In this document: piece by piece, positions 1 through 64,000 of the stretch
Numbering within the stretch: position 1 is the first letter of the stretch
Layout: the number at the start of each line of letters is the position of its first letter
Assembly: GCA_038063415.1 (NCBI GenBank)
Contig: JBBTVD010000006.1
Coordinates: 9,948-73,947 of the forward strand
Reading direction: 5' to 3'
Length of the DNA: 64,000 nt
DNA from: Patescibacteria group bacterium
GTDB taxonomy: Bacteria > Patescibacteriota > Microgenomatia > Levybacterales > UBA12049
Translations under genes and position numbers: made by a program
Notes under the pieces: model-generated
Told to the model about the DNA's origin: nothing
The model's database searches: none
The model's input: the letters and a program-made list of their open reading frames with translations, nothing else

Positions 1-1456
1 AATAAGGGAAATTATTATTAATGATTGTTGAGTAAACTGATTCTAAGTTAGTGAAAACATTTTTCAAGTTATATGTAGCATCTACTTTTGAGAACATGTC
101 CCAAACCCATCCGCCTCCTTTTCCTAGTCTTGAATAATCTCTAGCTTTATAAGGTCTTTTTATTTTTTTATTATCTTGTTTTAATAAATTCAAAAATTCC
201 ACAAACAATCCAAAAGGCATCTTATCATTACCTACCAAAACATTAGTAATTTTCTGATTGTTTTTTAGTTTGATATCTACTTTATCCCTAATCTCATTAC
301 GTTCATCATTTATGATTTCATTAATCCACGTGGGATCTAAATATCGTATCCTTCCGAAATTTATTCTTTGTTTAAAATTATTTCTGTCTTTTTCTACAAG
401 AAAATTAAAAGCTTCTTTTAACCAAAGAGGAAGATAGATATTAAAAGCTCTTTCAATTTCTACAATACTGTATTCATCTCTTTTCTCTAATCCCATTTGA
501 ATATTGAATTCATCTATAAAAGCAAAAATAAATTCTCGTGCTAAAAAATCACTTCCTTTATGACTGAGTAGTTTTTTTTCAACAATTTTTAAAACTTTTG
601 GTTGAATAATTTCTTTTGCGTATTCTGTAGGTCTTTTTTCAATTGGGTTTTCGATTGAATGTCCCGTAAAGCCTAACCCTTCTCTTGTAATTTGATTATG
701 GAGATTATCATCAACTTCTTTTATTTGCACATCATTTGTATCATACCCAATCGGATATAGGGTATATATTACGCTTGTATCTATATACTCGTAATAAGCT
801 AAACCAATCTTCCATGTTTTGGGGTAATATATATTTTTTACAATTTTAAATTCATTATCAATTAAACTATTTAATCGATCTAAGAAAAAATGTGCATTTA
901 TAAAAGATTTTTGAACTTTTCCTAGAGCGGGATTAGAATTTTTCAGAATTGTATCATAAGCTTTTTTTAATTCATCAAAATTTTGATATTTACGGATATG
1001 ATTTCGAGTAAGTATTTCCCATGCATCAATATAATCTATTGTATTTTTATCTAAATATTGTTGCGGATTAAAATTTATGGTTTTAGTATATTTGTTCTTA
1101 CCCAAACTAATTTTTTTTATTGTTTGAGCATCAAAATAGAGCCAATAGATTTTTTCATTTTTGTTATCGACACCCAATAATAAGCATGGGTTTATCTCAC
1201 AGTAAGTAAAGAAAGAAATAGGACAAGCAAATTTTAGTTTATGGTTTATAGGAAGAGTTTTTGCCTGTACAAATAGAGTGCCTACAAAAATATTTTGAAT
1301 GTCTTGCACATCGACATATCCATCGATATTCGGCCACTTATCGATAGAAAAAAGTCTTGGCATAACTCTTTTATGTGATGCCAAAACTTTATTAATCAAA
1401 CCAATAGATTCTGTGTCTGTAAAACTTGTAGAATCATGTGAAGGTACATTTCCCAT
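1..1456 (-). CDS. hypothetical protein; its start is in the window, its C-terminus runs off the left edge
   Basis: Open reading frame on the minus strand begins at an ATG (plus 1454-1456, translation MGNVPSHDST...) and continues past position 1. No recognisable motif. Sits 9 bp downstream of the DUF2779 gene on the same strand, so likely the same operon. Not in the ORF track because no stop lies in the window. Confidence 0.45.
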   Translation of the reverse strand, partial: MGNVPSHDSTSFTDTESIGLINKVLASHKRVMPRLFSIDKWPNIDGYVDVQDIQNIFVGTLFVQAKTLPINHKLKFACPISFFTYCEINPCLLLGVDNKNEKIYWLYFDAQTIKKISLGKNKYTKTINFNPQQYLDKNTIDYIDAWEILTRNHIRKYQNFDELKKAYDTILKNSNPALGKVQKSFINAHFFLDRLNSLIDNEFKIVKNIYYPKTWKIGLAYYEYIDTSVIYTLYPIGYDTNDVQIKEVDDNLHNQITREGLGFTGHSIENPIEKRPTEYAKEIIQPKVLKIVEKKLLSHKGSDFLAREFIFAFIDEFNIQMGLEKRDEYSIVEIERAFNIYLPLWLKEAFNFLVEKDRNNFKQRINFGRIRYLDPTWINEIINDERNEIRDKVDIKLKNNQKITNVLVGNDKMPFGLFVEFLNLLKQDNKKIKRPYKARDYSRLGKGGGWVWDMFSKVDATYNLKNVFTNLESVYSTIINNNFPY

Positions 1457-1465
1457 ATGGATTTT

Positions 1466-2971
1466 CTATGCTAAATTACTTGTCGATATTTCAACTTGCA
1501 GGACTTTAAAAAGCTGTACCATAGCGAGCGTATCAAGCTTACAATACTCGATTAGATCAGTCATAATCTGATTTTTTGTTTCTGCATTTTTTCCATCAAG
1601 TACCGTCTCCATCCAGAGCCGTTGCGCTGATGCTCCTTCCTGGATATTGAGTTCCTTATATGATAATTCCGATACCAGAACAGGCAATACTTTCTTGATT
1701 GATGCACTTCCATAAAAATCTTTATCAACAAACCAACCCTCAGCAAACGGAGTCATGAGATCAATTACTCTGTTATTTAGACTTTGCATAAAGTCCGCAT
1801 ACTCGGGAAACATTACACCAAGTTCTTTATTTCGACTCTTTTCAAATTTTTCGTACCATACAAGAACCGTTCCAGTCTCACCTATATCTTCTTTGAGTCT
1901 TTCGAGAAGAGGAAGGCCTGGATGAGTGTTTTCTGTATGCAGATACTCTTTGTGTTGTATAAGAGCATCAGGGCTTTCAATGATATGAAGTGAATATTGA
2001 AATGGAACTTGTTGATAGGGTCTAATGCCGTCAAAGGATGGAATGACGCTACTGAGTGTTTCGTAATCCAGGAAATAGAGAGGGTACTGGATATTCTTCA
2101 TAAATTCACTGATTTTTGTTTTCTCAATAAGACGCTGATTGGTCTTTGTCGCGTGCACTTGCCGTTTTTGTTTTTCTGAGAGGGCGATATGGTCTGGGAT
2201 GTCTTTAATGTGTGTAATCCCGAGATCTTCAAGCTCACCAACGAGCTGTGGTTTGAGTGTTGCAAGGTGATAAATGCTATGTGGATCAAGATCAGTATAG
2301 AGAGATTTATAAATGGCAAGCCATTCATCAATTGGTCCAAATCGAACAAAGCGAGGTGACATGCCTGGTGGAGTCTCTGATTGGATTGTTCTAATGGCTT
2401 GTTGGATATTTAGTTTTGTTTCATCAATGAGAAGCCTGACCGCCTCTGTGACATCAGTTGTCTTTGTTAGTGCTTTTGTATCAATTGGTCCTTTTCGTAC
2501 ATATTGATTATTAACATGGATGACACCGACATTTCTAATTGTTAACCCTGCGAGCTCAAGCACAACGACTTGAAACGCGAGATCATACTCATGATCTATC
2601 TTAACTGAGGTACTGGATTTTATTTCGTATAAATCAAACACATTGCCTTCAACTCTATCTAATACATCAAAAATACAAGTTATATTATCCGTCCCAACTC
2701 TTCCTTGCAAAATTGTTTTTGTACCATTTTCTATTGCATCAGTCGTTCGTTTTGGCAAAGTTATATATTCTTGATAACCATTAAATCCGAGAAGTGTACT
2801 ATTCGGAAACAATTTTTCGGCATATGTTTCAACCAAATGCCCATTATCAAACATAGCTTGCAATGCTTGATCTACTTCAGGGAGTTTGGCTTTATCATGC
2901 TTCTTAAGCCATAACCATGCAGGTTGTTTAAGAAACATCATATATTCTGATTTAGAAATAATCATTGTCAT
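1466..2971 (-). CDS. DUF2779-family protein with an N-terminal PD-(D/E)xK nuclease-like domain and a C-terminal DEDD-type 3'-5' exonuclease-like domain
   Basis: 501 aa. N-terminal DLYEIK (D..ExK) motif. C-terminal exonuclease-like motifs FLDYET (DxE) and YCKLDTLAM (Yx3D). Size and architecture are typical of DUF2779 proteins. Confidence 0.6.
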   Translation of the reverse strand: MTMIISKSEYMMFLKQPAWLWLKKHDKAKLPEVDQALQAMFDNGHLVETYAEKLFPNSTLLGFNGYQEYITLPKRTTDAIENGTKTILQGRVGTDNITCIFDVLDRVEGNVFDLYEIKSSTSVKIDHEYDLAFQVVVLELAGLTIRNVGVIHVNNQYVRKGPIDTKALTKTTDVTEAVRLLIDETKLNIQQAIRTIQSETPPGMSPRFVRFGPIDEWLAIYKSLYTDLDPHSIYHLATLKPQLVGELEDLGITHIKDIPDHIALSEKQKRQVHATKTNQRLIEKTKISEFMKNIQYPLYFLDYETLSSVIPSFDGIRPYQQVPFQYSLHIIESPDALIQHKEYLHTENTHPGLPLLERLKEDIGETGTVLVWYEKFEKSRNKELGVMFPEYADFMQSLNNRVIDLMTPFAEGWFVDKDFYGSASIKKVLPVLVSELSYKELNIQEGASAQRLWMETVLDGKNAETKNQIMTDLIEYCKLDTLAMVQLFKVLQVEISTSNLA

Positions 2972-3020
2972 TTTATTTTAACCTATATTATTGATGATAC
3001 TTCTATGACATAACTAAAGC

Positions 3021-4907
3021 TTATCGCCAATTATCTGTTAGAATAATCGTCTTATTTTTTGGTTCGTGTTTAAGTGGCTCAATTTTGCCTATATCAATAA
3101 CTACAGGAACATTTGCTAAAAGGCCTGCCAAAATACAAGTTCCTGTTGGTAAAATTGGCAAATACTCAAATGAGACTTTATCTAAATAAGAGATTGTTTG
3201 TTTTACGGCATTAATATCTTCATTGTTAATAAGTCGATGGAGAAAATAGTTATGTAATTGTGAGATAATCGTCGGTGAAATATCCGATGGTCTCTGGCTT
3301 GCAAGAGTAAGGAAGACTCCAAACTTTCGACCCTCTTTAATAATTTCTTCAAAGGTTTCCAGACGATAATCCTTCCATTGCTCACTTTCTCGTTCAGAGT
3401 TCTCTGAGAGAATATTGTGGGCTTCATCAATTATGATATTTAAATATTTTCGATCATCATTTTCTATCTTTTTGTCGTTGTACAATTTCTTGCACAAGAG
3501 TAAAGGAAGAATTTTCCTCATATGCATATTAACATCCTTTAACGACACAATAGTAATATTTTTCCTTCCATCAATTTCTTCAATCGTCCTAATTTCGATA
3601 ACTTTTTTTAGATCATCAATTCTTTTATCTAATCGTTTAATAAGAGGCGAAAGATGTTCCTTGTTAGAAAATCCTCGAATTATGTCATTATAGTATTGAA
3701 TTACAATTTGCAATCTTACTTCGTCTATAGGTGTAACTTGAGTAATATCAATCTGTAGTAGAGTGATTTTACTATCAATAAAATCTGTTCTAAAAGTAGC
3801 TTGATCACTAAAGGTTTTTATTCCGTTTTCTTGATAATAATACTTATTAACTCCGCTATGGAACTTAAGGTGTTCATTATAATCTTCCAAGAGTGTAGTA
3901 ATAGTTGCATTGCCACCTAGGCAGTCTATAAGTTCTTTTAGTAAATTGAAAATTATTGTTTTTTCAACGTTTCTATCACTCTCAGTCGTAGCTTCATATA
4001 TCATTTGTCCAATTAGATTTTTTAACTCAGCTTCTTCTCGTATTTTGGGAGCAAGATAGCTGTTATCTACTGAACGACGTAAAAAGGGCATTTGTGTTTT
4101 TTCGGTTGCTTCTAAAAATACCACCCAAAAATCTGAATCATTAAGGCTCTCTCTTGTAATCGGAAACTTATCTCCTCCAGTTGTGCGTGTGGAAAGCTGA
4201 TAAGTATTCTTATATTTTTTGTCTATAATGACATGATCTCGTCTGTTACCATTTACATATTCGCCATTAAAATCAATTAGAAAAAATTTAGCGTTTCTTT
4301 TGAATTTTCTTTTATCTTTATATTTCAAAAAAAGCTCACGATAAATTTTTGCGAGTGTATATGATTTACCACTACCTGTGTTACCAAAAATGCCGATATG
4401 GCTTGCCATAAGTCCATTAACTCCTACTCGTATCTCTTGACCTTTCTCAAATGATAATGTACCTATGGTTAAAGGATCGTCATTATCTCTTATAAAGTCG
4501 TGCACTTGTTCAAATTCTTTTTTATGAAGTAGAAAACATTCATTGTCGAGCAATGGAAGCTCCTTAATGCCACGTTCAAAATGCTTTCCTTTAAAAAAGC
4601 CCAGTAGGCTGAGACTTAAAACTCTATTAACTTTTTCTTTCTCATTACCATACCCTTGTTTTTTAATAAATTGCTTATCTTCATTTACAAACTCACCTTC
4701 AACCTTACCTATGATTATGGTAAATCCTTTTATGATTTTAATATAGCCGCCAACGGAAATATTTTTTAGAAGTTCGCCTTTATATACAAGATGTGAGGTG
4801 TTCTTTGTTTTATCCACCTTTACTTCTACTGTTCTACCTTTAACTGAGATGACTTTCCCAATTTTGAAAATAGAATCCTCAGATAATTGATCGTTTTTTA
4901 TAGGCAT
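3021..4907 (-). CDS. herA: HerA/FtsK-like ATPase (DUF87), the HerA partner of a SIR2-HerA defence pair
   Basis: 628 aa. Walker A GIFGNTGSGKSY, Walker B IIIDEAHN, sensor TLASQRPSDIS. N-terminal beta-barrel-like region. Starts 5 bp after the upstream SIR2 gene on the same strand. Confidence 0.8.
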   Translation of the reverse strand: MPIKNDQLSEDSIFKIGKVISVKGRTVEVKVDKTKNTSHLVYKGELLKNISVGGYIKIIKGFTIIIGKVEGEFVNEDKQFIKKQGYGNEKEKVNRVLSLSLLGFFKGKHFERGIKELPLLDNECFLLHKKEFEQVHDFIRDNDDPLTIGTLSFEKGQEIRVGVNGLMASHIGIFGNTGSGKSYTLAKIYRELFLKYKDKRKFKRNAKFFLIDFNGEYVNGNRRDHVIIDKKYKNTYQLSTRTTGGDKFPITRESLNDSDFWVVFLEATEKTQMPFLRRSVDNSYLAPKIREEAELKNLIGQMIYEATTESDRNVEKTIIFNLLKELIDCLGGNATITTLLEDYNEHLKFHSGVNKYYYQENGIKTFSDQATFRTDFIDSKITLLQIDITQVTPIDEVRLQIVIQYYNDIIRGFSNKEHLSPLIKRLDKRIDDLKKVIEIRTIEEIDGRKNITIVSLKDVNMHMRKILPLLLCKKLYNDKKIENDDRKYLNIIIDEAHNILSENSERESEQWKDYRLETFEEIIKEGRKFGVFLTLASQRPSDISPTIISQLHNYFLHRLINNEDINAVKQTISYLDKVSFEYLPILPTGTCILAGLLANVPVVIDIGKIEPLKHEPKNKTIILTDNWR

Positions 4908-4912
4908 ATATT

Positions 4913-6094
4913 TTACTCTTCTGCTTCAGGATTGTTGATTTTTTCTTCTGTTACAATATTCTCTACGTTTTCTTCTTCCAGTAAACATCCAAATATATTT
5001 TTATTGATTGTTGGAAAGTCATATTCGAATTTGTCAATTTTTGATCCGTCACCTGTTACTTCTTGTTCCGGGGCAATAATTTCAATATTATTATTTTTAA
5101 TATTATTCTTTCCAAATTTTTCTTCTATACCTATTTTTGCCTTTGAACTATGAGCAATAACATAAATCATAAGAGTAGGATTAGAATTAGCAGCTCTTAA
5201 CGTTATCTCTTTAAGATGCTCGTCTGCAAAGGAAAATCCCATTACAAAAAGAACAGTATTATCTTTTTCAAGTTCATTTGAGTATAAACGCAAGAGTTCA
5301 TAATATGTCTGGTTCATGAGTGTATGCTTGAATTTCTCCTTTGTAGGATTAACAACAATCAGCAGTTTTTCATAGGCTTCCATAAATGCGTCAGTAGAAG
5401 CATCAGTAGTTTTTCCGGTCGCAGCTGTTATTAGTTTTGCTATTGTCGCATCTTCAGGGATATCTATAATATGTGCCGGAGAAATTGTTTTGCTTGAAAC
5501 TTCTTTAACGTGTTTTAACTCACAAGAAAAGATAATATCATTTGGTGTAATTTCCCAAGATAATGATCCATGTAATTTTGAAAGGTTAAATACTGGAAGC
5601 TCTGCTGTATTATCATAATGTAAACTTTTCTTGAAATGCGATTTTTTAAAATTACTGAGGCTAAATTTGGGTTTAAATCGTCCATTAAAACCGTCGTTGT
5701 ATTCAAGATTAAGATCTTCCAAAGCTTTTTCTAAAAAAATATCAATATTTGTAGTAAAAAGGTTTACTTCTTTGCTGAGAAGGGTAACTTTGCGTTTAAG
5801 CAGAATAGAATTTAATATGTTGAGAAAATTACGATAGGTTTCTAGGACCTCTTGTGCAGTAACATCAGATTCAAGTATTTTTGGATTTTTAGAAATTACG
5901 TCATCAAAATATTTTTTATAAAGAGATGCTCGTATAAGTTTTTTTTTGCTAGCGCTCATATTTTGTTTTTCTTCAAGCTCCGTAAGTAATTTCTCAATAT
6001 TTCCGAGCGTTTTGAGATACGGCAAAGATAGACCTGATCCTATGAGAAAGTTTATATTACAATCTTGAATTATATTTTTAATTTTATCGTTCAT
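4913..6094 (-). CDS. SIR2-family (NAD-binding GxGxS) protein, the SIR2 partner of the SIR2-HerA pair
   Basis: 393 aa. N-terminal FLIGSGLS motif (SIR2 GAGxS-type dinucleotide-binding loop). Tightly coupled to the HerA-like gene downstream. Confidence 0.75.
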   Translation of the reverse strand: MNDKIKNIIQDCNINFLIGSGLSLPYLKTLGNIEKLLTELEEKQNMSASKKKLIRASLYKKYFDDVISKNPKILESDVTAQEVLETYRNFLNILNSILLKRKVTLLSKEVNLFTTNIDIFLEKALEDLNLEYNDGFNGRFKPKFSLSNFKKSHFKKSLHYDNTAELPVFNLSKLHGSLSWEITPNDIIFSCELKHVKEVSSKTISPAHIIDIPEDATIAKLITAATGKTTDASTDAFMEAYEKLLIVVNPTKEKFKHTLMNQTYYELLRLYSNELEKDNTVLFVMGFSFADEHLKEITLRAANSNPTLMIYVIAHSSKAKIGIEEKFGKNNIKNNNIEIIAPEQEVTGDGSKIDKFEYDFPTINKNIFGCLLEEENVENIVTEEKINNPEAEE

Positions 6095-6105
6095 AGAGTT
6101 TATAA

Positions 6106-6288
6106 CTATGTGCTCTTTATAAATTTTTCGATATCCTTTTTATGATATCTTCTTACTCTTTTAATCCCAATTTTCATCGCAATAAGAATGCCTTTTTTAT
6201 CCCAAGCTCTGAGTGTATTCGGATGTACTTTTAATATTTTTGCCGTTTCTTTGAGCGTTAATAATTCTTCCATATATAATGCGGTCAT
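6106..6288 (-). CDS. HTH_17 (MerR/excisionase-family) small DNA-binding protein
   Basis: 60 aa, LLTLKETAKILKVHPNTLRAWDKKGIL helix-turn-helix. A paralog lies at 24320-24508. Confidence 0.7.
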   Translation of the reverse strand: MTALYMEELLTLKETAKILKVHPNTLRAWDKKGILIAMKIGIKRVRRYHKKDIEKFIKST

Positions 6289-6401
6289 TCTACATCATTT
6301 TTCATTATATTACAATACATTACATAACAACTGAATACAAAAGACGATGAGAATAAGAATTAAAAATTATGCAGAGAGTAATAATTAATGAGGGTCTGTA
6401 T

Positions 6402-6605
6402 TTAAAAAAGTTCTGGTACCTTTACTTTCAAAGCTCGAGCCAGTTTATCCATCAACTTAATAGATGGTGACTTTCTGCCTTGTTCAATATGCCCCATATG
6501 TGTCCTGCTTATGCGTAACTTTTCGGCTAGTTCTTCTTGCGTATATCCTATTGCCTTTCTTAACTTTTGAATCTTTCTGCCTTGTTTTTCTGGTGTAGTA
6601 GCCAT
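6402..6605 (-). CDS. XRE-family HTH transcriptional regulator
   Basis: 67 aa, IGYTQEELAEKLRISRTHMGHIEQGRKSPS is a classic XRE HTH. A paralog lies at 24005-24217. Confidence 0.75.
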   Translation of the reverse strand: MATTPEKQGRKIQKLRKAIGYTQEELAEKLRISRTHMGHIEQGRKSPSIKLMDKLARALKVKVPELF

Positions 6606-6725
6606 ATGAACATTATCGATAGCTTTGAGTTCTCAATCCACTAGCTTAAAGCGAGCATTTAGCCTCAACTACTACTTGATTTTATCTTTTGTTTCATTTA
6701 TGATCAGGAAGAGCTTCGAAAGGAG

Positions 6726-7175
6726 GTGATTTATATGAAGAAATTCTTAAAATGGGGAGGAATTGCCCTTATTATTATAATCGTGCTTGCTGTTATTGGC
6801 GGTGGTGGTAAATCAAGTAATAGTACAAACTCCACGGGAAATAGTGGACAAGCACAAGAACAACCGAAAACGCCTGAGATGGTTACAGCACAACAAATTG
6901 CTGATGACTTTGATGGCAATCAAGTTACTGCTGAAAAGACATGGAATGGTAAATTTGTACAATTTACAGCTACTGTTTCAAATATAACTGATACAGGGCT
7001 TTCTTTTACTAATGTTGCTTCAAAGCAATTTTCAATGGCACAAATAAGCTGTAAGGTAAAAGATACACAACAGCTATTGTCGCTTAAAAACGGAGAATCA
7101 GTCACAGTCAATGGAGTTATTGGCAAACAAACAATTGGTGTTATCGATATGAGCGACTGTGAAGTTGTAAAGTAA
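6726..7175 (+). CDS. small membrane-anchored secreted protein (OB-fold/BOF-like)
   Basis: 149 aa. N-terminal signal-anchor MKKFLKWGGIALIIIIVLAVIGGGG. Strong RBS aaaggaggtgat 7 nt upstream. The same N-terminus and RBS context recur in the gene at 35077. Confidence 0.6.
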   Translation: MIYMKKFLKWGGIALIIIIVLAVIGGGGKSSNSTNSTGNSGQAQEQPKTPEMVTAQQIADDFDGNQVTAEKTWNGKFVQFTATVSNITDTGLSFTNVASKQFSMAQISCKVKDTQQLLSLKNGESVTVNGVIGKQTIGVIDMSDCEVVK

Positions 7176-7190
7176 GCTCATCTTTCTAAG

Positions 7191-7230
7191 ACATTTCGGG
7201 TTAGAGTGCCTATCCTCCGAAATGTTTTTA
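7191..7230 (+). terminator. rho-independent terminator after the 6726-7175 gene
   Basis: Inverted repeat acatttcgg...ccgaaatgt followed by a T-run. Confidence 0.5.
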
Positions 7231-7569
7231 GTTGTATTCATCTTCTCGATAAGAGAATAGTAAAAAAAGATATTAAGGCACCTGCAATCGGACCACTCAA
7301 AATTATTAATTTACCCTCTGGGGATGACGCATTGTAGAGTCCCACTATATAAGTATAAAAATTAAATATTTGTTCCTTGAAAATAAAAACTAAACTTAGA
7401 AAAGCAAAGAAGAAAATAGTTTTTTTATTTTCGTAAATAAAAACTACGGGACGAAGAATAATGTATTCTAAAAATAATTCAAAAAAATCTTCATGAGTTA
7501 AGCGATTATATCATGCTACATAAAGTGTATTAAAATATTTTTTCATATATATTCTGTCGTATTTTGCGT

Positions 7570-7606
7570 CTGGACTTCGAATGGCTTTAGCGGTATCGTC
7601 TGCCCT
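7570..7606. repeat. CTGGACTTC...CGGTAYC motif, copy 1 of 3, upstream of recombinase A
   Basis: ctggacttcgaatggctttagcggtatcgtctgccc. Related copies at 34781-34815 and 35700-35735. Confidence 0.4.
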
Positions 7607-7753
7607 GATGAAAAAAGAGGAAGACATAGAAAAAGCGCTGCATATTCTTCAGAAATGCGAAAAGTACTTTTATTGGTATCTTTTGAAACACGATAAAATT
7701 TATATCGAACGCTTCTTTATTCACACCAAGAAACTAAAAAGGATGGTGCAAAA

Positions 7754-9055
7754 ATGGAAAACAAAGTAAATAATCCAATTGTTGAATATTGTTTATATGC
7801 AAGAAAATCATCAGAAGATGACGAGCGTCAGGCAATGTCCATTGATTCCCAAATTAAAGAGATGAATGAGATGGCAGTAAAAGAAGGATTGTTTATTAAA
7901 GAAATCCGCAGAGAAAGTCACTCAGCAAAAATGTCAGGACAACGCCCGGTATTTATGAAAATCATAGAGGATCTTCGTTCAGGGCTCTTCTCAGGCATCC
8001 TCACATGGGCACCAGATCGCCTGAGTCGCAACGCAGGAGATTTAGGGATGCTTGTAGATCTTATGGATCAAGAGAGGCTTGTTCATATAAAAACTTTTAC
8101 TCAAGCATTTTCAAATACTCCTTCTGAAAAGTTTTTGCTCATGATTCTTTGCTCACAAGCTAAGCTAGAAAACGACCAGAAAGGCATAAATGTAAAACGA
8201 GGAATTCGTGCAAAATGCCAAATGGGCTGGAGACCAGGACCTCCTCCGATTGGATACTTTAATAGAGCATTTAATGGGATAAAAGATATTGTGATTGATC
8301 CAGAAAGAGCATCTTTTGTTACAGAAATGTTTGAACGGGTCGCAAAAAATGGAGATAGTGGCAGAACGATAAAGCGATGGCTTGATAGAGAAGGGATGAC
8401 AACAAGAGCAGGTAAAGGAGTAACGCTTAGCCAAATTTATATGATGCTAAAAAATCCTTTTTACTATGGAAAGTTTGAGTACCCTATTGGGGGTGGAAAT
8501 TGGTATGAAGGTAAACACACACCACTAGTTAGTAAAGAAACTTTTGATAAAGTGCAAAAACAGTTGATTACTTATCCAAAGTCAGCATGGGGTGGGAAAA
8601 TTATTGCCTTTAAAGGATTGTTTAAATGTGGAAACTGTGGCAGAAATATCGTAGGAGAAGAAAAATGGAGAAAACGGAAATGGGCAGAGCCAGTAAAACA
8701 TGTTTATTATCACTGCGCTCCTATCCTCAATCGTTGTACTGAGCCTTATATTAGTGAGGAAAAGTTGATAAAGCAGATTCTAAGATATATTAATTTTATG
8801 AACATTGCTCATCCAAAACACTTAAAATTAACAGAAACACTTAAATCAAGCATTTCTGCATATATGGCAATACGAGAAGAAGTTTTATATGAACAAGAAA
8901 TTAATCCTAATGATTCACCAATAAATGTAGTCGAATTTGCTGCGTATGTTTTCAGGAGTGGGTCAATAAGTGAAAAACGAGATTTAGTACTTGCGTTAGA
9001 TAGACAGCTTTATATTAAAAATCAATTTATTTCATCTTTAAATGAAAATACATAG
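7754..9055 (+). CDS. large serine recombinase (resolvase-domain integrase)
   Basis: 433 aa. N-terminal resolvase catalytic region YARKSSEDDERQAMSIDSQ with the catalytic Ser context. Later recombinase domain and zinc-ribbon cysteines (CGNCGR...HCAP). Strong paralog at 35728-37062. Confidence 0.85.
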   Translation: MENKVNNPIVEYCLYARKSSEDDERQAMSIDSQIKEMNEMAVKEGLFIKEIRRESHSAKMSGQRPVFMKIIEDLRSGLFSGILTWAPDRLSRNAGDLGMLVDLMDQERLVHIKTFTQAFSNTPSEKFLLMILCSQAKLENDQKGINVKRGIRAKCQMGWRPGPPPIGYFNRAFNGIKDIVIDPERASFVTEMFERVAKNGDSGRTIKRWLDREGMTTRAGKGVTLSQIYMMLKNPFYYGKFEYPIGGGNWYEGKHTPLVSKETFDKVQKQLITYPKSAWGGKIIAFKGLFKCGNCGRNIVGEEKWRKRKWAEPVKHVYYHCAPILNRCTEPYISEEKLIKQILRYINFMNIAHPKHLKLTETLKSSISAYMAIREEVLYEQEINPNDSPINVVEFAAYVFRSGSISEKRDLVLALDRQLYIKNQFISSLNENT

Positions 9056-9056
9056 A

Positions 9057-12000
9057 CTAATCATTATATTGCCTCGTACCTCTGCAATAGGGGAACTTAC
9101 TACATCCATAGAATTTTCCGTATTTGCCATTTCTCAATACCATTTTTGAATTACAGTTAGGACAGTTTTCATGGTCAGATAAATATATAGGTGTCTGAGA
9201 AGAAACACTTTTCTTTTTACATAAATTACAAAATTTACCAATTCCGGTTATAAGAGATTTATCTTCAAACTGATAAGCATCTCTAAATTCTCCACATTTG
9301 GGACATTCTTTCATTTTTCCATTCTGCAAATTTTCAATTGTAGAATGAATATCGTCTAGTAATGGGTTTACTCTATGACGGTTTTTTACTAACTCTTCGA
9401 TTCTTTGATTTAATGTCTCAATTGGAGATTTTCCAATATTAAATCGATTAATTCTAAGGAATTTATATCCATAGCTTTCTAATACTTTTTCTCGATAAAC
9501 ATCTTGATCATTGTAATAATCTTGATAATTGAATTCATTTACGTCTTCATCCTCTTTAAAGTGTTCTTTAAATCCATCGTATTCAATTATTATTTTGTGT
9601 TCTCGCTTTCGTTCATCTATATAAACAAGCAAGAAATCTGTTTTATACGCAGGATGATTATATGATTTATTTAATTGTTTTAAATATTGACCGAGTTCAA
9701 ATTGTGGGAAAAAGTCTATATTGTCTTTATTATTTTTCCAAAACTGAGTTTGATAAAACCAATTCATTACTTCTTTCTCCATAGGGGAGTTCTTATCAGT
9801 CTCACTTACATCTCGTTCTTTTTTGGCTTCTTCCAAAGCAAACTTATAATGCATTAAAGCATTCCCAATAGATCCGCTAAATTCCTCTGGCTTTTTACTT
9901 AATACAAAATGCATGGTTTCTTGAGCACGACTAAAGCCAACATTTAAACGCTGCGCCTTAATCTTTCCGTCTTCTTCAATGTTAATACTATTTAAATCAC
10001 TGATGAAGATATATCCTAATCGATCATCTTGAGGAGTTGCTACCATTGAGTAAAAGATTGTATCTCGCTCTTCTCCTTGGCAGGTATCAAACGTCATGAT
10101 TTTCAATTTCAAATCCTTAAAATAGTAATCTCTTTCAGGTAATTTATTAATTCGATCACTTAATAATTTTTGTTGATCTGTATGTGGAGTTATTATTCCA
10201 ACACTTATTTTCTGATCATCTTTATGCATTTTTTCTAGCTCACTTATTATGTAGTCAATCTCTAACGAATTAGTTGTAGGAATCAAGTCTGTTTTGCCAT
10301 CAGATTCAATAATTTTAAATTTAAGCACATCGCTAATCTTTTTACCTCTTATCTTCATTACCTGAAGACTATCTTGATAGAAATATTTATTTGAATAAGA
10401 AATAATTTCTTTGTATCCTCTAAAATGCTTGATGAGTTGAATATTATAATTACTAATAAATTCAAAAAAGTCCAGTATGGAGGTTTTTATATTAAACTTT
10501 TCAAGCTTAACTAATTTTGCATTTTCTTTGGATATGTGTTTTGTGAACACTGATTTAAGATTATTCAGATACTCGGTATTTGTGTCAGATCGAGCTTGAG
10601 CTGCTTTTACATTACTAAACTGTTTCTTATCACCCAAAATTAGTACCTTTTTAGCTCTCAACAATGCAGGGAATGCTTGAGCAATACTTACCTGAGATGC
10701 TTCATCAATAATTACTAGATCAAAAATATCTGGCTCAAGAGGTATGTATTCAGCATAATCTCTTATTCCAGCTAAAATACAAGGAAATGCTTCTTTTAAT
10801 TTCGAAAATTCATCTTTGGGAAATTTTTGCTTCTTTTTAATTATTTCTCTCAATGTTTTTGCAGTTGCTCTACTATTTTCGTAAAAATCAATTAAACGCC
10901 CATCCATAATATAAGTCATCTGAGTTATCATTAGGTCTTCAATTATCTTTTTTTGATTGGAGTAATCACTAAAAGATATGCCCTTAAATTCTTTGGAAAT
11001 CTTTTGTAGTAAGCTTAAGTAGCGGAGTAACTTTTCAAAATCTAAATCTGTCATTCCTGTTAATTTATTATTATGAAAAGTCTCAAGAGAATTATTTATA
11101 CCAATATTCTGTGCGGACAAAGGATATATCTCTTTGAATAAATTAACACTTGAAAATAGAGCTTCGAGTGTTTCAATTTTTTCTAAATAATTTTCAAATT
11201 GATCGCTTATAATAAAAGTGCTGACAAACTTTATATAATCGAATTTATCTCCTTTTACGCTTAGCAACTGCTTTTGCAATTCGTCTGCGGATTTATAGAT
11301 ACGTACACACTCTTCAAGCAAGCTAATTTTGCTATGGGCATCTTTGATGGTTGATTGAGGAAATGAGATTTGAAAATCTGCATCTAATTTTTTAATTTTA
11401 TCTTTCTTAAATGTGTAGCCTAAAATCCAATTTTTTTCATTTTCATATTTAGTTACATATTCTTCTAATACAACGACATCTTTATCTGAAATTGGACCTA
11501 GTTGCTTTAAATTATTAATATTATCTTTATATATCTCATGCAACTTTAAAAAAATAGTTTTTACTTCTGCAAGGAATATTTTATGCGTCTGTAACTCTTC
11601 TATATTTTTAAGTTTGGAAAAGGAAAAACCGCTCAGTTTAATATATAATTGCTCTTCATCTGTTAAAGAAGAATCTTCAAGTTTGCCTTTAATTTCTAAG
11701 AATATACTTCTCAATTCATCGAGATCAGAAATGCCGTTGTCATTAGACACAATCTCTTCTTTGTCTACAATTGCCTTACTAGTTATAAAAAACTCTTCAA
11801 GATTAAAAAATTCATATATCTCATCGATATTTATATGACTATATGAATAAATTTCTGCTTGCAAATCCTCATTTAGAGAATTTAATCTTTTATCTATATC
11901 ACTTTCGACAGACGCATGATTGCTTTTTACAACTCTGTAATTAGCTTTAATATTCTCAATTGCAGAAGTAGCTAAAATTTGATTATAAGTACTCCCTGTT

Positions 12001-13625
12001 TTACCTAATCTTAAAAGAGGGTTTTGAAAATTCTTATCCAGTCTAACTTTATTTAAGGTCTGAGTAATTTTATCTTCTACAACATCTAATGCTTCTTTTT
12101 TATCTGAAAGGACCAAGATGGATTTATTTTCTAAAATGGCATTAAAAGCAATTGCCGTTATTGTATGACTCTTCCCAGTACCAGGAGGACCCTCAACGGT
12201 AATATAACTACAATCATCTTTTTTTAATGCAGAAAGTAGCTGTAATTGCTCACTATTTAGAGGAATTGGACTTCTCGCTATTAATTTCTCGCTCACCTCT
12301 AAGTTATCCCACTCTTCCTCTACAGCTGGATTAAATGGAGAAGGATCTTTGTATAGGAAGTCATTAATAAGTGAATTAAATTTCTCACCTAATATACTTT
12401 CTTCTTCTGCGCTTAATAACTGAAGAATATCTTCATAGTCATTAACTAACGCCTCATCAGATTTATCAAATAATGAAAAATATATGCTATTCGAAATTCT
12501 TACTGTAAAACTTTTTGCTAATTGTAATTTTGAGTCCTTGGTATCAAGCTTTTCATCCAGGCTAAAGAAGTTAACAAGCTCATCAAATATATCTTGGATA
12601 TTTGTGGCAAAAAGGCTTGGATCATCATTAATATAAATTATTCTTTCTGTAATCAACTTTAAATTGCCTCTTTTTTCCTGCTCTCTATTAAATTCTTGAG
12701 TAATAAACTCCAAGGCTTTTTTATTTATATAAACTTGAGGTTCAAAGTTTATATTTATTGAATCGCTTATCCTCTCCACAGAAAACGGAATGTAAAAAAT
12801 TGGATATTTTATATTGCTATATGTAATATCTCCAAAATACAAATAAAACTCTTGCTTATCGAGTATATTTTGATTCTTCATTAACTCATATACTTCTGAA
12901 AATAAATCGGTGACTTTAAAGGCTTCAAAAAAAGTGGTAATTATTGCTTTTACATCTTTAAGATCAAGAAGAGGCTTCAATTCTTGTTCAACGTTAACCT
13001 TTTCCTTTGCAATTAATAATTGTAGGATTTCAGATATTTTACTTTCAACCTGTTTAGTAAGTATATCCGTTAACTCTACCTCCATCAGATAGATACCATT
13101 CTCGTCAGTTAAATGCAGATTATCTAATGGTTTTTCTATACTTGAGAGAAATGGGAGGACAAAAGTTGTCTTTATCGCTTTAGATACGTTTTCTAAAGTA
13201 TTTGCGAGAGCTTGATCATATTCTTGCTTATTTATAATTGATTCTTCCTGAACTTCTTTGGATATCTTTGTAATAATCTGATTTATATCTTTACTACTAA
13301 TTTTCCCTATCTGAATCTTGATAAGATTAAGTAAGTTTTCTGGAATATTTACTTTATACACTCCTTTAGAAACAGTTTTCAACTGATCTTCACCGAATGA
13401 ATGACGAATAGTATTCCAAATAACATCAACGAATGTAGGATATTTTCCTAGATTCACTCCGACTAAAAGGTTGTCATTATTATGAAGTTTAATTGTTCTC
13501 CGAGGATTTTTATGCTTATGGAAATCTGACTCAAGAAAATCCATAAAGTACTTAGCAACTTCAATGATAAATTCTTTTCCACTACCTTGAAATGAAGCCA
13601 TTTTTTGTTTTACAGAGTCTTCCAT
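9057..13625 (-). CDS. giant SF1 helicase-nuclease: DUF4011-like N-terminus, AAA_11/AAA_12 Upf1/DNA2-like helicase, DUF559/Vsr-like endonuclease domain and a topoisomerase-type zinc ribbon (Hhe-like)
   Basis: 1522 aa. Helicase motifs GPPGTGKSHT, VIIDEASQV, TCQGEERD, RLNVGFSRAQ. C-terminal region EYDGFKEH resembles DUF559/PD-(D/E)xK. Terminal CPKCG...CPNCNSKMVLRNGKYGKFYGCSKFPYC resembles the Topo I C4 zinc ribbon. Confidence 0.75.
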   Translation of the reverse strand: MEDSVKQKMASFQGSGKEFIIEVAKYFMDFLESDFHKHKNPRRTIKLHNNDNLLVGVNLGKYPTFVDVIWNTIRHSFGEDQLKTVSKGVYKVNIPENLLNLIKIQIGKISSKDINQIITKISKEVQEESIINKQEYDQALANTLENVSKAIKTTFVLPFLSSIEKPLDNLHLTDENGIYLMEVELTDILTKQVESKISEILQLLIAKEKVNVEQELKPLLDLKDVKAIITTFFEAFKVTDLFSEVYELMKNQNILDKQEFYLYFGDITYSNIKYPIFYIPFSVERISDSININFEPQVYINKKALEFITQEFNREQEKRGNLKLITERIIYINDDPSLFATNIQDIFDELVNFFSLDEKLDTKDSKLQLAKSFTVRISNSIYFSLFDKSDEALVNDYEDILQLLSAEEESILGEKFNSLINDFLYKDPSPFNPAVEEEWDNLEVSEKLIARSPIPLNSEQLQLLSALKKDDCSYITVEGPPGTGKSHTITAIAFNAILENKSILVLSDKKEALDVVEDKITQTLNKVRLDKNFQNPLLRLGKTGSTYNQILATSAIENIKANYRVVKSNHASVESDIDKRLNSLNEDLQAEIYSYSHINIDEIYEFFNLEEFFITSKAIVDKEEIVSNDNGISDLDELRSIFLEIKGKLEDSSLTDEEQLYIKLSGFSFSKLKNIEELQTHKIFLAEVKTIFLKLHEIYKDNINNLKQLGPISDKDVVVLEEYVTKYENEKNWILGYTFKKDKIKKLDADFQISFPQSTIKDAHSKISLLEECVRIYKSADELQKQLLSVKGDKFDYIKFVSTFIISDQFENYLEKIETLEALFSSVNLFKEIYPLSAQNIGINNSLETFHNNKLTGMTDLDFEKLLRYLSLLQKISKEFKGISFSDYSNQKKIIEDLMITQMTYIMDGRLIDFYENSRATAKTLREIIKKKQKFPKDEFSKLKEAFPCILAGIRDYAEYIPLEPDIFDLVIIDEASQVSIAQAFPALLRAKKVLILGDKKQFSNVKAAQARSDTNTEYLNNLKSVFTKHISKENAKLVKLEKFNIKTSILDFFEFISNYNIQLIKHFRGYKEIISYSNKYFYQDSLQVMKIRGKKISDVLKFKIIESDGKTDLIPTTNSLEIDYIISELEKMHKDDQKISVGIITPHTDQQKLLSDRINKLPERDYYFKDLKLKIMTFDTCQGEERDTIFYSMVATPQDDRLGYIFISDLNSINIEEDGKIKAQRLNVGFSRAQETMHFVLSKKPEEFSGSIGNALMHYKFALEEAKKERDVSETDKNSPMEKEVMNWFYQTQFWKNNKDNIDFFPQFELGQYLKQLNKSYNHPAYKTDFLLVYIDERKREHKIIIEYDGFKEHFKEDEDVNEFNYQDYYNDQDVYREKVLESYGYKFLRINRFNIGKSPIETLNQRIEELVKNRHRVNPLLDDIHSTIENLQNGKMKECPKCGEFRDAYQFEDKSLITGIGKFCNLCKKKSVSSQTPIYLSDHENCPNCNSKMVLRNGKYGKFYGCSKFPYCRGTRQYND

Positions 13626-13788
13626 AAGTTATTACCATTGTCCTTTATATGAACTTAAAATTCAAGGGTATTGAAGCAAAATGCTGCACATCTTGGCTAC
13701 TGAAGAGCAATTATCATCCTAGCTTTATTATAAAAAATCCAGATTCGACTATAAAGGGAATCTAGCCTTATGGTGTTATAATCTAATA

Positions 13789-14775
13789 ATGCATTTTAAT
13801 AAAACAATCTTACTTTTGGGTGCCGGGTTTTCAAAGAATTTTGGTGGACTCCTAGCAAGAGAAATGTGGGCAAAAATATTTAATCATCCTTTATTGGATA
13901 CTGCTGGAGACGTAAAGTTAGCTTTAAGGCATGATTTTAATTTTGAAACTGTCTATTCTGCAATGTATAACTTTACTGAGAATGGGAAAAAAGATCAATT
14001 TAAAGTTTTGGAACAAATTTTACAAGATGTTTATAAAAATATGAACGATATATTACTCAACCCGGCTGCTGATACTGGAGTAAATATTAGTTTGCTACAA
14101 AATAATTTTATAAACAAATTCACGGATGATGGTAGTGGAGGGTTTGGTGCATGTTTTTCATTGAATCAAGATTTATTTTTTGAGAAATTCTTTAATAGAA
14201 ATCCACTAGGTCCAGCATCAATAATTTATGGAACTAACCCTAATACTGTTCATGCAGGCGAACTTAATATAGATAAAAATCTTCCAACTCCAGAACAAAT
14301 GGATGCTTATAAAGCACAATTTCAGGAACGAGGGTTTGGATTTATTAAATTGCATGGTTCATTAAACTGGATTACCGCGGATGGTAATTCCGCCAAAGTC
14401 ATTGGAATAAATAAACCTGAAATCATCTCATCCATCCCTTTACTCAAATGGTATAGAGAATTATTTGCACAAGCTGTTCAACAAGAAAATATTAAATTAG
14501 TTGTTTATGGATACAGCTTTAATGATAAGTATATCAACGATATTATTGTAGATGCCATTCATGGTAAGCCTGATAGAAAAGCAAGTAATGCGAAAATTTA
14601 TATTGTTTCACCAGAGAATCCTAAAGATTTGAAGGAGAGACTTGAAAAGACAGATCATGGCGAAATATGGAATGCTGTAGATGGTTATTTCCCATATCTT
14701 ATGCGTGATTTATTCCCAGCTAATGGACAAACTACTTCTCAGTATAATGAACTTATTACGCGTATTGGATTTTAA
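13789..14775 (+). CDS. stand-alone SIR2-like domain protein
   Basis: 328 aa. N-terminal LLLGAGFSKNFGG (SIR2-type GAGxS loop). Divergent from the helicase-nuclease gene. Confidence 0.65.
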   Translation: MHFNKTILLLGAGFSKNFGGLLAREMWAKIFNHPLLDTAGDVKLALRHDFNFETVYSAMYNFTENGKKDQFKVLEQILQDVYKNMNDILLNPAADTGVNISLLQNNFINKFTDDGSGGFGACFSLNQDLFFEKFFNRNPLGPASIIYGTNPNTVHAGELNIDKNLPTPEQMDAYKAQFQERGFGFIKLHGSLNWITADGNSAKVIGINKPEIISSIPLLKWYRELFAQAVQQENIKLVVYGYSFNDKYINDIIVDAIHGKPDRKASNAKIYIVSPENPKDLKERLEKTDHGEIWNAVDGYFPYLMRDLFPANGQTTSQYNELITRIGF

Positions 14776-14964
14776 TAGCATTGTCTGTTTAAGAGTATTC
14801 ATGAGATAACTATCTCGAATTACAGTCTCATGGTTCTAATCCGTATTGAACGACCTCACGAACATATCCGAACGCTAGCTTCTGTATCCATTCTTTGAGG
14901 GTGTGAATCATGAGGGTACGGTTGCGATACCGCACGTCTTTGCTGAGCGGTCCGGTCTAGAACC
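14776..14964. repeat. att-arm-like segment, paralogous to 37063-37243 and ending in a degenerate copy of the tRNA-Gln 3' end
   Basis: Richer in G+C than the flanks. Shares blocks (acctc.cg.acat..cgaac..tagc; atatccga...ctttgagggt.t; ggtacg) with the sequence between recombinase B and tRNA-Gln. Ends ...cggtccggtctagaacc, similar to ccggacctggattcgaacc of the tRNA. Confidence 0.45.
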
Positions 14965-15118
14965 TTCTTATCCTTATAACGATTGTCTCACATCAAGGCT
15001 AAACGAGACAAATGAGACACTATAAAAAGGGATGTCTCAAATGATAATGATGTAGTTTGATATAGAAGACCACCACATTGGAACTCTCTTCCTGTAAGGA
15101 ATATACTTGAACTAATAT

Positions 15119-15763
15119 ATGGCAAAAAAGACAAAACTAATGAGCATGCGAAAGCTGATCTATTTAGTACTATCTATAGTAATTCTTGGTCTTGGTGCTC
15201 TAGTTTGGTATAAAAACTGGCAAAGCAAGTTTGAAGCTCCTAGACAAAATACTCAATCAATTGGGTTTACTTTTAAGAAAGATACCTCCTTAACGGCAGT
15301 AGTTGGTGATCTTCACTATTACGGATTCATTAAAGATGAAGGTGCGTTTATATACGCATTAGCGCACACAAAAGATAATACTCCAGGCAAAGAGAGTGCT
15401 CTTACTATTGGGAGTAACACCATCAACCGAGAAGCTAGATATAAAATCTCTCAAAGTATGACTGCTTGGCAAATAGCGGACGTACTACTTAACCAAGGTG
15501 AACTTAGTACATGTGACCACGGCTGTCCTGATAGTAACTTTGATCCTGAACTTCTTCCGGGTGGCGATTTGGCACCCACTCTGAAAGAAAAGTACTCTGG
15601 GGTTAAAACCTACGAAGATTGCACCAAGGCGATTGGCCACGATGGCGGGCAACTTTCTTCAGAACAATATGCTCAGAGAACTGGAATTAGGAGATGTGTC
15701 GCTCCTGATGGGCGAGAATTTACTCAAGGGAAAGAAGGTTGGTCAGATGTCCCTACTCCTTAG
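15119..15763 (+). CDS. membrane-anchored hypothetical protein
   Basis: 214 aa with an N-terminal TM helix (LIYLVLSIVILGLGALVWY). Composition is more G+C-rich than neighbouring island genes. No recognisable catalytic motif. Confidence 0.5.
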   Translation: MAKKTKLMSMRKLIYLVLSIVILGLGALVWYKNWQSKFEAPRQNTQSIGFTFKKDTSLTAVVGDLHYYGFIKDEGAFIYALAHTKDNTPGKESALTIGSNTINREARYKISQSMTAWQIADVLLNQGELSTCDHGCPDSNFDPELLPGGDLAPTLKEKYSGVKTYEDCTKAIGHDGGQLSSEQYAQRTGIRRCVAPDGREFTQGKEGWSDVPTP

Positions 15764-16415
15764 GTGGTCGACCCCTTTTTACAGTAACTGTTCCTGGTAT
15801 ATTAGTTTGAGCTAGTTTGTGGCTAATCGCTCCTATATTTACGTCGTACGCCTCCAATCTAGGACTGTAGGACACAACACGAGCAATAGTATCAGGATGA
15901 TTGGAAACTTCTTGGACTGAAAATGCTTTTAAGTCAGTTTTCAAAGCCAATAGGTTATCTGTTACGGCTTGGTGATCAATTTCTAAATCCTTGCCAATAT
16001 GAATAAGAATCCAGTATCCTTCTGGTAACTGGAACTTACCCCCACGCTCACTTAATTTTTCTACCAATGATTTTTTAGGTAAACCAAGTTTGTTTCTACC
16101 ATAAAATGTCATTTCAATAGGAGCTATTTCTTGTGTTTCATCAGAGACTGGTCGCATTAGAAATGCATCAGGCGAATCATCAATATTATTCATTTGTACG
16201 AAGCATGAATGCTCTTGCATTGTATAGAAAGCTAAGCCAAAGATCGCCAAGTCGCGTAGTTCGCGAATCCTTTTATGCTTGCCGTTGTACTCAATCTCAT
16301 CATGACCAATGCCTGTGGCTTGTTTTTGATACTCAAAATAAGCCATATCAGGTCTTAGCCACACCTTATCGTGAGGAATCGTAAATTTTCTCGATGGTTT
16401 CTGCGCGTCTTTCAT
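15753..16415 (-). CDS. hypothetical protein, gene 4 of a four-gene operon
   Basis: 220 aa, no recognisable domain. Overlaps or abuts upstream genes on the same strand. Confidence 0.55.
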   Translation of the reverse strand: MKDAQKPSRKFTIPHDKVWLRPDMAYFEYQKQATGIGHDEIEYNGKHKRIRELRDLAIFGLAFYTMQEHSCFVQMNNIDDSPDAFLMRPVSDETQEIAPIEMTFYGRNKLGLPKKSLVEKLSERGGKFQLPEGYWILIHIGKDLEIDHQAVTDNLLALKTDLKAFSVQEVSNHPDTIARVVSYSPRLEAYDVNIGAISHKLAQTNIPGTVTVKRGRPPKE

Positions 16416-16423
16416 ATATTAAA

Positions 16424-17440
16424 TTAATCTTTGGACTTCTTGATTCCGACCCTCCCGAGTATAACAAAATATAAGTAGAGAACGAGGGTAGTATTTTGGA
16501 AATTACACTCCGCAGGAGCTATTTCACCATGAGCGATTTTATGTCTGAGCTTATATCCCATGGGCTCAAAGAGAACGAACTTAATTTGCCTACAGAAGTC
16601 TTCTCCAAATATTTTTATAAAATCTTCTGAATCAAAATCTCTTTCAGAAAGTACTTTCGTACGTGTGGCTGTATCGACTGTGGTATCTAAGGCGACAGTA
16701 CTAATGCCCAGTTGTTTGGCTATGCTTAATAAAAATGATTCAAACTGTGGAACTAAAATATGAAGAGCAGAAATATAATCCTCCTCATAATATTTTTTAA
16801 TACCAACAAGTACTATCTTAAGTTGATTGGGAGTAAACAATTCTGATTTAGAAAAATAATCAGATATTTCTTCAATGTTCATCATCTCTCCATAAGGGTT
16901 GCCATTTATTAGCATATACATTAATCGATTTAGACACAAAGTAACTATCTGTTTCAAACTTAAATCATACATTTGCATAAACCATGAGTATTCTGCTAAC
17001 GAGCCCCCACGCAAGTTGTGACCTTCGTCTGAAATAGTAGTTAATGTTGCAAACTGATAAGTGATTGGCATTGTTCTCTTAGCCAAAATATCCACATCTT
17101 TAACTTTGGGCATAAAATCAGGGTGCTGGCCAATAATCTTCAGTACTCGGTTTTTATCATCGATCTTGAGAATACCTACAATAAAGTTTTTAAGAGAATT
17201 ACTTTGTTCTTCGGTCAGATCATGTACAAACTCATGTTCTTGAAAATCCTTGCCAGACTCAATAGATTTTTTATTCATTTCCACAACCTTCGCCTTACAA
17301 AGTTTTATGGATACAGAGTCTTCAAGTTTTTTTGCCATTTCAAGCGCTTCCTTATATATAATCGCGGCACTAAAGAAACTTTCTGAATTTTCAGCTGTCT
17401 TTGCCTCCTCAATTTTTTTGTTAAGATCCGTTTTGTTCAT
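16424..17440 (-). CDS. hypothetical protein with a C-terminal HEPN-like (Abi_2-type R-x-x-I-A-H) motif
   Basis: 338 aa. C-terminal LRHKIAHGE fits the Rx4-6H HEPN signature and the Abi_2 (AbiD/AbiF) RxxxAH pattern. 4-bp overlap with the upstream gene. Confidence 0.55.
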   Translation of the reverse strand: MNKTDLNKKIEEAKTAENSESFFSAAIIYKEALEMAKKLEDSVSIKLCKAKVVEMNKKSIESGKDFQEHEFVHDLTEEQSNSLKNFIVGILKIDDKNRVLKIIGQHPDFMPKVKDVDILAKRTMPITYQFATLTTISDEGHNLRGGSLAEYSWFMQMYDLSLKQIVTLCLNRLMYMLINGNPYGEMMNIEEISDYFSKSELFTPNQLKIVLVGIKKYYEEDYISALHILVPQFESFLLSIAKQLGISTVALDTTVDTATRTKVLSERDFDSEDFIKIFGEDFCRQIKFVLFEPMGYKLRHKIAHGEIAPAECNFQNTTLVLYLYFVILGRVGIKKSKD

Positions 17441-18264
17441 TGTGATTTCCCAAAGTTAATCTGTTGCATCCACTCTTTTTGATTATGCGCTGACATAAAT
17501 GATGGATCTTGAGAAACCATAGCAAAAAGTATGGACATAACTGGTTTACTCTCTTTATCGTAAGGGAAAGTTAGTAAACAAATAAATCCCATTGATTCAG
17601 AAGAAATAGAAGAGCGAAGATCATCTGTAGCCTTCTTTAAATCGATACTCAAGTTTGTTTCACTTGAATATGGCATGACTAGAACACAATTAATGCTTGC
17701 GGGTTTTTGAAAGTACTTTTTATATATTTTAAGTCCTTCAGTAAGTTGATAATTAGGATTGCCTTTAACAGAAATCTTTGGGTTGATCATCAAAGATTTT
17801 AATTCTAACGGAATAGATATAGTCTCTTTAGCGGTGTTTTTTGGTAATCCAAGTAAAAAACCGTCCCAGCTACCTTTTCTGAAATGTGCTTTTACACCTA
17901 TTGTCTGATCAGGGAGTTGCCATGATGGAATTAACGTATAGTCAGTGCTATGTTTGCCTAATGTGTATGTCGTCTGGAGCACTCCTACCAAAATAGCTAG
18001 CTCGATTGCTCTCAAATCATTATCAAAGTCGAACTCGTTGAGAAGTTGGATATCCTTAGCTCTTTTCATGAGTACATTTTGCAAATGCTCAGTGTTAGAT
18101 AGCTGTTTGGAATTGCTGAGCAACTCTTGCTCGAAATACTTTTTTATTTGTCTGTAGAGATATTTGACATCATATGCGGCCTGAAAATTTATTGTTCCGT
18201 TGACCGTTTTGGCTAAAATATTTATGACCTTTGGTTTATCATTCTTCAAAACTGGACTTTCCAT
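17437..18264 (-). CDS. hypothetical protein, gene 2 of the operon
   Basis: 275 aa, no recognisable motif. Translationally coupled to the downstream gene. Confidence 0.55.
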   Translation of the reverse strand: MESPVLKNDKPKVINILAKTVNGTINFQAAYDVKYLYRQIKKYFEQELLSNSKQLSNTEHLQNVLMKRAKDIQLLNEFDFDNDLRAIELAILVGVLQTTYTLGKHSTDYTLIPSWQLPDQTIGVKAHFRKGSWDGFLLGLPKNTAKETISIPLELKSLMINPKISVKGNPNYQLTEGLKIYKKYFQKPASINCVLVMPYSSETNLSIDLKKATDDLRSSISSESMGFICLLTFPYDKESKPVMSILFAMVSQDPSFMSAHNQKEWMQQINFGKSQ

Positions 18265-18276
18265 AGTATTCTTGCA

Positions 18277-19953
18277 TTATAGTTCAATAGGTTTGCCATC
18301 TTTACCAACAATTGTTTCTCTAATTTTCTTATCTTTTCTTGGGTATTTCTTCAAAAACTCTTGATTCTCTGAAACCAGATAAATAGTGTAGTAAATCTGT
18401 CCTTTTTCATTCTTCAAGTCGCGACCTTTTAGCAACCCCTCTCTTTTTAATTTACCTCTTGTCGCAGGATGTACCCCAAAGTCTGATTCTATCTGCCAAT
18501 CTTGGAAGTAAATATTATCCTTGTCATATCTATGCTTTAGTGGAGGAATCACTCCTGATTTGATATTATTCCAGCAATTTCTGCACCACAAGCCATTTAG
18601 CGTCCACCAAATGTCTTTTCCATATGCTCCTTCACCACAAATTCCGCAAGAATACGGCCCTTTACCATCATCAAGGAAGAATCCTTCTGGCTCTTTCTCC
18701 AGCCTTCTTTTTCGTGTTGCTTCAATACCATCAAACTCTCCAGACATTTTTGCGAGCTGTACGAGATTATGGTTCGCATACTTAGCTCGCTTTTCTGGAT
18801 CTATTTTTGATTTAGAAGCTTTAACCTCTTTTTTAGCTCCTACCAACTCATGCAGATCTTCTTCTTGTTCGTACGCTTTCAGAGTGCCGGAGAGATATCC
18901 AATGCGGTAGCGTATCCCATCACTCATTAGTCTCCAATTGGTGTCTTCTAATGTGTCTTTCAGGAGCTTCTTGAGAGTTGCTTCACTTATATTAGGATTT
19001 CGTGTTGAATTAGCATCTAGAACATTAAAGGGAATCGTAACAAACCTTCCCATATCTGGTTTATCCAGCGTGAACTTAACATATTTTTCCTTCTCTAGTT
19101 TTTCAGTAAGCAGTTTCTCGACTTCAAGAACAGTTAACCTTTTTAGATTGACTGCCGTTTGGTAGGCTTTGTCATCGTATTTCTGTTTTTCTTCTTCATA
19201 TACCTCATGACCTACTTCCATGGCTTCAAGTGTTTCAACGTGTTCTATTCCATCCTTTTCATTTAAACAAAACTCTTCTCGATACTTCTCAAGAAGCTTT
19301 TTGCCTTCTTCGTCCTTACTCTTTTGCTCTTCCTTCCATTTTTTGTGTTCCTCATCATGTTTACCAAGATCCTCAATTTCAATTTTTGTATAACCACAGG
19401 CTTTGCATTTGTGTTTCCAAGTAATGATTTTGCCTTTTCGAGTAGCTATTATATCTATTTCTTCTTTGCACTTTGGACAAAGATCAGGTTTTGAAACGCG
19501 AATCTCACCATCGTCATATACCCACTGTTGTTTCTCGCAGTTACTGCATTTAAAAAGAAACATCATCCTTATGATTGGGCTGTCGTAAGTAGAGTCGAGA
19601 TGTTTTGTGATATTGAAATGCATCGGAGCATTACAGAGAGGACAGACAATACCTTCGGGAGTTGGAGTGTAATCTTGCTTATCTTGTTTTAACTTATCTT
19701 CTTCCATCCACTTCTGGATAGTTTCTTGCTTCTTCTCATACCTTTTGCCTTTTACAACAAGAAGCATTCGACTGAGCATGAGATTTACATCGTGTAACTT
19801 ATCTTCTTGGGAAATATCTTTTATTTCTTGGCTAGTTAGGCTTTTTTGATAAATATCCTGGAACATTTTTACCGTATCGAGGCATTCTTCAACGGTATGA
19901 AGATCGTAGCGATCTATATAGTGTTGCTCATCTTCCAGGTATTTCATTGGCAA
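18277..19953 (-). CDS. multi-zinc-ribbon hypothetical protein, first gene of the operon
   Basis: 558 aa with at least three CxxC...CxxC pairs (CPLC/CSNC, CPKC/CKAC, CGIC/CRNC) and charged coiled-coil-like linkers. No enzymatic motif recognised. Confidence 0.6.
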   Translation of the reverse strand: MPMKYLEDEQHYIDRYDLHTVEECLDTVKMFQDIYQKSLTSQEIKDISQEDKLHDVNLMLSRMLLVVKGKRYEKKQETIQKWMEEDKLKQDKQDYTPTPEGIVCPLCNAPMHFNITKHLDSTYDSPIIRMMFLFKCSNCEKQQWVYDDGEIRVSKPDLCPKCKEEIDIIATRKGKIITWKHKCKACGYTKIEIEDLGKHDEEHKKWKEEQKSKDEEGKKLLEKYREEFCLNEKDGIEHVETLEAMEVGHEVYEEEKQKYDDKAYQTAVNLKRLTVLEVEKLLTEKLEKEKYVKFTLDKPDMGRFVTIPFNVLDANSTRNPNISEATLKKLLKDTLEDTNWRLMSDGIRYRIGYLSGTLKAYEQEEDLHELVGAKKEVKASKSKIDPEKRAKYANHNLVQLAKMSGEFDGIEATRKRRLEKEPEGFFLDDGKGPYSCGICGEGAYGKDIWWTLNGLWCRNCWNNIKSGVIPPLKHRYDKDNIYFQDWQIESDFGVHPATRGKLKREGLLKGRDLKNEKGQIYYTIYLVSENQEFLKKYPRKDKKIRETIVGKDGKPIEL

Positions 19954-20195
19954 TAAAATCTCCAGAACTTATACACATAATCTAACACAAACGACCCTAT
20001 TTTTTAATGGTATTTCAACACGAATACCTGTTTTTTTAAAACCTTGTCAAGGGGTATTTTCATCAAACAATTCGAAAAAGTGAAATTCAGATTAGCCCAA
20101 TAAATCAAGCTATTCTCTATGTAACCCAGGTTGTCACCTAGCCCCCTCCTTGTCACGGGGGGTCAGCGAAATCGATGGTACATTTAGCTTAATCT

Positions 20196-21536
20196 ATGAA
20201 AAATATATCAATCCAAACAGTCGAAGTACCAATCAATGATTTAATCCCAGCTGATTACAATCCGCGCAAGCATGATGATATAGCAACAGAGCAACTCAAA
20301 CAAAGTATTACACGTTTCGGCCTTGTCGATCCAGTTATTGTCAACTCATCTCCAGATCGTAAGAACATTATTATTGGTGGGCACTTTAGATGGGAAGTAG
20401 CTAAAACACTTGAATATGAGACAGTCCCTGTAGTCTATGTCGATATTCCTGATCTTGAAAAAGAAAAGGAATTAAACCTTCGCCTCAATAAAAATACTGG
20501 TGAGTTTGATTGGGATCTACTCGCTAAATTTGATGAGTCATTTCTGACAGATGTTGGTTTCTCCAGTGGAGAACTTGATGGAATTTTTGATGTCGATGTA
20601 CCAGAAGAGTTTGACCTCGAAAAAGAACTTAAGAAATTAAATATCCAAAATATTAATACCCAAAAAGGTGATATATACGATTTGGACGGTAGCCGTCTTA
20701 TGTGTGGCGACTCAACAATAGAAGAAGACTTTCTAAAACTAATGAGTGGTGAGAAAGCGGACATGTGTATGACCGACCCACCATATATTTTGGACTACCT
20801 TCATGGCAAGAAAAAGCATGGCAAACCAATAACGGGCTTCGGTGCTAAAAGAGATAGAAGATATTTGGAAACAGACTCTCTCCCTCCTGATTTCACTGAA
20901 AAGTGGATGGGCAATATAAACAAGATTCAAAAAGAACATTTCAGCATTATTGTCTACGAAAACTGGAAAAACTTAAGGACTATCTGGGGTGAGATGGAAA
21001 AGTATTGGAAAGTGAAAAACATGATTGTCTGGCATCTGCCAAATAGACATCAGGGATTTTCAGCTAAATATAAATTCTTTTCCAAACATGATATCGCCAT
21101 GGTTGGTGCTTCTCCTGACAAAGATATTCCATTTAATCTCGAGGAGGAAATTGATGGACTCCAAGAAGAATATGAAACGGCTCTCTACGCCATCGCTGGA
21201 AAACCTCACTGGGAAGGCTACCAAAAAGGTAGGAAGAACCAACCAACTGATTTCATCGAATATGTGGCTTCAGACGAAAAACATTCCGGGCAAGGTGTGA
21301 TCTTTGGGACTAAACCAGTCGAGATTCTCATTCCCTATATAAAGATGCTCACAAAACGTGGAGATTTGGTTGTTGAGCCATTCTCGGGCAGTGGTAGCAC
21401 TCTCATTGCCTCGACCAAGATGAAGCGTCGTTGTTTCGGCATGGAAAAGTCTCCAGTATATGCGGAGGTCATCATCAAACGTTGGGAAAAGTTAACAGGC
21501 AAGAAACCCAAAAAAATATATGGACAAAACAATTGA
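20196..21536 (+). CDS. ParB-like nuclease domain fused to a DNA N6-adenine/N4-cytosine methyltransferase
   Basis: 446 aa. ParB N-terminal motifs (NPRKHD..., GGHFRWE). Methyltransferase motif IV DPPY (MTDPPYILDY) precedes motif I FSGSGST (beta-class order). Fusion typical of phages and plasmids. Confidence 0.8.
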   Translation: MKNISIQTVEVPINDLIPADYNPRKHDDIATEQLKQSITRFGLVDPVIVNSSPDRKNIIIGGHFRWEVAKTLEYETVPVVYVDIPDLEKEKELNLRLNKNTGEFDWDLLAKFDESFLTDVGFSSGELDGIFDVDVPEEFDLEKELKKLNIQNINTQKGDIYDLDGSRLMCGDSTIEEDFLKLMSGEKADMCMTDPPYILDYLHGKKKHGKPITGFGAKRDRRYLETDSLPPDFTEKWMGNINKIQKEHFSIIVYENWKNLRTIWGEMEKYWKVKNMIVWHLPNRHQGFSAKYKFFSKHDIAMVGASPDKDIPFNLEEEIDGLQEEYETALYAIAGKPHWEGYQKGRKNQPTDFIEYVASDEKHSGQGVIFGTKPVEILIPYIKMLTKRGDLVVEPFSGSGSTLIASTKMKRRCFGMEKSPVYAEVIIKRWEKLTGKKPKKIYGQNN

Positions 21537-21939
21537 AAAAAGACAGTCAAAAAATAAAGAACAATTGTTGGAGATATTAAAGAAGACTCCGATTGTTCAA
21601 ATCGCTTGCGAAAAAGCTGGAATTGGTCGAGCAACTTATTATCGTTGGAGAAAAGAAGATGCTGGATTTGCTCAGGTGAGCGATCAAGCACTTCTGGATG
21701 GAAACTTGCTTGTAAATGATATGGCAGAGAGCCAAATGATGAGTGCCATTAAAGACAAAAACATGACTGCTATCATATTTTGGCTTAAGCACCATCATCC
21801 TGCCTATGCAACCAAGATAGAAATCATGGCTTCAAATAAAAACCAAGACATAGTTCTTACCGACGAACAAAAAGAACTCTTAAACAAGGCATTAGAAATG
21901 GCGGCACTTATTCCGCCTCAAGAAAAAGATCATGAATGA
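21520..21939 (+). CDS. HTH protein, probably a terminase small subunit-like protein
   Basis: 139 aa. HTH IACEKAGIGRATYYRWRK. Overlaps the upstream gene and immediately precedes the large terminase. Confidence 0.5.
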   Translation: MDKTIEKRQSKNKEQLLEILKKTPIVQIACEKAGIGRATYYRWRKEDAGFAQVSDQALLDGNLLVNDMAESQMMSAIKDKNMTAIIFWLKHHHPAYATKIEIMASNKNQDIVLTDEQKELLNKALEMAALIPPQEKDHE

Positions 21940-23479
21940 ACAACAAAAGATAATTAAACAGATCCAAGAAAGTCCTGATTTTCGAAAAGCATTAACGCAG
22001 GAGAATTTTTATTGGTTCTTCACTACCTACTTTCCTCACTACATCACCTGTCCAACTGCTGATTTCCAAAAGGAAATCTTTAATCTTATCCAAAATGAGG
22101 AATTAGAAAAGATTTCTATTACCGCCTTTCGTGGCTCGGCTAAATCAACAATAGCAACCTTGGCACTACCTATCTGGGCAATGGTTGGTAAGCCAAGCAA
22201 GAAATATACCCTGCTTGTGAGTTTAACTCAGGGATTGGCAAAACAAATCCTTACCAATATAAAACAGGAACTTTCATCAAATGAACTGTTGATACGGGAT
22301 TTTGGACCATTCTCAGAAGTAGCCGATGAATGGCGATCCAATTCACTAGTGATCCCGCATTACAATGCTAGAGTTTCAGCTATATCTCAAAGCGAAAGAA
22401 TCAGAGGACTCAGGCATCGACAATACCGACCCGACCTTATTATCATCGATGATGTTGAGGACTTAGAATCAGTTAAGACGAGAGAAAGCAGAGATAATCT
22501 ATGGAACTGGTTTTCTGGTGAGATAAAGCCAATTGGAGATAGTGGCACTAGAATAATTACTGTAGGCAACCTGTTACATGAGGATTCGCTGATGATGCGA
22601 ATTAAGCAAAATATCCAAACAGGGGGAACGGGTGGTATTTATAAGGAATTTCCATTGTTAGACGATAACGGAAATATTGCTTGGCCTGGAAAGTTTCCAA
22701 CCATGGAACACATTGAAGCCAAAAGAAAAGAGATCGCTGATGAGTCAGCATGGTACCGAGAGTTCTTGTTAAAAATTATTGCTGACGAAGACCGAATTGT
22801 AAAAGGTTCTTGGATAAAATCCTACGACATTCTTCCTAGCTCTGATCGCTACCCAGCCAGACTTGTAGCAATTGGTGTTGACTTAGCTATTTCACTTTTG
22901 GAATGGGCGAACTTCACGGCCTTAGTTCCAGCGTATGTCGTGGGTTACGGTGACAATCTTCAAGTTTACATTTTGCCTTATATCTTAAACAAAAAATTAG
23001 ATTTCCCACAAACAATTCAGGCAATAAAAACACTGACCGAGCAACTTAAAGTAGGTTATAGACCATATCCTGTAGCTTACATAGAAAGTGTTGGCTATCA
23101 AAGTGCCGCAGCGCAACAACTGACAGTAGAACACGTACTTGCTGAGGAAGTGAGAATTCCACATATGGATAAGAGATCAAGACTATCCATAGTGTCTCCC
23201 CTTATTCAACAAGGGAAAGTATTTTTTCCAAGAACAGGTGCAGAAGTATTAATAGGTCAACTTGTAAATTTCGGTGTGGAGAAATACGATGATTTAGCGG
23301 ATGCTTTTACCTTGCTAATGGCAAAAGTCATAGAGTCAGACCGACCATCAAGCAGACGTAAACCGGGCGAAGTGTCTGCAACAGAACCTGATCCTCATCC
23401 TGGATTAACGTGGTCTTTGCAACACATGAATGATTTAGGATTTGATTTTGAACCAATTACACTTGATACGAAATTCTAA
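21932..23479 (+). CDS. terL: phage terminase large subunit
   Basis: 515 aa. Walker A-like AFRGSAKST, Walker B LIIIDDVED, C-terminal RNase-H-like nuclease region. Architecture of Terminase_6-type TerL. Confidence 0.8.
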   Translation: MNEQQKIIKQIQESPDFRKALTQENFYWFFTTYFPHYITCPTADFQKEIFNLIQNEELEKISITAFRGSAKSTIATLALPIWAMVGKPSKKYTLLVSLTQGLAKQILTNIKQELSSNELLIRDFGPFSEVADEWRSNSLVIPHYNARVSAISQSERIRGLRHRQYRPDLIIIDDVEDLESVKTRESRDNLWNWFSGEIKPIGDSGTRIITVGNLLHEDSLMMRIKQNIQTGGTGGIYKEFPLLDDNGNIAWPGKFPTMEHIEAKRKEIADESAWYREFLLKIIADEDRIVKGSWIKSYDILPSSDRYPARLVAIGVDLAISLLEWANFTALVPAYVVGYGDNLQVYILPYILNKKLDFPQTIQAIKTLTEQLKVGYRPYPVAYIESVGYQSAAAQQLTVEHVLAEEVRIPHMDKRSRLSIVSPLIQQGKVFFPRTGAEVLIGQLVNFGVEKYDDLADAFTLLMAKVIESDRPSSRRKPGEVSATEPDPHPGLTWSLQHMNDLGFDFEPITLDTKF

Positions 23480-23480
23480 A

Positions 23481-23894
23481 CTAAATTCCAAGAATCTGTT
23501 TCTTTTTCTGATCAAATTCTTCTTGAGACAAGATACCTTTTTCTTTTAACTCATTTAGTTTAACGAGCTCATCAGCATCGCTTGTCTGATGATTGTTTCC
23601 TGAGAAATGAGCTTGTGCGTCATATATAGCTTTTTGAACCTCTTTCTTTTTGGAAGTTGGTACGGCGTATTTCTTTCCTCCTGTTGTTTCTAAAGTTATT
23701 TTCCATATACCCATCATAGGTAGTTGAACGCTTGCTATCTGATTTATCGGAATACTTTGAGAACCAACTCCTGCCTTGAATTCAACTCTGTTGGGGAAAA
23801 TCTTAATCCAAAAGCCAGCATAGCTTGTTTCGTATAAAGGTTTTTCTCCGGTTTGTTGTTTATTTCCAAATAGTCCCATTTTGTTCACCTCCAA
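23481..23894 (-). CDS. hypothetical protein with a C-terminal SHOCT domain
   Basis: 137 aa. C-terminus ELVKLNELKEKGILSQEEFDQKKKQIL is the SHOCT signature. Confidence 0.6.
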   Translation of the reverse strand: MEVNKMGLFGNKQQTGEKPLYETSYAGFWIKIFPNRVEFKAGVGSQSIPINQIASVQLPMMGIWKITLETTGGKKYAVPTSKKKEVQKAIYDAQAHFSGNNHQTSDADELVKLNELKEKGILSQEEFDQKKKQILGI

Positions 23895-24004
23895 TCATAA
23901 GTTAATTGCTTAGTCCACCTTAGCATAAAATACCCCTGTATTCAAGGCTAAACTCTTAGTGTGGCTAAGTGGAGTAATGGTCAAGCGTTTTAGACAATAT
24001 ATAC

Positions 24005-24217
24005 ATGAGGAAAAACGCAACGCTTCCAAAAGCCATAGGGAAGAAAATCCAGAAGCGAAGAAAACAAATAGGGATTACTCAGGAGGAAGCCGCCGAAAGA
24101 GCAGGTATCAGCCGAGCCTATATGGGGTATATTGAACAAGGTAGACACGCTCCTTCTCTCGAAGTACTCCAAAAAGTAGCAAAAGCCCTCAAATCTTCCA
24201 TGAGTGACTTCGTTTAA
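24005..24217 (+). CDS. XRE-family HTH transcriptional regulator (paralog of 6402-6605)
   Basis: 70 aa, IGITQEEAAERAGISRAYMGYIEQGRHAPS. Confidence 0.75.
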   Translation: MRKNATLPKAIGKKIQKRRKQIGITQEEAAERAGISRAYMGYIEQGRHAPSLEVLQKVAKALKSSMSDFV

Positions 24218-24245
24218 GGAATTTCTCCTGTACTACCTAAATTTC

Positions 24246-24266
24246 GACCTTTTTGAGGTCTTTTTT
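24246..24266 (+). terminator. rho-independent terminator after the XRE gene
   Basis: gacct-ttttg-aggtc hairpin followed by tttttt. Confidence 0.5.
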
Positions 24267-24279
24267 CGTATAAAAATGG

Positions 24280-24308
24280 TTGAAAAAGCCTAGCTAACTC
24301 TATATAAT
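24280..24308 (+). promoter_or_regulatory. sigma70-type promoter (TTGAAA-N17-TATAAT) for the HTH_17/hsd operon
   Basis: ttgaaa at 24280-24285, 17-nt spacer, tataat at 24303-24308. Confidence 0.55.
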
Positions 24309-24319
24309 ATTGTTATCAA

Positions 24320-24508
24320 TTGGTAAGTAATGTTCATATGGAAAAACTACTAACAATCAAAGAGGCAGCTGAGATACTCAATGTCCACGCCAACACCCTA
24401 CGTTTGTGGGATAAAAAAGGCATTCTGGTAGCTGTGAGGATAGGAGAAAAGCGTACTAGACGTTATCGACAGTCAGATTTAGAAAAGTTTATTAGTCACA
24501 AGAAGTAA
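24320..24508 (+). CDS. HTH_17 (MerR/excisionase-family) DNA-binding protein (paralog of 6106-6288)
   Basis: 62 aa, LLTIKEAAEILNVHANTLRLWDKKGIL. True start may be the internal Met (MEKLL). Confidence 0.7.
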   Translation: MVSNVHMEKLLTIKEAAEILNVHANTLRLWDKKGILVAVRIGEKRTRRYRQSDLEKFISHKK

Positions 24509-24517
24509 TAATTAACT

Positions 24518-26032
24518 ATGGCAAAAAATAATAAAACAGAATCATTCGAAAAAACACTCTTTAAAGCTGCTGACAAGCTCAGAAAGAATATGGACGCGGC
24601 TGAATATAAGCATATTGTGCTTGGTTTGATTTTTCTAAAGTTTATCTCTGACTCTTTCGAAGAAATGTATATAAAATTGTCGGAAGGTAAAGGTGACTAT
24701 TCTGGAGCAGATCCCGAAGATGCTGATGAATATCGTGCAGAGAACGTCTTTTTTGTGCCTCAATTAGCTAGGTGGTCATATCTCTACTCTCGGGCAAAGC
24801 AACCTACAATTGGAACTGATATTGACTCAGCGATGGAGGCAATTGAAAAAGAAAATCCCACACTAAAAGGAATTCTTCCAAAAGTTTATGCTCGTCCCAA
24901 TCTTGATAAGACTGCTTTAGGTGGACTTTTGGACTTAATAGGAAATATTGCTCTTGGCGATACGGCTTCGAAGACTAAAGATTTACTCGGAAAAGTCTAT
25001 GAGTACTTCTTGGGTGAATTCGCACTTGCTGAAGGCAAAAAAGGCGGGCAGTTTTATACTCCACGTAGTGTTGTTCAAATCCTAGTAGAAATGCTTGAGC
25101 CATATAAAGGTCGTGTTTTTGATCCATGCTGTGGTAGCGGTGGAATGTTTGTTATGAGTGAAAAATTCGTTCAGTCGCATCAAGGAAAAATTGATGATAT
25201 TTCAATTTATGGTCAAGAAAGCAACCAAACAACTTATCGACTATGTCGAATGAATCTTGCCATTCGTGGCATTGATGGCTCTCAGGTTAAATGGAACAAT
25301 GAGGGATCATTCCTTAATAATGCACACAAAGATCTTAAGGCAGATTTTGTCATTGCTAATCCACCTTTTAATGACAGTGATTGGAGCGGTGAGCTACTTC
25401 AAAATGATGCTAGATGGAAGCATGGCACCCCCCCAGCTGGAAATGCTAACTATGCTTGGATTCAACACTTCTTATATCATCTTAGTCCTACTGGTAAAGC
25501 AGGTTTCGTTTTATCTAAAGGCTCCTTAACTACTAAAACTAGTAACGAAGGTGAAATAAGAAAAAATCTTATTGAATCAGATTTAGTTGACTGCATTGTC
25601 AATCTCCCAGCCAAGCTATTTCTTAACACACAAATTCCAGCTTGTTTGTGGTTTATGAATCGCAATAAAACTCAGAAAAAAGGAGAGATACTTTTTATTG
25701 ATGCTCGTAACCTTGGGCATTTAATTAATAGAAGAACACTGGAGCTATCAAATGAAAATATCCAGCAAATTTCCCAGACATATCATGATTGGAAAAATGG
25801 TAATGACTACGCAGATAAAGCAGGGTTTTGTAAATCTTCAACGATAGAGGATGTCAAAAAATTAGATTATGTTTTAACACCAGGTCGATATGTAGGGCTA
25901 CCTGATGAAGATGAAGAAATCAACTTCGAAGAGAAATTAGGTCAACTACGATCAGCTTTAAATGATCAAATTAACGAAGAGAATATCCTGAATAAAGAAA
26001 TTCTAGATAAACTTACAAAAATTAAGATATGA
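24518..26032 (+). CDS. hsdM: Type I restriction-modification methyltransferase subunit
   Basis: 504 aa. [19 protein letters not shown] (AdoMet motif I), VIANPPFN (motif IV). Confidence 0.9.
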
Positions 26033-27198
26033 ATAGCAATTCTAATAATATTTGGAGAGAATATCGGCTTGAAGAAGTTGTAGAAACTTTTATTGATTAT
26101 CGTGGAAAAACTCCAACTAAAACCGCATTTGGAGTGCCTCTTGTTACTGCAAAAATAATAAAGAATGGACGCTTACTCCAACCAAATGAATTTATAGATG
26201 AGAATTATTACAAAACTTGGATGACACGCGGCTTCCCAGAAAAAAATGACGTCTTATTAACTACAGAGGCTCCGCTTGGTGAAGTAGCATTGTTAAACAA
26301 TCCTAAGGTTGCATTGGGACAGAGGGTAATTACGATTCGTGGAAAAAAAGGATTTTGTGACAGCATATTTTTAAAATACTATTTCCAAAGTCCATTAGGA
26401 CAAAACTCTCTTTTATCTAGAGCGCAAGGTAGTACCGTTGAAGGAATTAAAGCGGCTGAACTTAAAAAGATGAAGATTCTGATGCCAAATTATGAAACCC
26501 AAATTGAATTATCCAGAGTATTATTTGTGCTTGACCAAAAAATTGACGTTCTTCTTGAGCAAAACAAAACTCTTGAGGATCTAGCGGAAACATATTTTCT
26601 TAAATTATTTGAAGCAGTCTCAGGCGAGAATTCTGGAACACTTGGTGACTACATTGATTTAGATCCTAAAGAAAAAATTAATCGCAACGAAGAATATCGT
26701 TTTTTTGATATGAAGACACTTTCCGAAAACTCTATGTCCATTGCAAACGGGCTGTATCGTATCGTAAATTCGGCATCTTCATTTAGAAATCTTGATACTT
26801 TATTAGCCAAAATTACGCCATGTTTAGAAAATGGAAAAACTGGTTTTGTCATGAATTTGGAAGATAATGAAGTTGCAAGAGGCTCAACAGAGTTTATTGT
26901 AATGAGGTCAAAAGGTTTAGTTAGTCCATATTGGATTTATTGTCTTGCCAGAAGCAAGAATTTTAGAGATGAAGCAATACAATCAATGACGGGTACGTCA
27001 GGTAGGCAGAGGGTTCAAACCTCACAGCTAAAAAATATTAAGGTTAGTTTTAATAAGAGAGACATGGAATCATTCAATGAGATGTGTAAAGGATTTTTTA
27101 ATAAGGTTAAAGAAAATTCTTCTCAAGTGCGCACATTGATAACTCTTAGAAACTTATTATTACCTAAACTAATGAGTACAGAGATTAGATTAAATTAA
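26029..27198 (+). CDS. hsdS: Type I R-M specificity subunit
   Basis: 389 aa with two target-recognition-like halves separated by conserved repeats. 4-bp overlap with hsdM. Confidence 0.8.
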
Positions 27199-27204
27199 AT
27201 TAAT

Positions 27205-28050
27205 ATGGCAAATTTAAGTAGCGTTGATAAGGTTAAAATTGAAAGACTTTTCGGAATGGGAAGTGGTTATGTGTTGGATTTTTCTAACCGCTCACTTCAG
27301 GACTTTATTTTAACCTGCTGCAAAAAAGATATTTTTAATGATAGATATAATCAAGGGTCTGGGTCAAAAGCCAATCGGTTAAGAGCTTTTTGGGATGCCG
27401 AATTAGATAGTGTTGTTGGGAAAGTCTTAACTGAAATGTTGGAGTATTGGAGAACACAAAAAGCATATTCTGATACTGGTATTCCTAAGGGGGAAGAGAC
27501 ACTATACAAAGATTGTTTAGTTATCGCACAAAGATTATCTGGTAAGACTACTAAAACAGAAGTCACTGAGGAAGAATTTCTACAAAAAGAATATAAAATT
27601 ATTTCTGTATCTGCATTAAATATAGATGGAAATGTCGGCGATGTAGTTAAACAAAGAATCAAAGAAATTGATATATGTATGAAGGCAAAAGCACCCCTTG
27701 CCTCAATTTTTCTGGCGGGAAGCACCCTAGAAGGAATACTTTTAAGCACCGCTATTAGCAATCCAAAAGTTTTTAACCAGTCCACATCTGCACCTAAAGA
27801 TAAAGAAGGAAAGGTTTTAAAGTTGAATGAATGGAAATTAAGTCAGTTAATTGATGTCGCCTGCGAAATTGGCTATTTGGATTTAGATATTAAAAAATTT
27901 AGCCACTCACTGAGAGATTTTCGTAACTATATTCATCCTTATGAACAAGCTTTAGCTGGATTTAACCCAGATGATGATACTGCTCAGATATGCTGGCAGG
28001 TATTAAAGGCTGCCATATCAGATTTAGGCAAAAAACAAACAACACTATGA
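27205..28050 (+). CDS. hypothetical protein embedded between hsdS and hsdR (possible HEPN-like motif)
   Basis: 281 aa. C-terminal [13 protein letters not shown] loosely fits Rx4-6H(xY). Contains AQRLSGKTT, a possible degenerate P-loop. Position is analogous to prrC-type genes inserted in hsd loci. Stop overlaps the hsdR start (ATGA). Confidence 0.55.
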
Positions 28051-31000
28051 CACAAATATTTGAATCAGATGTAGAAAAATTAACGGTCGACCTATTGATT
28101 AATCAAGGGTTTACTTATCTGTCTCCTGAAGAACAGGAATTAGAGCGGCAGAATCTAAAAGACGTTTTATTAGTAAATCGATTGAAGGTTTCCATAGATC
28201 GTTTAAATCCATCAATTACTGCTGACGCAAAAGCCCAAGCTCTAAAACAAGTTTTAAACCTTCCAACACAAAACCTACTTGAGAACAATGAGGCATTCCA
28301 CCGAATGCTTACAGAAGGCATCGAAGTTGAATATATGAGTAATGAAGGTGTCAGAGGTGAAAAAGTTTGGCTTGTTGATTTTAATGATATTGCCAACAAC
28401 GAACTTATCGTCACCAATCAATTTACTGTTATAGAAAATAACATTAACAAAAGACCAGATGTCATTATCTTTATTAATGGTTTGCCTCTCGTTGTTATCG
28501 AACTTAAAAACCCTACTGACGAAAATGCTACGGTTCAAAAAGCATTTACTCAACTACAAAATTATAAAAATGCAATTCCTTCACTTTTTTACTACAACAG
28601 TATTTTAATTGCGTCCGATGGTCTAGATGCTAAAGTCGGAACTATTTCTTCTGATTATTCTCGTTTTCTTGCTTGGAAATCTAAAGATGGATATAGGGAT
28701 GACAAGACAGTTGTTCCTCAAATAGAAACGCTGATCGATGGAATGTTAGTAAAAAATGTTCTTATTGATTTGATCAAACAATTCATTGTCTTTGAAAAAT
28801 CCAGTCATATCGATAGTAATACCGGGCTAACGACTATTAGTACAATCAAGAAAATAGCTGCTTATCACCAGTACTATGCAGTTAATAAAGCTGTTGAATC
28901 TACAATAAGAGCGTCAGATGACGATAGCTTAGAATCTACTGCTTTATTAGTAAGAGAAAAACCAGAAGAGTATGGTTTATCTTCAACTGTTAAACAGCCT
29001 AAGGGTGATCATAAAGCTGGTGTCGTGTGGCACACGCAAGGTAGTGGAAAATCTCTTTCAATGGTTTTTTATGCTGGAAAAATTGTATTGGCACTTAATA
29101 ATCCCACCGTGGTTGTCATAACAGATCGCAATGACCTAGACGAGCAATTATTTGATACATTTGCCAACTGTAAGCAACTCCTTAGACAAGATCCTGTTAA
29201 GGCTGAAAATCGCGATCACCTTAAAAAATTACTGAAAGTAGCTGGTGGTGGAATTGTATTTACAACAATTCAAAAGTTCTTTCCTGAGGATGGATCATCA
29301 ACTTACGATGAACTTTCAGACCGCAGTAATATTATTGTTATTGCTGATGAAGCCCATCGAAGTCAGTACGGATTCGGAGCCAAAACTACTTATACAGTTG
29401 ATGGCGTAAAAACGGGTTACGGGTTTGCAAAATATCTAAGAGATGCATTGCCATCAGCCTCATTTATTGGCTTTACGGGTACTCCTGTAGAAAAAGAGGA
29501 TGCAAATACCCCAGCAGTCTTCGGAAATTATATAGACGTTTATGATATTGCTAAGGCCGTAGAAGACGGTGCAACAGTTCGTATTTATTACGAATCAAGA
29601 CTTGCTCAGATTCATCTTAAACCAGATGAAAAGGCACAACTAGATGCAGAAGTAGAAGCTATCACAGAAGGTGAAGAAAGTACTGCTAAAGAAAAGGCAA
29701 AAGCAAAATGGGCTCAGCTGGAAGCTGTAGTTGGACACAGAGACAGGCTTGGAGTAATTGCTTCTGACATTGTTGACCACTTCGAGAAGCGACAGGAAGT
29801 CTTTGAAGGCAAGGCAATGATTGTTGCTATGAGTCGGCGAATTGCTGTTGAGCTCTTTGAAGAAATTGTTAAATTACGACCAGACTGGTTTGACAAAGAT
29901 CTTAGAAAAGGTGCCGTTAAAGTTGTAATGACATCCACCTCTTCCGATCCAGAGAGTTGGCAAATTCACAACACCACTAAACAAAACCGTAAGGATCTTG
30001 GAGAACGATTTAAAAATCCTATCGATCCATTAAAACTCGTTATAGTGCGTGATATGTGGCTCACTGGTTTTGACGCGCCATGTCTTAACACGATGTACGT
30101 TGATAAGCCAATGCAGGGACATAACCTTATGCAAGCGATTGCTCGTGTAAACAGAGTATTTAAAGATAAACCAGGTGGATTAATTGTTGATTACATTGGT
30201 ATTGCTTCTGATCTAAAGAATGCTTTAGCGACATATACCGCAAGCGGTGGTGAAGGCACGCCAACTTTAGATCAAGAAGAGGCTGTTGCGGCGATGCTTG
30301 AAAAATTTGAAATCGTTGAACAAATGTTTGATCAATACGACTTTGAACCTTACTTTACCGCTGATACTCATAAAAAATTGACCATTATCCTCGAGAGCCA
30401 AGAATATATTCTTGGACTTGAAGATGGCAAGAACCGTTTTACCAAGCAGGTAGATCTCCTATCTAAGGCTTTTGCGCTATCAGTTCCCCATCCAAAAGCA
30501 ATGGAGATAAAAGATGAAGTTGGATTTTTTCAAGCAATTAAAGCCAGACTTGTAAAGTTTGAGCCAACTTGTAGTGGAAAGTCAGATGCTGAAATTGAAA
30601 CTGCAATAAGACAGATTGTTGATAAGGCCGTGGTCTCTGATGGAATTGTTGATATATTCGATGCGGCCGGTATCAAGAAACCAGATATTTCAATTCTTTC
30701 TGATGACTTCTTAGCTGAAATTCAGGGCATGGAACGAAAAAACTTGGCAATGGAGCTTTTGAAAAAGATTCTCAATGACGAAATCAGATCACGAGTTAGA
30801 AAGAATTTCATTCAGAGCAAAAAGATGTCTGAAATGCTTGAGAATGCTATTAGAAAATATCAAAACAATTTATTAACTACAGCACAGGTTATAGAGGAGC
30901 TGATTAAACTTGCTAAAGATATTCGAGAGGGAGACAAGCGAGGTGCATCATATGGTCTAACGGATGATGAACTAGCTTTTTATGACGCTTTGGCAATTAA

Positions 31001-31238
31001 CCAAAGTGCAATGGAGGTTCTTGGTGATGCTCAACTTAGGGATTTATCAAGAGTACTTGTGCAGAGAGTTAAATCAAACACTTCAATTGATTGGACTATC
31101 AAAGAAAGTGTACAAGCCAAGTTAAGAGTGATTGTTCGTCGCACTTTACGACAATTTGGTTATCCACCAGATGCCCAATTACTTGCGACCGAAAATGTGT
31201 TGAAACAGGCTGAGCTGTTGGCCGATGATTGGAAATAA
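28047..31238 (+). CDS. hsdR: Type I restriction enzyme R subunit
   Basis: Start taken at the Met of [12 protein letters not shown]. Walker [13 protein letters not shown] box [10 protein letters not shown], helicase C-terminal motifs. Confidence 0.9.
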
Positions 31239-31247
31239 CAAAAATTT

Positions 31248-34010
31248 ATGAATGATGAAAAAATACTCATTAAACAATTCTTTCAAAATTTCCTTGTAAA
31301 AGAAAAGGGTAAAGACAATATTAGTAATGAATATGTTGCCTTCTTAAAAATTCTGTGGAACGGTCTCGATGATTTAATATCTAAAAATAAAATTGCTCGA
31401 AAGATTTACATATTAGAACATATTGAAAAATATCTTATTGAAGATACTTTTCGAACTCAAATAGATTTAAGCGAACTGCCAATTGCCAGTGAACTTGCTG
31501 CATCTCAAGATACAAACACACCTGAGATCACACTTAAAGATATTGATCTAGTCAACTTCCGAGGTTTTAGAGCTAATACTAATGGGAGCGGAAGAAAAAT
31601 TAGATTTCACGAAAAAGTGACTTTAATTTTTGCTCCAAATGGTGGAGGAAAAACTAGTCTATGTGAAAGTATTGAATGGGCACTTACCGGCGACACTTAC
31701 GAACATACAAAAAGAAAAACAGATTCAACACTTAATTATTTTCAAAATCGAAGTAATGCAGATCCGACATATCAAAACACTAAGCTTTCGTTTTTAAACA
31801 ATCAACCTACTGTTCCCAATTTAATTTTTGATCGATGTCTTCTAGAAAAAAATCGAATAGACAAATTTGCGAAACTTGCAATGCAGCCTAATAAAGATCT
31901 GCAAGAAATTCTTGGGGAGTTGTTTGGATTTTCTGATGTTGTAGATTTTTTTAAAGAGTTTGGCCAAGATCTTTCACCCACAGATAACGAAAAAGGTCGC
32001 CCAGGAAGAGAAAACTGGCAGACATGGTTAGAGTGGAGCAATAAAAAAAGTGAACTAGAAAAAATATTAGACGAATCAAAAAAAGAAGAGAAAAAAGCTA
32101 GTGAGGATTTGGAGAAACTCACAGGAGAAAAGAGTTTTGATGACAAAAAAGTTGAGATTGAAGAAAAAGGGAAAGAACTCCGCATCAAGCTTGAGAGCCT
32201 TGAGAAAAATTCTAGCAAGCAATTTTCTACAAAATCTTTTCAAGACAAGATAACTTTACATAAAGATAAAATCGAGCAGTGGAAAAAACTTGATAAGGAT
32301 ATATCTGATAATGCTAAGGATCTTGATTTTGAAAGCCTTTTCCAAGCAGCTAATAATATTTTCAAAAATAATTACAGTGATAATAAATGTCCGCTTTGCG
32401 ATACTCCTATTGAACAGAAACCAGAGAATCCCAATCATGTTTGTGTAGTTACTAGTCCTCAACTAAAGACAGAACAAGAATTGAAGAAACTTAAAAAGCT
32501 AACCGATTGGAAAGTTGAAAGGAATAAACTTGAAATAGATTTAAAAGGTACTTGCTTTAGAGAAATAAGGGACGATTGGCAAAAGATACAACATAATTTA
32601 ATAGATGAAAATTGGAAAGACATCGCGGGCGAAACTGAAAAACCATTAATTCCAGATGTCAATCTTATTGAGATTGAATCTAAGCTTGATGGGAATACAA
32701 ACTCATTTATTGACGCATATGAACTTATATTAGGTAAGGATTTCACTGCATTGGCTGAGTTAGAGGGAAAAGTAACATCTTACAAAAATTTGAAGGATGA
32801 GTTATTGAAAGATAAGCCACAGAAAGAAATTGAGATTCAAAATCTACGTGATGAATTTGCCAAACTACAGGAACAAAAAAATATACTTTCTGCAAAACAG
32901 CAAATCACAAAAAGTAGCGATGAAAGATTGAAAAAGATCCTAAATCAATCCAGCAATTCAGATTTATTTAAAAAGATGTTGGACGTTTATCCAGATTTTT
33001 ATAATGATCTGCAAAATTTTCAATCTGGTTCGATCTTATCTGAAGGTGCTGATATTGATGACTATGTAACGGGCTTTTACCGAGCTTTGAACTTACATGA
33101 TAACGTTGGCGAGATAATAAAAGAAATTAAATTCCCCAAAGGACTTCAAGAAGATTTTTGTTTAATATTTGAAAGCAATAATACCTGTAATGCCCTAGAT
33201 ATCCTCAGCGAAGGGCACTTAAAGACTCTTGGTCTTGCTGCTCTACTTGCCAGAGCAGCTAAGTACAATACGTCCCTGCTTGTCTTTGATGATGCTATCA
33301 ACGCTATCGATTCTGACCATAGAGATAACATTGCTTGTTTATTATCAGGAAGTTTCTCTGACGAAGAAGGAGTTAGTTCATTTGGAGAAAAGTGGGATCA
33401 AATAAAACAATATATAAAAGTATGCCAATTTGTAATAACGTCCCATGACCGCTTCTTTGATGAAAAAATCGCCAATCTATTTTCTAAGGACGAACAATTA
33501 AGATATGTTTTATATTGTGGAGCTGAAGGAGTTGATTTTTGTGAAAAAGGTAATCCAGCCAACTTTGAAGCTAAAGTCGAAGGCTTTTTAAACCCAGATA
33601 CTCAGGATGTTCGCTCAGCAATATTTTATTGTCGTATCTGGTTAGAAGAAATACTTATGGACATCGCAGCAAATTTTAAAAAGCCAAGTAATGGTAAACA
33701 AATCGATTTTTCCAATACTATTGATAAAAAGTCTCGCAAATTAAAAAATCCTGAATTGGCAACTGTAATTCGTAGCTTGGTTTCAAATTTGAAAGTAAAT
33801 GAGGCTTCAGATGATGAAAAAATAACAGCTGGCATTTTAGACCAGATTTATCAAGAAAAGGAAGGAAAGTATATTTGGTTTTTCGAGATCTTGAATCAAG
33901 AAAGTCATTATCGTCGACTTGATCACGTAGATATCTCTAATGCTCCAACAAGTAATGAAGTTCAAGCAATCTTTAATAAGATTCAAGAGATACAAACTCT
34001 CAATACTTAA
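31248..34010 (+). CDS. Rad50/SbcC/SMC-like ABC ATPase with a central CxxC zinc-hook-like motif
   Basis: 920 aa. N-terminal Walker A FAPNGGGKTSLCESIEWAL (RecF/SMC type). Central KCPLCDTPIE inside a predicted coiled-coil. C-terminal signature LSEGHLKTLGLAALLA and Walker B/D-loop LLVFDDAINAIDSDH. Confidence 0.75.
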   Translation: MNDEKILIKQFFQNFLVKEKGKDNISNEYVAFLKILWNGLDDLISKNKIARKIYILEHIEKYLIEDTFRTQIDLSELPIASELAASQDTNTPEITLKDIDLVNFRGFRANTNGSGRKIRFHEKVTLIFAPNGGGKTSLCESIEWALTGDTYEHTKRKTDSTLNYFQNRSNADPTYQNTKLSFLNNQPTVPNLIFDRCLLEKNRIDKFAKLAMQPNKDLQEILGELFGFSDVVDFFKEFGQDLSPTDNEKGRPGRENWQTWLEWSNKKSELEKILDESKKEEKKASEDLEKLTGEKSFDDKKVEIEEKGKELRIKLESLEKNSSKQFSTKSFQDKITLHKDKIEQWKKLDKDISDNAKDLDFESLFQAANNIFKNNYSDNKCPLCDTPIEQKPENPNHVCVVTSPQLKTEQELKKLKKLTDWKVERNKLEIDLKGTCFREIRDDWQKIQHNLIDENWKDIAGETEKPLIPDVNLIEIESKLDGNTNSFIDAYELILGKDFTALAELEGKVTSYKNLKDELLKDKPQKEIEIQNLRDEFAKLQEQKNILSAKQQITKSSDERLKKILNQSSNSDLFKKMLDVYPDFYNDLQNFQSGSILSEGADIDDYVTGFYRALNLHDNVGEIIKEIKFPKGLQEDFCLIFESNNTCNALDILSEGHLKTLGLAALLARAAKYNTSLLVFDDAINAIDSDHRDNIACLLSGSFSDEEGVSSFGEKWDQIKQYIKVCQFVITSHDRFFDEKIANLFSKDEQLRYVLYCGAEGVDFCEKGNPANFEAKVEGFLNPDTQDVRSAIFYCRIWLEEILMDIAANFKKPSNGKQIDFSNTIDKKSRKLKNPELATVIRSLVSNLKVNEASDDEKITAGILDQIYQEKEGKYIWFFEILNQESHYRRLDHVDISNAPTSNEVQAIFNKIQEIQTLNT

Positions 34011-34012
34011 TC

Positions 34013-34768
34013 ATGTCCAAATACTACAATCCAAATCGCACAAGAAATCTATATAACGCAAACTCTTCAGAATTATTTCGTTTAAGTCGTTCTAAGATTG
34101 ATCTTTTCTTAAATTGTCCTCGTTGTTTTTACCTTGATCGTCGATTAGGAGTGGGTCAACCACCTGGATATCCATTTTCTCTCAATTCTGCTGTAGATAA
34201 GCTTCTAAAGAAAGAATTTGATACATACAGAGCCAATAAGACGTCACATCCATTAATGAAAACGTACGGTATCGATGCCGTTCCACTTGCTCATGAAAAA
34301 ATCGATGAATGGAGAGATTCATTGCGGGCAGGTATAACTTTCAAAATTAATGATGAAAATGTTGTCATAACTGGTGGCGTAGACGACGTGTGGGTAACTC
34401 CAGAAGGTGAATTCATCATTGTGGACTACAAAGCGACTTCTAAAGACGCTGAGGTAACGCTCGATGCAGACTGGCAAATCGGTTACAAACGGCAGATGGA
34501 GATATATCAGTGGTTATTCCGTCAAAACGGCTTTAAGGTTTCTCCTGTAGGTTACTTTGTGTATTGTAATGGCGATACCGACCCAGCGGCATTCGACGGG
34601 AAACTGGAGTTTGATATAAAAGTAATTCCTTATGAAGGCAATACCGATTGGGTTGAACGAACGATTTTAGATGCAATCAAATGCCTCAAGGCAGATGAAA
34701 TGCCTGATCCAGGCGAAGATTGCGATTTTTGCAAGTACCGTCAGGCCGTACGACAATTTGAGAAATAA
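34013..34768 (+). CDS. Cas4/RecB-like PD-(D/E)xK nuclease with cysteine pairs compatible with an Fe-S cluster
   Basis: 251 aa. GGVDDVW...EGEFIIVDYK (D/ExK), QMEIYQW (QxxxY motif), N-terminal CPRC and C-terminal CDFC. Starts 3 bp after the SMC-like gene. Confidence 0.75.
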   Translation: MSKYYNPNRTRNLYNANSSELFRLSRSKIDLFLNCPRCFYLDRRLGVGQPPGYPFSLNSAVDKLLKKEFDTYRANKTSHPLMKTYGIDAVPLAHEKIDEWRDSLRAGITFKINDENVVITGGVDDVWVTPEGEFIIVDYKATSKDAEVTLDADWQIGYKRQMEIYQWLFRQNGFKVSPVGYFVYCNGDTDPAAFDGKLEFDIKVIPYEGNTDWVERTILDAIKCLKADEMPDPGEDCDFCKYRQAVRQFEK

Positions 34769-34780
34769 CTCATTCTAAAC

Positions 34781-34815
34781 CTGGACTTCCTCGCTTTTTC
34801 CCGATACCTTGTGCT
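34781..34815. repeat. CTGGACTTC...CCGATACCTTG motif, copy 2 of 3
   Basis: ctggacttcctcgctttttcccgataccttgtgct. Closely related to the copy at 35700-35735. Confidence 0.4.
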
Positions 34816-35076
34816 GGGATGGATAGCAAAAATCAAAAAGACAAGGTACTCGTACTTCTCCGAAGGTCAGAAAAATACTTCTACAAGTATCTCCTCACGC
34901 ATGATTCTGTGTATTATTGATCGATTTTTCTCCGTAACTAAGAAATTAAGGAGATTAATAGAGAAATTTGAGCATAAATGAGATGTTGAGTGTCACTTAG
35001 CATTTACGCATGAAAACTGATATAATCTTGCTAAGCTAGACTAAGCATTTAGCCTGAAAAAGGAGGTGATATACAT

Positions 35077-35625
35077 ATGAAGAAATTACTTAAATGGGTA
35101 GGAATAGGATTTATCATCCTTATAGTAATCGGAGTTATTGGCAGTATGGGAAGTGACAGTAAAAAAGTAGGATCAACTACTGATACTACTCAAACTTCAA
35201 ATACAAAAGAGCAACCAACTCAGGAAACGTACAAAGTTGGTGATAAAGTCCAAATGTCAGATATTATCCTTACTGTAAATAAAGTAGAAACAGCCCAAGG
35301 AGGTCAGTACACAAAGCCATCTGAAGGTAATCAGTGGATTGATGTAAACATGACTCTTGAGAATACAGGATCAAGTCAGCAGTACATTACAACAATGGGT
35401 CAGATGTTCGTCATAGATGGCGAAAATAATCAGTACCAAGTTGCAGTAACTGGAAAAAGACTAGAAAATGCTGGTTCTTTAGGAATGGATGGTGCATTAA
35501 TTGCAAAAGCCAAGAAAACTGACTGGGTAGGATTTGAAGTACCAAAGACTGCAAAAGGTCTCAAGCTTCAGTACAACGCAAGTTTTTATAGTAATAAGAA
35601 AATATTGGTCGATCTTGGAATGTAA
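35077..35625 (+). CDS. DUF4352-like membrane-anchored secreted protein
   Basis: 182 aa. Signal-anchor MKKLLKWVGIGFIILIVIGVIG. DUF4352-type beta-rich domain (GDKVQM...NQWIDVNMTLENTG...FVIDGENNQY). RBS aaaaaggaggtgat. Paralogous context to 6726-7175. Confidence 0.7.
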   Translation: MKKLLKWVGIGFIILIVIGVIGSMGSDSKKVGSTTDTTQTSNTKEQPTQETYKVGDKVQMSDIILTVNKVETAQGGQYTKPSEGNQWIDVNMTLENTGSSQQYITTMGQMFVIDGENNQYQVAVTGKRLENAGSLGMDGALIAKAKKTDWVGFEVPKTAKGLKLQYNASFYSNKKILVDLGM

Positions 35626-35649
35626 TTATTACTATCTAAAGACGAAAAG

Positions 35650-35676
35650 TGCCTGAATAACATCGGGCATTTTTTG
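35650..35676 (+). terminator. rho-independent terminator
   Basis: tgcctga-ataaca-tcgggca stem (one G-U pair) followed by tttttt. Confidence 0.55.
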
Positions 35677-35699
35677 TGATGTTTTATAGTATTTTGAAG

Positions 35700-35735
35700 C
35701 TGGACTTCTCGAGAGGTTCCCGGTACCTTGACCAC
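35700..35735. repeat. CTGGACTTC...CCGGTACCTTG motif, copy 3 of 3, immediately upstream of or overlapping the recombinase B start
   Basis: ctggacttctcgagaggttcccggtaccttgacc. Confidence 0.4.
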
Positions 35736-37062
35736 TGAAATGGCTAAGATACCCGCCCCCGCAAACCAAATAATGCCTCCAATATTAAGCGTGGAATATT
35801 GCTTATACGCAAGAAAATCAAGCGAGGATGATGAACGCCAAGCCATGTCGATTGACTCTCAGATTAAAGAAATGACCGATCTTGCATCTAGAGAAGGCTT
35901 CTTCATCAAAGAAATTCGGCGAGAAAGCCATTCAGCCAAAGAATCAGGACAACGACCAGTTTTTAAGAAACTTCTGGAAGATATTCGAGATGGAATGTTT
36001 ACTGGCATTCTTTCATGGGCTCCTGATCGACTCAGTCGAAATGCTGGGGATTTGGGAATGGTTGTCGATCTTATGGACCAAGGCAAACTACAGCAAATTA
36101 AGACCTTCTCGCAAAGCTTCTCGAACAATCCTAATGAAAAGTTTTTACTCATGATCCTCTGCTCTCAGGCGAAACTGGAGAATGATCAAAAAGGAATCAA
36201 TGTAAAAAGAGGTATTCGAGCCAAATGTGAAATGGGCTGGCGACCAGGGATGCCTCCCATCGGCTATTACAATAGAGCTTTTGCAGGTGTTAAAGATATT
36301 GTGATAGATCCGGACAGAGGGCACATTGTTGCTGAGATGTTTGAACGAGTAGCAAGAGATGGAGATAGTGGTAGGACACTGAAGAAATGGCTCGATACTT
36401 GCCTCACCACAAGAACAGGTAAACAAGTTACATTAAGCCAGATTTATCTCATGCTGAAAAATCCATTCTATTATGGAGAATTTGAATACCCAATTGGTGG
36501 TGGCAATTGGTACAAAGGTGCATACAAACCACTAATTACTCGAGATATATTTGATCAAGTACAAAAACAATTAATTGTTCCTAAGAAATCAAAATGGGGA
36601 GGCAAAACATTTACTTTCAAAGAATTGTTTAAATGTGCAAGCTGTAGGTCATTGGTTATTGGTGAGGATAGATATAGAAAACGAAAGTATAACGAGCCAC
36701 GCTATCATATTTACTATCATTGTACGAGGCAAAAGAAATATGGCTGTCCTGAACCATATATCACTGAAGAAAAACTAATAAAACAGATTCTTCGTTACAT
36801 CAATTTCATGTATATGGCACATCCTCAGCTTTTCGAGTTAAATAACTTTTTGAAATATAGTATGGGCGAGTACAAGAAAATGAGAGATGAAATTCTGTGG
36901 GCACAAGATATTAATCCAGATAACAAACCAATCAACCTTATGGATTATGCCAACTACGCATTTCGCAACGGGACAATGCAGGAAAAGAGAGAAATAACCA
37001 ATGTATTAAAGAGACAACTGTATATTCATAACGAAACAGTTACTTCATTACCTCTTATCTAA
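35728..37062 (+). CDS. large serine recombinase (paralog of 7754-9055)
   Basis: 444 aa. N-terminal VEYCLYARKSSEDDERQAMSIDSQIKEM is nearly identical to recombinase A and the two align along their full length. The true start is possibly the in-frame ATG at 35773 (MPPILSVEY...), which aligns with recombinase A's N-terminus and avoids the upstream repeat motif. Confidence 0.85.
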   Translation: MTTEMAKIPAPANQIMPPILSVEYCLYARKSSEDDERQAMSIDSQIKEMTDLASREGFFIKEIRRESHSAKESGQRPVFKKLLEDIRDGMFTGILSWAPDRLSRNAGDLGMVVDLMDQGKLQQIKTFSQSFSNNPNEKFLLMILCSQAKLENDQKGINVKRGIRAKCEMGWRPGMPPIGYYNRAFAGVKDIVIDPDRGHIVAEMFERVARDGDSGRTLKKWLDTCLTTRTGKQVTLSQIYLMLKNPFYYGEFEYPIGGGNWYKGAYKPLITRDIFDQVQKQLIVPKKSKWGGKTFTFKELFKCASCRSLVIGEDRYRKRKYNEPRYHIYYHCTRQKKYGCPEPYITEEKLIKQILRYINFMYMAHPQLFELNNFLKYSMGEYKKMRDEILWAQDINPDNKPINLMDYANYAFRNGTMQEKREITNVLKRQLYIHNETVTSLPLI

Positions 37063-37243
37063 TCAAGAGTAAATCTTCCGTTCAAATCCGATTACTCTGG
37101 TTACCTCGGACATCATCGAACCGTAGCTACAATATCCGAGCTTTGAGGGTATTTTTGCGGTACGAATGTTTTGAACAAAAATGAGGCGTTTAGCAAGCCA
37201 GTTCGGGCTTTTTAGAGAGTACGGTCACTCTCGGTTCTTATAT
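37063..37243. repeat. att-arm-like segment between recombinase B and tRNA-Gln (paralog of 14776-14964)
   Basis: G+C-richer than surroundings. Conserved blocks shared with 14776-14964. Confidence 0.45.
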
Positions 37244-37317
37244 TGGCTGCCGGACCTGGATTCGAACCAAGATGAAAGGATTCAGAGTCCTCTATCCTAC
37301 CATTAGATGATCCGGCA
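37244..37317 (-). tRNA. tRNA-Gln (anticodon CUG), 74 nt with encoded CCA
   Basis: Minus-strand sequence TGCCGGATCATCTAATGGTAGGATAGAGGACTCTGAATCCTTTCATCTTGGTTCGAATCCAGGTCCGGCAGCCA. 7-bp acceptor stem with U1:A72 (as in E. coli tRNA-Gln), anticodon arm GAGGA-CUCUGAA-UCCUU, T-arm CTTGG-TTCGAAT-CCAGG, discriminator G, CCA. Confidence 0.85.
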
Positions 37318-37543
37318 GTGAAGCTATTTTACTAAAATTCCACTCAAAAAGCCAATTGCTCTTTAATGGTCTAATTACTCTAGATCAAACTTGTTATTCT
37401 AGACTTTGAGCCGACTGAGATTTTGAGGCTGTTCCTGTTGATTATTTTGCACCAGCTTTCGAAGATATACTGACCTATCTCGAACATATAGAAAAATAGC
37501 TTGCAAAATGGTCGAGATACTGTACAATAAGATCCACTAACCT

Positions 37544-40303
37544 ATGTCACTTGGTAATATCGTTCTTCTTGGTTTTGTCGTCCTCTTCTTCTTCACGTCC
37601 TTTTTTAATAATGGCATTATGCTCCTTACTGACTGGTGGTGGTTTCAAGAGGTTGGCTATACTGACGTCTTTACCAAACCGGTTATCACCCAATTTGCTC
37701 TCGGAATTGCCGTTGGATTATTCACTTTTCTTTTTCTGTCAGGTAACTTCTGGGTAGCAAGCAAAGCACGGATTCCTTGGATCGTCTTTTTGCCACAGCA
37801 ACTCCTTGGAAGATATATCACGCTCACTGGTGCTGCTGTGAAGAAGACAACCTATGTCATCAGCCTTCTCTTAGCATTTTTTATCGGGCTTATCTCCTCT
37901 GTTTTTTGGCAAGAAGTCCTTCTGTTTATGCACCAGACACCTTTCGGGCAGACAGATCCTATTTTTGCCCATGATATCTCCTTTTATCTTTTTACCCTCC
38001 CTATTTTAGGTATTGGACTGCAACTTGTGTGGTTTATTTTGCTCCTGACGATCCTTGGCTGTGGCATTATCTACGCCCTTCGAGGAAGTTTTGGCTGGCT
38101 CAATTTTCTAGCAAAGAAACAAGCAAAAGCTGAGGTAGCCGAAAAGAACACCCAACGCAATGCACGGATACATATGGCAGTACTTTTTGCGCTTTTCCTC
38201 GCAACGATTGCAGCACAAACCTATTTGGGGATGTATGATCTGCTGACTCGAGATAATGGCGCAGTATTTGGTGCGGCATTTACGGATGTAACACTGCTTA
38301 TTCCCTTCCACAAAATACTTGCCGCTCTTCTTGCTGTTTGTGCTCTTGCAACCCTCCTCTATGGAGCAATAAATAGCCGAAAACCCCTCTTTGTAACTGC
38401 TGGTCTGACAGCAATTATTGGAGTAGCTATGATTGTCATGCCACCGCTCTATCATCAATTTATCGTCGCTCCAAATGAACTGGTCAAAGAAACGCCATTT
38501 ATCAAACACAATATTACCGCGACCAGAGAAGCATTTGGACTACAAGAGATAGCTGCACGAGAGCTTTCTGGAGATAAGCCTTTGACGGCTGAAGATATCG
38601 CGGATAATGATCTGACGATCAAAAACGTCCGACTGTGGGATCGTGGACCGCTACTTTCTACCTTCTCGCAGATTCAGGAAATACGAACGTACTACGAATT
38701 TACTGCCGTTGATAACGATCGTTATGTAATCGACGGGCAACTCAGGCAAATTATGCTTTCACCTCGAGAGCTGTCTTCAGCCAATCTGCCAAATAAGAAC
38801 TGGATCAATGAACACCTTATCTTTACCCATGGCTATGGGACAGCTGCAGGGCCGGTTAATCAGGTAACCGAGGAGGGACTTCCAGTATTATTTGTGAAGA
38901 ACTTGCCCCCAGTCGCTGAGAAAAAAGAATTGGCAATTACCCGTCCTGAAATCTACTACGGAGAACTTGCCAACGATCATATTTTTGTCAAAACCAAAGC
39001 CAAAGAATTTGATTATCCTAAAGGTGATGAAAATGTCTCGACAGTTTATGCAGGAGAAGGTGGTGTTCCAATTGATTCATTCGTCAAAAAAAGTGCATTT
39101 GCTCTGCGGTTTAACTCACTCAAAATGCTCCTCTCTGAAGATATCACGGGCGAAAGTCGGGTTATGTATTACCGTACGATTAAAGAACGTATGGAGAAAT
39201 CAGCGCCCTTCCTGACCTTTGATAAAGATCCATACAGCGTGATTGTCGATGGCAAGATTTATTGGATTGCTGATGCCTATACGATAAGTAGGAACTATCC
39301 CTATGCAAAAGCAATGATGCTCAATGGACAGGACATTAACTACATCCGCAACTCCGTCAAAGTAGTGATTGATGCTTATAATGGAACAATAACCTATTAT
39401 CAGGTCGACCAGAATGATCCTATCATAAACGCTTATGCACAAGTTTTCCCTGGAATGTTTCGACCCATCAATGAGATGCCGACAGCACTCTTCGCACATA
39501 TCCGTTATCCTGAGGATATCTTTACCCTCCAAACGAACATTTATAGTACCTATCATATGGGCGATCCTGAAATCTTTTATAACAAAGAAGACCAATGGGA
39601 CATCCCGGCTATTGCCGTAGAAGGAGAAGCTACAACCACAGACATCCCACCGATGGCTCCACGTCATATGATTATGAAGCTTCCAGGACAGGAACGTGAA
39701 GAATATATCCTGATGCTTCCTTTTATCCCACGAGGCAAGGACAATATGGCTGCCTGGATGGTCGCTCGAAATGACCAAGAGAATTATGGTAAATTACAGA
39801 TTTATCAATTCCCCAAGCAAAAGCTGATCTACGGACCAAAACAAATTATGGCACGTATTAATCAAGATGCTGAGATTGCAAGGCAAATATCGCTTTGGGA
39901 TCAGCGTGGATCACAAGTAATCCAAGGGCCGCTCCTTGTCATCCCAATTGAGGAATCATTGCTGTACGTCAGACCGTTATATCTAAAGGCAGAATCCGGT
40001 AAAATTCCAGAACTGAAAAGAGTTATTGTGGCCTATGAAAATAAAATTGCTATGGAGCCAACGCTTGAAGCAGGACTTGGGAAGATCTTTGGCACAGATA
40101 CCACTCAAGAAGCAGAAACAACAATGCAACAAAAGCCTACGGATAAAGTTGCCGAGGCACAGGCACCAACTGCGGTGACACAAGATCAACAGATTATCCA
40201 GGCGAATCAAGCATATGATGCTGCTATGCAAGCCCTCCGAGATGGCAATTGGACACTGTTTGGCGAGGAGATCCAGAAGGTAGGAGAAATACTAAAGAAG
40301 TAA
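37544..40303 (+). CDS. UPF0182-family large integral membrane protein
   Basis: 919 aa. Multiple N-terminal TM helices followed by a large extracytoplasmic domain. N-terminal sequence (LLTDWWWFQEVGY...) and size typical of UPF0182. Confidence 0.8.
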   Translation: MSLGNIVLLGFVVLFFFTSFFNNGIMLLTDWWWFQEVGYTDVFTKPVITQFALGIAVGLFTFLFLSGNFWVASKARIPWIVFLPQQLLGRYITLTGAAVKKTTYVISLLLAFFIGLISSVFWQEVLLFMHQTPFGQTDPIFAHDISFYLFTLPILGIGLQLVWFILLLTILGCGIIYALRGSFGWLNFLAKKQAKAEVAEKNTQRNARIHMAVLFALFLATIAAQTYLGMYDLLTRDNGAVFGAAFTDVTLLIPFHKILAALLAVCALATLLYGAINSRKPLFVTAGLTAIIGVAMIVMPPLYHQFIVAPNELVKETPFIKHNITATREAFGLQEIAARELSGDKPLTAEDIADNDLTIKNVRLWDRGPLLSTFSQIQEIRTYYEFTAVDNDRYVIDGQLRQIMLSPRELSSANLPNKNWINEHLIFTHGYGTAAGPVNQVTEEGLPVLFVKNLPPVAEKKELAITRPEIYYGELANDHIFVKTKAKEFDYPKGDENVSTVYAGEGGVPIDSFVKKSAFALRFNSLKMLLSEDITGESRVMYYRTIKERMEKSAPFLTFDKDPYSVIVDGKIYWIADAYTISRNYPYAKAMMLNGQDINYIRNSVKVVIDAYNGTITYYQVDQNDPIINAYAQVFPGMFRPINEMPTALFAHIRYPEDIFTLQTNIYSTYHMGDPEIFYNKEDQWDIPAIAVEGEATTTDIPPMAPRHMIMKLPGQEREEYILMLPFIPRGKDNMAAWMVARNDQENYGKLQIYQFPKQKLIYGPKQIMARINQDAEIARQISLWDQRGSQVIQGPLLVIPIEESLLYVRPLYLKAESGKIPELKRVIVAYENKIAMEPTLEAGLGKIFGTDTTQEAETTMQQKPTDKVAEAQAPTAVTQDQQIIQANQAYDAAMQALRDGNWTLFGEEIQKVGEILKK

Positions 40304-40817
40304 TAATCCTTATACTCGGACAAAAGATTTTCTACGAGGCTGAGGCTGTGCAGGAACCTGAAGTGAATCCCGTCGACCCCTCCTTTGTCTCATTGCATCA
40401 AAGATGAGGTGTTGTGCAGCGCGAGCATTTCGTCTTTCAGAGCCATTGGTATTGCGATCAGAGGTACGTACCGCTAATGCTGCCAAGATGATCCCTTGAT
40501 CAGCATCAGGCAATTCCAATAATCTTTCTACTCCTTGGCTCATCTGCCCGGAATTGATAGTCACAGACCTATCATTTCCATCTAATTTTTACTGATCTCA
40601 CATCCTCGACAATAACACCCGGTTTAGCTAGCTCACCGAGACGATGCTGTAAGGAATTAAGTTCGTCCAATACAGGTGGTGGTGTAGATGTCTTAAATTC
40701 TACTGGTTCAACTTCTCCTCCAAGCATAGGATGTTATCTTATACCCAAAATAACTGGGCTTCATTGACTTTGCTGTCAAATTTTATGGTTGAATTAATAA
40801 TCGAAGATCTGAAGTAA

Positions 40818-41765
40818 TTATTTCTTTTTGGGTGCTGGCTGAAGAGCTGCTTCAACATCTTTCATTTCAATCTTTGACTTATAGAAGAAGTATCCCACCG
40901 TCCCAAAGGTAATTACTGGAGAGAGCCAATGTGGGATATGGAAACCAAAACTATCAAGAATCATAATTGCTCCAAGGAAAAGAATTGAGTACATTGCACC
41001 GTTCTTAAGGAATCTGTATTGCTTGATCCGTTCAATATTGCTGACTGTCAGATGTCGAAGCACCAACGCACCAATACCATTTCCGATAAGAATAAGAGGT
41101 ACAAAGAAAGTGAAAGCAAAAGCACCAATGACTCCGTCAATCGAGAAGGTTGAATCAAGTACTTCAAGATAGGCAATTTTACTGATATCTGACATCCCTC
41201 CACTCAGAAGCTTTTTCTCCTGTGCTTCAGCAAACTGACGAAAGCCGTGAATGATAAAGAATGCTGTTGAACCAATGACTGCCGCAAAACCTAACATTGG
41301 GTCAATTTGCATGCCGTTCCACACAATTACTGTCAAAAGTATCGAAACGATAGCAAAGAACCATGCTCCTTGTGTCTGGAAAAATCGCTCACCTTTAAGG
41401 CCAAAATTCTTGGGTTCAAGAAATAGCCAATGGAAGAAAAGAAAAATGAGAAAAACTCCTCCGCCAAGAAGTAAATAGGGTGACGTCTTTTCAATTGCTT
41501 CAACGACTTGTGGGTCGTTCGTAAATGCCGCCGTAAGCACTCCCATAGCACCAATACCGGGATTGGCAATAAAGACAATAAGAAAAGGAAGCAGTCCACG
41601 GACAACAAAAACAGCAAAGAGAAACCCCCAAAGAAGGAACCATCGTTGGGCTTTTTTGCTCATACCGGAAAGTACTTCAGCGTTAATAATCGCGTTATCA
41701 ATACTGGTAATAATTTCAAAGAGTGCTAGTCCAAAAACAGTAAGAATAAGAAAAATAATTTCCAT
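40818..41765 (-). CDS. TerC/Alx-like integral membrane protein (DUF475-like)
   Basis: 315 aa, 7+ TM helices. Conserved SIDNA motif in TM1 and a second DxxF(S)IDG repeat, as in TerC-family proteins. Confidence 0.55.
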   Translation of the reverse strand: MEIIFLILTVFGLALFEIITSIDNAIINAEVLSGMSKKAQRWFLLWGFLFAVFVVRGLLPFLIVFIANPGIGAMGVLTAAFTNDPQVVEAIEKTSPYLLLGGGVFLIFLFFHWLFLEPKNFGLKGERFFQTQGAWFFAIVSILLTVIVWNGMQIDPMLGFAAVIGSTAFFIIHGFRQFAEAQEKKLLSGGMSDISKIAYLEVLDSTFSIDGVIGAFAFTFFVPLILIGNGIGALVLRHLTVSNIERIKQYRFLKNGAMYSILFLGAIMILDSFGFHIPHWLSPVITFGTVGYFFYKSKIEMKDVEAALQPAPKKK

Positions 41766-41832
41766 AATAGCTTTATTTTAGCAGAATTTTAGCTGAGAAG
41801 GAAGCTGGTTATTTGTCATCCTGAGTGTTTTT

Positions 41833-42210
41833 TTAAATATTCCAATGGAAATAACGAAGGAGATAGGGCGTAAAGACCAAAATTCCGATAATAATAGAAC
41901 CAATGGCTGTCACAAGTACCATACCAGAGGAAACATCTTTGGCAATTTTTGCTTCCATTCGATGCTCTTTGGTAATCAGATCGACCATTTTTTCAATGGC
42001 AGAATTAATCATCTCAGCTGCGATAACAAGCAAAATAGTAAGACCCAAAATACCCATCTCAAACGGAGAAATATCAAAAATAATACTCGCAATAACCACA
42101 CAGAGAGCAGCAATAAAATGCACAACCAAGTTTTGGTCATTATTGAGCGCGTAATTAATACCTTCAAGCGCAAATTTAAATGATTTGACAAAACGTTTGA
42201 TATCAATCAT
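41833..42210 (-). CDS. dgkA: diacylglycerol kinase (prokaryotic DgkA type)
   Basis: Start placed at the internal Met (MIDIKRFVKSFKFALEGINYAL), giving ~125 aa. Hallmark EMINSAIEKMVDLI and three TM helices. The longer 187-aa ORF has a non-homologous N-terminal extension. Confidence 0.8.
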   Translation of the reverse strand: MIDIKRFVKSFKFALEGINYALNNDQNLVVHFIAALCVVIASIIFDISPFEMGILGLTILLVIAAEMINSAIEKMVDLITKEHRMEAKIAKDVSSGMVLVTAIGSIIIGILVFTPYLLRYFHWNI

Positions 42211-42790
42211 AGATATGTTGCGAAAAAATATAGAGTAGTAATGATAACAGACTTCCAAAAATTCCGCCAACAATAAGTTCTGGCACTGTATGACGCTTAA
42301 TGCGTACTCTCGCCCATCCAACAACAGGGATAAGGCCAAGTAAGACAACAGATATTCTCCGTTGGGAAAGGATAATTGGCGTGATGAGCCCAACAAGCGT
42401 TGCCATATGCATACTGGCCTTAATACGAGTATTGATTAGTCCAACAACAACAAGCCCCCCGAGCATGCCTATACTGACAATGACTAAAATTGTGGGACCA
42501 TGGAAGAAAAAAATACCTCCTACATAGAGAACGAGTAAAAGCATGCTAATCGTAAAGAGCAATGGACGCTGCTTGCGATTGGAGACATCAAAATTGTTAA
42601 ATTTTTTCTTCTTCACTCCATAGTAGAGAATGGCAAGCATAACAAGAAGAAAAAGCGATGAGTATCCTGTCCAGAAAAGTGCTATCGAAAGATCTGAGGG
42701 TACACGATAAATAAGAAAAAAAGGCATGAGGACGAGCAAAATAAGTGGATTAAAAATAAATGAAATGATACGAGCAAGTTTGTCCGTCAC
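42203..42790 (-). CDS. PAP2-family membrane phosphatase-like protein
   Basis: 195 aa, 6 TM helices. Degenerate PAP2 motifs (..RKQRP.., KASMHMA ~ PSGH, ARVRIKRHTVPE ~ SRxxxxxHxxxD). Confidence 0.55.
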   Translation of the reverse strand: MTDKLARIISFIFNPLILLVLMPFFLIYRVPSDLSIALFWTGYSSLFLLVMLAILYYGVKKKKFNNFDVSNRKQRPLLFTISMLLLVLYVGGIFFFHGPTILVIVSIGMLGGLVVVGLINTRIKASMHMATLVGLITPIILSQRRISVVLLGLIPVVGWARVRIKRHTVPELIVGGIFGSLLSLLLYIFSQHIYD

Positions 42791-44178
42791 AGTGTAATAA
42801 GTTGCTGCAACCGTGCAAGTGTCTTCTCTTTCCCCAGAAGGGTTATTGTCTCTGGCAAGGGCAACCCTTTTGGCTTACCAGTCAAAAGAACATACAGCAC
42901 GGGCATGCGTACTTTATATTGTAGCAAAATTTCCTTCATTACTGTAAAGAGGGTAGTTGCTTCCCAAGCATCTAATTTCTCAAAAGCTTTTTGTAAATCC
43001 TGTGCTATTTGCTTTTCTTGTTCTGTTACTGATTCTGGAATAGAGGGGGCAACAAATACTTCAGTGAGCGTATCAAAATCTTTGAGCGTCTCCATGCGAG
43101 TCTTTAGCAGAGGGAGTAATCCTGCAAATAGCGTATCAGAAAATTCCTGGGCTCGCTTGGAAAAAGCTACTATGCGAGTCTTTAACTCCTCTTCACTCAG
43201 GTTTTGAATATACTGCTGATTCATCCACGTAAGCTTTACCAGGTCAAAAATGGGTCCAACGGGTTTGATATCTTTCAAATCAAACAAACGCACAAATTCC
43301 TCAAGTGAAAAAATTTCTTTTTCTTCTGGATGACTCCAGCCAAGAAGTGCCAGATAATTAAGCATAGCTTCTGGAAGAAATCCTTGCTCTAGATACCATG
43401 ATGCCCATACAGGGTTTTTACGCTTTGAAAGCTTTGATTTGTCAGGATTACGGAGAATTGGCATATGAGCAAAAATAGGCTGCTCCCAACCAAAAGCTTC
43501 GTAGAGAATAATATGTTTAGGCGTTGAGGATATCCATTCTTCAGCACGGATAATATGCGTTATTTCCATGAGATGATCATCAACCACCACGCCCAGATGA
43601 TAGGTTGGATAGCCATCTGATTTAAGCAGCACCTGATCATCAACTTCATTTGAATTTACGATAATCTGTCCACGAATGAGATCTTTAAACCAAAGTTTTT
43701 TATCGGGGAGAACGTTTAAACGAACCACATAAGACTCCCCCTTTTCAATACGCTCTTTGGCATTTGTTCCATGTGTTAGACAATATTTATCATAACGGGG
43801 TGTCTTTTTTTCTTTCTGCTGCTGTGCACGTACTTCATCAAGGCGTTCTTTTGTACAAAAACAATAATAAGCAGCACCTTTTTCGATAAGTTCCTCTGCA
43901 TATTTTTTGTAGAGAGGTAATCTTTCTGACTGTCGATAAGGAGCAAAAGGTCCACCAATGTCTGGTCCTTCATCATAATCTAAACCAAAAGCCTTTATCG
44001 AAGAAAGAATTTTTTCTTCAGCACCTTCCTGAAAACGAGTTCTATCAGTATCTTCAATACGAATAATAAATTTCCCATTGTTTTTTCTCGCCTGAGCCCA
44101 GTTCATAAGAGCCGTATAAAGATTGCCGACATGTATATCTTGCCCTGTTGGACTTGGGGGAATACGTGTTCTAACCAT
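42787..44178 (-). CDS. gltX: glutamate--tRNA ligase
   Basis: 463 aa. Class I HIGH variant PSPTGQDIHVGN and KLSKRK (KMSKS) motif. Confidence 0.9.
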   Translation of the reverse strand: MVRTRIPPSPTGQDIHVGNLYTALMNWAQARKNNGKFIIRIEDTDRTRFQEGAEEKILSSIKAFGLDYDEGPDIGGPFAPYRQSERLPLYKKYAEELIEKGAAYYCFCTKERLDEVRAQQQKEKKTPRYDKYCLTHGTNAKERIEKGESYVVRLNVLPDKKLWFKDLIRGQIIVNSNEVDDQVLLKSDGYPTYHLGVVVDDHLMEITHIIRAEEWISSTPKHIILYEAFGWEQPIFAHMPILRNPDKSKLSKRKNPVWASWYLEQGFLPEAMLNYLALLGWSHPEEKEIFSLEEFVRLFDLKDIKPVGPIFDLVKLTWMNQQYIQNLSEEELKTRIVAFSKRAQEFSDTLFAGLLPLLKTRMETLKDFDTLTEVFVAPSIPESVTEQEKQIAQDLQKAFEKLDAWEATTLFTVMKEILLQYKVRMPVLYVLLTGKPKGLPLPETITLLGKEKTLARLQQLITL

Positions 44179-44238
44179 ACCTGCATTGTACCATATCTTG
44201 CATTGTGCTTGGTCTTTTGCGTATACTCAAAGGAGCCT

Positions 44239-45396
44239 ATGACGCTCCACGAAACAGTTGAAATATCCAAAAAAGTAAGTATTGGTGCAGGTTTTGCCAT
44301 TGTTGTCATCGGTGTGCTTGTTCTGTTATTTCGAGGTGGCGTAGCAATCAAAGAGATTCTTTTTCCCCGCAAGATTCAACCTCCGACTTTTGCGTATGAT
44401 GTGCTTCCTCCTCTTGCCTTCCCACCAAACGTAAAAGAAGGAAATTTCACCTATACCCTCAACACGATTGATGGAGAGTTTCCTGTCTTCCCTGATAGAC
44501 TCAATGTCTTTCCTATCGTGCAGAACGAACCAAACTTTCTGAACCTCGACAAAGCAAAGCAGAAAGCTGCTGCTCTTGGATTTGTGAATAGATTGGGAAC
44601 GGTACTCCCGGAAACCCCACTTGGAGGTGTTGATTATCAATGGGCAGAACAAGGCGGTCTCAGTAGAGTATTTACCATAGATATTGTTAATTTTGACTTT
44701 GATCTTACATCAAGATTTCTCTCTTCACTCACGGTGCTAGCGGCACAAGATATTTCAAATCAGCAAAGCGCCATTACGAGTACCACAGAATTTCTTGGAC
44801 TTATTACACTCTTTCCTGACGATATTGATCTAACAAAGACATCGACACCTGACCCTATTGAAAATTATGTCACCTATCCAGAACTGTTTGATATTCAAAA
44901 CGGACAACTTGTCCCGGCAACAAGTCTCTCACGTACCAAAGTTATCCGGGTAAATTTATATCAGAAAAATATAGAGTATGAGCTTATCACAGGTAAAAGT
45001 GATAATGCTAATGTTATGGAAAAAGTTGAACAAAAACTTCCGATACTCTATCCAAATCCTCCTTATTCAACGATGAGTTTCTGGGTTGCTTCTGGAGATA
45101 GTAATCCTCAAGTAATGGAGTCACAATTTGTTTACCAGGAAGTTACTCGTGAACCAGAGGTAGAAGCATCGTATGCTATTAAAACACCTCAGGAAGCATT
45201 TGAAGAACTCAAACAAGGAAAAGGCTATATTGCTTCTTACAAAGGTGATGATGGTGAAATACTTATCAACAATATTTTCCTTGCATATTATATGGGAGAA
45301 GATAGACAGCAATATCTTATGCCGATTATTGTTTTTGAAGGAGATAATGGCTTTTTTGCCTACATCTCAGCCGTCAGAAATGACTGGATCCAATAG
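44239..45396 (+). CDS. hypothetical membrane-anchored protein
   Basis: Start taken at MTLHETVEISKK, with RBS aggagc and an N-terminal TM helix GAGFAIVVIGVLVLLF. The upstream part of the ORF-track ORF overlaps gltX antisense and is rejected. Confidence 0.55.
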   Translation: MTLHETVEISKKVSIGAGFAIVVIGVLVLLFRGGVAIKEILFPRKIQPPTFAYDVLPPLAFPPNVKEGNFTYTLNTIDGEFPVFPDRLNVFPIVQNEPNFLNLDKAKQKAAALGFVNRLGTVLPETPLGGVDYQWAEQGGLSRVFTIDIVNFDFDLTSRFLSSLTVLAAQDISNQQSAITSTTEFLGLITLFPDDIDLTKTSTPDPIENYVTYPELFDIQNGQLVPATSLSRTKVIRVNLYQKNIEYELITGKSDNANVMEKVEQKLPILYPNPPYSTMSFWVASGDSNPQVMESQFVYQEVTREPEVEASYAIKTPQEAFEELKQGKGYIASYKGDDGEILINNIFLAYYMGEDRQQYLMPIIVFEGDNGFFAYISAVRNDWIQ

Positions 45397-46539
45397 CTAC
45401 TGAACCACTTGAGGTGGTGAAGAGACCACGTCTACATATTGCACTTGCTTCTCAATAAACGTTAACAGTGCCTGGGTATCAACAAATCGCTGTTCGCTAT
45501 GCATCACAACGACGATATATCGATGGCCTTTGATGGTCGCTGCGGTAAGGAGTACTTCTCCTGCACCCTCGGTCGTGCCTGTTTTAATCCCAGTCACCCC
45601 ATTAATCCCCAGCAATTGATTAAGATTATTTAAAGGATATGCTTGAGTTTCGGAAATGTTTGTAATCGTCTTTGCCTTGCTTGACGTTACCTGGACAAAT
45701 GTTTTGTTTCCAATTGCATAAGCTCCCAGTCGAGCAAGATCAACTACGGTTGTATAATCCCCATCATCCTCAAGGCCTGCCGGATCAGCAAAATGTGTGT
45801 CGGAGAGATGCAAACTAATGGCTTTTTCATTCATCTTTGCAACAAAGGCTGTGACTCCACCTGGATAATTATCAGCAATTGCAACGGCTGCATCATTGGC
45901 AGAAGGAAGCATCATTGCGTAGAGGAGATCAAGAAAAGTAAACTGTTCTCCGAACGTAAGACCTAATCCACTTCCCTCGACGGTGGGCGTCTTAATCGTG
46001 AGTACCGCATCAAGTGGATAATAATCAAGCGCTGTCAGTGCTGTCATGACTTTGGTCGTTGAAGCCATAGAAAACCGTACGTTGGGATTTTTGGAAAAGA
46101 GAATAACCTGTGAATCTGCATCAGTAATAATTGCTGCTTTGGCTGAAAGCTCAGGAGTAAAAATCGCGTTAACTAAAGGATACGGATACATTTTGACAAG
46201 TGATTCTTCAGATCGGATTTTTTGCTCTTGTAACTGCTGGTGTGTCTGACGATTTACTCCCAAAAGAATGACCAATACGACAAAGAGGACTAAAGGGATC
46301 AAAGCCAAAAAGAAATCTCCACTGGATCTACTTGCACGCTTAGCAAAAGAGAACGGAGGAGTTTCAGGTTGTTTTTTTATGATGGAACGAGTTGGCGCTT
46401 CTTGAGGACGAGCGAGTTGTTTAGCTTTTCTAAACTTTCTTATTTTCTTCTTTGGTTGTTTTGCTTTTTGCTGCAATGACTGAGAATCGTTCATCAACAC
46501 GCTCCATATCTCTTGGGAAGAGTGACGCTTCCCGCACAT
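45397..46539 (-). CDS. dacA: serine-type D-Ala-D-Ala carboxypeptidase (PBP5/6-like, peptidase S11)
   Basis: SxxK ASTTK, SxN SAND, KTG KTGTTE motifs. Lys-rich N-terminal tail and TM anchor. Start uncertain (Met at 46539 or 46494) and overlaps the 3' end of aspS. Confidence 0.75.
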   Translation of the reverse strand: MCGKRHSSQEIWSVLMNDSQSLQQKAKQPKKKIRKFRKAKQLARPQEAPTRSIIKKQPETPPFSFAKRASRSSGDFFLALIPLVLFVVLVILLGVNRQTHQQLQEQKIRSEESLVKMYPYPLVNAIFTPELSAKAAIITDADSQVILFSKNPNVRFSMASTTKVMTALTALDYYPLDAVLTIKTPTVEGSGLGLTFGEQFTFLDLLYAMMLPSANDAAVAIADNYPGGVTAFVAKMNEKAISLHLSDTHFADPAGLEDDGDYTTVVDLARLGAYAIGNKTFVQVTSSKAKTITNISETQAYPLNNLNQLLGINGVTGIKTGTTEGAGEVLLTAATIKGHRYIVVVMHSEQRFVDTQALLTFIEKQVQYVDVVSSPPQVVQ

Positions 46540-47854
46540 TGGATAACTCCAATAATTTCATTGTAATTCTTTCGAGACCAAATGAAAAGCCTCCCTCTGG
46601 TGGCATACCGTATTTAAAGGCCTGAAGATACATGCCAAAGTTATCAGGATCAATACCTCTTTCATCCATTGCCGTCAGCAATTGCTGATAGTCATTAATA
46701 CGTCGACTCCCACTGAGGATTTCTGTTCCTTTAAAAAGCAAATCATAACTCAGACTATACTCTGGATCTTTTGGATCAGGATAGGTATAAAAAGCGCGCT
46801 TTTTGGTCGGATAGTGTGTAATAGTTACAAAATCTGATTTGTGTTCTTCTTTAGCCCAGAGACAAATTTCTTTTTCATCTTCAGGATTGAGATCCTGCTC
46901 TTTTGATAAATCTCGACCAGTTCTCTTGGTAATAATTGCTTGAGCTTCTCGAAGCGTTAATCGTGGAACCTGTGTTGGAATAAGTGGCTTTTGAATACCA
47001 AAGTCTGCAAGGATGTCTGCATGCTTTTCTGAGACATGTTTCATAATACTCGTCCCAACGAGTTCTACTGCATCAAGAAGTTCTTCAAAAGAATTAATAA
47101 ATGCCATTTCAATATCAATCATCGTTACCTCAGCAAGATGTCGAGACGTTACCGAAGGTTCAGCCCGATATGCTTTGGTAATAACAGAAACACGCTCAAA
47201 AACTCCAACCATCATCTGTTTGTATAGTTGTGGACTCTGAATCATAAACGCCGGATGCCCATAATAATCAACTTTGAAGACATCAGCTCCACCTTCTGTT
47301 GCTCCAGCCGCAATTGTTGGGACAAAGATTTCAGTACAATCAAGCTCTTTTGCTGCATTACGAAAACCTTCAGCAACTGCTGCTTGTACCAAAAATATCT
47401 TACGGACTTTATCATGTCGAAGAGTCAAGGATCGGTAATCAAGGAGTGTCGGAAGTTCAAGATGTAGTTCTTCTCCCCCCATATCAAAAGGCAAGGTTTC
47501 GGCTTCAGCAAGGATTTCAAGTTGTGTTGCTTCAAGCTCGACCGTCCCACTGGCAATTTTTGCATTAACAAGTCTCTCGGGACGAGCATTGATTTTACCT
47601 TTGATCGAGACGACAAATTCAGGACGAAGCGTCTGGGCAATCTTATGTGCCTCTTCTGAAACTCGTGGATTAAAAACGATTTGGAGAAGTCCTGACCGAT
47701 CACGAAGGTCGATAAAAAGGAGTTTCCCATGATCACGTCTGGCATGCACCCACCCCTGAACGAGCACTTCCTGGTCAATATGCTGAGGTGTTTCGGCTGT
47801 CAGTATTCTTTGCTTCATACGTTGTATCATACCCCACTTAGCCTCAATTCGCAA
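46430..47854 (-). CDS. aspS: aspartate--tRNA ligase, type 2 (archaeal-like, no GAD insertion), possibly non-discriminating
   Basis: 474 aa. N-terminal OB fold GWVHARRDHGKLLFIDLRDRSGLLQIV. Class II motifs (FRAEPSVTSRHLAEVTM, GGFSFGLERI) and LFPRD near the C-terminus favour AspRS over AsnRS. Has a ~20-aa C-terminal extension. Confidence 0.75.
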   Translation of the reverse strand: MRIEAKWGMIQRMKQRILTAETPQHIDQEVLVQGWVHARRDHGKLLFIDLRDRSGLLQIVFNPRVSEEAHKIAQTLRPEFVVSIKGKINARPERLVNAKIASGTVELEATQLEILAEAETLPFDMGGEELHLELPTLLDYRSLTLRHDKVRKIFLVQAAVAEGFRNAAKELDCTEIFVPTIAAGATEGGADVFKVDYYGHPAFMIQSPQLYKQMMVGVFERVSVITKAYRAEPSVTSRHLAEVTMIDIEMAFINSFEELLDAVELVGTSIMKHVSEKHADILADFGIQKPLIPTQVPRLTLREAQAIITKRTGRDLSKEQDLNPEDEKEICLWAKEEHKSDFVTITHYPTKKRAFYTYPDPKDPEYSLSYDLLFKGTEILSGSRRINDYQQLLTAMDERGIDPDNFGMYLQAFKYGMPPEGGFSFGLERITMKLLELSNVREASLFPRDMERVDERFSVIAAKSKTTKEENKKV

Positions 47855-49661
47855 GAGGACCTTTAATATCTTTCACCTTCAATTGGATCTTTGTCCGACC
47901 ATTCCACGTGTTTTCATCAAGTGAGTATGCTACATCAATCGTGTCACCAATTTTTAAGACACCCGCCATTTCCCCCATCTTAAAAGCAATTGCTTCAAAT
48001 GATTGTCCTTCTTGAGAAAGAACGAGCTTCAAATGATTTCCTTCTTTTCCGAGTACCCGCATCTCTTCAATCATGACTCCCCTGGTTGCAAAGACAGGTT
48101 CTGGGTTTCCCATGCCAAAAGGAGAAAGTTTCTGTAGCTTTTTGTAAAGACCTTTGGTTATCTCAAAAAAGGGCAACTCACAATCAATCTTGAGCACTCG
48201 GAAAAGTATCTCTTCGGTGAGTAAACCATCGGCTGATGTTTCAAGTGTTTCTTGTAAAAGGGTTAGCTTTTCGGTTTCAACAGAAAATCCCGCCGCCATA
48301 GGGTGCCCTCCAAGAGTGAGAAACATCTGCTCATATTGTCGGAGAAACTCGATGATATTGAATCCATGCACCGAACGAACCGAAGCTTTACTCTGTTTTT
48401 CTCTTTTGGAGATGACAATTGCTGGACGATAAAATTCTTCGACTAACCTCCCGGCAATAAGGCCAATAACTCCCTCTTGATAGCTATCATGTGAAACAAT
48501 AAGAAGTTTTTTCACTTCCGCTCCTTGTTCTCTTACTATTGCAACAGCATGTTCTGTGGAATCTTTCATGAGTGTTTGTCGTTCTCTATTAATAAGTTCA
48601 ATCTTGGCAGCAAGTTCGAGAGCTCGTTTTTTGTCTTTGGTACAGAGCAGTCGCAGGCTATCCATCCCACTTTGCAGCCTTCCAGCAGCATTCAGTCGAG
48701 GAGCAATCATATAACCGACATGATAGGTGGCAATCTCTTCCTTCTCGATTTTTGCTTGTTGAAAAAGAGCAATGAGGCCAGGCCGTTTGGTTTGTGATAG
48801 TTTGGAAAGGCCATGAGCGACAATCGCTCGGTTTGCACCAGTCAGTGGCACCAGATCGGCAATCGTCCCAAGAGTAGCAAGTTCAAGATGATTATCCTGA
48901 TTTTCCGTCATTCTGGCAAGCGAACTCCGATTAAATCGGGGGAAGTCGCGTCCAGAATCGATTCTGGAGTCCTCGCCTTTGCTCGTCCCCAGAATGACTG
49001 TTTCATTTTTTTCATTTTTAGTTTTTAGTTCCTGCGCTAGCAGGTAAGCTACCCCCGCTCCACAGAGTTTTGTGGTATGGACAATTGCCAAAGCATCAGG
49101 ATTTTTTTCTCCCGCGGCATGGTGGTCGGTAATAATGATCTCAATCCCCTGCTCGTTGGCAAACCTAACGGCTCTGTTTGCAACGATCCCATTATCAACG
49201 GTAATAATTAGTGCAATTGTTCCGAGTTCTTTTTGTAAATTCTCAATACCGATTTGCGACAATCCATATCCTTCTTCAATACGATGAGGAATATAAGGAG
49301 CTACTTTTGCTCCCATTGCGTATAATGTCTCCCAAAGAATGGCTGTCCCAGTAATGCCATCAACATCATAATCACCATAGACAACCATTTGCTCTTTGTT
49401 CTCAATTGCTTTTTGTAACCTTTTAAGCGTCTTTTTTAGATGCACTGCGTTTATCCCTACGCTTTGAGGAGTTACATCAGCTAGTTTTGGATTTAGAAAA
49501 ACTTCCCGATCTTTTTTTGTCGTTATATCTCGATTGGCAAGCAGCACATCTATCAAATCATCAACACTAAATCCCAGCTCTTTTTTCTTAAGTTTGCTAA
49601 TTATTTTCCACTGTTTCATACTATTTTTTAACTCCTTCGGCAAGCCATTCATAGATTGCAT
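47844..49661 (-). CDS. recJ: single-stranded-DNA-specific exonuclease RecJ
   Basis: 605 aa. DHH motifs VVYGDYDVDGITGTAIL and IITDHH, plus DHHA1 region. Contains an in-frame palindromic insert (see 48907-48998). Confidence 0.9.
   Translation of the reverse strand: MQSMNGLPKELKNSMKQWKIISKLKKKELGFSVDDLIDVLLANRDITTKKDREVFLNPKLADVTPQSVGINAVHLKKTLKRLQKAIENKEQMVVYGDYDVDGITGTAILWETLYAMGAKVAPYIPHRIEEGYGLSQIGIENLQKELGTIALIITVDNGIVANRAVRFANEQGIEIIITDHHAAGEKNPDALAIVHTTKLCGAGVAYLLAQELKTKNEKNETVILGTSKGEDSRIDSGRDFPRFNRSSLARMTENQDNHLELATLGTIADLVPLTGANRAIVAHGLSKLSQTKRPGLIALFQQAKIEKEEIATYHVGYMIAPRLNAAGRLQSGMDSLRLLCTKDKKRALELAAKIELINRERQTLMKDSTEHAVAIVREQGAEVKKLLIVSHDSYQEGVIGLIAGRLVEEFYRPAIVISKREKQSKASVRSVHGFNIIEFLRQYEQMFLTLGGHPMAAGFSVETEKLTLLQETLETSADGLLTEEILFRVLKIDCELPFFEITKGLYKKLQKLSPFGMGNPEPVFATRGVMIEEMRVLGKEGNHLKLVLSQEGQSFEAIAFKMGEMAGVLKIGDTIDVAYSLDENTWNGRTKIQLKVKDIKGPLAN
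48907..48998. repeat. in-frame palindromic repeat element copy (in recJ), 92 bp
   Basis: gtcattctgg ... tccagaatcgattctgga ... ccagaatgac. Terminal inverted repeats GTCATTCTGG/CCAGAATGAC and a central perfect palindrome CCAGAATCGATTCTGG. Encodes ...GEDSRIDSGRDFPRFNRSSLARMTE in RecJ. Has an extra ~31-bp internal segment relative to the other copies. Confidence 0.7.
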
Positions 49662-50364
49662 GCATAAGAGGCCACTGTTCCTTATTCATCAAAAGATGAT
49701 CGCCACCGGGGACGCCAACTAATTCTTTTCTTCCTTGTAACCTATTGAAGAAACTAAGCGATTGGATAGGTTTTACATCAGTATCTGCTTCTCCATACAC
49801 AACAAGTGTTGGAACCGAAATACCTTTACCTCGGAAATGTGTTAACCAATAAGAGATCTCACTCCAAGACTCGGGATGTGTTAACAGATACATACCAATC
49901 GCTAAAGACTGATTCCCATACATCTTTCTTGGATTAAAACTAAAAAAACCATTAATCGTTATTATCTTAGCTACCTTTTTATAGGTATTAGCTGCGATGG
50001 CAACGCTAATCCCTCCGAAACTTAATCCATATAAAATAATTTCGTCGTAGTCTTGAGAGAAATGATCAATAACCTTTCCGATATCTGAAACCCGCTGCTT
50101 CAAACTGACACGCTTTTTCCCTTCACTTTCACCATAGCCAGTAAAATCAAACGGAAAGACAGAAACGCCTATGCTATGATATGTTTCAAAAACATCAGTA
50201 ACACCCGGGAAGCCAAGTACTGGTTCAACTCCGTGACAAATAATGACGATTGTTTTTGAAGTATTTTTGTAGAGATAGCCTACCAGTTTCTCTTTTTTAT
50301 CATTAAGGATTATTACTCTCTCAGGCTTCATCTGATATACTATACCAGACATGCCAGAAGGCAA
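49621..50364 (-). CDS. alpha/beta-fold hydrolase
   Basis: 247 aa. GxSxG nucleophile elbow GLSFGG and HGV oxyanion-region motif. Start may be an internal Met because the longest ORF overlaps the divergent cca start. Confidence 0.7.
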   Translation of the reverse strand: MPSGMSGIVYQMKPERVIILNDKKEKLVGYLYKNTSKTIVIICHGVEPVLGFPGVTDVFETYHSIGVSVFPFDFTGYGESEGKKRVSLKQRVSDIGKVIDHFSQDYDEIILYGLSFGGISVAIAANTYKKVAKIITINGFFSFNPRKMYGNQSLAIGMYLLTHPESWSEISYWLTHFRGKGISVPTLVVYGEADTDVKPIQSLSFFNRLQGRKELVGVPGGDHLLMNKEQWPLMHAIYEWLAEGVKK

Positions 50365-51790
50365 ACAAGCTATGGAACAAAAGATCCCAAAGCATATTCT
50401 CGAACTTGAAAAAACATTTACGACAGCCGGCTTTACTATTTATTTTGTCGGAGGATGTGTACGGGATATGCTGGCACAGCGTCCAATAAAAGATTGGGAT
50501 TTGACAACCAATGCAACTCCTGAGCAAATGCTTGGGCTTTTTCCTGACGCCTTTTATGATAATCAATTTGGTACGGTTGGTATCCCTCTCAAAGATATCC
50601 CAGAAAGTGAACACCCAGAAGTTGTTGAAGTAACAACCTTCCGTACCGAAAAAGGCTATACAGATCGGCGCCATCCAGAGAAGGTTGAATGGGGAAAGAC
50701 CATTGAAGAAGACCTTTCCCGTCGTGACTTCACAATCAATGCGATGGCCCTACCTATTCGTCATTCTGGGGAGGAACAAAGTGACGACTCCAGAATCGAT
50801 CCTGGACAAGCCAGAATGACAGACATTATAGATCCCTATCATGGACAGGAGGATTTAAAAAATAAAGTAATTCGTGCCGTTGGTGATCCAAATTTGAGAT
50901 TTAAGGAAGATGCACTTCGACTCATGCGAGCAATTCGCTTTGCTGCACAATTAGGCTTTATCATTGAACCACAGACATTACAAGCAGTGAGTACCGATGC
51001 CCCACTTCTCTCTGAAATATCACAAGAAAGAGTACGTGATGAATTACTCAAAATTCTGGGGAGCGACTATCCCTATGAAGGAATTATGATGCTCAAAAAC
51101 ACAAGCCTTCTTCAATTTATTCTGCCGGAACTTATTGAAGGAGTTAGTATTTCTCAGAAGCGTCCAGGACGACATCATACCGAAGACGTCTTTACGCACA
51201 ACGTACTTTCTTTAAAATATTGTCCGGCAACAGATCCTGTTGTACGGTTTGCGACACTTATTCACGATGTTGGTAAACCTCGCGTCGCTGCGCAAGATGA
51301 GAATGGTTTAATCATTTTTTATAACCATGAAGTTGCCGGTGCACGAATGGCTTACAATATTGCACAACGGTTACGGCTGTCCAAAAAACAACGGGAGAAG
51401 ATAACCAAATTAATCAGATGGCATATGTTCACGGTTGATGAACATATCACAGATAGTGCAGTCAGACGGTTTATCAGACGAATTGGTGTCGAGAATGTCA
51501 AAGATATGATGGATCTACGAGTTGGAGACCGACTTGGTGGCGGGACGCAAACGGCAGAAAGTTGGCGATTGAAATTATTTAAAAAACGCCTTGAAGAACA
51601 GCTTGCTCCAGCTCCTTTCTCTATAAACAATCTAGCGATTGACGGCAATGATATCATGAAAGAATTACAAATGAAACCAGGCAAAGAGGTTGGTGAACTA
51701 TTACAAAAACTCTTTGCAGAAGTTGATGAAGATATGGAGAAAAATACGAGAGAATATTTACTCAAGAGAGTTAAGGAATTAATAGCTTAA
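50351..51790 (+). CDS. cca: CCA-adding tRNA nucleotidyltransferase with a C-terminal HD domain
   Basis: 479 aa. Pol-beta-like head YFVGGCVRDML...DWDLTT. HD-domain region (HD..KP). Contains an in-frame palindromic insert (50760-50820). Start may be the downstream Met (MEQKIPK). Confidence 0.85.
   Translation: MPEGKQAMEQKIPKHILELEKTFTTAGFTIYFVGGCVRDMLAQRPIKDWDLTTNATPEQMLGLFPDAFYDNQFGTVGIPLKDIPESEHPEVVEVTTFRTEKGYTDRRHPEKVEWGKTIEEDLSRRDFTINAMALPIRHSGEEQSDDSRIDPGQARMTDIIDPYHGQEDLKNKVIRAVGDPNLRFKEDALRLMRAIRFAAQLGFIIEPQTLQAVSTDAPLLSEISQERVRDELLKILGSDYPYEGIMMLKNTSLLQFILPELIEGVSISQKRPGRHHTEDVFTHNVLSLKYCPATDPVVRFATLIHDVGKPRVAAQDENGLIIFYNHEVAGARMAYNIAQRLRLSKKQREKITKLIRWHMFTVDEHITDSAVRRFIRRIGVENVKDMMDLRVGDRLGGGTQTAESWRLKLFKKRLEEQLAPAPFSINNLAIDGNDIMKELQMKPGKEVGELLQKLFAEVDEDMEKNTREYLLKRVKELIA
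50760..50820. repeat. in-frame palindromic repeat element copy (in cca), 61 bp
   Basis: gtcattctggggaggaacaaagtgacgactccagaatcgatcctggacaagccagaatgac, encoding RHSGEEQSDDSRIDPGQARMTD. Confidence 0.7.
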
Positions 51791-51804
51791 ACGGTAAGTA
51801 ACAC

Positions 51805-52092
51805 TTACTTCTCTTTCTTTCCAACAGCTCCATGCCCTGCATGGAAAAGACCGATGAGAAGTAGCCCTAAAGCAAATGATATAAATGAAATCATCGGATA
51901 CTGGCTCCAATCTACTCGTGTGAACAAAACTGCTGAAAGAATAAAACAAAACCATCCAGAAAGAAGATTTGGAATAGGACCATTACCAAAAGCCATAGGA
52001 TAGGATTCTTTTGTAATACCTTTTACAAAATGGGGTATAGCATTTCCCCCCAATAATCCAGAAAAAAAGCTTAAAAGAATTGCCGCGAACAT
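51805..52092 (-). CDS. small hydrophobic membrane protein (hypothetical)
   Basis: 95 aa, three predicted TM segments. No known motif. Confidence 0.45.
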   Translation of the reverse strand: MFAAILLSFFSGLLGGNAIPHFVKGITKESYPMAFGNGPIPNLLSGWFCFILSAVLFTRVDWSQYPMISFISFALGLLLIGLFHAGHGAVGKKEK

Positions 52093-52164
52093 AATTCTAT
52101 TATAACATTGTTTTCTATCTACTACAAACTAGTATCCTAAAACAAAAAATGATATCATACAACT

Positions 52165-52614
52165 ATGCTCAAAGAACAACTCAGAGAAGAACTCAAACAG
52201 GCAATGTTTGCAAAAGATGAAACCAAGAAGTCAGTACTTCGGATGCTGATATCTGCTATTGGCTACTTTGAAATCGAAAAGGGTGGTGCAGGATATGAAG
52301 CAACAGAACAAGATGTTATGGATGTTATAGGGAAACAAGCAAAACAACGACGTGACTCTATTGAGCAATTTACCACAGCCGGAAGAACAGAATTGGTTGA
52401 AAATGAGACAAAAGAACTTGCAATACTACAATCTTATCTCCCCCAGCAAATGGGTGAAGAAGAAATCAAAACATTAGTAAAAGAAGCAATTGCCGCGACA
52501 GGTGCCACCACTTCAGCTGATATGGGTAAAGTAATGGGAGCACTTATGCCAAAAACAAAAGGCAAAGCAGATGGAGCGCTCGTTAGTAAAATTGTCCGCG
52601 AATCACTCGCTTAA
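52165..52614 (+). CDS. GatB/YqeY-domain protein
   Basis: 149 aa. N-terminal LKEQLREELKQAMFAKDETKKSVLRML and overall YqeY-like pattern. Confidence 0.8.
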   Translation: MLKEQLREELKQAMFAKDETKKSVLRMLISAIGYFEIEKGGAGYEATEQDVMDVIGKQAKQRRDSIEQFTTAGRTELVENETKELAILQSYLPQQMGEEEIKTLVKEAIAATGATTSADMGKVMGALMPKTKGKADGALVSKIVRESLA

Positions 52615-52626
52615 CCTCTTTGTCGC

Positions 52627-52655
52627 TTGACAGAAGCATTTGTTTTTCCTATAAA
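52627..52655 (+). promoter_or_regulatory. candidate sigma70 promoter TTGACA-N17-TATAAA upstream of the purF leader
   Basis: ttgaca 52627-52632, tataaa 52650-52655. Confidence 0.4.
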
Positions 52656-52719
52656 TAAAGAATAAAAGATGAGACTTCTACAAAAAAAGAAATCATTAAA
52701 ATAACTCAAGGGAAATGAC

Positions 52720-52743
52720 GCCGCTTAAAAGCGGCTTTTTTTT
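52720..52743 (+). terminator. intrinsic terminator/attenuator hairpin 12 nt before the purF-purN start
   Basis: gccgc-ttaaaa-gcggc followed by tttttttt. Confidence 0.65.
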
Positions 52744-52757
52744 ATTCTCTTAATGAT

Positions 52758-54884
52758 ATGGTTCAAAGAAAACTAAAAGAAAAATGTGGCATTATCGGCG
52801 TGTATACGGCAAGTCAACACGCTTCCTCCTATGCCAAACAAGGATTGGCTGCATTGCAGCATCGGGGGCAAGAAAGTGCCGGGATGAGTATTCTTACTCC
52901 ACAAAAAAAGATCAAAACCTATACCGGCATGGGAATCATTCCGCATGTTTTAACAAATAGTGTCCTTAAAAAATTAGGGGAGAATGCTATGGCGATTGGA
53001 CATAACAGATACGCAACTTCTGGACATGGCGCATTAGGTAACGCTCATCCTATTGAAATTAAAAATAAAAAATATCAGGTTAGTATTGGACATAATGGTA
53101 ATATTCCAGAGCTTTCATCTATTCGGAAAAAACTAGGTGAGAAAAAAAGAACAATAAGCGATACGACACTTATGGCACGGCTGCTTATGCAGGAACGTCC
53201 TCAATTTACTTCATGGGAAGGAACTCTCATCAATACGCTTCCAGAATTTAAAGGGGCATATAATCTTGTTTTTTTGACAAACGATGGTTCACTCTTTGGT
53301 ATCCGTGATCCTTATGGCATACGACCCCTTTGTCTTGGGAAACTACCTGATGGTTGGGTCGTAGCTTCTGAATCGGTAGCACTTGACGCAATTGGCGCTC
53401 ACTTTGTTCGAGACATACATCCCGGAGAAATTATAAAAATAACACTCGATGGCAAAATCGAATCATACTTTTTTGGAGAACCCAAAAGGCAACAATTTTG
53501 TCTTTTTGAATTTATTTATTTTGCTCGACCGGATAGTTTTATTAATGGCAAAAGGGTTCGTACCACCCGAGAAGCAGCCGGAAAACTTCTTGGAAAAAGA
53601 CTTAAACAAAAAGATATCCGACCCGATGTCGTAGTACCAACTTTTGACTCAGGATATCCAGCCGCAAAAGGGGTAGCAGAAGAGCTTGGACTTCCGATAG
53701 TTGATGCAATCACGACAAGTCATTATATTGGGAGGACATTTATCCAACCAGGACAAGAAAATAGAGTTGCGGCTGTTAAGGGAAAACATAATATCGTCCC
53801 TGATGATATTATCGGCAAACATGTCGTCATTGTTGATGATTCCGCAGTACGATTAACAACGAGTACTGTTCTTGCACGAGAGTTTAAACAAGCAGGAGCA
53901 AAAAAAGTAACGATGGCATTTGCTAGCCCCCCAGTTATTGAACAATGTGATTTGGGCATTGATATGCGCAGTAAAAAATATCTTCCTGCCTCCCAATTTG
54001 AGAATCAACCATTTGAAGAAATTGAAAGGCAAGTTGCATCACTGATTAACGCGCATGATGTAGTATACCTACCAATTGAAGAAACAATTAAGGCAATTGG
54101 TGGTACGACAAAAGACTTTTATCACTACCCATTTGGCGGACCTCACCCTCTACGTTCAAACCAGGAAGCATTTGCAAAAAAAAGAGAAACGAAACAAGGC
54201 AAACCAAAAATCTTTGTTTTTATTTCCGGATCAGGAACAAATTTACAAGTAATTATTGATATGATTAACGAGAAAAAAATTAATGCCGAGATTGTCGCAG
54301 TTCTTTCAAATAAAGAGGATGCTTATGGACTCACCCGAGCAAAACAACACCATATTCCAACGATAATTCTTCCTTACTCAGAAAAACTAAACGATGCGAA
54401 AGCTCGACAAAGCTATGAAAAAAAGCTTATACAACAGGTGCAACTCTATAATCCTGATATTATTTTACTTTCTGGATGGACATTTATTCTGGGTGATACA
54501 TTTTTGCAAGCAATGCAAAAAACAGGTGTTCCTATCATTAACCATCACCCTGCACTTCTTTCGCAACATGCAGAAAGAGTAGTACAAACATCACGAGGAG
54601 CTATTCCAGTGATTCGCGGCCCGCATGGATTTAAAGACGCTTACGAAAAAAATCTACCGGTCTCAGGAATTACCGTCCATCAAGTATTACCAGGTAATAG
54701 CGTTGACATGGGACCAATTATTACCAAAGCAGAAGTACGAAGAAAAACAAATGATACTCCTGAAACGTTCGAAAAAAGGATCCGAGAAATGGAATATGTA
54801 TTACTTCCAACTGCTATAAAAAGAATTTTGCATGTAACCAATCACCATAATATTGATATTAGTAAAGGAGACTTTCCCTGGTAG
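52758..54884 (+). CDS. purF: fused amidophosphoribosyltransferase (PurF) + phosphoribosylglycinamide formyltransferase (PurN)
   Basis: 708 aa. N-terminal Ntn-glutaminase Cys after a short propeptide (KEKCGIIGVY). PRTase region. C-terminal PurN formyltransferase region (KIFVFISGSGTNLQVIID..., INHHPALL). Confidence 0.9.
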   Translation: MVQRKLKEKCGIIGVYTASQHASSYAKQGLAALQHRGQESAGMSILTPQKKIKTYTGMGIIPHVLTNSVLKKLGENAMAIGHNRYATSGHGALGNAHPIEIKNKKYQVSIGHNGNIPELSSIRKKLGEKKRTISDTTLMARLLMQERPQFTSWEGTLINTLPEFKGAYNLVFLTNDGSLFGIRDPYGIRPLCLGKLPDGWVVASESVALDAIGAHFVRDIHPGEIIKITLDGKIESYFFGEPKRQQFCLFEFIYFARPDSFINGKRVRTTREAAGKLLGKRLKQKDIRPDVVVPTFDSGYPAAKGVAEELGLPIVDAITTSHYIGRTFIQPGQENRVAAVKGKHNIVPDDIIGKHVVIVDDSAVRLTTSTVLAREFKQAGAKKVTMAFASPPVIEQCDLGIDMRSKKYLPASQFENQPFEEIERQVASLINAHDVVYLPIEETIKAIGGTTKDFYHYPFGGPHPLRSNQEAFAKKRETKQGKPKIFVFISGSGTNLQVIIDMINEKKINAEIVAVLSNKEDAYGLTRAKQHHIPTIILPYSEKLNDAKARQSYEKKLIQQVQLYNPDIILLSGWTFILGDTFLQAMQKTGVPIINHHPALLSQHAERVVQTSRGAIPVIRGPHGFKDAYEKNLPVSGITVHQVLPGNSVDMGPIITKAEVRRKTNDTPETFEKRIREMEYVLLPTAIKRILHVTNHHNIDISKGDFPW

Positions 54885-55022
54885 CAACGAACTATTTTAA
54901 TTTTTAGAAAGCGAGGAATATATTTTTTCGCAGTGATCAATAGTGATAATGTGGTTGAAGAATCTATCTTAAACTTTTTCGCGTGGATCACAAGAAAAAA
55001 TTTCATTCCGAGCAAATAACAT
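54885..55022 (+). promoter_or_regulatory. conserved ~115-nt leader upstream of purD-purS-purL (paralog of 59364-59505); candidate cis-regulatory element
   Basis: Shared blocks TAGAAAGYGAGGAA, TTTTTCGCAGTGATC, TTTTCGCGTGGATCACAAGAAAAA, TTTCRTTCCGARC. GTGATC/GATCAC could pair. One compensatory change in a small hairpin (TCA-ATAG-TGA vs TCG-ATAG-CGA). Confidence 0.5.
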
Positions 55023-58000
55023 ATGAAAAAAAAGAATAACATTTTGATTATTGGTTCAGGGGCACGAGAACATGCCTTGGGATGGAAATTTAAACAATCA
55101 CCAAGAATTGATAAGATATATTTTGCTCCAGGAACTGCTGGGACAGAACTTATTGGAAAAACTACCAATATAGCATTTTCTGATATTCCTTCACTAATTA
55201 CCTTTGCAAAAGAAAATGCGATAGATCTTACGGTCGCTGGACCTGATGATGCACTTGCAGCAGGAGTCGTAAATAGCTTTCAAGACAATGGGCTTAACAT
55301 TTTTGGACCAACCAAAGAAGCTGCTCAAATAGAATCGTCAAAAGCTTTTGCAAAAAAAATAATGCAAGAAGAAAACATACCAACTGCAACCTATCAAACA
55401 TTTACTTCATTTACCAAAGCAAAAAACTACCTGCAGAAGCAATCGCTCCCTATTGTTATCAAAGCCAGCGGACTTGCCCTTGGGAAAGGCGTGATCATCG
55501 CGCAAACAAAAGAAGCAGCAGAAAAAACACTTGAAGATATCCTCATTAAAAAGGTCTTTGGTGATGCGGGGAAAGAGGTCATTATTGAAGAGTTTTTGAT
55601 CGGTCCAGAAATTTCTATTCATGCATTTTCTGACGGAGAAAATGTGTCACTCTTCCCGGCAGCACGCGATCACAAGCCAATTTTTGAAGGTAATCATGGG
55701 CCAAACACAGGAGGCATGGGAACAATCGCTCCTCTTCCAGAAATAACGGACGAACAACTTGAAGAAATTAAAAAAACAATTGTCTTACCAATTATCCAAG
55801 GGCTGAAGAAACGTGGTATGCCTTTTGTGGGATGCCTTTATCCAGGATTAATCTTGACAAAAGAAGGCCCAAAAGTATTGGAGTTTAATGCTCGATTTGG
55901 CGACCCCGAAATGGAGTCCTATATGAGACTTCTTGAGACAGATATCCTTGATATCCTCATTGCTTGTACCGAAGGCAAATTAAATAAACAGAGAATTATT
56001 TGGTCGATTCAAGCTGCTTGCTGTATTGTCTTAGCTTCTGCGGGCTATCCTGTAACTTCCCATAAAGGTGATGTTATCAAAGGGTTAGAAAAAGTGGGAA
56101 AACAAAAAGATATTGTTGTCTTTCATTTTGCGACAAAAAAAGTACAGGGGGTAATGAGGACAAATGGTGGCCGAGTCCTTGGCGTTACCGCAGTTGGCAA
56201 AAACCTTGATGAGGCAGTTGATAAGGCCTATGCAGCCATTGGAAAAGATGGTATCCATTTTGCTGGGATGCAATATAGAAAAGATATTGGACGGATAAAA
56301 AAGAGTAAGATTATTGAGAGTGATGCAGGAGCGAAGCAATCTCTTCCAGAAAAGATAACAAGACTTGAGGTTTTTTCAAAAATCCCTGATACTCGGGCTG
56401 TTGTCAAAAAGAAAAAATTACAAGGGGTGAATGAAAAAATTAAAAAGGTGTCTCTTGCTGATGTGTATACCATAGATAAAGGCTTTTCAGAAAATGAGTT
56501 ACAAAGAATCGCAGAAACACTTTCTAATCCAACGACACAAAGCTATACTTTTTCACCAAACCAATCATTCAAAAAAAAGTCTTTTACGTGGGCTATTGAA
56601 ATAGGCTTCCTCCCTGGTGTTACCGATAATATTGCAACAACTGCAAAAGAAACAATTGCTGATTTACTCGATAAGCCATTTAATGAAGGAGAAAATATTC
56701 ATACATCTCAGCTTATTTTCCTTGAGGGAGATATAAACAAAAAAGAAGCAGAAGAAATTGCTACGATGCTGTATAACCCGCTAATTCAGAGAATGCATCT
56801 TAAAAGCTTTAAAGAGTATCAAAAAGATAATGGGATGGATATTATCGTTCCAAAAGTAAAACTTGAAAAAGAACCAGAGATAAGAGAAGTTAACCTTAGC
56901 GTCTCAGATGAAGAGCTTACCGTTATTGGGAAAAAAGGTATTGCAAACTCTGATGCAATCGGAGCAAGACGAGGACCACTAGCACTTGATCTTGTGTATA
57001 TGAAAATTATTCAAAAATATTTTAAAAAGCTTAAAAGAAACCCAACGGATATTGAACTTGAGTCCATTGCACAGACATGGTCGGAGCATTGTAAACATAC
57101 TATTTTTGCTGATCCTATTGACGAGATCAAAGAAGGATTATTTAAAAGGTATATCAAACAAGCTACTGAGGAAATTCGTAAGAAAAAAGGGAAACGTGAC
57201 TTTTGTGTCTCTGTCTTTACCGATAATTCAGGGGGCATCGCTTTTGATAACGAATATTTGATAACACATAAAGTAGAAACCCACAATAGTCCATCAGCAC
57301 TTGATCCTTTTGGGGGAGCAATTACAGGGATTGTGGGAGTCAATCGTGACGCGCTTGGTTTTGGTCTTGGAGCAAAACCCGTTGCAAATATGTACGGCTA
57401 TTGTCTTGCTGATCCACGAAAAGATATCCCTCTTTATAAAGGTAAAAATCAAACACAAAAAATGCTCTCATCCAGGCGGATTATGGATGGAGTTATTGAT
57501 GGCGTAAATGCTGGAGGTAACCAATCAGGGATTCCAACACCCCAAGGATTTATGTATTTTGATGAACGGTACCGCGGTAAGCCACTTGTTTTTGTCGGTA
57601 CCGTAGGTCTCATCCCACGTAAAATTCAAGGGAAGCTTTCGCATGTAAAAGAAGCACAACCCGGAGATTATATTGTCATGATTGGAGGAAGGGTCGGCAA
57701 AGATGGTATCCATGGCGCAACCTTTTCATCAGAAGCACTCGATAGTGGAAGTCCTGCAAGTGCGGTACAAATTGGTGACCCGATCACCCAGAAAAAACTC
57801 AGTGATGCCCTTGTCAAAGAAGCCCGAGACCAACTGCTCTATACAAGTATTACCGATAATGGCGCAGGAGGACTCTCTTGTTCTGTCTCTGAAATGGCCA
57901 AAGAATCAGGTGGTTGTCTGGTGGAGTTAGAAAAAATACCCCTGAAATATCCAGGACTTGATCCTTGGGAAATATGGATCTCCGAATCACAAGAGCGAAT

Positions 58001-59363
58001 GACCCTTGCCCTCCCTCCACAAAACTGGCAGATGTTTTCTGATCTGATGCAACGACGTGGCGTTGAAGCAACAGTCATTGGAACTTTCACAAAAAGCGGC
58101 AAATGTATTGTCACCTATCATGATAAAACTATCATGGATCTTGATCTTGCATTTTTACATGATGGGTTACCACAAAGACCCATGACAACAAGGAAACCCA
58201 AAAATGTCATTCTGGAGCGAAATGACAATGAAGCGATAGGATCTGTATCGAGAGATCCTATCAGTCGCTCTAGCTCCTTCCAGGATGACGGCAATAAAAT
58301 ATTGTTAAATATGCTCTCAAGACTCAATATCACCAGTTACGAATTTATTTCACAACAATATGATTCTATTGTTCAAGGAAGTGCAGTTCTTGGACCATTA
58401 CAAGGAAGAGGGAGAGTGAATGCCGATACAAGTGTTTTGAGACCAGTACTGACCTCACAAAAAGGTGTTATTCTTTCACAAGCATTATATCCTGCGTATA
58501 GTGACATTGATCCGTATGCAATGGCTGCAAGTACTATTGATACTGCTATTAGGAATGCTGTAGCAGCTGGAGCAAATCCTGATCAGCTAGCACTTCTTGA
58601 TAACTTCTGTTGGTGTAGCCCAGACGACCCAGAAAGACTTTGGCAACTAAAAGAGGCAGTAAAAGCCTGTTATGACTATGCCCTCGCCTATCAAACCCCA
58701 TTTGTTTCTGGTAAAGATAGTATGTTTAACAACTTCAATGGCTTTGATAAAAAAGGAAAGCTAATTAAAATAGCAATTCCACCAACGCTCCTTATATCTA
58801 CCTTTGGTGTAGTTGATGATATAACAAAAGTGGTATCCCTTGATAGCAAAAAAACAGGCGATCTTCTCTATATTTTAGGAGAGACATATGAAGAGCTCGG
58901 AGGATCAGAGTATTTTGCTTTACAGAATGCACAATCGCTGACTGTCCCACAGGTAAATGCGATAATTAATAGTAAACTTTACAAAACTCTTTATCAGGCA
59001 ATTCAAAAAAATCTTATTGCTTCCAGTACCAGTATTGGCAGAGGAGGACTTGCTGTCGCTGCGGCAAAAAAAGCTCTAGGAGGAATGCTTGGGCTAACGA
59101 TTGACTTACAAAAAATTCCTGGACAGCACACTCGAGATGATTTCGCACTGTACTCCGAAAGCCAAGGAAGAATTCTGATTACTGTTGCCAGGGAAAATAA
59201 AAACGCTTTTGAAGAAATAATACGAGGAAATACTTTTGCCAATATTGGTAAAATCACCAAAGATCCAGCAATAGAAATCACAGGTCTAAACGGAAAATCG
59301 ATTATAGAGATGTCACTCAAAAAAGCGCTCAAAGTATATAAGCAAACATTTAAAGATTACTAA
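55023..59363 (+). CDS. purL: fused phosphoribosylamine--glycine ligase (PurD) + PurS-like domains + FGAM synthase large subunit (PurL)
   Basis: 1446 aa. N-terminal PurD (ILIIGSGAREHALGWK, ATP-grasp). Middle PurS-like repeats. C-terminal small-type PurL (TWSEHCKHTIF, AIR-synthase-related domains). Confidence 0.9.
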   Translation: MKKKNNILIIGSGAREHALGWKFKQSPRIDKIYFAPGTAGTELIGKTTNIAFSDIPSLITFAKENAIDLTVAGPDDALAAGVVNSFQDNGLNIFGPTKEAAQIESSKAFAKKIMQEENIPTATYQTFTSFTKAKNYLQKQSLPIVIKASGLALGKGVIIAQTKEAAEKTLEDILIKKVFGDAGKEVIIEEFLIGPEISIHAFSDGENVSLFPAARDHKPIFEGNHGPNTGGMGTIAPLPEITDEQLEEIKKTIVLPIIQGLKKRGMPFVGCLYPGLILTKEGPKVLEFNARFGDPEMESYMRLLETDILDILIACTEGKLNKQRIIWSIQAACCIVLASAGYPVTSHKGDVIKGLEKVGKQKDIVVFHFATKKVQGVMRTNGGRVLGVTAVGKNLDEAVDKAYAAIGKDGIHFAGMQYRKDIGRIKKSKIIESDAGAKQSLPEKITRLEVFSKIPDTRAVVKKKKLQGVNEKIKKVSLADVYTIDKGFSENELQRIAETLSNPTTQSYTFSPNQSFKKKSFTWAIEIGFLPGVTDNIATTAKETIADLLDKPFNEGENIHTSQLIFLEGDINKKEAEEIATMLYNPLIQRMHLKSFKEYQKDNGMDIIVPKVKLEKEPEIREVNLSVSDEELTVIGKKGIANSDAIGARRGPLALDLVYMKIIQKYFKKLKRNPTDIELESIAQTWSEHCKHTIFADPIDEIKEGLFKRYIKQATEEIRKKKGKRDFCVSVFTDNSGGIAFDNEYLITHKVETHNSPSALDPFGGAITGIVGVNRDALGFGLGAKPVANMYGYCLADPRKDIPLYKGKNQTQKMLSSRRIMDGVIDGVNAGGNQSGIPTPQGFMYFDERYRGKPLVFVGTVGLIPRKIQGKLSHVKEAQPGDYIVMIGGRVGKDGIHGATFSSEALDSGSPASAVQIGDPITQKKLSDALVKEARDQLLYTSITDNGAGGLSCSVSEMAKESGGCLVELEKIPLKYPGLDPWEIWISESQERMTLALPPQNWQMFSDLMQRRGVEATVIGTFTKSGKCIVTYHDKTIMDLDLAFLHDGLPQRPMTTRKPKNVILERNDNEAIGSVSRDPISRSSSFQDDGNKILLNMLSRLNITSYEFISQQYDSIVQGSAVLGPLQGRGRVNADTSVLRPVLTSQKGVILSQALYPAYSDIDPYAMAASTIDTAIRNAVAAGANPDQLALLDNFCWCSPDDPERLWQLKEAVKACYDYALAYQTPFVSGKDSMFNNFNGFDKKGKLIKIAIPPTLLISTFGVVDDITKVVSLDSKKTGDLLYILGETYEELGGSEYFALQNAQSLTVPQVNAIINSKLYKTLYQAIQKNLIASSTSIGRGGLAVAAAKKALGGMLGLTIDLQKIPGQHTRDDFALYSESQGRILITVARENKNAFEEIIRGNTFANIGKITKDPAIEITGLNGKSIIEMSLKKALKVYKQTFKDY

Positions 59364-59505
59364 TATAAAAATGCTTGCATTATAGAAAGTGAGGAACAAA
59401 TTTTTCGCAGTGATCGATAGCGACGAAGAGTTGGAAAGAAATTATCTTTAACCATTTTCGCGTGGATCACAAGAAAAATTTCGTTCCGAACGATAATAAA
59501 TTTTT
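59364..59505 (+). promoter_or_regulatory. conserved leader upstream of purQ (paralog of 54885-55022); contains the palindrome CGTTCCGAACG
   Basis: Same conserved blocks as 54885-55022. cgttccgaacg is PurBox-like (CCGAAC). Confidence 0.5.
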
Positions 59506-60306
59506 ATGACAAAACCAAAAGCACTTATTTTTTCAGGATACGGACTGAACTGTGAAGAAGAAACCAAATATGGTTTTGAACTCGCTGGAGCAACAGCAGA
59601 TATCATCCATATCAACGATCTGATTGCGAACAAGAAACTACTTAACAACTATCAAATACTTGCTTTTGGTGGAGGATTTTCTTATGGAGATGATACAGGG
59701 GCTGGGAATGCCTTTGCCAATAAAACGCGTAATCACCTGTGGGAGACACTGAGTAATTTTATAGACAAGGATCATCTAGCTATTGGCATTTGTAACGGTT
59801 TTCAAATTATTGCAAATCTAGGACTTCTTCCAGCAATCAAAAATCAGTATGGAAAGAGACAAGCAGCCCTTGTCAATAATGAGTCGGCTCGCTATACGGT
59901 ACGATTTGTTGATCTCAAAGTTACCAATAAAACGCCTTGGCTTACGGGGATAAAAACGCTTTCGTTACCAGTTGCTCACGGTGAAGGCAAATTCTATACA
60001 ACAAAAGAAAACTTGATACTACTTAAAAAATATAAACAGATTGCCCTTACCTACTTCTCTGGAGAAGCCTGTGCATACCAAAACTATCCAGCAAATCCGA
60101 ATGGCTCACTTGCAGATATTGCCGGCATTACTGATCAAACAGGGAAAATTTTGGGATTGATGCCACATCCAGAACGAGCTCTCTTTTTTACCCAAATGCC
60201 AAACTGGCCACTACGAAAAGAAGAACTACTAAGGAAGAAAAAAGAATTGCCAATACAAGGATCTGGATTACAATTATTCAAAAATGCTGTACAATACTTT
60301 GGTTAG
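59506..60306 (+). CDS. purQ: FGAM synthase glutamine amidotransferase subunit
   Basis: 266 aa. GGFSYGD, GICNGFQ (catalytic Cys), AHGEG, MPHPER. Confidence 0.9.
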   Translation: MTKPKALIFSGYGLNCEEETKYGFELAGATADIIHINDLIANKKLLNNYQILAFGGGFSYGDDTGAGNAFANKTRNHLWETLSNFIDKDHLAIGICNGFQIIANLGLLPAIKNQYGKRQAALVNNESARYTVRFVDLKVTNKTPWLTGIKTLSLPVAHGEGKFYTTKENLILLKKYKQIALTYFSGEACAYQNYPANPNGSLADIAGITDQTGKILGLMPHPERALFFTQMPNWPLRKEELLRKKKELPIQGSGLQLFKNAVQYFG

Positions 60307-60312
60307 TCACTT

Positions 60313-61863
60313 ATGAAAAAATTTGCACTCATCAGCGTCTCAGATAAAACAGGTATTATAACTTTTGCAAAAGCATTAGTAGATTTAGGATATACGATCA
60401 TTTCAACTGGGGGAACAGCAAAAACTCTTGCGCAAAAAAATATCCCCCATACCCCAATTCAGGAAGTTACTGGTAACCCTGAAAGCTTTGATGGTCGAAT
60501 GAAAACCATTAGTTTTCAAATTGAATCAGGCATTTTATTTGATCGAACAAATCCCAACCATGTTGAAGAAGCAAAAAAACTGAAGATTAAACCAATAGAT
60601 ATCGTGGTATGCAATCTGTACCCTTTTGAAGAAACTATTAAGAAACAAAACGTTACCATGGATGAAGCAATTGAAAATATTGATGTAGGAGGTCCCACAA
60701 TGGTCAGGTCGGCAGCCAAGAACTATAAAAATGTCTTGGTCGTTGTCGAACCAAACGATTATAACCTGGTAATAAAAACCCTCAAAAATAAATCGACAGA
60801 AGAAACATTTCGGAGAGAACTTGCAGCAAAAGCATTTGGACACCTCTCCTTTTATGACGCGCAAATTGCTCAGTATCTACAGCTGGAAACCTTCCCCAAT
60901 GAAATTGTTCTGCCAGGAAGAAAATTACTCAATCTCCGGTACGGCGAAAATCCTCATCAGCAGGGAGCTGTTTATACGAGACCAAGTGTTACGACTCCAT
61001 TTAATGAGTTGACTAAACACTGGGGGAGAGATTTGTCACTTATTAACATCACCGATATTAATGCCGGACTTACCTCAGTACGGCTTTTTGGTGAACCAGC
61101 AGCAGCAGTAATCAAACACAATAGTCCCTCAGGGCTTGCTCTTGGAGAGACGATTGACGAAGCACTTACACAAGCAATTGTGGCAGATCCCGAATCAGCT
61201 TTTGGAGGTATTATTGTGCTCAATAAACCACTTGATTTGGCAACCGCAAAAATTGTCGGAGGATTTAAAGATGAACGACGAGGCAACATTGATATTATCG
61301 CGGCGCCAATCATTAAGAAGAATGCATTGGCTTTTTTGCAGAAGGTCAGAAAGACCATGGGGATTTATACCTTTGGTGAGATACCACGGGAAGAAGACCC
61401 TTGGAATCTTAAATGGATTGATGGCGGCTTTGTTCTCCAAACAGCAGATGTAGGTATCGCAGATTCATTTGGTAAATGGGAAATAGTGACCAAGAAAAAG
61501 CCAACAAAAAAACAACTGCTCCAGATGCAGATTGGTTGGAAATTTGTCAGTAGAATTCGTTCAAATACGATTCTGATTATGGATAAAAATCTGCCGATGA
61601 CCCGAGGCATTGGCTCAGGACAAACCTCTCGAATTCGCTCTACCAAAATTGCGCTTGAGCAAGCAGGAACAAAAACAAAAAGTGGCATTCTTGTGAGCGA
61701 TAGCTTCTTCCCCTTTCCTGATAGTGTTGAATTAGCCGCTAAACATGGTATTACCGCAATTGTCCAGCAAGGTGGTTCTATTAATGATACACTCTCAATT
61801 GAAGCAGCCGACAAAGCAGGCATTGCAATGGTCTTTACCCATCGTAGGGCGTTCTGGCACTAA
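60313..61863 (+). CDS. purH: bifunctional AICAR transformylase / IMP cyclohydrolase
   Basis: 516 aa. N-terminal MGS-like domain (ALISVSDKTGI...ISTGGTAKTL) and C-terminal AICARFT domain. Confidence 0.9.
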   Translation: MKKFALISVSDKTGIITFAKALVDLGYTIISTGGTAKTLAQKNIPHTPIQEVTGNPESFDGRMKTISFQIESGILFDRTNPNHVEEAKKLKIKPIDIVVCNLYPFEETIKKQNVTMDEAIENIDVGGPTMVRSAAKNYKNVLVVVEPNDYNLVIKTLKNKSTEETFRRELAAKAFGHLSFYDAQIAQYLQLETFPNEIVLPGRKLLNLRYGENPHQQGAVYTRPSVTTPFNELTKHWGRDLSLINITDINAGLTSVRLFGEPAAAVIKHNSPSGLALGETIDEALTQAIVADPESAFGGIIVLNKPLDLATAKIVGGFKDERRGNIDIIAAPIIKKNALAFLQKVRKTMGIYTFGEIPREEDPWNLKWIDGGFVLQTADVGIADSFGKWEIVTKKKPTKKQLLQMQIGWKFVSRIRSNTILIMDKNLPMTRGIGSGQTSRIRSTKIALEQAGTKTKSGILVSDSFFPFPDSVELAAKHGITAIVQQGGSINDTLSIEAADKAGIAMVFTHRRAFWH

Positions 61864-61867
61864 AATT

Positions 61868-62506
61868 ATGGATAAAAATATATGTACTATTTATATAGTC
61901 AGACATGGTGAGTCTGAAGCAAACCTTGCAGACGTGCGTGGAGCTGATACCAAATTAACCAAAACCGGCAAAAAACAAGTACAAGAATTTGCACAAAAAC
62001 ATAAGCATATTCATTTTGATGCCATTTTTTCATCTCCCCTAATTAGAGCGCAAGAAACAGCAACGATTATTGCTGAAGAAAGGAAACTCGAGATTCTCAC
62101 AAAAGAAGCCCTACGGGAAAGATTCTCAGGAGAGCTTGATGGAAAAAAGTATGAAGAGATAAAAGAAGAACTAACGAAGTATAATACTCAAAGAAAAGAA
62201 CTTCCCTATGAACAAGCAAAATCACTTGCTCCTGCACAAGGATACGAGAGTGACGAAATGATTATGTCACGTTTCATTACCGCGCTTAGAGAAATTGGTG
62301 TTGCCTATCCTGGCAAAAGAGTACTTGTTGCAGGTCACTGGGGGCTTATGCGTACCTTTCTTGTCCATACAGGATACAAGACTTTTAAAGAGCTTATTGG
62401 GTATAAATTTAACAACCTCGCATCGATTATTATTCAAACAGATGGCGTAGATTTTTTTATTATGGAAGTAAATGGACTCGAAAAGAATCCTAAGTACATG
62501 GTATGA
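61868..62506 (+). CDS. histidine phosphatase family (phosphoglycerate-mutase-like) protein
   Basis: Start at MDKNICTIYIVRHGESEANL (RHG motif). The upstream part of the longer ORF overlaps purH and is rejected. Confidence 0.7.
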   Translation: MDKNICTIYIVRHGESEANLADVRGADTKLTKTGKKQVQEFAQKHKHIHFDAIFSSPLIRAQETATIIAEERKLEILTKEALRERFSGELDGKKYEEIKEELTKYNTQRKELPYEQAKSLAPAQGYESDEMIMSRFITALREIGVAYPGKRVLVAGHWGLMRTFLVHTGYKTFKELIGYKFNNLASIIIQTDGVDFFIMEVNGLEKNPKYMV

Positions 62507-63954
62507 GCAATCTTTTTTCATCTTATCAATCAACATTTTCCTGGCGATATGGTTCAAAACCCATGCGAGAAATTTTTAGTGAAGAAAATAAATATAAACT
62601 TTGGAGAAAAATTTGGGTTGCACTCGCAATGGCACAATATGATGCAGGACTTATTACCAAAAAAGAACTCACTGATCTGAAGAATAACCAGGAGAATATT
62701 GACATCAATCAAATTCTTGAACATGAAAAAAAGACACGACATGACGTTGTTGCAGCGATTAAAGAATTTGCGGCAAAAGCAACAGATGGTGGTGGCAAGA
62801 TTCACCTCGGGGCAACCAGCATGGATATTGTCGATAATACTGATGCGATCAGGACACAACAGGCATTACACATCGTTGAGGAGAAAATTCTAGCAATTCT
62901 TGCAATCCTTACCGAAAAAATTGAACAATATGCGGATCATGTCTGCATGGGATATACCCATCTCCAACCAGCAGAACCAACAACAGTCGGGTATCGATTA
63001 AGTGTGTATGCTCAAGATCTGTTGACAGATTATCACTTCCTGCAATTTGTTAAAAAAGAAATCAAAGCAAAAGGGATGAAAGGAGCCGTCGGAACGGCAG
63101 CAAGCTATACGGCAGTACTCGATCGTCATTCTGGGGAGCAGAGCGACTCCAGAATCGATTCTGGTCAAGCCAGAATGACAGCCATGGAAATGGAACAAAA
63201 CGTTATGAACCAATTGGGTATTGAACCCGCAATTATTAGCACACAAGTTTCTCCTCGAAAATATGATTATTTAGTACTGACACTGCTTGCCAGTATCTCC
63301 TCAACGTTTGCTAAGTTTGCCGGAGATTTGCGATTACTCCAGTCACCTAGCATTGGGGAATGGGCCGAGCCATTTGGCAAAAATCAAGTTGGCTCAAGTG
63401 CTATGCCTTTTAAACGAAATCCTATCAATGCTGAAAAAATTTGTTCACTTGCTCGTTATGTGGCAGCACTACCTACGGTTGCACTTGAAAATGCTACCCT
63501 TTCATATCTCGAGCGAACACTTGATGATTCAGCCAATAAACGAATTGTCATGCCAGAGGCATTCCTTGCAACAGACGAGATATTACAAGTTGGAGAAAAA
63601 CTGCTTTCGGGTCTGGTCATTAATGAAAAGAAAATTGCTTTTAACCTTGCCCAATATGCTCCTTTTGCAGCAACAGAAGCAATCCTTATGGAAAGCGTCA
63701 AACAAGGGGCAAGCCGTCAAGACATGCATGAAACACTTCGGGATATTTCTATGAAAGCATGGGGAGAGGTGCAAGAAGGCAAACCAAATCCTATGGAAAA
63801 ACTTTTAAGGGAAAATCAATCCATTCTGAAATATCTTTCGAAAGAACACATTATTTCACTGATTGAAGTAAAGCATCATATTGGTAATGCTCCAGAACGA
63901 GCAAAAAAATTAGTAAGGAATATTGAAAAATTAAAAAAAGGAAGTAAACTATAA
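62503..63954 (+). CDS. purB: adenylosuccinate lyase
   Basis: 483 aa. Fumarate-lyase signature GSSAMPFKRNP. Contains an in-frame palindromic insert (63125-63179). Confidence 0.9.
   Translation: MSNLFSSYQSTFSWRYGSKPMREIFSEENKYKLWRKIWVALAMAQYDAGLITKKELTDLKNNQENIDINQILEHEKKTRHDVVAAIKEFAAKATDGGGKIHLGATSMDIVDNTDAIRTQQALHIVEEKILAILAILTEKIEQYADHVCMGYTHLQPAEPTTVGYRLSVYAQDLLTDYHFLQFVKKEIKAKGMKGAVGTAASYTAVLDRHSGEQSDSRIDSGQARMTAMEMEQNVMNQLGIEPAIISTQVSPRKYDYLVLTLLASISSTFAKFAGDLRLLQSPSIGEWAEPFGKNQVGSSAMPFKRNPINAEKICSLARYVAALPTVALENATLSYLERTLDDSANKRIVMPEAFLATDEILQVGEKLLSGLVINEKKIAFNLAQYAPFAATEAILMESVKQGASRQDMHETLRDISMKAWGEVQEGKPNPMEKLLRENQSILKYLSKEHIISLIEVKHHIGNAPERAKKLVRNIEKLKKGSKL
63125..63179. repeat. 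in-frame palindromic repeat element copy (in purB), 55 bp
   Basis: gtcattctggggagcagagcgactccagaatcgattctggtcaagccagaatgac, encoding RHSGEQSDSRIDSGQARMTA. Confidence 0.7.
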
Positions 63955-63958
63955 AATT

Positions 63959-64000
63959 ATGAAACCTCTTATTAGTATTATTCTAGGTTCTGACTCTGAC
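63959..64000 (+). CDS. purE: N5-carboxyaminoimidazole ribonucleotide mutase, N-terminal fragment (runs off the window)
   Basis: MKPLISIILGSDSD is the characteristic PurE N-terminus. Starts 5 nt after the purB stop. Confidence 0.6.
   Translation, partial: MKPLISIILGSDSD

Follow-up and report, generated by a model that had tools for sequence, protein, structure and literature searches.

RloC and PrrC, two members of the ABC-ATPase–HEPN class, are the described systems closest to the protein analyzed here. RloC is defined by an ABC head, a coiled-coil insert with a CX2C motif and the pattern Arg-X3-Glu-X36-52-His, in which a Ser often precedes the His, and its R-x3-E…H pattern has been proven catalytic by mutagenesis (PMC2610378). 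RloC is rarely linked to restriction-modification (R-M) genes (8 of 72 genes; PMC2610378). In PrrC, of about 400 aa and without a coiled-coil or hook insert, the ABC ATPase precedes a HEPN RNase domain that has the triad Arg-x3-Glu…His. This protein is specific to Type Ic systems, is encoded between hsd genes and is presumed to be a second-line defense behind restriction. Bacteria of the candidate phyla radiation (CPR) have tiny genomes and few recognized defenses.

The window, that is, the whole 64,000-nt stretch of a Patescibacteria contig (JBBTVD010000006.1) that was analyzed, encodes a 920-aa protein which is probably a divergent, R-M-linked member of this class; its RNase activity and its trigger are proposed by analogy. 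In the favored reading, it combines sensor and effector in one RloC-like polypeptide and travels with R-M systems, and the nuclease encoded immediately downstream is a separate frame gene.

Organization of the locus

The genes lie in an island with the following features, given as window positions, strand and content.

24005-24217, +, XRE-type HTH (Pfam HTH_3, E 3e-16), island left frame
24280-24308, best promoter-like site in a promoter scan, within the left frame (24005-24508)
24320-24508, +, HTH_17/MerR-like excisionase-type HTH (Pfam HTH_17, E 1e-12), island left frame
24518-31238, +, Type I R-M cargo (Pfam and PADLOC matches)
24518-26032, +, hsdM (N6_Mtase, E 4e-113; HsdM_N; PADLOC MTase_I)
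26029-27198, +, hsdS (Methylase_S, E 7e-17; PADLOC Specificity_I)
27205-28050, +, 281-aa ORF between hsdS and hsdR
27990-31238, +, hsdR (HSDR_N/SWI2_SNF2/T1RH-like_C, E up to 2e-129; PADLOC REase_I; TIGR00348, 610 bits)
31248-34010, +, ATPase ORF, 920 aa, RloC-like, last gene of the variable cargo
34013-34768, +, PD-(D/E)xK nuclease ORF, 251 aa, four Cys in a 2+2 cluster, conserved gene of the frame next to the cargo slot
35077-35625, +, DUF4352 protein (Pfam), island right frame
35642-35677, strong terminator (terminator scan), island right frame
35728-37062, +, large serine recombinase (Pfam), island right frame
37244-37317, -, tRNA-Gln, island right frame
35077-37317, whole island right frame, 82% nucleotide identity to positions 12059-14262 of locus L083

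Profile searches place hsdM, hsdS and hsdR together in one operon, as in a Type I R-M system, and the 281-aa ORF (27205-28050) had no family match in the Pfam, NCBIfam or PADLOC searches. The hsdR gene ends at 31238, leaving a gap of 9 nt before the ATG of the ATPase, and the ATPase stop is separated from the nuclease ATG by 2 nt, not by the 3 bp given in the preliminary description. Both ORFs and every motif quoted there were confirmed to be present. The ORFs are not due to chance, because a database record (P0001) has the identical protein, the ATPase motifs are invariant among homologs and the key nuclease residues are almost so (at least 99%).

Architecture of the ATPase

The ATPase was divided into the following parts.

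31248-31532, +, N-terminal helical domain, aa 1-95 (helices 3-88, pLDDT 90-95)
31533-32033, +, ABC head N-lobe, aa 96-262 (Pfam AAA_23, E 3e-13; SMC_N, E 3e-9)
31635-31658, +, Walker A PNGGGKTS, aa 130-137 (P130-K135 and S137 invariant)
32034-33089, +, helical coiled-coil insert, aa 263-614, bearing the invariant hook motif C381-P-L-C384-D-T-P
32388-32399, +, CPLC hook motif, aa 381-384
33090-33482, +, ABC head C-lobe, aa 615-745 (resembles Rad50 and SMC heads in structure)
33483-34007, +, C-terminal HEPN-fold domain, aa 746-920, the last 175 residues
33633-33647, +, putative catalytic R796-x3-E800 in the C-terminal domain
33906-33908, +, H887 of the putative catalytic N883-Q-E-S-H887 in the C-terminal domain

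Its motifs and predicted structure show the 920-aa protein to be an ABC ATPase of the Rad50/SMC type whose insert is predicted to be of the zinc-hook type, in agreement with the preliminary description. The Walker A stretch, FAPNGGGKTSLCESIEWAL, covers aa 128-146, and the C-lobe carries LSEGH (aa 653-657), FDDAINAID (Walker B/D-loop, aa 680-688) and the H-loop residue H733. Walker A, CPLC-D-T-P, LSEGH, FDD and H733 are invariant in the alignment of 27 homologs, in which aa 1-95 are also conserved; this N-terminal part aligns with a sister family as well (hhalign). In the AlphaFold2 model (pLDDT 80.4) the CPLC lies in a low-confidence loop, the ABC head is interrupted by the two extended helices on either side of it (263-371 and 404-614), and the best Foldseek matches of the model were Rad50, SMC heads, Lamassu LmuB and JetC. 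The long helices flanking the CPLC bear out the coiled-coil described before, and the model adds two domains that had been missed, the N-terminal one and the C-terminal HEPN fold. The ABC features of RloC and PrrC are all present (Walker A, the signature, the Walker B and D-loop region and the switch His), as is the RloC-type CX2C coiled-coil insert, represented by the invariant C381-P-L-C384 between predicted helices, with putative zinc binding.

From its predicted fold and by analogy with RloC, the C-terminal domain is most likely an RNA-cutting HEPN domain, a putative RNase that the ATPase carries itself. The only residues of the domain conserved in both families are R-x3-E…N-x-x-S/T-H, and R-x3-E and [ST]-H are its best-conserved positions across two families that are about 25% identical. 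The loop with the conserved S-H is of low model confidence (pLDDT 40-46), and the canonical HEPN Rx4-6H arginine is missing from the domain. The domain had no Pfam match; a word-based search with it returned only three short proteins, apparent fragments of the same family, and a profile of it run against 1.84e9 representatives found only its own approximately 350 clusters, all with the same architecture.

The sister family, only about 25% identical, can be aligned as a homolog from end to end (hhalign E 4e-86), keeps the CPxCxTP and R-x3-E…[ST]H positions, and its profile matches the Rad50 hook structure 6zff (E 0.006). The whole family comprises approximately 350 clusters at 50% identity, of which the R-M-linked part is a CPR branch of roughly 35 members. 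The sister family is mostly solitary, with no R-M genes at most of its loci, and fits a one-protein system.

The ATPase shares with RloC the domain order (a coiled-coil/CX2C insert interrupts the ABC head, and a HEPN-type domain, here a predicted one, forms the C-terminus), the R-x3-E … S-H pattern, a size of about 900 aa, a defense-island/R-M context and an apparently self-contained organization in a single polypeptide. It differs in the E-to-H spacing (71-91 residues versus 36-52 in RloC), in an extra conserved 95-aa N-terminal domain, in its occurrence in Patescibacteria and in its linkage to R-M genes in cis, found in about 80% of its contexts versus 8 of the 72 RloC genes. Pfam AAA_13, the family to which PrrC and RloC are assigned, gave no match to the window ATPase at E <= 0.01 and scored 24-34 bits with the sister family, against a cut-off of 36; PDB sequence searches found no PrrC or RloC structure. 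With PrrC the ATPase has in common the ABC ATPase followed by a HEPN domain (predicted here), the putative triad, a position within or beside an hsd operon and the presumed second-line role; it differs in its size and insert, and in that the window family follows many R-M types, always at the 3' end.

The ABC head fold, a helical insert tipped by a CP[VL]C-type hook and probable DNA-end binding are shared with Rad50/SbcC, but the arms of the window ATPase are much shorter and asymmetric, its Walker B has DD instead of DE, and it has the extra HEPN domain. A canonical Rad50/SbcCD was rejected: the ATPase lies far under the model cut-offs (15.9 bits against 453.75 for TIGR00606) and has no nuclease partner, no Mre11/SbcD phosphoesterase being found among the window neighbors or at related loci.

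Comparison with catalogued defense systems

No Pfam, NCBIfam or PADLOC model above threshold recognized the ATPase family as such. A resemblance to Lamassu had been suggested, and the best PADLOC match was indeed LmuB, albeit a weak one (PDLC03859, E 5e-15, 53.8 bits, aa 96-746). The LmuB chains 9uxh_F and 9hqu_A were among the top Foldseek matches, ranked behind Rad50 and cohesin. A SMC/Rad50-like ATPase with a coiled coil is common to both, but here the effector-like domain is fused to the ATPase C-terminus and the gene order differs, and PADLOC detected no LmuA or LmuC when eight further genes of the window, hsdM through UPF0182 (24518-40303), were scanned. Lamassu was rejected given this weak LmuB similarity and the lack of LmuA and LmuC among these neighbors. 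PARIS, Septu, Gabija, Dnd and Pbe were also rejected, as their matches were at the P-loop level only.

Linkage to restriction-modification genes

The link between the ATPase and the adjacent R-M operon, proposed from this single locus, was found to hold more widely: an R-M gene lies immediately upstream, on the same strand, in 14 of 17 distinct ATPase contexts, and six or more types of R-M system are represented among these genes (hsdR or hsdS of Type I, MmeI-like, Type ISP, ResIII/endonuclease, AlwI, C5 MTase and EcoRI-like MTase). The ATPase is always 3' of the R-M genes in these 14 contexts, with gaps of 9-143 nt. The three contexts with no upstream R-M gene are L010/L022, L164 and L166, and the last has no R-M gene at the locus. 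Close ATPases differ in their R-M partners, an 88% relative having a Type III-like system and an 84% relative a Type I. Upstream of the nuclease, R-M genes are found at no more than about 6-10 of 63 loci, which is an upper estimate among the families listed and not a count; compared with this upper estimate, the 14/17 of the ATPase gives a Fisher p <= 6e-7.

These figures bear on whether the ATPase could be an independent single-gene defense that shares hotspots with R-M genes as cargo. The slot upstream of the nuclease does house many unrelated defense genes, R-M genes are missing from 3/17 ATPase contexts and from most sister-family loci, and RloC itself is seldom R-M linked (PMC2610378). 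Such pure co-localization is nevertheless unlikely in view of the adjacent, same-strand and invariably 3' position of the ATPase, of an R-M share of roughly 10-15% at most (upper estimate) in a hotspot of the same kind, and of the re-association of closely related ATPases with different R-M types.

The same strict linkage in cis to many R-M types would also suit an accessory R-M subunit, namely a Rad50-like tether or end-binder which aids restriction, or repairs or limits self-restriction breaks, with the HEPN-like domain as a non-catalytic module binding nucleic acid or protein. The Rad50/SMC-like head and hook and the missing Rx4-6H arginine are compatible with this, and some HEPN domains are non-catalytic (PMC3710099). 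Against it, the positions best conserved between the two families are those of the catalytic pattern of RloC, the sister family and L166 occur without R-M genes, and no Mre11/SbcD-type partner was found at the loci examined; we regard an accessory role as rather improbable.

The downstream nuclease and the cargo slot

The preliminary description had paired the ATPase with the nuclease as a dedicated Lamassu-like system. When a second gene co-occurring with the ATPase was sought across contexts, only R-M components recurred. The gene 3' of the ATPase varies or is absent: DUF2779, PIN_12, HEPN_AbiV, DUF2130, GmrSD or none follow the closest relatives, and in L003, L012, L165 and L166 a downstream gene is absent or on the opposite strand. 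A copy or relic of the 251-aa nuclease is present at 3 of 12 ATPase loci, and in L007 two other genes lie between ATPase and nuclease.

The pairing is not supported, as the nuclease occurs apart from the ATPase in other genomes many times. It has at least 8000 homologs, whereas the ATPase has about 35, and it is encoded at 576+ genome loci of CPR lineages with 70-96% identity; the ATPase was absent from all 80 nuclease loci examined in reference genomes. In the sister locus L083 both flanks and the nuclease are kept, and the R-M and ATPase cargo is replaced by an entirely different one. Window positions 23843-24510 are 88% identical in nucleotides to L083 1-667, with the homology ending just before the first cargo gene, and on the right side it begins exactly at the nuclease ATG. 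Therefore, the nuclease belongs to the frame of the island and is not a specific partner of the ATPase, and the ATPase gene is exchangeable cargo together with the hsd operon. The island is phage-derived and integrative, located at tRNA-Gln, and its frame runs from the HTH genes to the nuclease, DUF4352 protein and serine recombinase. The upstream side of the nuclease is a hotspot for diverse defense cargo in CPR genomes, and OLD, Shedu and GmrSD are examples of the self-sufficient, complete systems found there. Since hsd genes were present at only about 8/80 nuclease loci, a general R-M linkage of the nuclease was rejected.

A two-gene sensor-effector, in which the ATPase recruits or activates an interchangeable downstream gene, here the nuclease, and the HEPN-like domain is an adaptor, would resemble Lamassu, Septu or PARIS in its logic. 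The two genes lie close together (2 nt apart in the window; -4 to 62 nt in L005/L006, L001, L163 and L164), and a nuclease-family gene that could be such a partner is directly 3' on the same strand in 8/13 contexts (PDDEXK_1, DUF2779, PIN_12, HEPN_AbiV, DUF2130 twice, GmrSD and HSDR_N_2-like). The LmuB matches and the nuclease or relic at the three loci point the same way. These downstream genes come, however, from unrelated families with no common domain and are not always there, the nuclease vastly outnumbers the ATPase and lacks it at all 80 nuclease loci, and the separation in L007, the other cargo in L083, the stand-alone systems elsewhere, the weakness of the LmuB match with no LmuA/LmuC among the scanned neighbors and the solitary sister family all speak against it. 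We regard this arrangement as quite improbable. A separate nuclease is not needed to explain the ATPase, because the latter has its own likely effector, the C-terminal HEPN domain.

The nuclease motifs are CPRC (C35, C38), IIVDYK (D138, K140), Q161xxxY165 and CDFC (C237, C240); across 84 homologs, conservation is 99% or higher at all four Cys and at the catalytic residues. It matches Pfam PDDEXK_1 (E 6e-15) and had no homolog in the PDB sequence search. It had been called Cas4-like, and it does share with Cas4/AddB-type nucleases the PD-(D/E)xK core (D125, D138-x-K140, QxxxY) and four conserved Cys bracketing the fold. The cysteines of Cas4 are in a 1+3 arrangement, whereas here they are 2+2 (CxxC…CxxC), and the nuclease is ubiquitous in CPR genomes beside hypervariable defense cargo. 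An assignment to Cas4/CRISPR was rejected, since the score with TIGR00372 (33.4 bits) is under the cut-off of 65 and the window has no tandem-repeat array. No Cas genes were found among the scanned neighbors except for the weak Cas4 match of the nuclease itself.

Proposed mode of action

In the favored reading of the 920-aa protein as a self-contained RloC-like system, the ATPase/hook module would keep the HEPN RNase silent, by analogy with RloC and PrrC, until it detects a signal that every R-M type gives rise to. That the gene is linked to six or more R-M types argues for a shared restriction output as the trigger, rather than one enzyme; DNA ends or breaks from restriction, or the loss of restriction, would be the likeliest signal. 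The activated RNase would then cut tRNA or other RNA and translation would stop, as a second-line abortive defense. The family would add to the RloC/PrrC class of 'second-line' defenses and is missed by the Pfam, NCBIfam and PADLOC models searched. The 251-aa nuclease, for its part, flags a slot of hypervariable content in CPR genomes by the hundred and is a possible anchor for mining new CPR defense genes.

Two bolder readings, which we consider unlikely, are that the ATPase-HEPN family is a 'restriction monitor' indifferent to R-M type, and that the nuclease is more than a hotspot border, being a shared last-gene partner of dozens of unrelated CPR defense cargos. In the first, head and hook would read DNA ends, a product common to all R-M enzymes, and ongoing or failed restriction would be converted into RNA-level abortive infection; this coupling principle is not known from RloC or PrrC. 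The second is supported by the same-strand placement of the nuclease at about 90% of its loci, by its short gaps (0-12 nt) and by the diversity of the genes upstream of it, which belong to 47 families.

Architecture of the ATPase

Two open reading frames follow hsdR:
31248–34010, plus strand, ATPase, 920 aa
34013–34768, plus strand, PD-(D/E)xK nuclease, 251 aa
The ATG of the ATPase is located 9 nt after the end of hsdR (31238), and 2 nt separate its stop codon from the ATG of the nuclease. Both frames and all of the motifs quoted were as given in the preliminary description. A protein 100% identical to the ATPase was already on record (P0001, from a Patescibacteria MAG). In an alignment of 27 homologs (49–100% identity, plus one at 32%), the Walker A (P130–K135), C381-P-L-C384-D-T-P, LSEGH (653–657), FDD (680–682), the D-loop and H733 were invariant. 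In the AlphaFold2 model (pLDDT 80.4), the ABC head is split by long helices (263–371 and 404–614) joined by a loop that contains the CPLC, and residues 1–95 form an extra N-terminal domain (pLDDT above 90). The top PDB matches in Foldseek were Rad50, the cohesin/condensin heads, Lamassu LmuB, JetC and MukB. Therefore, on the basis of the motifs, the model and these matches, the initial reading as a Rad50/SMC-like zinc-hook ATPase is retained, as far as sequence and prediction go.

Additionally, a separate conserved domain that had been overlooked was found at residues ~746–920. It had no match in a Pfam search, and its model, obtained for the domain by itself, reached pLDDT 76 and pTM 0.75. 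The domain was compared with that of a sister family of distant relatives (P0037–P0049; 850–950 aa, ~25% identity), homologous to the ATPase family over the full length (hhalign E 4e-86 over 831 columns) and with the same type of hook, CPxCxTP. In the C-terminal domain, conservation of at least 90% across both families was limited to R796, E800, one Leu, W877, L882, N883 and H887, giving the motif R-x3-E … W-x(2-4)-L-N-x-x-[S/T]-H. Judged by these residues and the model, the domain is a predicted HEPN domain. In a search of 1.84e9 representatives, its profile matched only 354 clusters, and almost all of these proteins are 850–930 aa long with the domain at the C-terminus. The sister loci (L023–L072) come from soil and rhizosphere metagenomes and encode proteins of ~950 aa with the same N-domain/ABC/CPxC/HEPN-like architecture, for which PADLOC and Pfam gave nothing above threshold.

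Comparison With RloC and PrrC

RloC has been defined by an ABC ATPase, a coiled-coil/CX2C insert and a C-terminal ACNase triad, Arg-X3-Glu-X36-52-His, often with Ser before the His, and the triad was proven by mutagenesis (PMC2610378). Both PrrC and RloC have an RNase domain of the HEPN type, and fusions of ABC with HEPN are "often found in R-M operon" (PMC3710099). The ABC head, the CPLC insert and the C-terminal R-x3-E…H pattern therefore point to an architecture common to RloC and the window protein. However, the spacing from E to H is 71–91 residues in the ATPase family instead of X36-52, the N-terminal domain (1–95) is extra, and membership was not detectable at the profile level. Pfam AAA_13 did not match the window ATPase and scored 24–34 bits in the sister family (cut-off 36); PADLOC gave only a weak LmuB match (54 bits), and NCBIfam gave P-loop-level matches only. 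The ATPase, linked to R-M genes, is a putative divergent member of the known class of ABC-ATPase–HEPN proteins (RloC/PrrC), and none of the models searched here (Pfam, NCBIfam and PADLOC) recognizes it.

Linkage of the ATPase to R-M Genes

Among ~35 close homologs of the ATPase, 17 distinct genomic contexts were compared, and in 14 of them the next same-strand gene 5' of the ATPase was an R-M gene, which supports the proposed link to the adjacent R-M operon.

Table. Genes upstream of the ATPase in the 17 contexts (L-numbers, loci of other genomes)
Type I hsdR: window, L001, L007
hsdS: L014
MmeI-like: L005, L165
Type ISP: L011
ResIII helicase: L012, L018, L021, L163 (in L012, L021 and L163, an endonuclease domain is present and an N6_N4 MTase precedes)
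AlwI endonuclease and two D12 MTases: L017
C5 MTase and HhH-GPD: L015
EcoRI-like MTase: L003
No upstream R-M gene: L010/L022 (PIF1 helicase and a different PDDEXK_1), L164 (DinG-like and HTH_17), L166 (solitary)

The closest relatives stand behind different R-M types (a Type III-like system precedes the 88% relative, L163, and Type I precedes the 84% relative, L007), and therefore the linkage has been re-made repeatedly. Apart from R-M, no other recurrent gene was found beside the ATPase in these contexts. It could be argued that the ATPase and the R-M genes merely co-localize in islands, which we regard as unlikely: in a rough control, the slot upstream of the nuclease, R-M genes occupied at most 6–10 of 63 positions (an upper estimate among the matches listed, not an exact count), and the comparison with the ATPase on this upper estimate, uncorrected for phylogeny, gave a Fisher p ≤ 6e-7.

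The domain architecture, the conserved motifs and the place in the R-M cargo are observed or predicted features of the ATPase. As a mechanism, by analogy with RloC and PrrC, the ATPase/hook module would keep the HEPN RNase off; sensing of DNA ends or of restriction failure would release it, and translation would then be shut down. Since the associated R-M enzymes are many and unrelated, a shared signal is favored over a specific protein contact, and the mostly solitary loci of the sister family are consistent with a self-sufficient protein. That the ATPase is instead a non-catalytic accessory of R-M systems seems rather improbable.

Within the window operon, hsdS is followed by a 281-aa ORF (27205–28050), the end of which shares 61 nt with the annotated start of the next gene, hsdR. 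This ORF had no match in Pfam, PADLOC, NCBIfam or PHROGs; a homolog (41% over 85 aa) was found at another ATPase locus with a different R-M type alongside (L021, 665–1417).

Relation of the ATPase to the Nuclease

The gene downstream of the ATPase varied: the 251-aa PDDEXK_1 nuclease in the window, DUF2779 in L163, PIN_12 in L001, HEPN_AbiV in L005, DUF2130 in L010 and L011, GmrSD in L164 and an HSDR_N_2/DUF5655 protein in L007, with no same-strand gene in L003, L012, L165 and L166. Many of these genes belong to nuclease families, which would fit an ATPase that works with an interchangeable downstream partner. No domain is common to them, however, and the gene is frequently missing; such a two-gene system appears quite doubtful. 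Twelve ATPase loci had 1 kb or more of downstream sequence, and in these the nuclease was adjacent in the window only and two genes away in L007. In L165, where the ATPase homolog follows a PLD-SNF2 plus MmeI-like system, a 61-aa relic (9783–9965, 79% identity) lies directly 3' of it, which suggests recombination or decay at the nuclease boundary.

The nuclease has at least 8000 homologs (the top 120 all 78–100% identical, ~251 aa) and at least 576 loci in a scan of one genome per species. The best 80 of these loci (70–96% identity) span Microgenomates, Parcubacteria, Saccharibacteria, Gracilibacteria, Peribacteria and WWE3, with two copies in each of two genomes, and none of the 80 contained an ATPase homolog. 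The nuclease is therefore not specific to the ATPase, and the dedicated, Lamassu-like "Rad50-plus-Cas4 novel pair" proposed earlier is not supported. In 84 sequences, its four Cys, together with D125, D138-x-K140 and Q161…Y165, show conservation of at least 99%, so that enzymatic activity is very probable.

The immediate neighbors of the nuclease are hypervariable: in about 63 loci, they fell into 47 sequence clusters on the upstream side and 53 on the downstream side. Upstream, typical defense genes were OLD-type ATPase-TOPRIM, YgjP, UvrD and GmrSD, together with Shedu, Schlafen-like genes, reverse transcriptases and MTases. Across the window and L083–L162, the nuclease keeps 64–96% identity between very distant CPR lineages, about 90% of loci have the upstream gene in the same orientation, often with a 0–12 nt gap, and both flanks are rich in defense genes (OLD, Shedu, GmrSD, RT, Schlafen-like, R-M). 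The nuclease looks like the anchor of a defense hotspot or a mobile backbone gene, and this nuclease-flanked hotspot of CPR genomes is a useful by-product of the analysis. Between an hsd operon and the nuclease, L009 carries a 967-aa PHP+SMC_N/AAA_21 protein (5074–7977), which resembles the Ppl system of Gao et al. The hsd operon of a further CPR genome (L008) has a reverse transcriptase gene within it (1013–2536). L083 and several other nuclease-locus records are titled "uncultured Gammaproteobacteria bacterium"; on Patescibacteria-type loci, such titles look like mislabeling or bins of epibiont and host.

Cassette Exchange and the Island Frame

L083, whose nuclease is 96% identical to that of the window at the protein level, shares both flanks with the window: two HTH genes on the left (23843–24510, 88% nt identity), and the nuclease, DUF4352 and a serine recombinase on the right (82–86% nt identity). 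Between them, the window carries hsdM-hsdS-281aa-hsdR-ATPase, whereas L083 carries an SNF2 helicase, an N6_N4 MTase, a ResIII/TnsA-like endonuclease and a UvrD helicase, and homology restarts exactly at the nuclease ATG. Therefore, the ATPase and the R-M genes together form the cargo, whereas the nuclease belongs to the frame. The best promoter-like site lies ahead of the HTH_17 gene and the sole strong terminator after DUF4352. The frame looks phage-derived and integrative, with the following genes:
20196–23479, left of the island, ParB_N+N6_N4 methyltransferase (446 aa), terminase small-subunit-like protein (139 aa) and terminase large subunit, TerL (515 aa; phrog_38, E 1e-76)
from 35728, large serine recombinase, abutting tRNA-Gln
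37244–37317, minus strand, tRNA-Gln
The island probably integrated at its recombinase/tRNA-Gln end. From the terminase region to the recombinase, neither capsid nor tail genes were noticed.

Moreover, a second group of genes was found in the window:
4913–6094, minus strand, SIR2_2-domain protein
6726–7175, tRNA_anti-like OB-fold protein
7754–9055, second large serine recombinase, near both, 72% identical at the nt level to the recombinase region of L083
This stretch (4913–9055) may be a second island or defense locus.

Follow-up and report, generated by a model that had tools for sequence, protein, structure and literature searches.

The Rickettsia palindromic elements, RPE-1 to RPE-10, are roughly 100-150 bp long (Ogata et al. 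2000, summarised in PMC10969869). REP and REPIN elements are mobilised by RAYT transposases (PMC5581495 for RAYTs). Bacterial MITEs that fuse genes in frame include Coxiella QMITE1, intragenic ERIC, and the Anabaena MITEs (PMC5896051, PMC10969869), and coding palindromes have been described in the mitochondrial genes of Nematomorpha (PMC6649704). No published description of the CPR repeat family reported here was found in a literature search.

The source genome is that of a Microgenomates-type CPR bacterium (Patescibacteria) from Hainich groundwater. The whole stretch of DNA analyzed (64 kb, hereafter the window) carries four in-frame hairpin elements, three of type-1 and one of type-2. The elements and their host genes are as follows.

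47844-49661, minus strand: host gene recJ, 605 aa, with Pfam DHH, DHHA1, and RecJ_OB domains
48907-48998, minus strand: type-1 element, long form, 92 nt, inside recJ, encoding RecJ residues 222-252 (VILGTSKGEDSRIDSGRDFPRFNRSSLARMT)
50351-51790, plus strand: host gene cca, 479 aa, with Pfam PolyA_pol head, RNA-binding, and HD domains
50760-50820, plus strand: type-1 element, 61 nt, inside cca, encoding residues 137-157 (RHSGEEQSDDSRIDPGQARMT)
55023-59363, plus strand: host gene, a purD-purL fusion, 1446 aa, with GARS and FGAM synthase II domains (Pfam)
58206-58289, plus strand: type-2 element, 84 nt, inside the purD-purL fusion gene, encoding residues 1062-1089 (VILERNDNEAIGSVSRDPISRSSSFQDD)
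62503-63954, plus strand: host gene purB, adenylosuccinate lyase (Pfam); its database copy P0001 begins at Met21 (62563)
63125-63179, plus strand: type-1 element, minimal form, 55 nt, inside purB, encoding residues 208-226 (RHSGEQSDSRIDSGQARMT)

The three type-1 copies lie where the original prediction had placed them and have the inverted ends it reported, which are exact over 10 nt (GTCATTCTGG / CCAGAATGAC) in all three. Its count of three missed the divergent type-2 copy in purD-purL; neither the window nor the adjoining 10 kb on its right contained a fifth copy. The central 16-mer CCAGAATCGATTCTGG, which had been described as a perfect palindrome throughout, is perfect in the recJ and purB copies, whereas the central box of the cca copy has one mismatch (GATCCTGG). 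At two or fewer mismatches, this 16-mer has three matches against a chance expectation of 0.01. On the gene strand, the recJ element reads GTCATTCTGG, a 21-nt module, CCAGAATC directly followed by GATTCTGG, a 34-nt second module, and CCAGAATGAC. The second module contains the hairpin CCGATTTAATCGG and replaces the 5-nt linker ACAAG; it is the hairpin-forming extra segment noticed earlier, although its length is 34 nt and not the ~31 bp given then. The purB element together with its flanking C and A amounts to 57 nt, or 19 codons. The type-2 copy is bounded by GTCATTCTGG / CCAGGATGAC, and its interior palindrome (GATAGGATCT...AGATCCTATC) is unlike the type-1 interior; it can be aligned with type-2 copies from Curtissbacteria and other MAGs. 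As had been anticipated from their palindromes, the elements fold better than shuffled sequence: the recJ element reaches -41.3 kcal/mol as RNA (z -4.6; z -4.4 as DNA), and the type-2 copy has z scores of -3.8 as RNA and -3.0 as DNA. The sequences of the window elements recur in three independent assemblies, and the elements are therefore not an assembly artefact.

All host ORFs are open across their elements, with zero stops. The three type-1 copies share one orientation relative to the host gene, as had been claimed. The claim of a common frame held for the center (SRID) and the 3' end (ARMT) but not for the 5' end of the recJ copy, which reads VILG and not RHSG owing to a first module of 21 nt instead of 14 or 20 nt. 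The type-2 copy is read as VILE...FQDD, in a frame different from that of the type-1 copies. The Pfam identities of the type-1 hosts are RecJ, a CCA/poly(A) polymerase-type nucleotidyltransferase, and adenylosuccinate lyase. Alignment with orthologs had been proposed earlier as a check; against solved structures, each type-1 insert falls in a gap. RecJ residues 213-255 are unaligned with the solved RecJ structure (8y30), the Cca insert is a 19-residue gap relative to the Bacillus CCA-adding enzyme (1miv) between the RRDFTINA motif and IIDP, and the PurB insert is a gap relative to human ADSL (5nx8) and is missing from the majority of CPR PurB orthologs. In the AlphaFold model of PurB, residues 210-221 form a coil with pLDDT <50 between the helices 200-208 and 227-238. 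The PurL type-2 insert is in a variable inter-domain linker, where alignment to 3viu is poor. Judging from these alignments and the predicted model, the PurB, Cca, and RecJ inserts are genuine insertions in loops, with a surface loop compatible with the fold.

The four window elements are members of an extensive family of repeats that occurs widely in CPR genomes. Scanning species-representative genomes gave at least 118 loci with a search pattern that demanded perfect ends, so this census is biased to such copies. Among the matches listed, at least 83 hairpins have a common modular build with four boxes, and every named host is a CPR bacterium. The build runs from a flanking pyrimidine through GTCATTCTGG, a module, CCAGAATC, a loop, GATTCTGG, a second module, and CCAGAATGAC to a flanking purine. 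The element can be described as an inverted doublet of the unit GTC-ATTCTGG-(variable module)-CCAGAAT-C, in which the seven-base box occurs four times. Single units fold by themselves, and the doublet can fold, as DNA or RNA, into one long nested hairpin or two side-by-side hairpins. At locus L127, the doublet consists of two different units; in another case, a related element, whose ends are GTCATTGCGAGG...CCTCGCAATGAC, holds an element nested in its loop. The end variants are paired with base pairing kept (CTGG/CCAG, CTGA/TCAG, and GCGAG/CTCGC), and the mini-hairpin has some compensatory change, with one varying pair. The same ends recur in members of the family from many CPR candidate phyla (class-level groups). 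Among the matches listed, a genome has between a few and about ten copies with exact ends, which is low for a REP or MITE family. Subfamilies are lineage-specific, such as the CGAAAG modules in one Magasanikbacteria MAG and the modules shared in JAHJQJ01 and PFLI01. Four species (L034, L065, L089, and L105) have an identical 55-mer, in unrelated genes. A local, non-mobile origin, in which replication errors or template switching form palindromes at fragile loops, might be considered since the same loops are struck repeatedly and, in one DNA ligase ortholog, a 7-nt tandem repeat lies in frame at the site, suggestive of an unstable region. Local errors, however, cannot yield either this 55-mer or well over 80 copies that have at least 30 specific bases in common in varied genomic contexts, and we regard such an origin as hardly credible.

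In the census of related genomes, a check also proposed with the original prediction, about 40% of the listed copies are in frame in housekeeping genes and the remainder are intergenic; 34 of the 83 listed copies are in frame within long ORFs, against an ORF coverage of 87% at those loci. The claim that a palindromic repeat family sits in frame in unrelated housekeeping genes thus extends from the window hosts to about 34 housekeeping genes in other CPR genomes, among the matches listed, including those for aminoacyl-tRNA synthetases, UvrD, DNA ligase, PolA, and GMP synthase. Forward orientation was found in 25 of 32 intragenic listed copies versus 43% expected (p = 1e-4). The preferred readings are found in 21 listed copies (7.6 expected), and the aromatic SFW frame in 1 of 34 (7.7 expected). 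The preferred reading is the most hydrophilic one (GRAVY -1.67). Selection for translatable insertions, one of two explanations offered originally, is supported, at the level of sequence patterns, by this bias of orientation and frame toward the most hydrophilic reading.

The other explanation, that several enzymes recruited a functional peptide module, for example an interaction or localisation tag, found no support. The peptide HSGE.SDSRIDSGQARMT does recur in many proteins. Nevertheless, frames vary among hosts, with HSG, VIL, or SFW at the 5' end and RMT or QND at the 3' end, so that the same nucleotides also give VILGT..TPESDSGQARMT, ..QND, and SFW.., and the reverse orientation is used too. 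Because the frames differ between copies, the element is not a peptide module. Moreover, intergenic copies are the majority, the PurB insert is predicted as low-confidence coil, and orthologs work without the insert. We consider a functional peptide exceedingly improbable.

Only one of about 36 intragenic copies among the matches listed is out of frame (L086), and it is placed exactly at a frame change in a DUF2298 gene. This position, together with a 10-bp terminal stem that would juxtapose the flanks, could suggest that the element is missing from the mRNA or protein, through intron-like removal or ribosome skipping as in the mitochondrial "byp" elements and T4 gene 60. Such a process predicts free frame and stops; instead, about 35 of 36 listed intragenic copies are free of stops and keep the frame, and the most hydrophilic reading is favored. 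In addition, exact end-to-end excision (92, 61, and 55 nt; 84 nt for type-2) would put three of the four window genes out of frame. The retention of frame in nearly every intragenic copy speaks for read-through translation and against loss of the element from the mRNA, which we regard as very unlikely.

The linker of DNA ligase illustrates the proposed turnover of these elements. In different Daviesbacteria, this single linker carries a type-1, type-2, or GCGAG-type element, a CTGA chimera, or the in-frame 7-nt tandem repeat, and four different subfamilies occupy it. Among the matches listed, the closest relative (82% identical) bears a different subfamily at the linker. In L034 and L065, from two species, the element occupies an orthologous codon of the ligase linker and is identical at 55 of 55 nt, whereas the flanks are 63% identical and their codons are identical at only 45% of the positions with a conserved amino acid. 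This identity probably reflects either youth or constraint of the element, and it could be due to purifying selection at the nucleotide level for a function. The family might accordingly be a functional nucleic-acid motif under selection, either the binding site of a CPR protein (four ATTCTGG/CCAGAAT half-sites) or an mRNA structure affecting stability, processing, or translation pace. The boxes are constant regardless of the reading frame, the ends vary as matched pairs, and the orientation is biased relative to transcription, all of which such a motif would explain, as it would the compensatory change in the mini-hairpin. On the other hand, covariation is weak, with a single varying pair, and positions are not conserved in orthologs, as seen in PurB. 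Close relatives bear unrelated subfamilies at the ligase site, or a simple tandem repeat in their place, copies are scattered in both orientations over unrelated genes and intergenic DNA, and the L086 copy disrupts the frame of its gene. Rfam 15 likewise gave no family match: at the gathering score, the whole window contained one tRNA only, and the matches from an E-value search of 48700-51000, where the recJ and cca copies lie, were all at chance level and outside these two elements. On balance, selection for a motif appears unlikely as the explanation.

We infer the insertion junctions and the mobility of the family from sequence. The base preceding the element is a pyrimidine at 157 of 166 ends among the matches listed (Y/element/R junction), and target-site duplication is absent, direct repeats of at least 2 nt being not above chance in the 83 listed copies. 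Divided by three, the lengths of in-frame copies leave every possible remainder; insertion must therefore be imprecise, or indels occurred afterwards. In ~0.9 Mb of loci around the elements, we found no transposase or other mobilising enzyme, no full-length parent element, and no long end pair enclosing a transposase. A tblastn search of 8-kb windows around the elements with an approximate IS200 TnpA query, which is an insensitive test, gave no match and no RAYT/Y1 transposase.

Here, we propose, with a probability of roughly 0.7, that the elements are a non-autonomous, selfish, REPIN/MITE-like hairpin family that spreads within and between CPR genomes and is translated as a surface loop. Insertion would occur between a pyrimidine and a purine without target-site duplication, which points to a hairpin- or ssDNA-type mechanism (REP/REPIN, IS200/IS605-like) and not to DDE cut-and-paste. 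A putative ssDNA intermediate and a mobilising enzyme supplied in trans would be involved. Genomes of this kind are ~87% coding, and many insertions would therefore land in genes. Those that survive there would preserve the frame, be free of stop codons, occupy a surface loop or linker that tolerates them, and code for a disordered, hydrophilic peptide. Ribosomes probably read through them, as their pattern suggests, so that RecJ, Cca, PurB, and PurD-PurL would each gain a loop of 19-31 residues without a function of its own. Tolerant sites may be repeatedly struck or overwritten by different subfamilies. A more tentative and rather doubtful proposal is that the GTCAT...ATGAC hairpins are a CPR-wide mobile class moved by a putative hairpin- or ssDNA-specific recombinase that targets or overwrites resident copies at the conserved ends, the linkers being permanent "landing pads" with swapped subfamilies. 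It would explain the four subfamilies at one ligase codon, the identical 55-mer despite flanks of 63% identity, and the nested copies.

The proposed selfish hairpin family resembles RPEs in behavior, as originally predicted. Both are small palindromic repeats of reduced-genome bacteria, in frame in unrelated housekeeping genes and also intergenic, and read as an extra surface segment in loop positions (translation being presumed here). The RPE host is Rickettsia (Alphaproteobacteria) and not CPR, and the elements are 55-92 nt here versus roughly 100-150 bp, a comparison made by description. Furthermore, the CPR element has a four-box double-hairpin build with exact 10-nt inverted ends, its family spans many candidate phyla rather than one genus, and different subfamilies recurrently occupy the same protein linker. 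With REP/REPIN elements it shares inverted doublets of a short hairpin unit with a fixed start (GTAG in REP, GTC here), the lack of target-site duplication, ssDNA hairpin folding, and lineage-specific subfamilies; REPs, however, are extragenic with hundreds of copies, whereas the CPR element is ~40% intragenic with few copies per genome. Like MITEs, it is small and multicopy, has terminal inverted repeats, encodes no transposase, and makes in-frame ORF fusions (occasional in MITEs), but classical MITEs have target-site duplications and a related full-length IS, neither of which was found in the loci examined. The Nematomorpha palindromes are also inverted repeats within translated coding sequence (as is probable for the CPR element), but they are long local repeats in organelle genes without a dispersed family with shared ends. 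Integron attC sites have R''/L''...L'/R' boxes and form cassette arrays beside an integrase. The CPR element resembles them only in its two-stem build with a variable loop and was rejected as an attC site: its ends are GTCAT...ATGAC and not RYYYAAC...GTTRRRY, and it occurs as dispersed singletons in genes without arrays.

The family accounts for hitherto unexplained insertions in CPR housekeeping proteins. Annotators and phylogeneticists should be cautious, as these loops are non-homologous protein sequence, and the element is usable as a sequence tag to track CPR lineages. That different subfamilies have repeatedly settled in single linkers points to an as yet undescribed mobilisation or replacement mechanism worth isolating; if the "landing pad" proposal were true, the elements would move by a novel mechanism and would steadily supply the proteins of very small genomes with inserted loops. 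So far, palindromic repeats lying in frame in essential genes have been regarded mostly as a Rickettsia curiosity, but a distinct modular family in many CPR lineages suggests that they may arise more generally once hairpin repeats enter genomes that are small and dense in genes.

Hairpin elements sharing terminal motifs were found at four positions in the window, all of them inside coding sequences:

48907-48998, minus strand: type-1 copy in recJ (RecJ residues 222-252)
50760-50820, plus strand: type-1 copy in cca (Cca residues 137-157)
58206-58289, plus strand: type-2 copy in the purD-purL fusion gene (55023-59363, plus strand), with the ends GTCATTCTGG / CCAGGATGAC
63125-63179, plus strand: type-1 copy in purB (PurB residues 208-226)

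The three type-1 copies, which the original prediction had placed at these coordinates, all have the exact ends GTCATTCTGG ... CCAGAATGAC. The central 16-mer CCAGAATCGATTCTGG matches three times in the window, as compared with 0.01 matches expected by chance; it had been described as a perfect palindrome in all three copies, which holds for recJ and purB, whereas the cca copy has one mismatch. Pfam assigned the host genes to RecJ, a class-II CCA/poly(A) polymerase-type enzyme, and adenylosuccinate lyase, as had been proposed, and their ORFs all remain open straight across the element. A single reading frame for the three copies was only partly borne out. In 3/3 copies, the center gives SRID and the 3' end ARMT, but the 5' end of the recJ copy gives VILG instead of RHSG, its first module being 21 nt long rather than 14 or 20 nt. 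The fourth copy, detected by a scan for the end motifs, has another interior palindrome and another frame than the type-1 copies, and reads VILE...FQDD. All four copies folded better than shuffled controls both as RNA (z -2.2 to -4.6) and as DNA (z -1.7 to -4.4), the cca copy being the weakest. No further boxes or ends of the element were found elsewhere in the window, the first 48 kb being devoid of them.

The host genome is that of a Microgenomates-type CPR bacterium. The database copy of the window PurB (P0001) begins at Met21, and its nearest named relatives are Patescibacteria and Roizmanbacteria proteins with 63-71% identity. Contigs from Hainich groundwater (well H14) and an independent Logan assembly contain an identical PurB and identical elements; therefore, the inserts are not assembly artefacts. 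Comparison with orthologs supports the view that the segments are insertions. In an alignment of 17 CPR orthologs, PurB proteins mostly have 4-5 residues where the window PurB has 19, and the inserted segments of PurB, Cca, and RecJ fall in gaps when aligned with solved structures. In Cca, the insert separates the RRDFTINA motif from IIDP, and in RecJ it falls between two aligned blocks, leaving query residues 213-255 unaligned. In the AlphaFold model of PurB (pTM 0.83), residues 209-226 are predicted to form a coil, with pLDDT below 50 at 210-221, flanked by predicted helices at 200-208 and 227-238. The purL copy is located in a variable interdomain linker, where the alignment to 3viu is unreliable; this segment was counted as an element because of its similarity to type-2 copies elsewhere.

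Several other features of the window were recorded. The G+C content rises from 31-37% (1-36000) to 39-42% (36000-64000) at about 36 kb, and the four hairpin elements all lie within the higher-GC part. Segments 6733-8638 and 35075-36645 are paralogous (73-75% nucleotide identity) and span the start of a small membrane-like ORF and a gene of about 440 aa. Unusual purine-gene fusions are present: purF+purN (708 aa; 52758-54884), purD+purL (1446 aa; 55023-59363), and, just to the right of the window in locus L121 (11397-12899), purE+purC (500 aa). A second AIRS/AIRS_C gene lies near them. Both purD-purL and a GATase_5 (purQ-like) gene are preceded by a leader of about 120 nt (54885-55022 and 59364-59505), with 84% identity between the two sites, in which the motif TTTTCGC(A)GTGATC / TTTTCGCGTGGATCAC is present twice. 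No matching Rfam family was found for the leader, which may act as an operator of the purine regulon or as an undescribed riboswitch.

The family was collected by scanning one genome per species with the pattern GTCATTCTGG-N30-60-CCAGAATGAC, which gave at least 118 loci. Among the matches listed, window copies included, 83 of 129 hairpins share the build Y | GTCATTCTGG - module A - CCAGAATC - loop (2-35 nt) - GATTCTGG - module B - CCAGAATGAC | R. The modules are of few types (GGAGCGAAGCGACT, TAAGCGAAGCGCAT, GGACGA...GAGGACT, or a minimal CTTGT/ACAAG), and the larger ones frequently have a perfect hairpin of their own. In this build, the unit GTC-ATTCTGG-module-CCAGAAT-C is present as an inverted doublet. 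The element can fold either as nested or as two tandem hairpins; the tandem arrangement is favored because the chimeric copy in locus L127 joins two different units. Slight compensatory change in the mini-hairpin GCGAAGC, with four double changes in one pair, gives weak support to the structure. No target-site duplication was found at the 83 copies among the matches listed, and a pyrimidine lies just outside the element in 157 of their 166 ends. End variants (CTGA/TCAG and CCTGG/CCAGG) retain the core GTCAT...ATGAC. The same termini are found in a sister family of palindromic elements of about 150 bp with the ends GTCATTGCGAGG...CCTCGCAATGAC. One Gottesmanbacteria genome has a type-1 copy within the loop of a sister element, and such composites, about 170 bp with short flanks, are repeated (640-811 and 6017-6187 in locus L045; 6845-6977 in locus L008). 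In a MAG labeled Saccharibacteria (locus L106, 2074-3859), several GTCATTCTGA / TCAGAATGAC ends occur within 1.8 kb next to an in-frame type-1-like copy and may be a cluster of the CTGA/TCAG variant.

Copies were regarded as intragenic when a stop-free frame extended for at least 40 codons on each side. Among the matches listed, 34 of 83 family copies are intragenic, and the others are intergenic or at gene ends. Compared with the ORF coverage of the same loci (87%), the copies are therefore depleted in genes relative to random placement; the intragenic share is nonetheless far above that known for ordinary REP or MITE families. The host genes include those for UvrD (2), Ile/Val-type class-I aminoacyl-tRNA synthetases (2), ArgRS (2), PheRS beta, GMP synthase, ATP-dependent DNA ligase (2), DNA polymerase A, prepilin peptidase (2), glycosyltransferases, FemAB, O-antigen ligase, an EamA transporter, and DUF2298. 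The sole intragenic copy that breaks the frame among the matches listed is an 85-nt element in a Gottesmanbacteria DUF2298 membrane-protein gene (locus L086, JACPZF010000031.1, 3104-3188). The frame switches exactly at this element, profile positions 1-344 falling in the first ORF and 439-488 in the following one, and a second element within this gene, at 3866-3930, is in frame. The frame change could reflect a pseudogene, a sequencing indel, or a recoding event. Locus L069 was considered as a second split gene and rejected, as it has a C-terminal in-frame copy beside a separate Rieske gene.

Depending on the host, the same nucleotides at the 5' end are read as HSG.., VIL.., or SFW.., and those at the 3' end as ..RMT or ..QND. 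The conserved object is therefore the DNA and not the peptide, and the earlier suggestion of a peptide module with its own function is not supported. The other suggestion, selection for translatable insertions, agrees with the biases in orientation and frame. With all stop-free orientations and frames taken as equally likely, the forward orientation is overrepresented among intragenic copies (25/32, p = 1e-4), the aromatic SFW frame is avoided (1/34, 7.7 expected, p = 0.003), and the two forward RMT readings are favored (21, 7.6 expected, p = 9e-7). Of the six readings, the favored one, RHSGERSDSRIDSGQARMT, has the greatest hydrophilicity (GRAVY -1.67). Such a bias marks a survival filter acting on translated inserts. 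It also speaks against excision of the element from the mRNA, since both the frame and the stop codons would then be free. The end-to-end lengths of in-frame copies fall in all three modulo-3 classes, indicating either imprecise insertion or subsequent indels.

The same sites appear to be used repeatedly. The PurB loop of another MAG (locus L119) contains a different subtype, which lacks 2 nt in its 5' end and whose junction lies 1 nt off that of the window PurB, and the loop in a third lineage (locus L120) contains yet another palindrome. The clearest case is the ATP-dependent DNA ligase of Daviesbacteria. The ligases of loci L034 and L065 are 68% identical in protein, with about 63% identity in the flanking DNA and identical codons at 33 of 74 conserved residues, and have the same 55-mer at the same codon (55/55 nt identical). 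Among 120 orthologs, the linker is occupied by pristine type-1, type-2 (L124), the GCGAG family (L126), a CTGA chimera (L127), or an in-frame 7-nt tandem repeat (L125), with many more variants beyond these five; L124 is the closest relative at 82%, yet has type-2 there. The L126 occupant is a sister-family element in frame, read RHCEE...LAMT. The "empty" linker of L125 has, after GDLG, in-frame (GTTCAAA) x 4, which encodes SSKFKVQSSKL. The linker appears to be hypervariable. Simple vertical descent followed by decay does not fit this pattern; a better fit is a tolerant linker whose resident element is repeatedly inserted into or replaced. Selection at the nucleotide level may also lie behind the pattern.

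All named hosts of family copies among the matches listed are CPR: Levy-, Roizman-, Davies-, Curtiss-, Gottesman-, Blackburn-, Magasanik-, Berkel-, and Howlettbacteria. Subfamilies are particular to individual genomes, indicating amplification within lineages. Some MAGs with type-1 copies are labeled Gammaproteobacteria; they were not taken to indicate spread beyond CPR, because their genes are CPR-like. The L065 ligase is 68% identical to a Daviesbacteria ligase, and the CAZAIV01 PurB groups with CPR PurB, so the labels look wrong. Other pattern matches (Adhaeribacter, Clostridium, Enorma, and others) were not accepted as family members, having only the 10-nt ends in common, and may be coincidental. 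Fecal Eubacteriales and Lachnospiraceae MAGs (loci L003, L011, L028, L032, L039, L064, L066, L085, L095, L103, L113, L116, and L117) have many intergenic 52-69-nt hairpins with the 10-nt ends of the element, and the interior of these hairpins, AGCGAAGCGATAGAATCTC, agrees with that of the CPR type-2 subfamily. Their frequent location at contig ends suggests a high-copy repeat. The contigs carry ordinary genes, and no transposase was found near these hairpins, which are candidates for cross-phylum sharing with CPR. Searches gave no exact pattern match in viral contigs, no blastn match in a plasmid collection, and no Rfam family for the elements. A 30-aa window stretch had no match at E <= 0.001 among 1.84 billion representatives, a comparison of low statistical power with so short a query, and a concatenated peptide of 40 aa gave no word-index candidates.

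Here, we propose that the elements would move via a hairpin or ssDNA intermediate with an enzyme acting in trans, that the inserts would be translated by ribosome read-through, and that elements would be turned over at their landing sites. No parent element or transposase was found in the loci examined. A tblastn search of the loci for IS200 TnpA, an insensitive test, gave noise only, and long pairs of unpaired ends enclosed no convincing cargo. Two inverted copies in L045 enclose a 5.3-kb segment with nucleotide-metabolism genes and no transposase.

The Rickettsia-like behavior anticipated for the element was supported by in-frame genic copies in unrelated host genes. In behavior, it is the same phenomenon as that of Rickettsia palindromic elements (RPE; PMC10969869), whereas the lineage differs. 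The doublet build is nearest to that of REPIN; the element differs from REP, however, in not being extragenic or of high copy number, and from MITE in the lack of a target-site duplication. No earlier description of the motif, or of palindromic, MITE, or in-frame insertions in CPR/Patescibacteria, was found in open-access full text and bioRxiv, which returned only primers and unrelated papers. The family is of clear interest for the fields of CPR genomes and mobile DNA, and this interest would be greater if the site replacement reflects a new enzyme.
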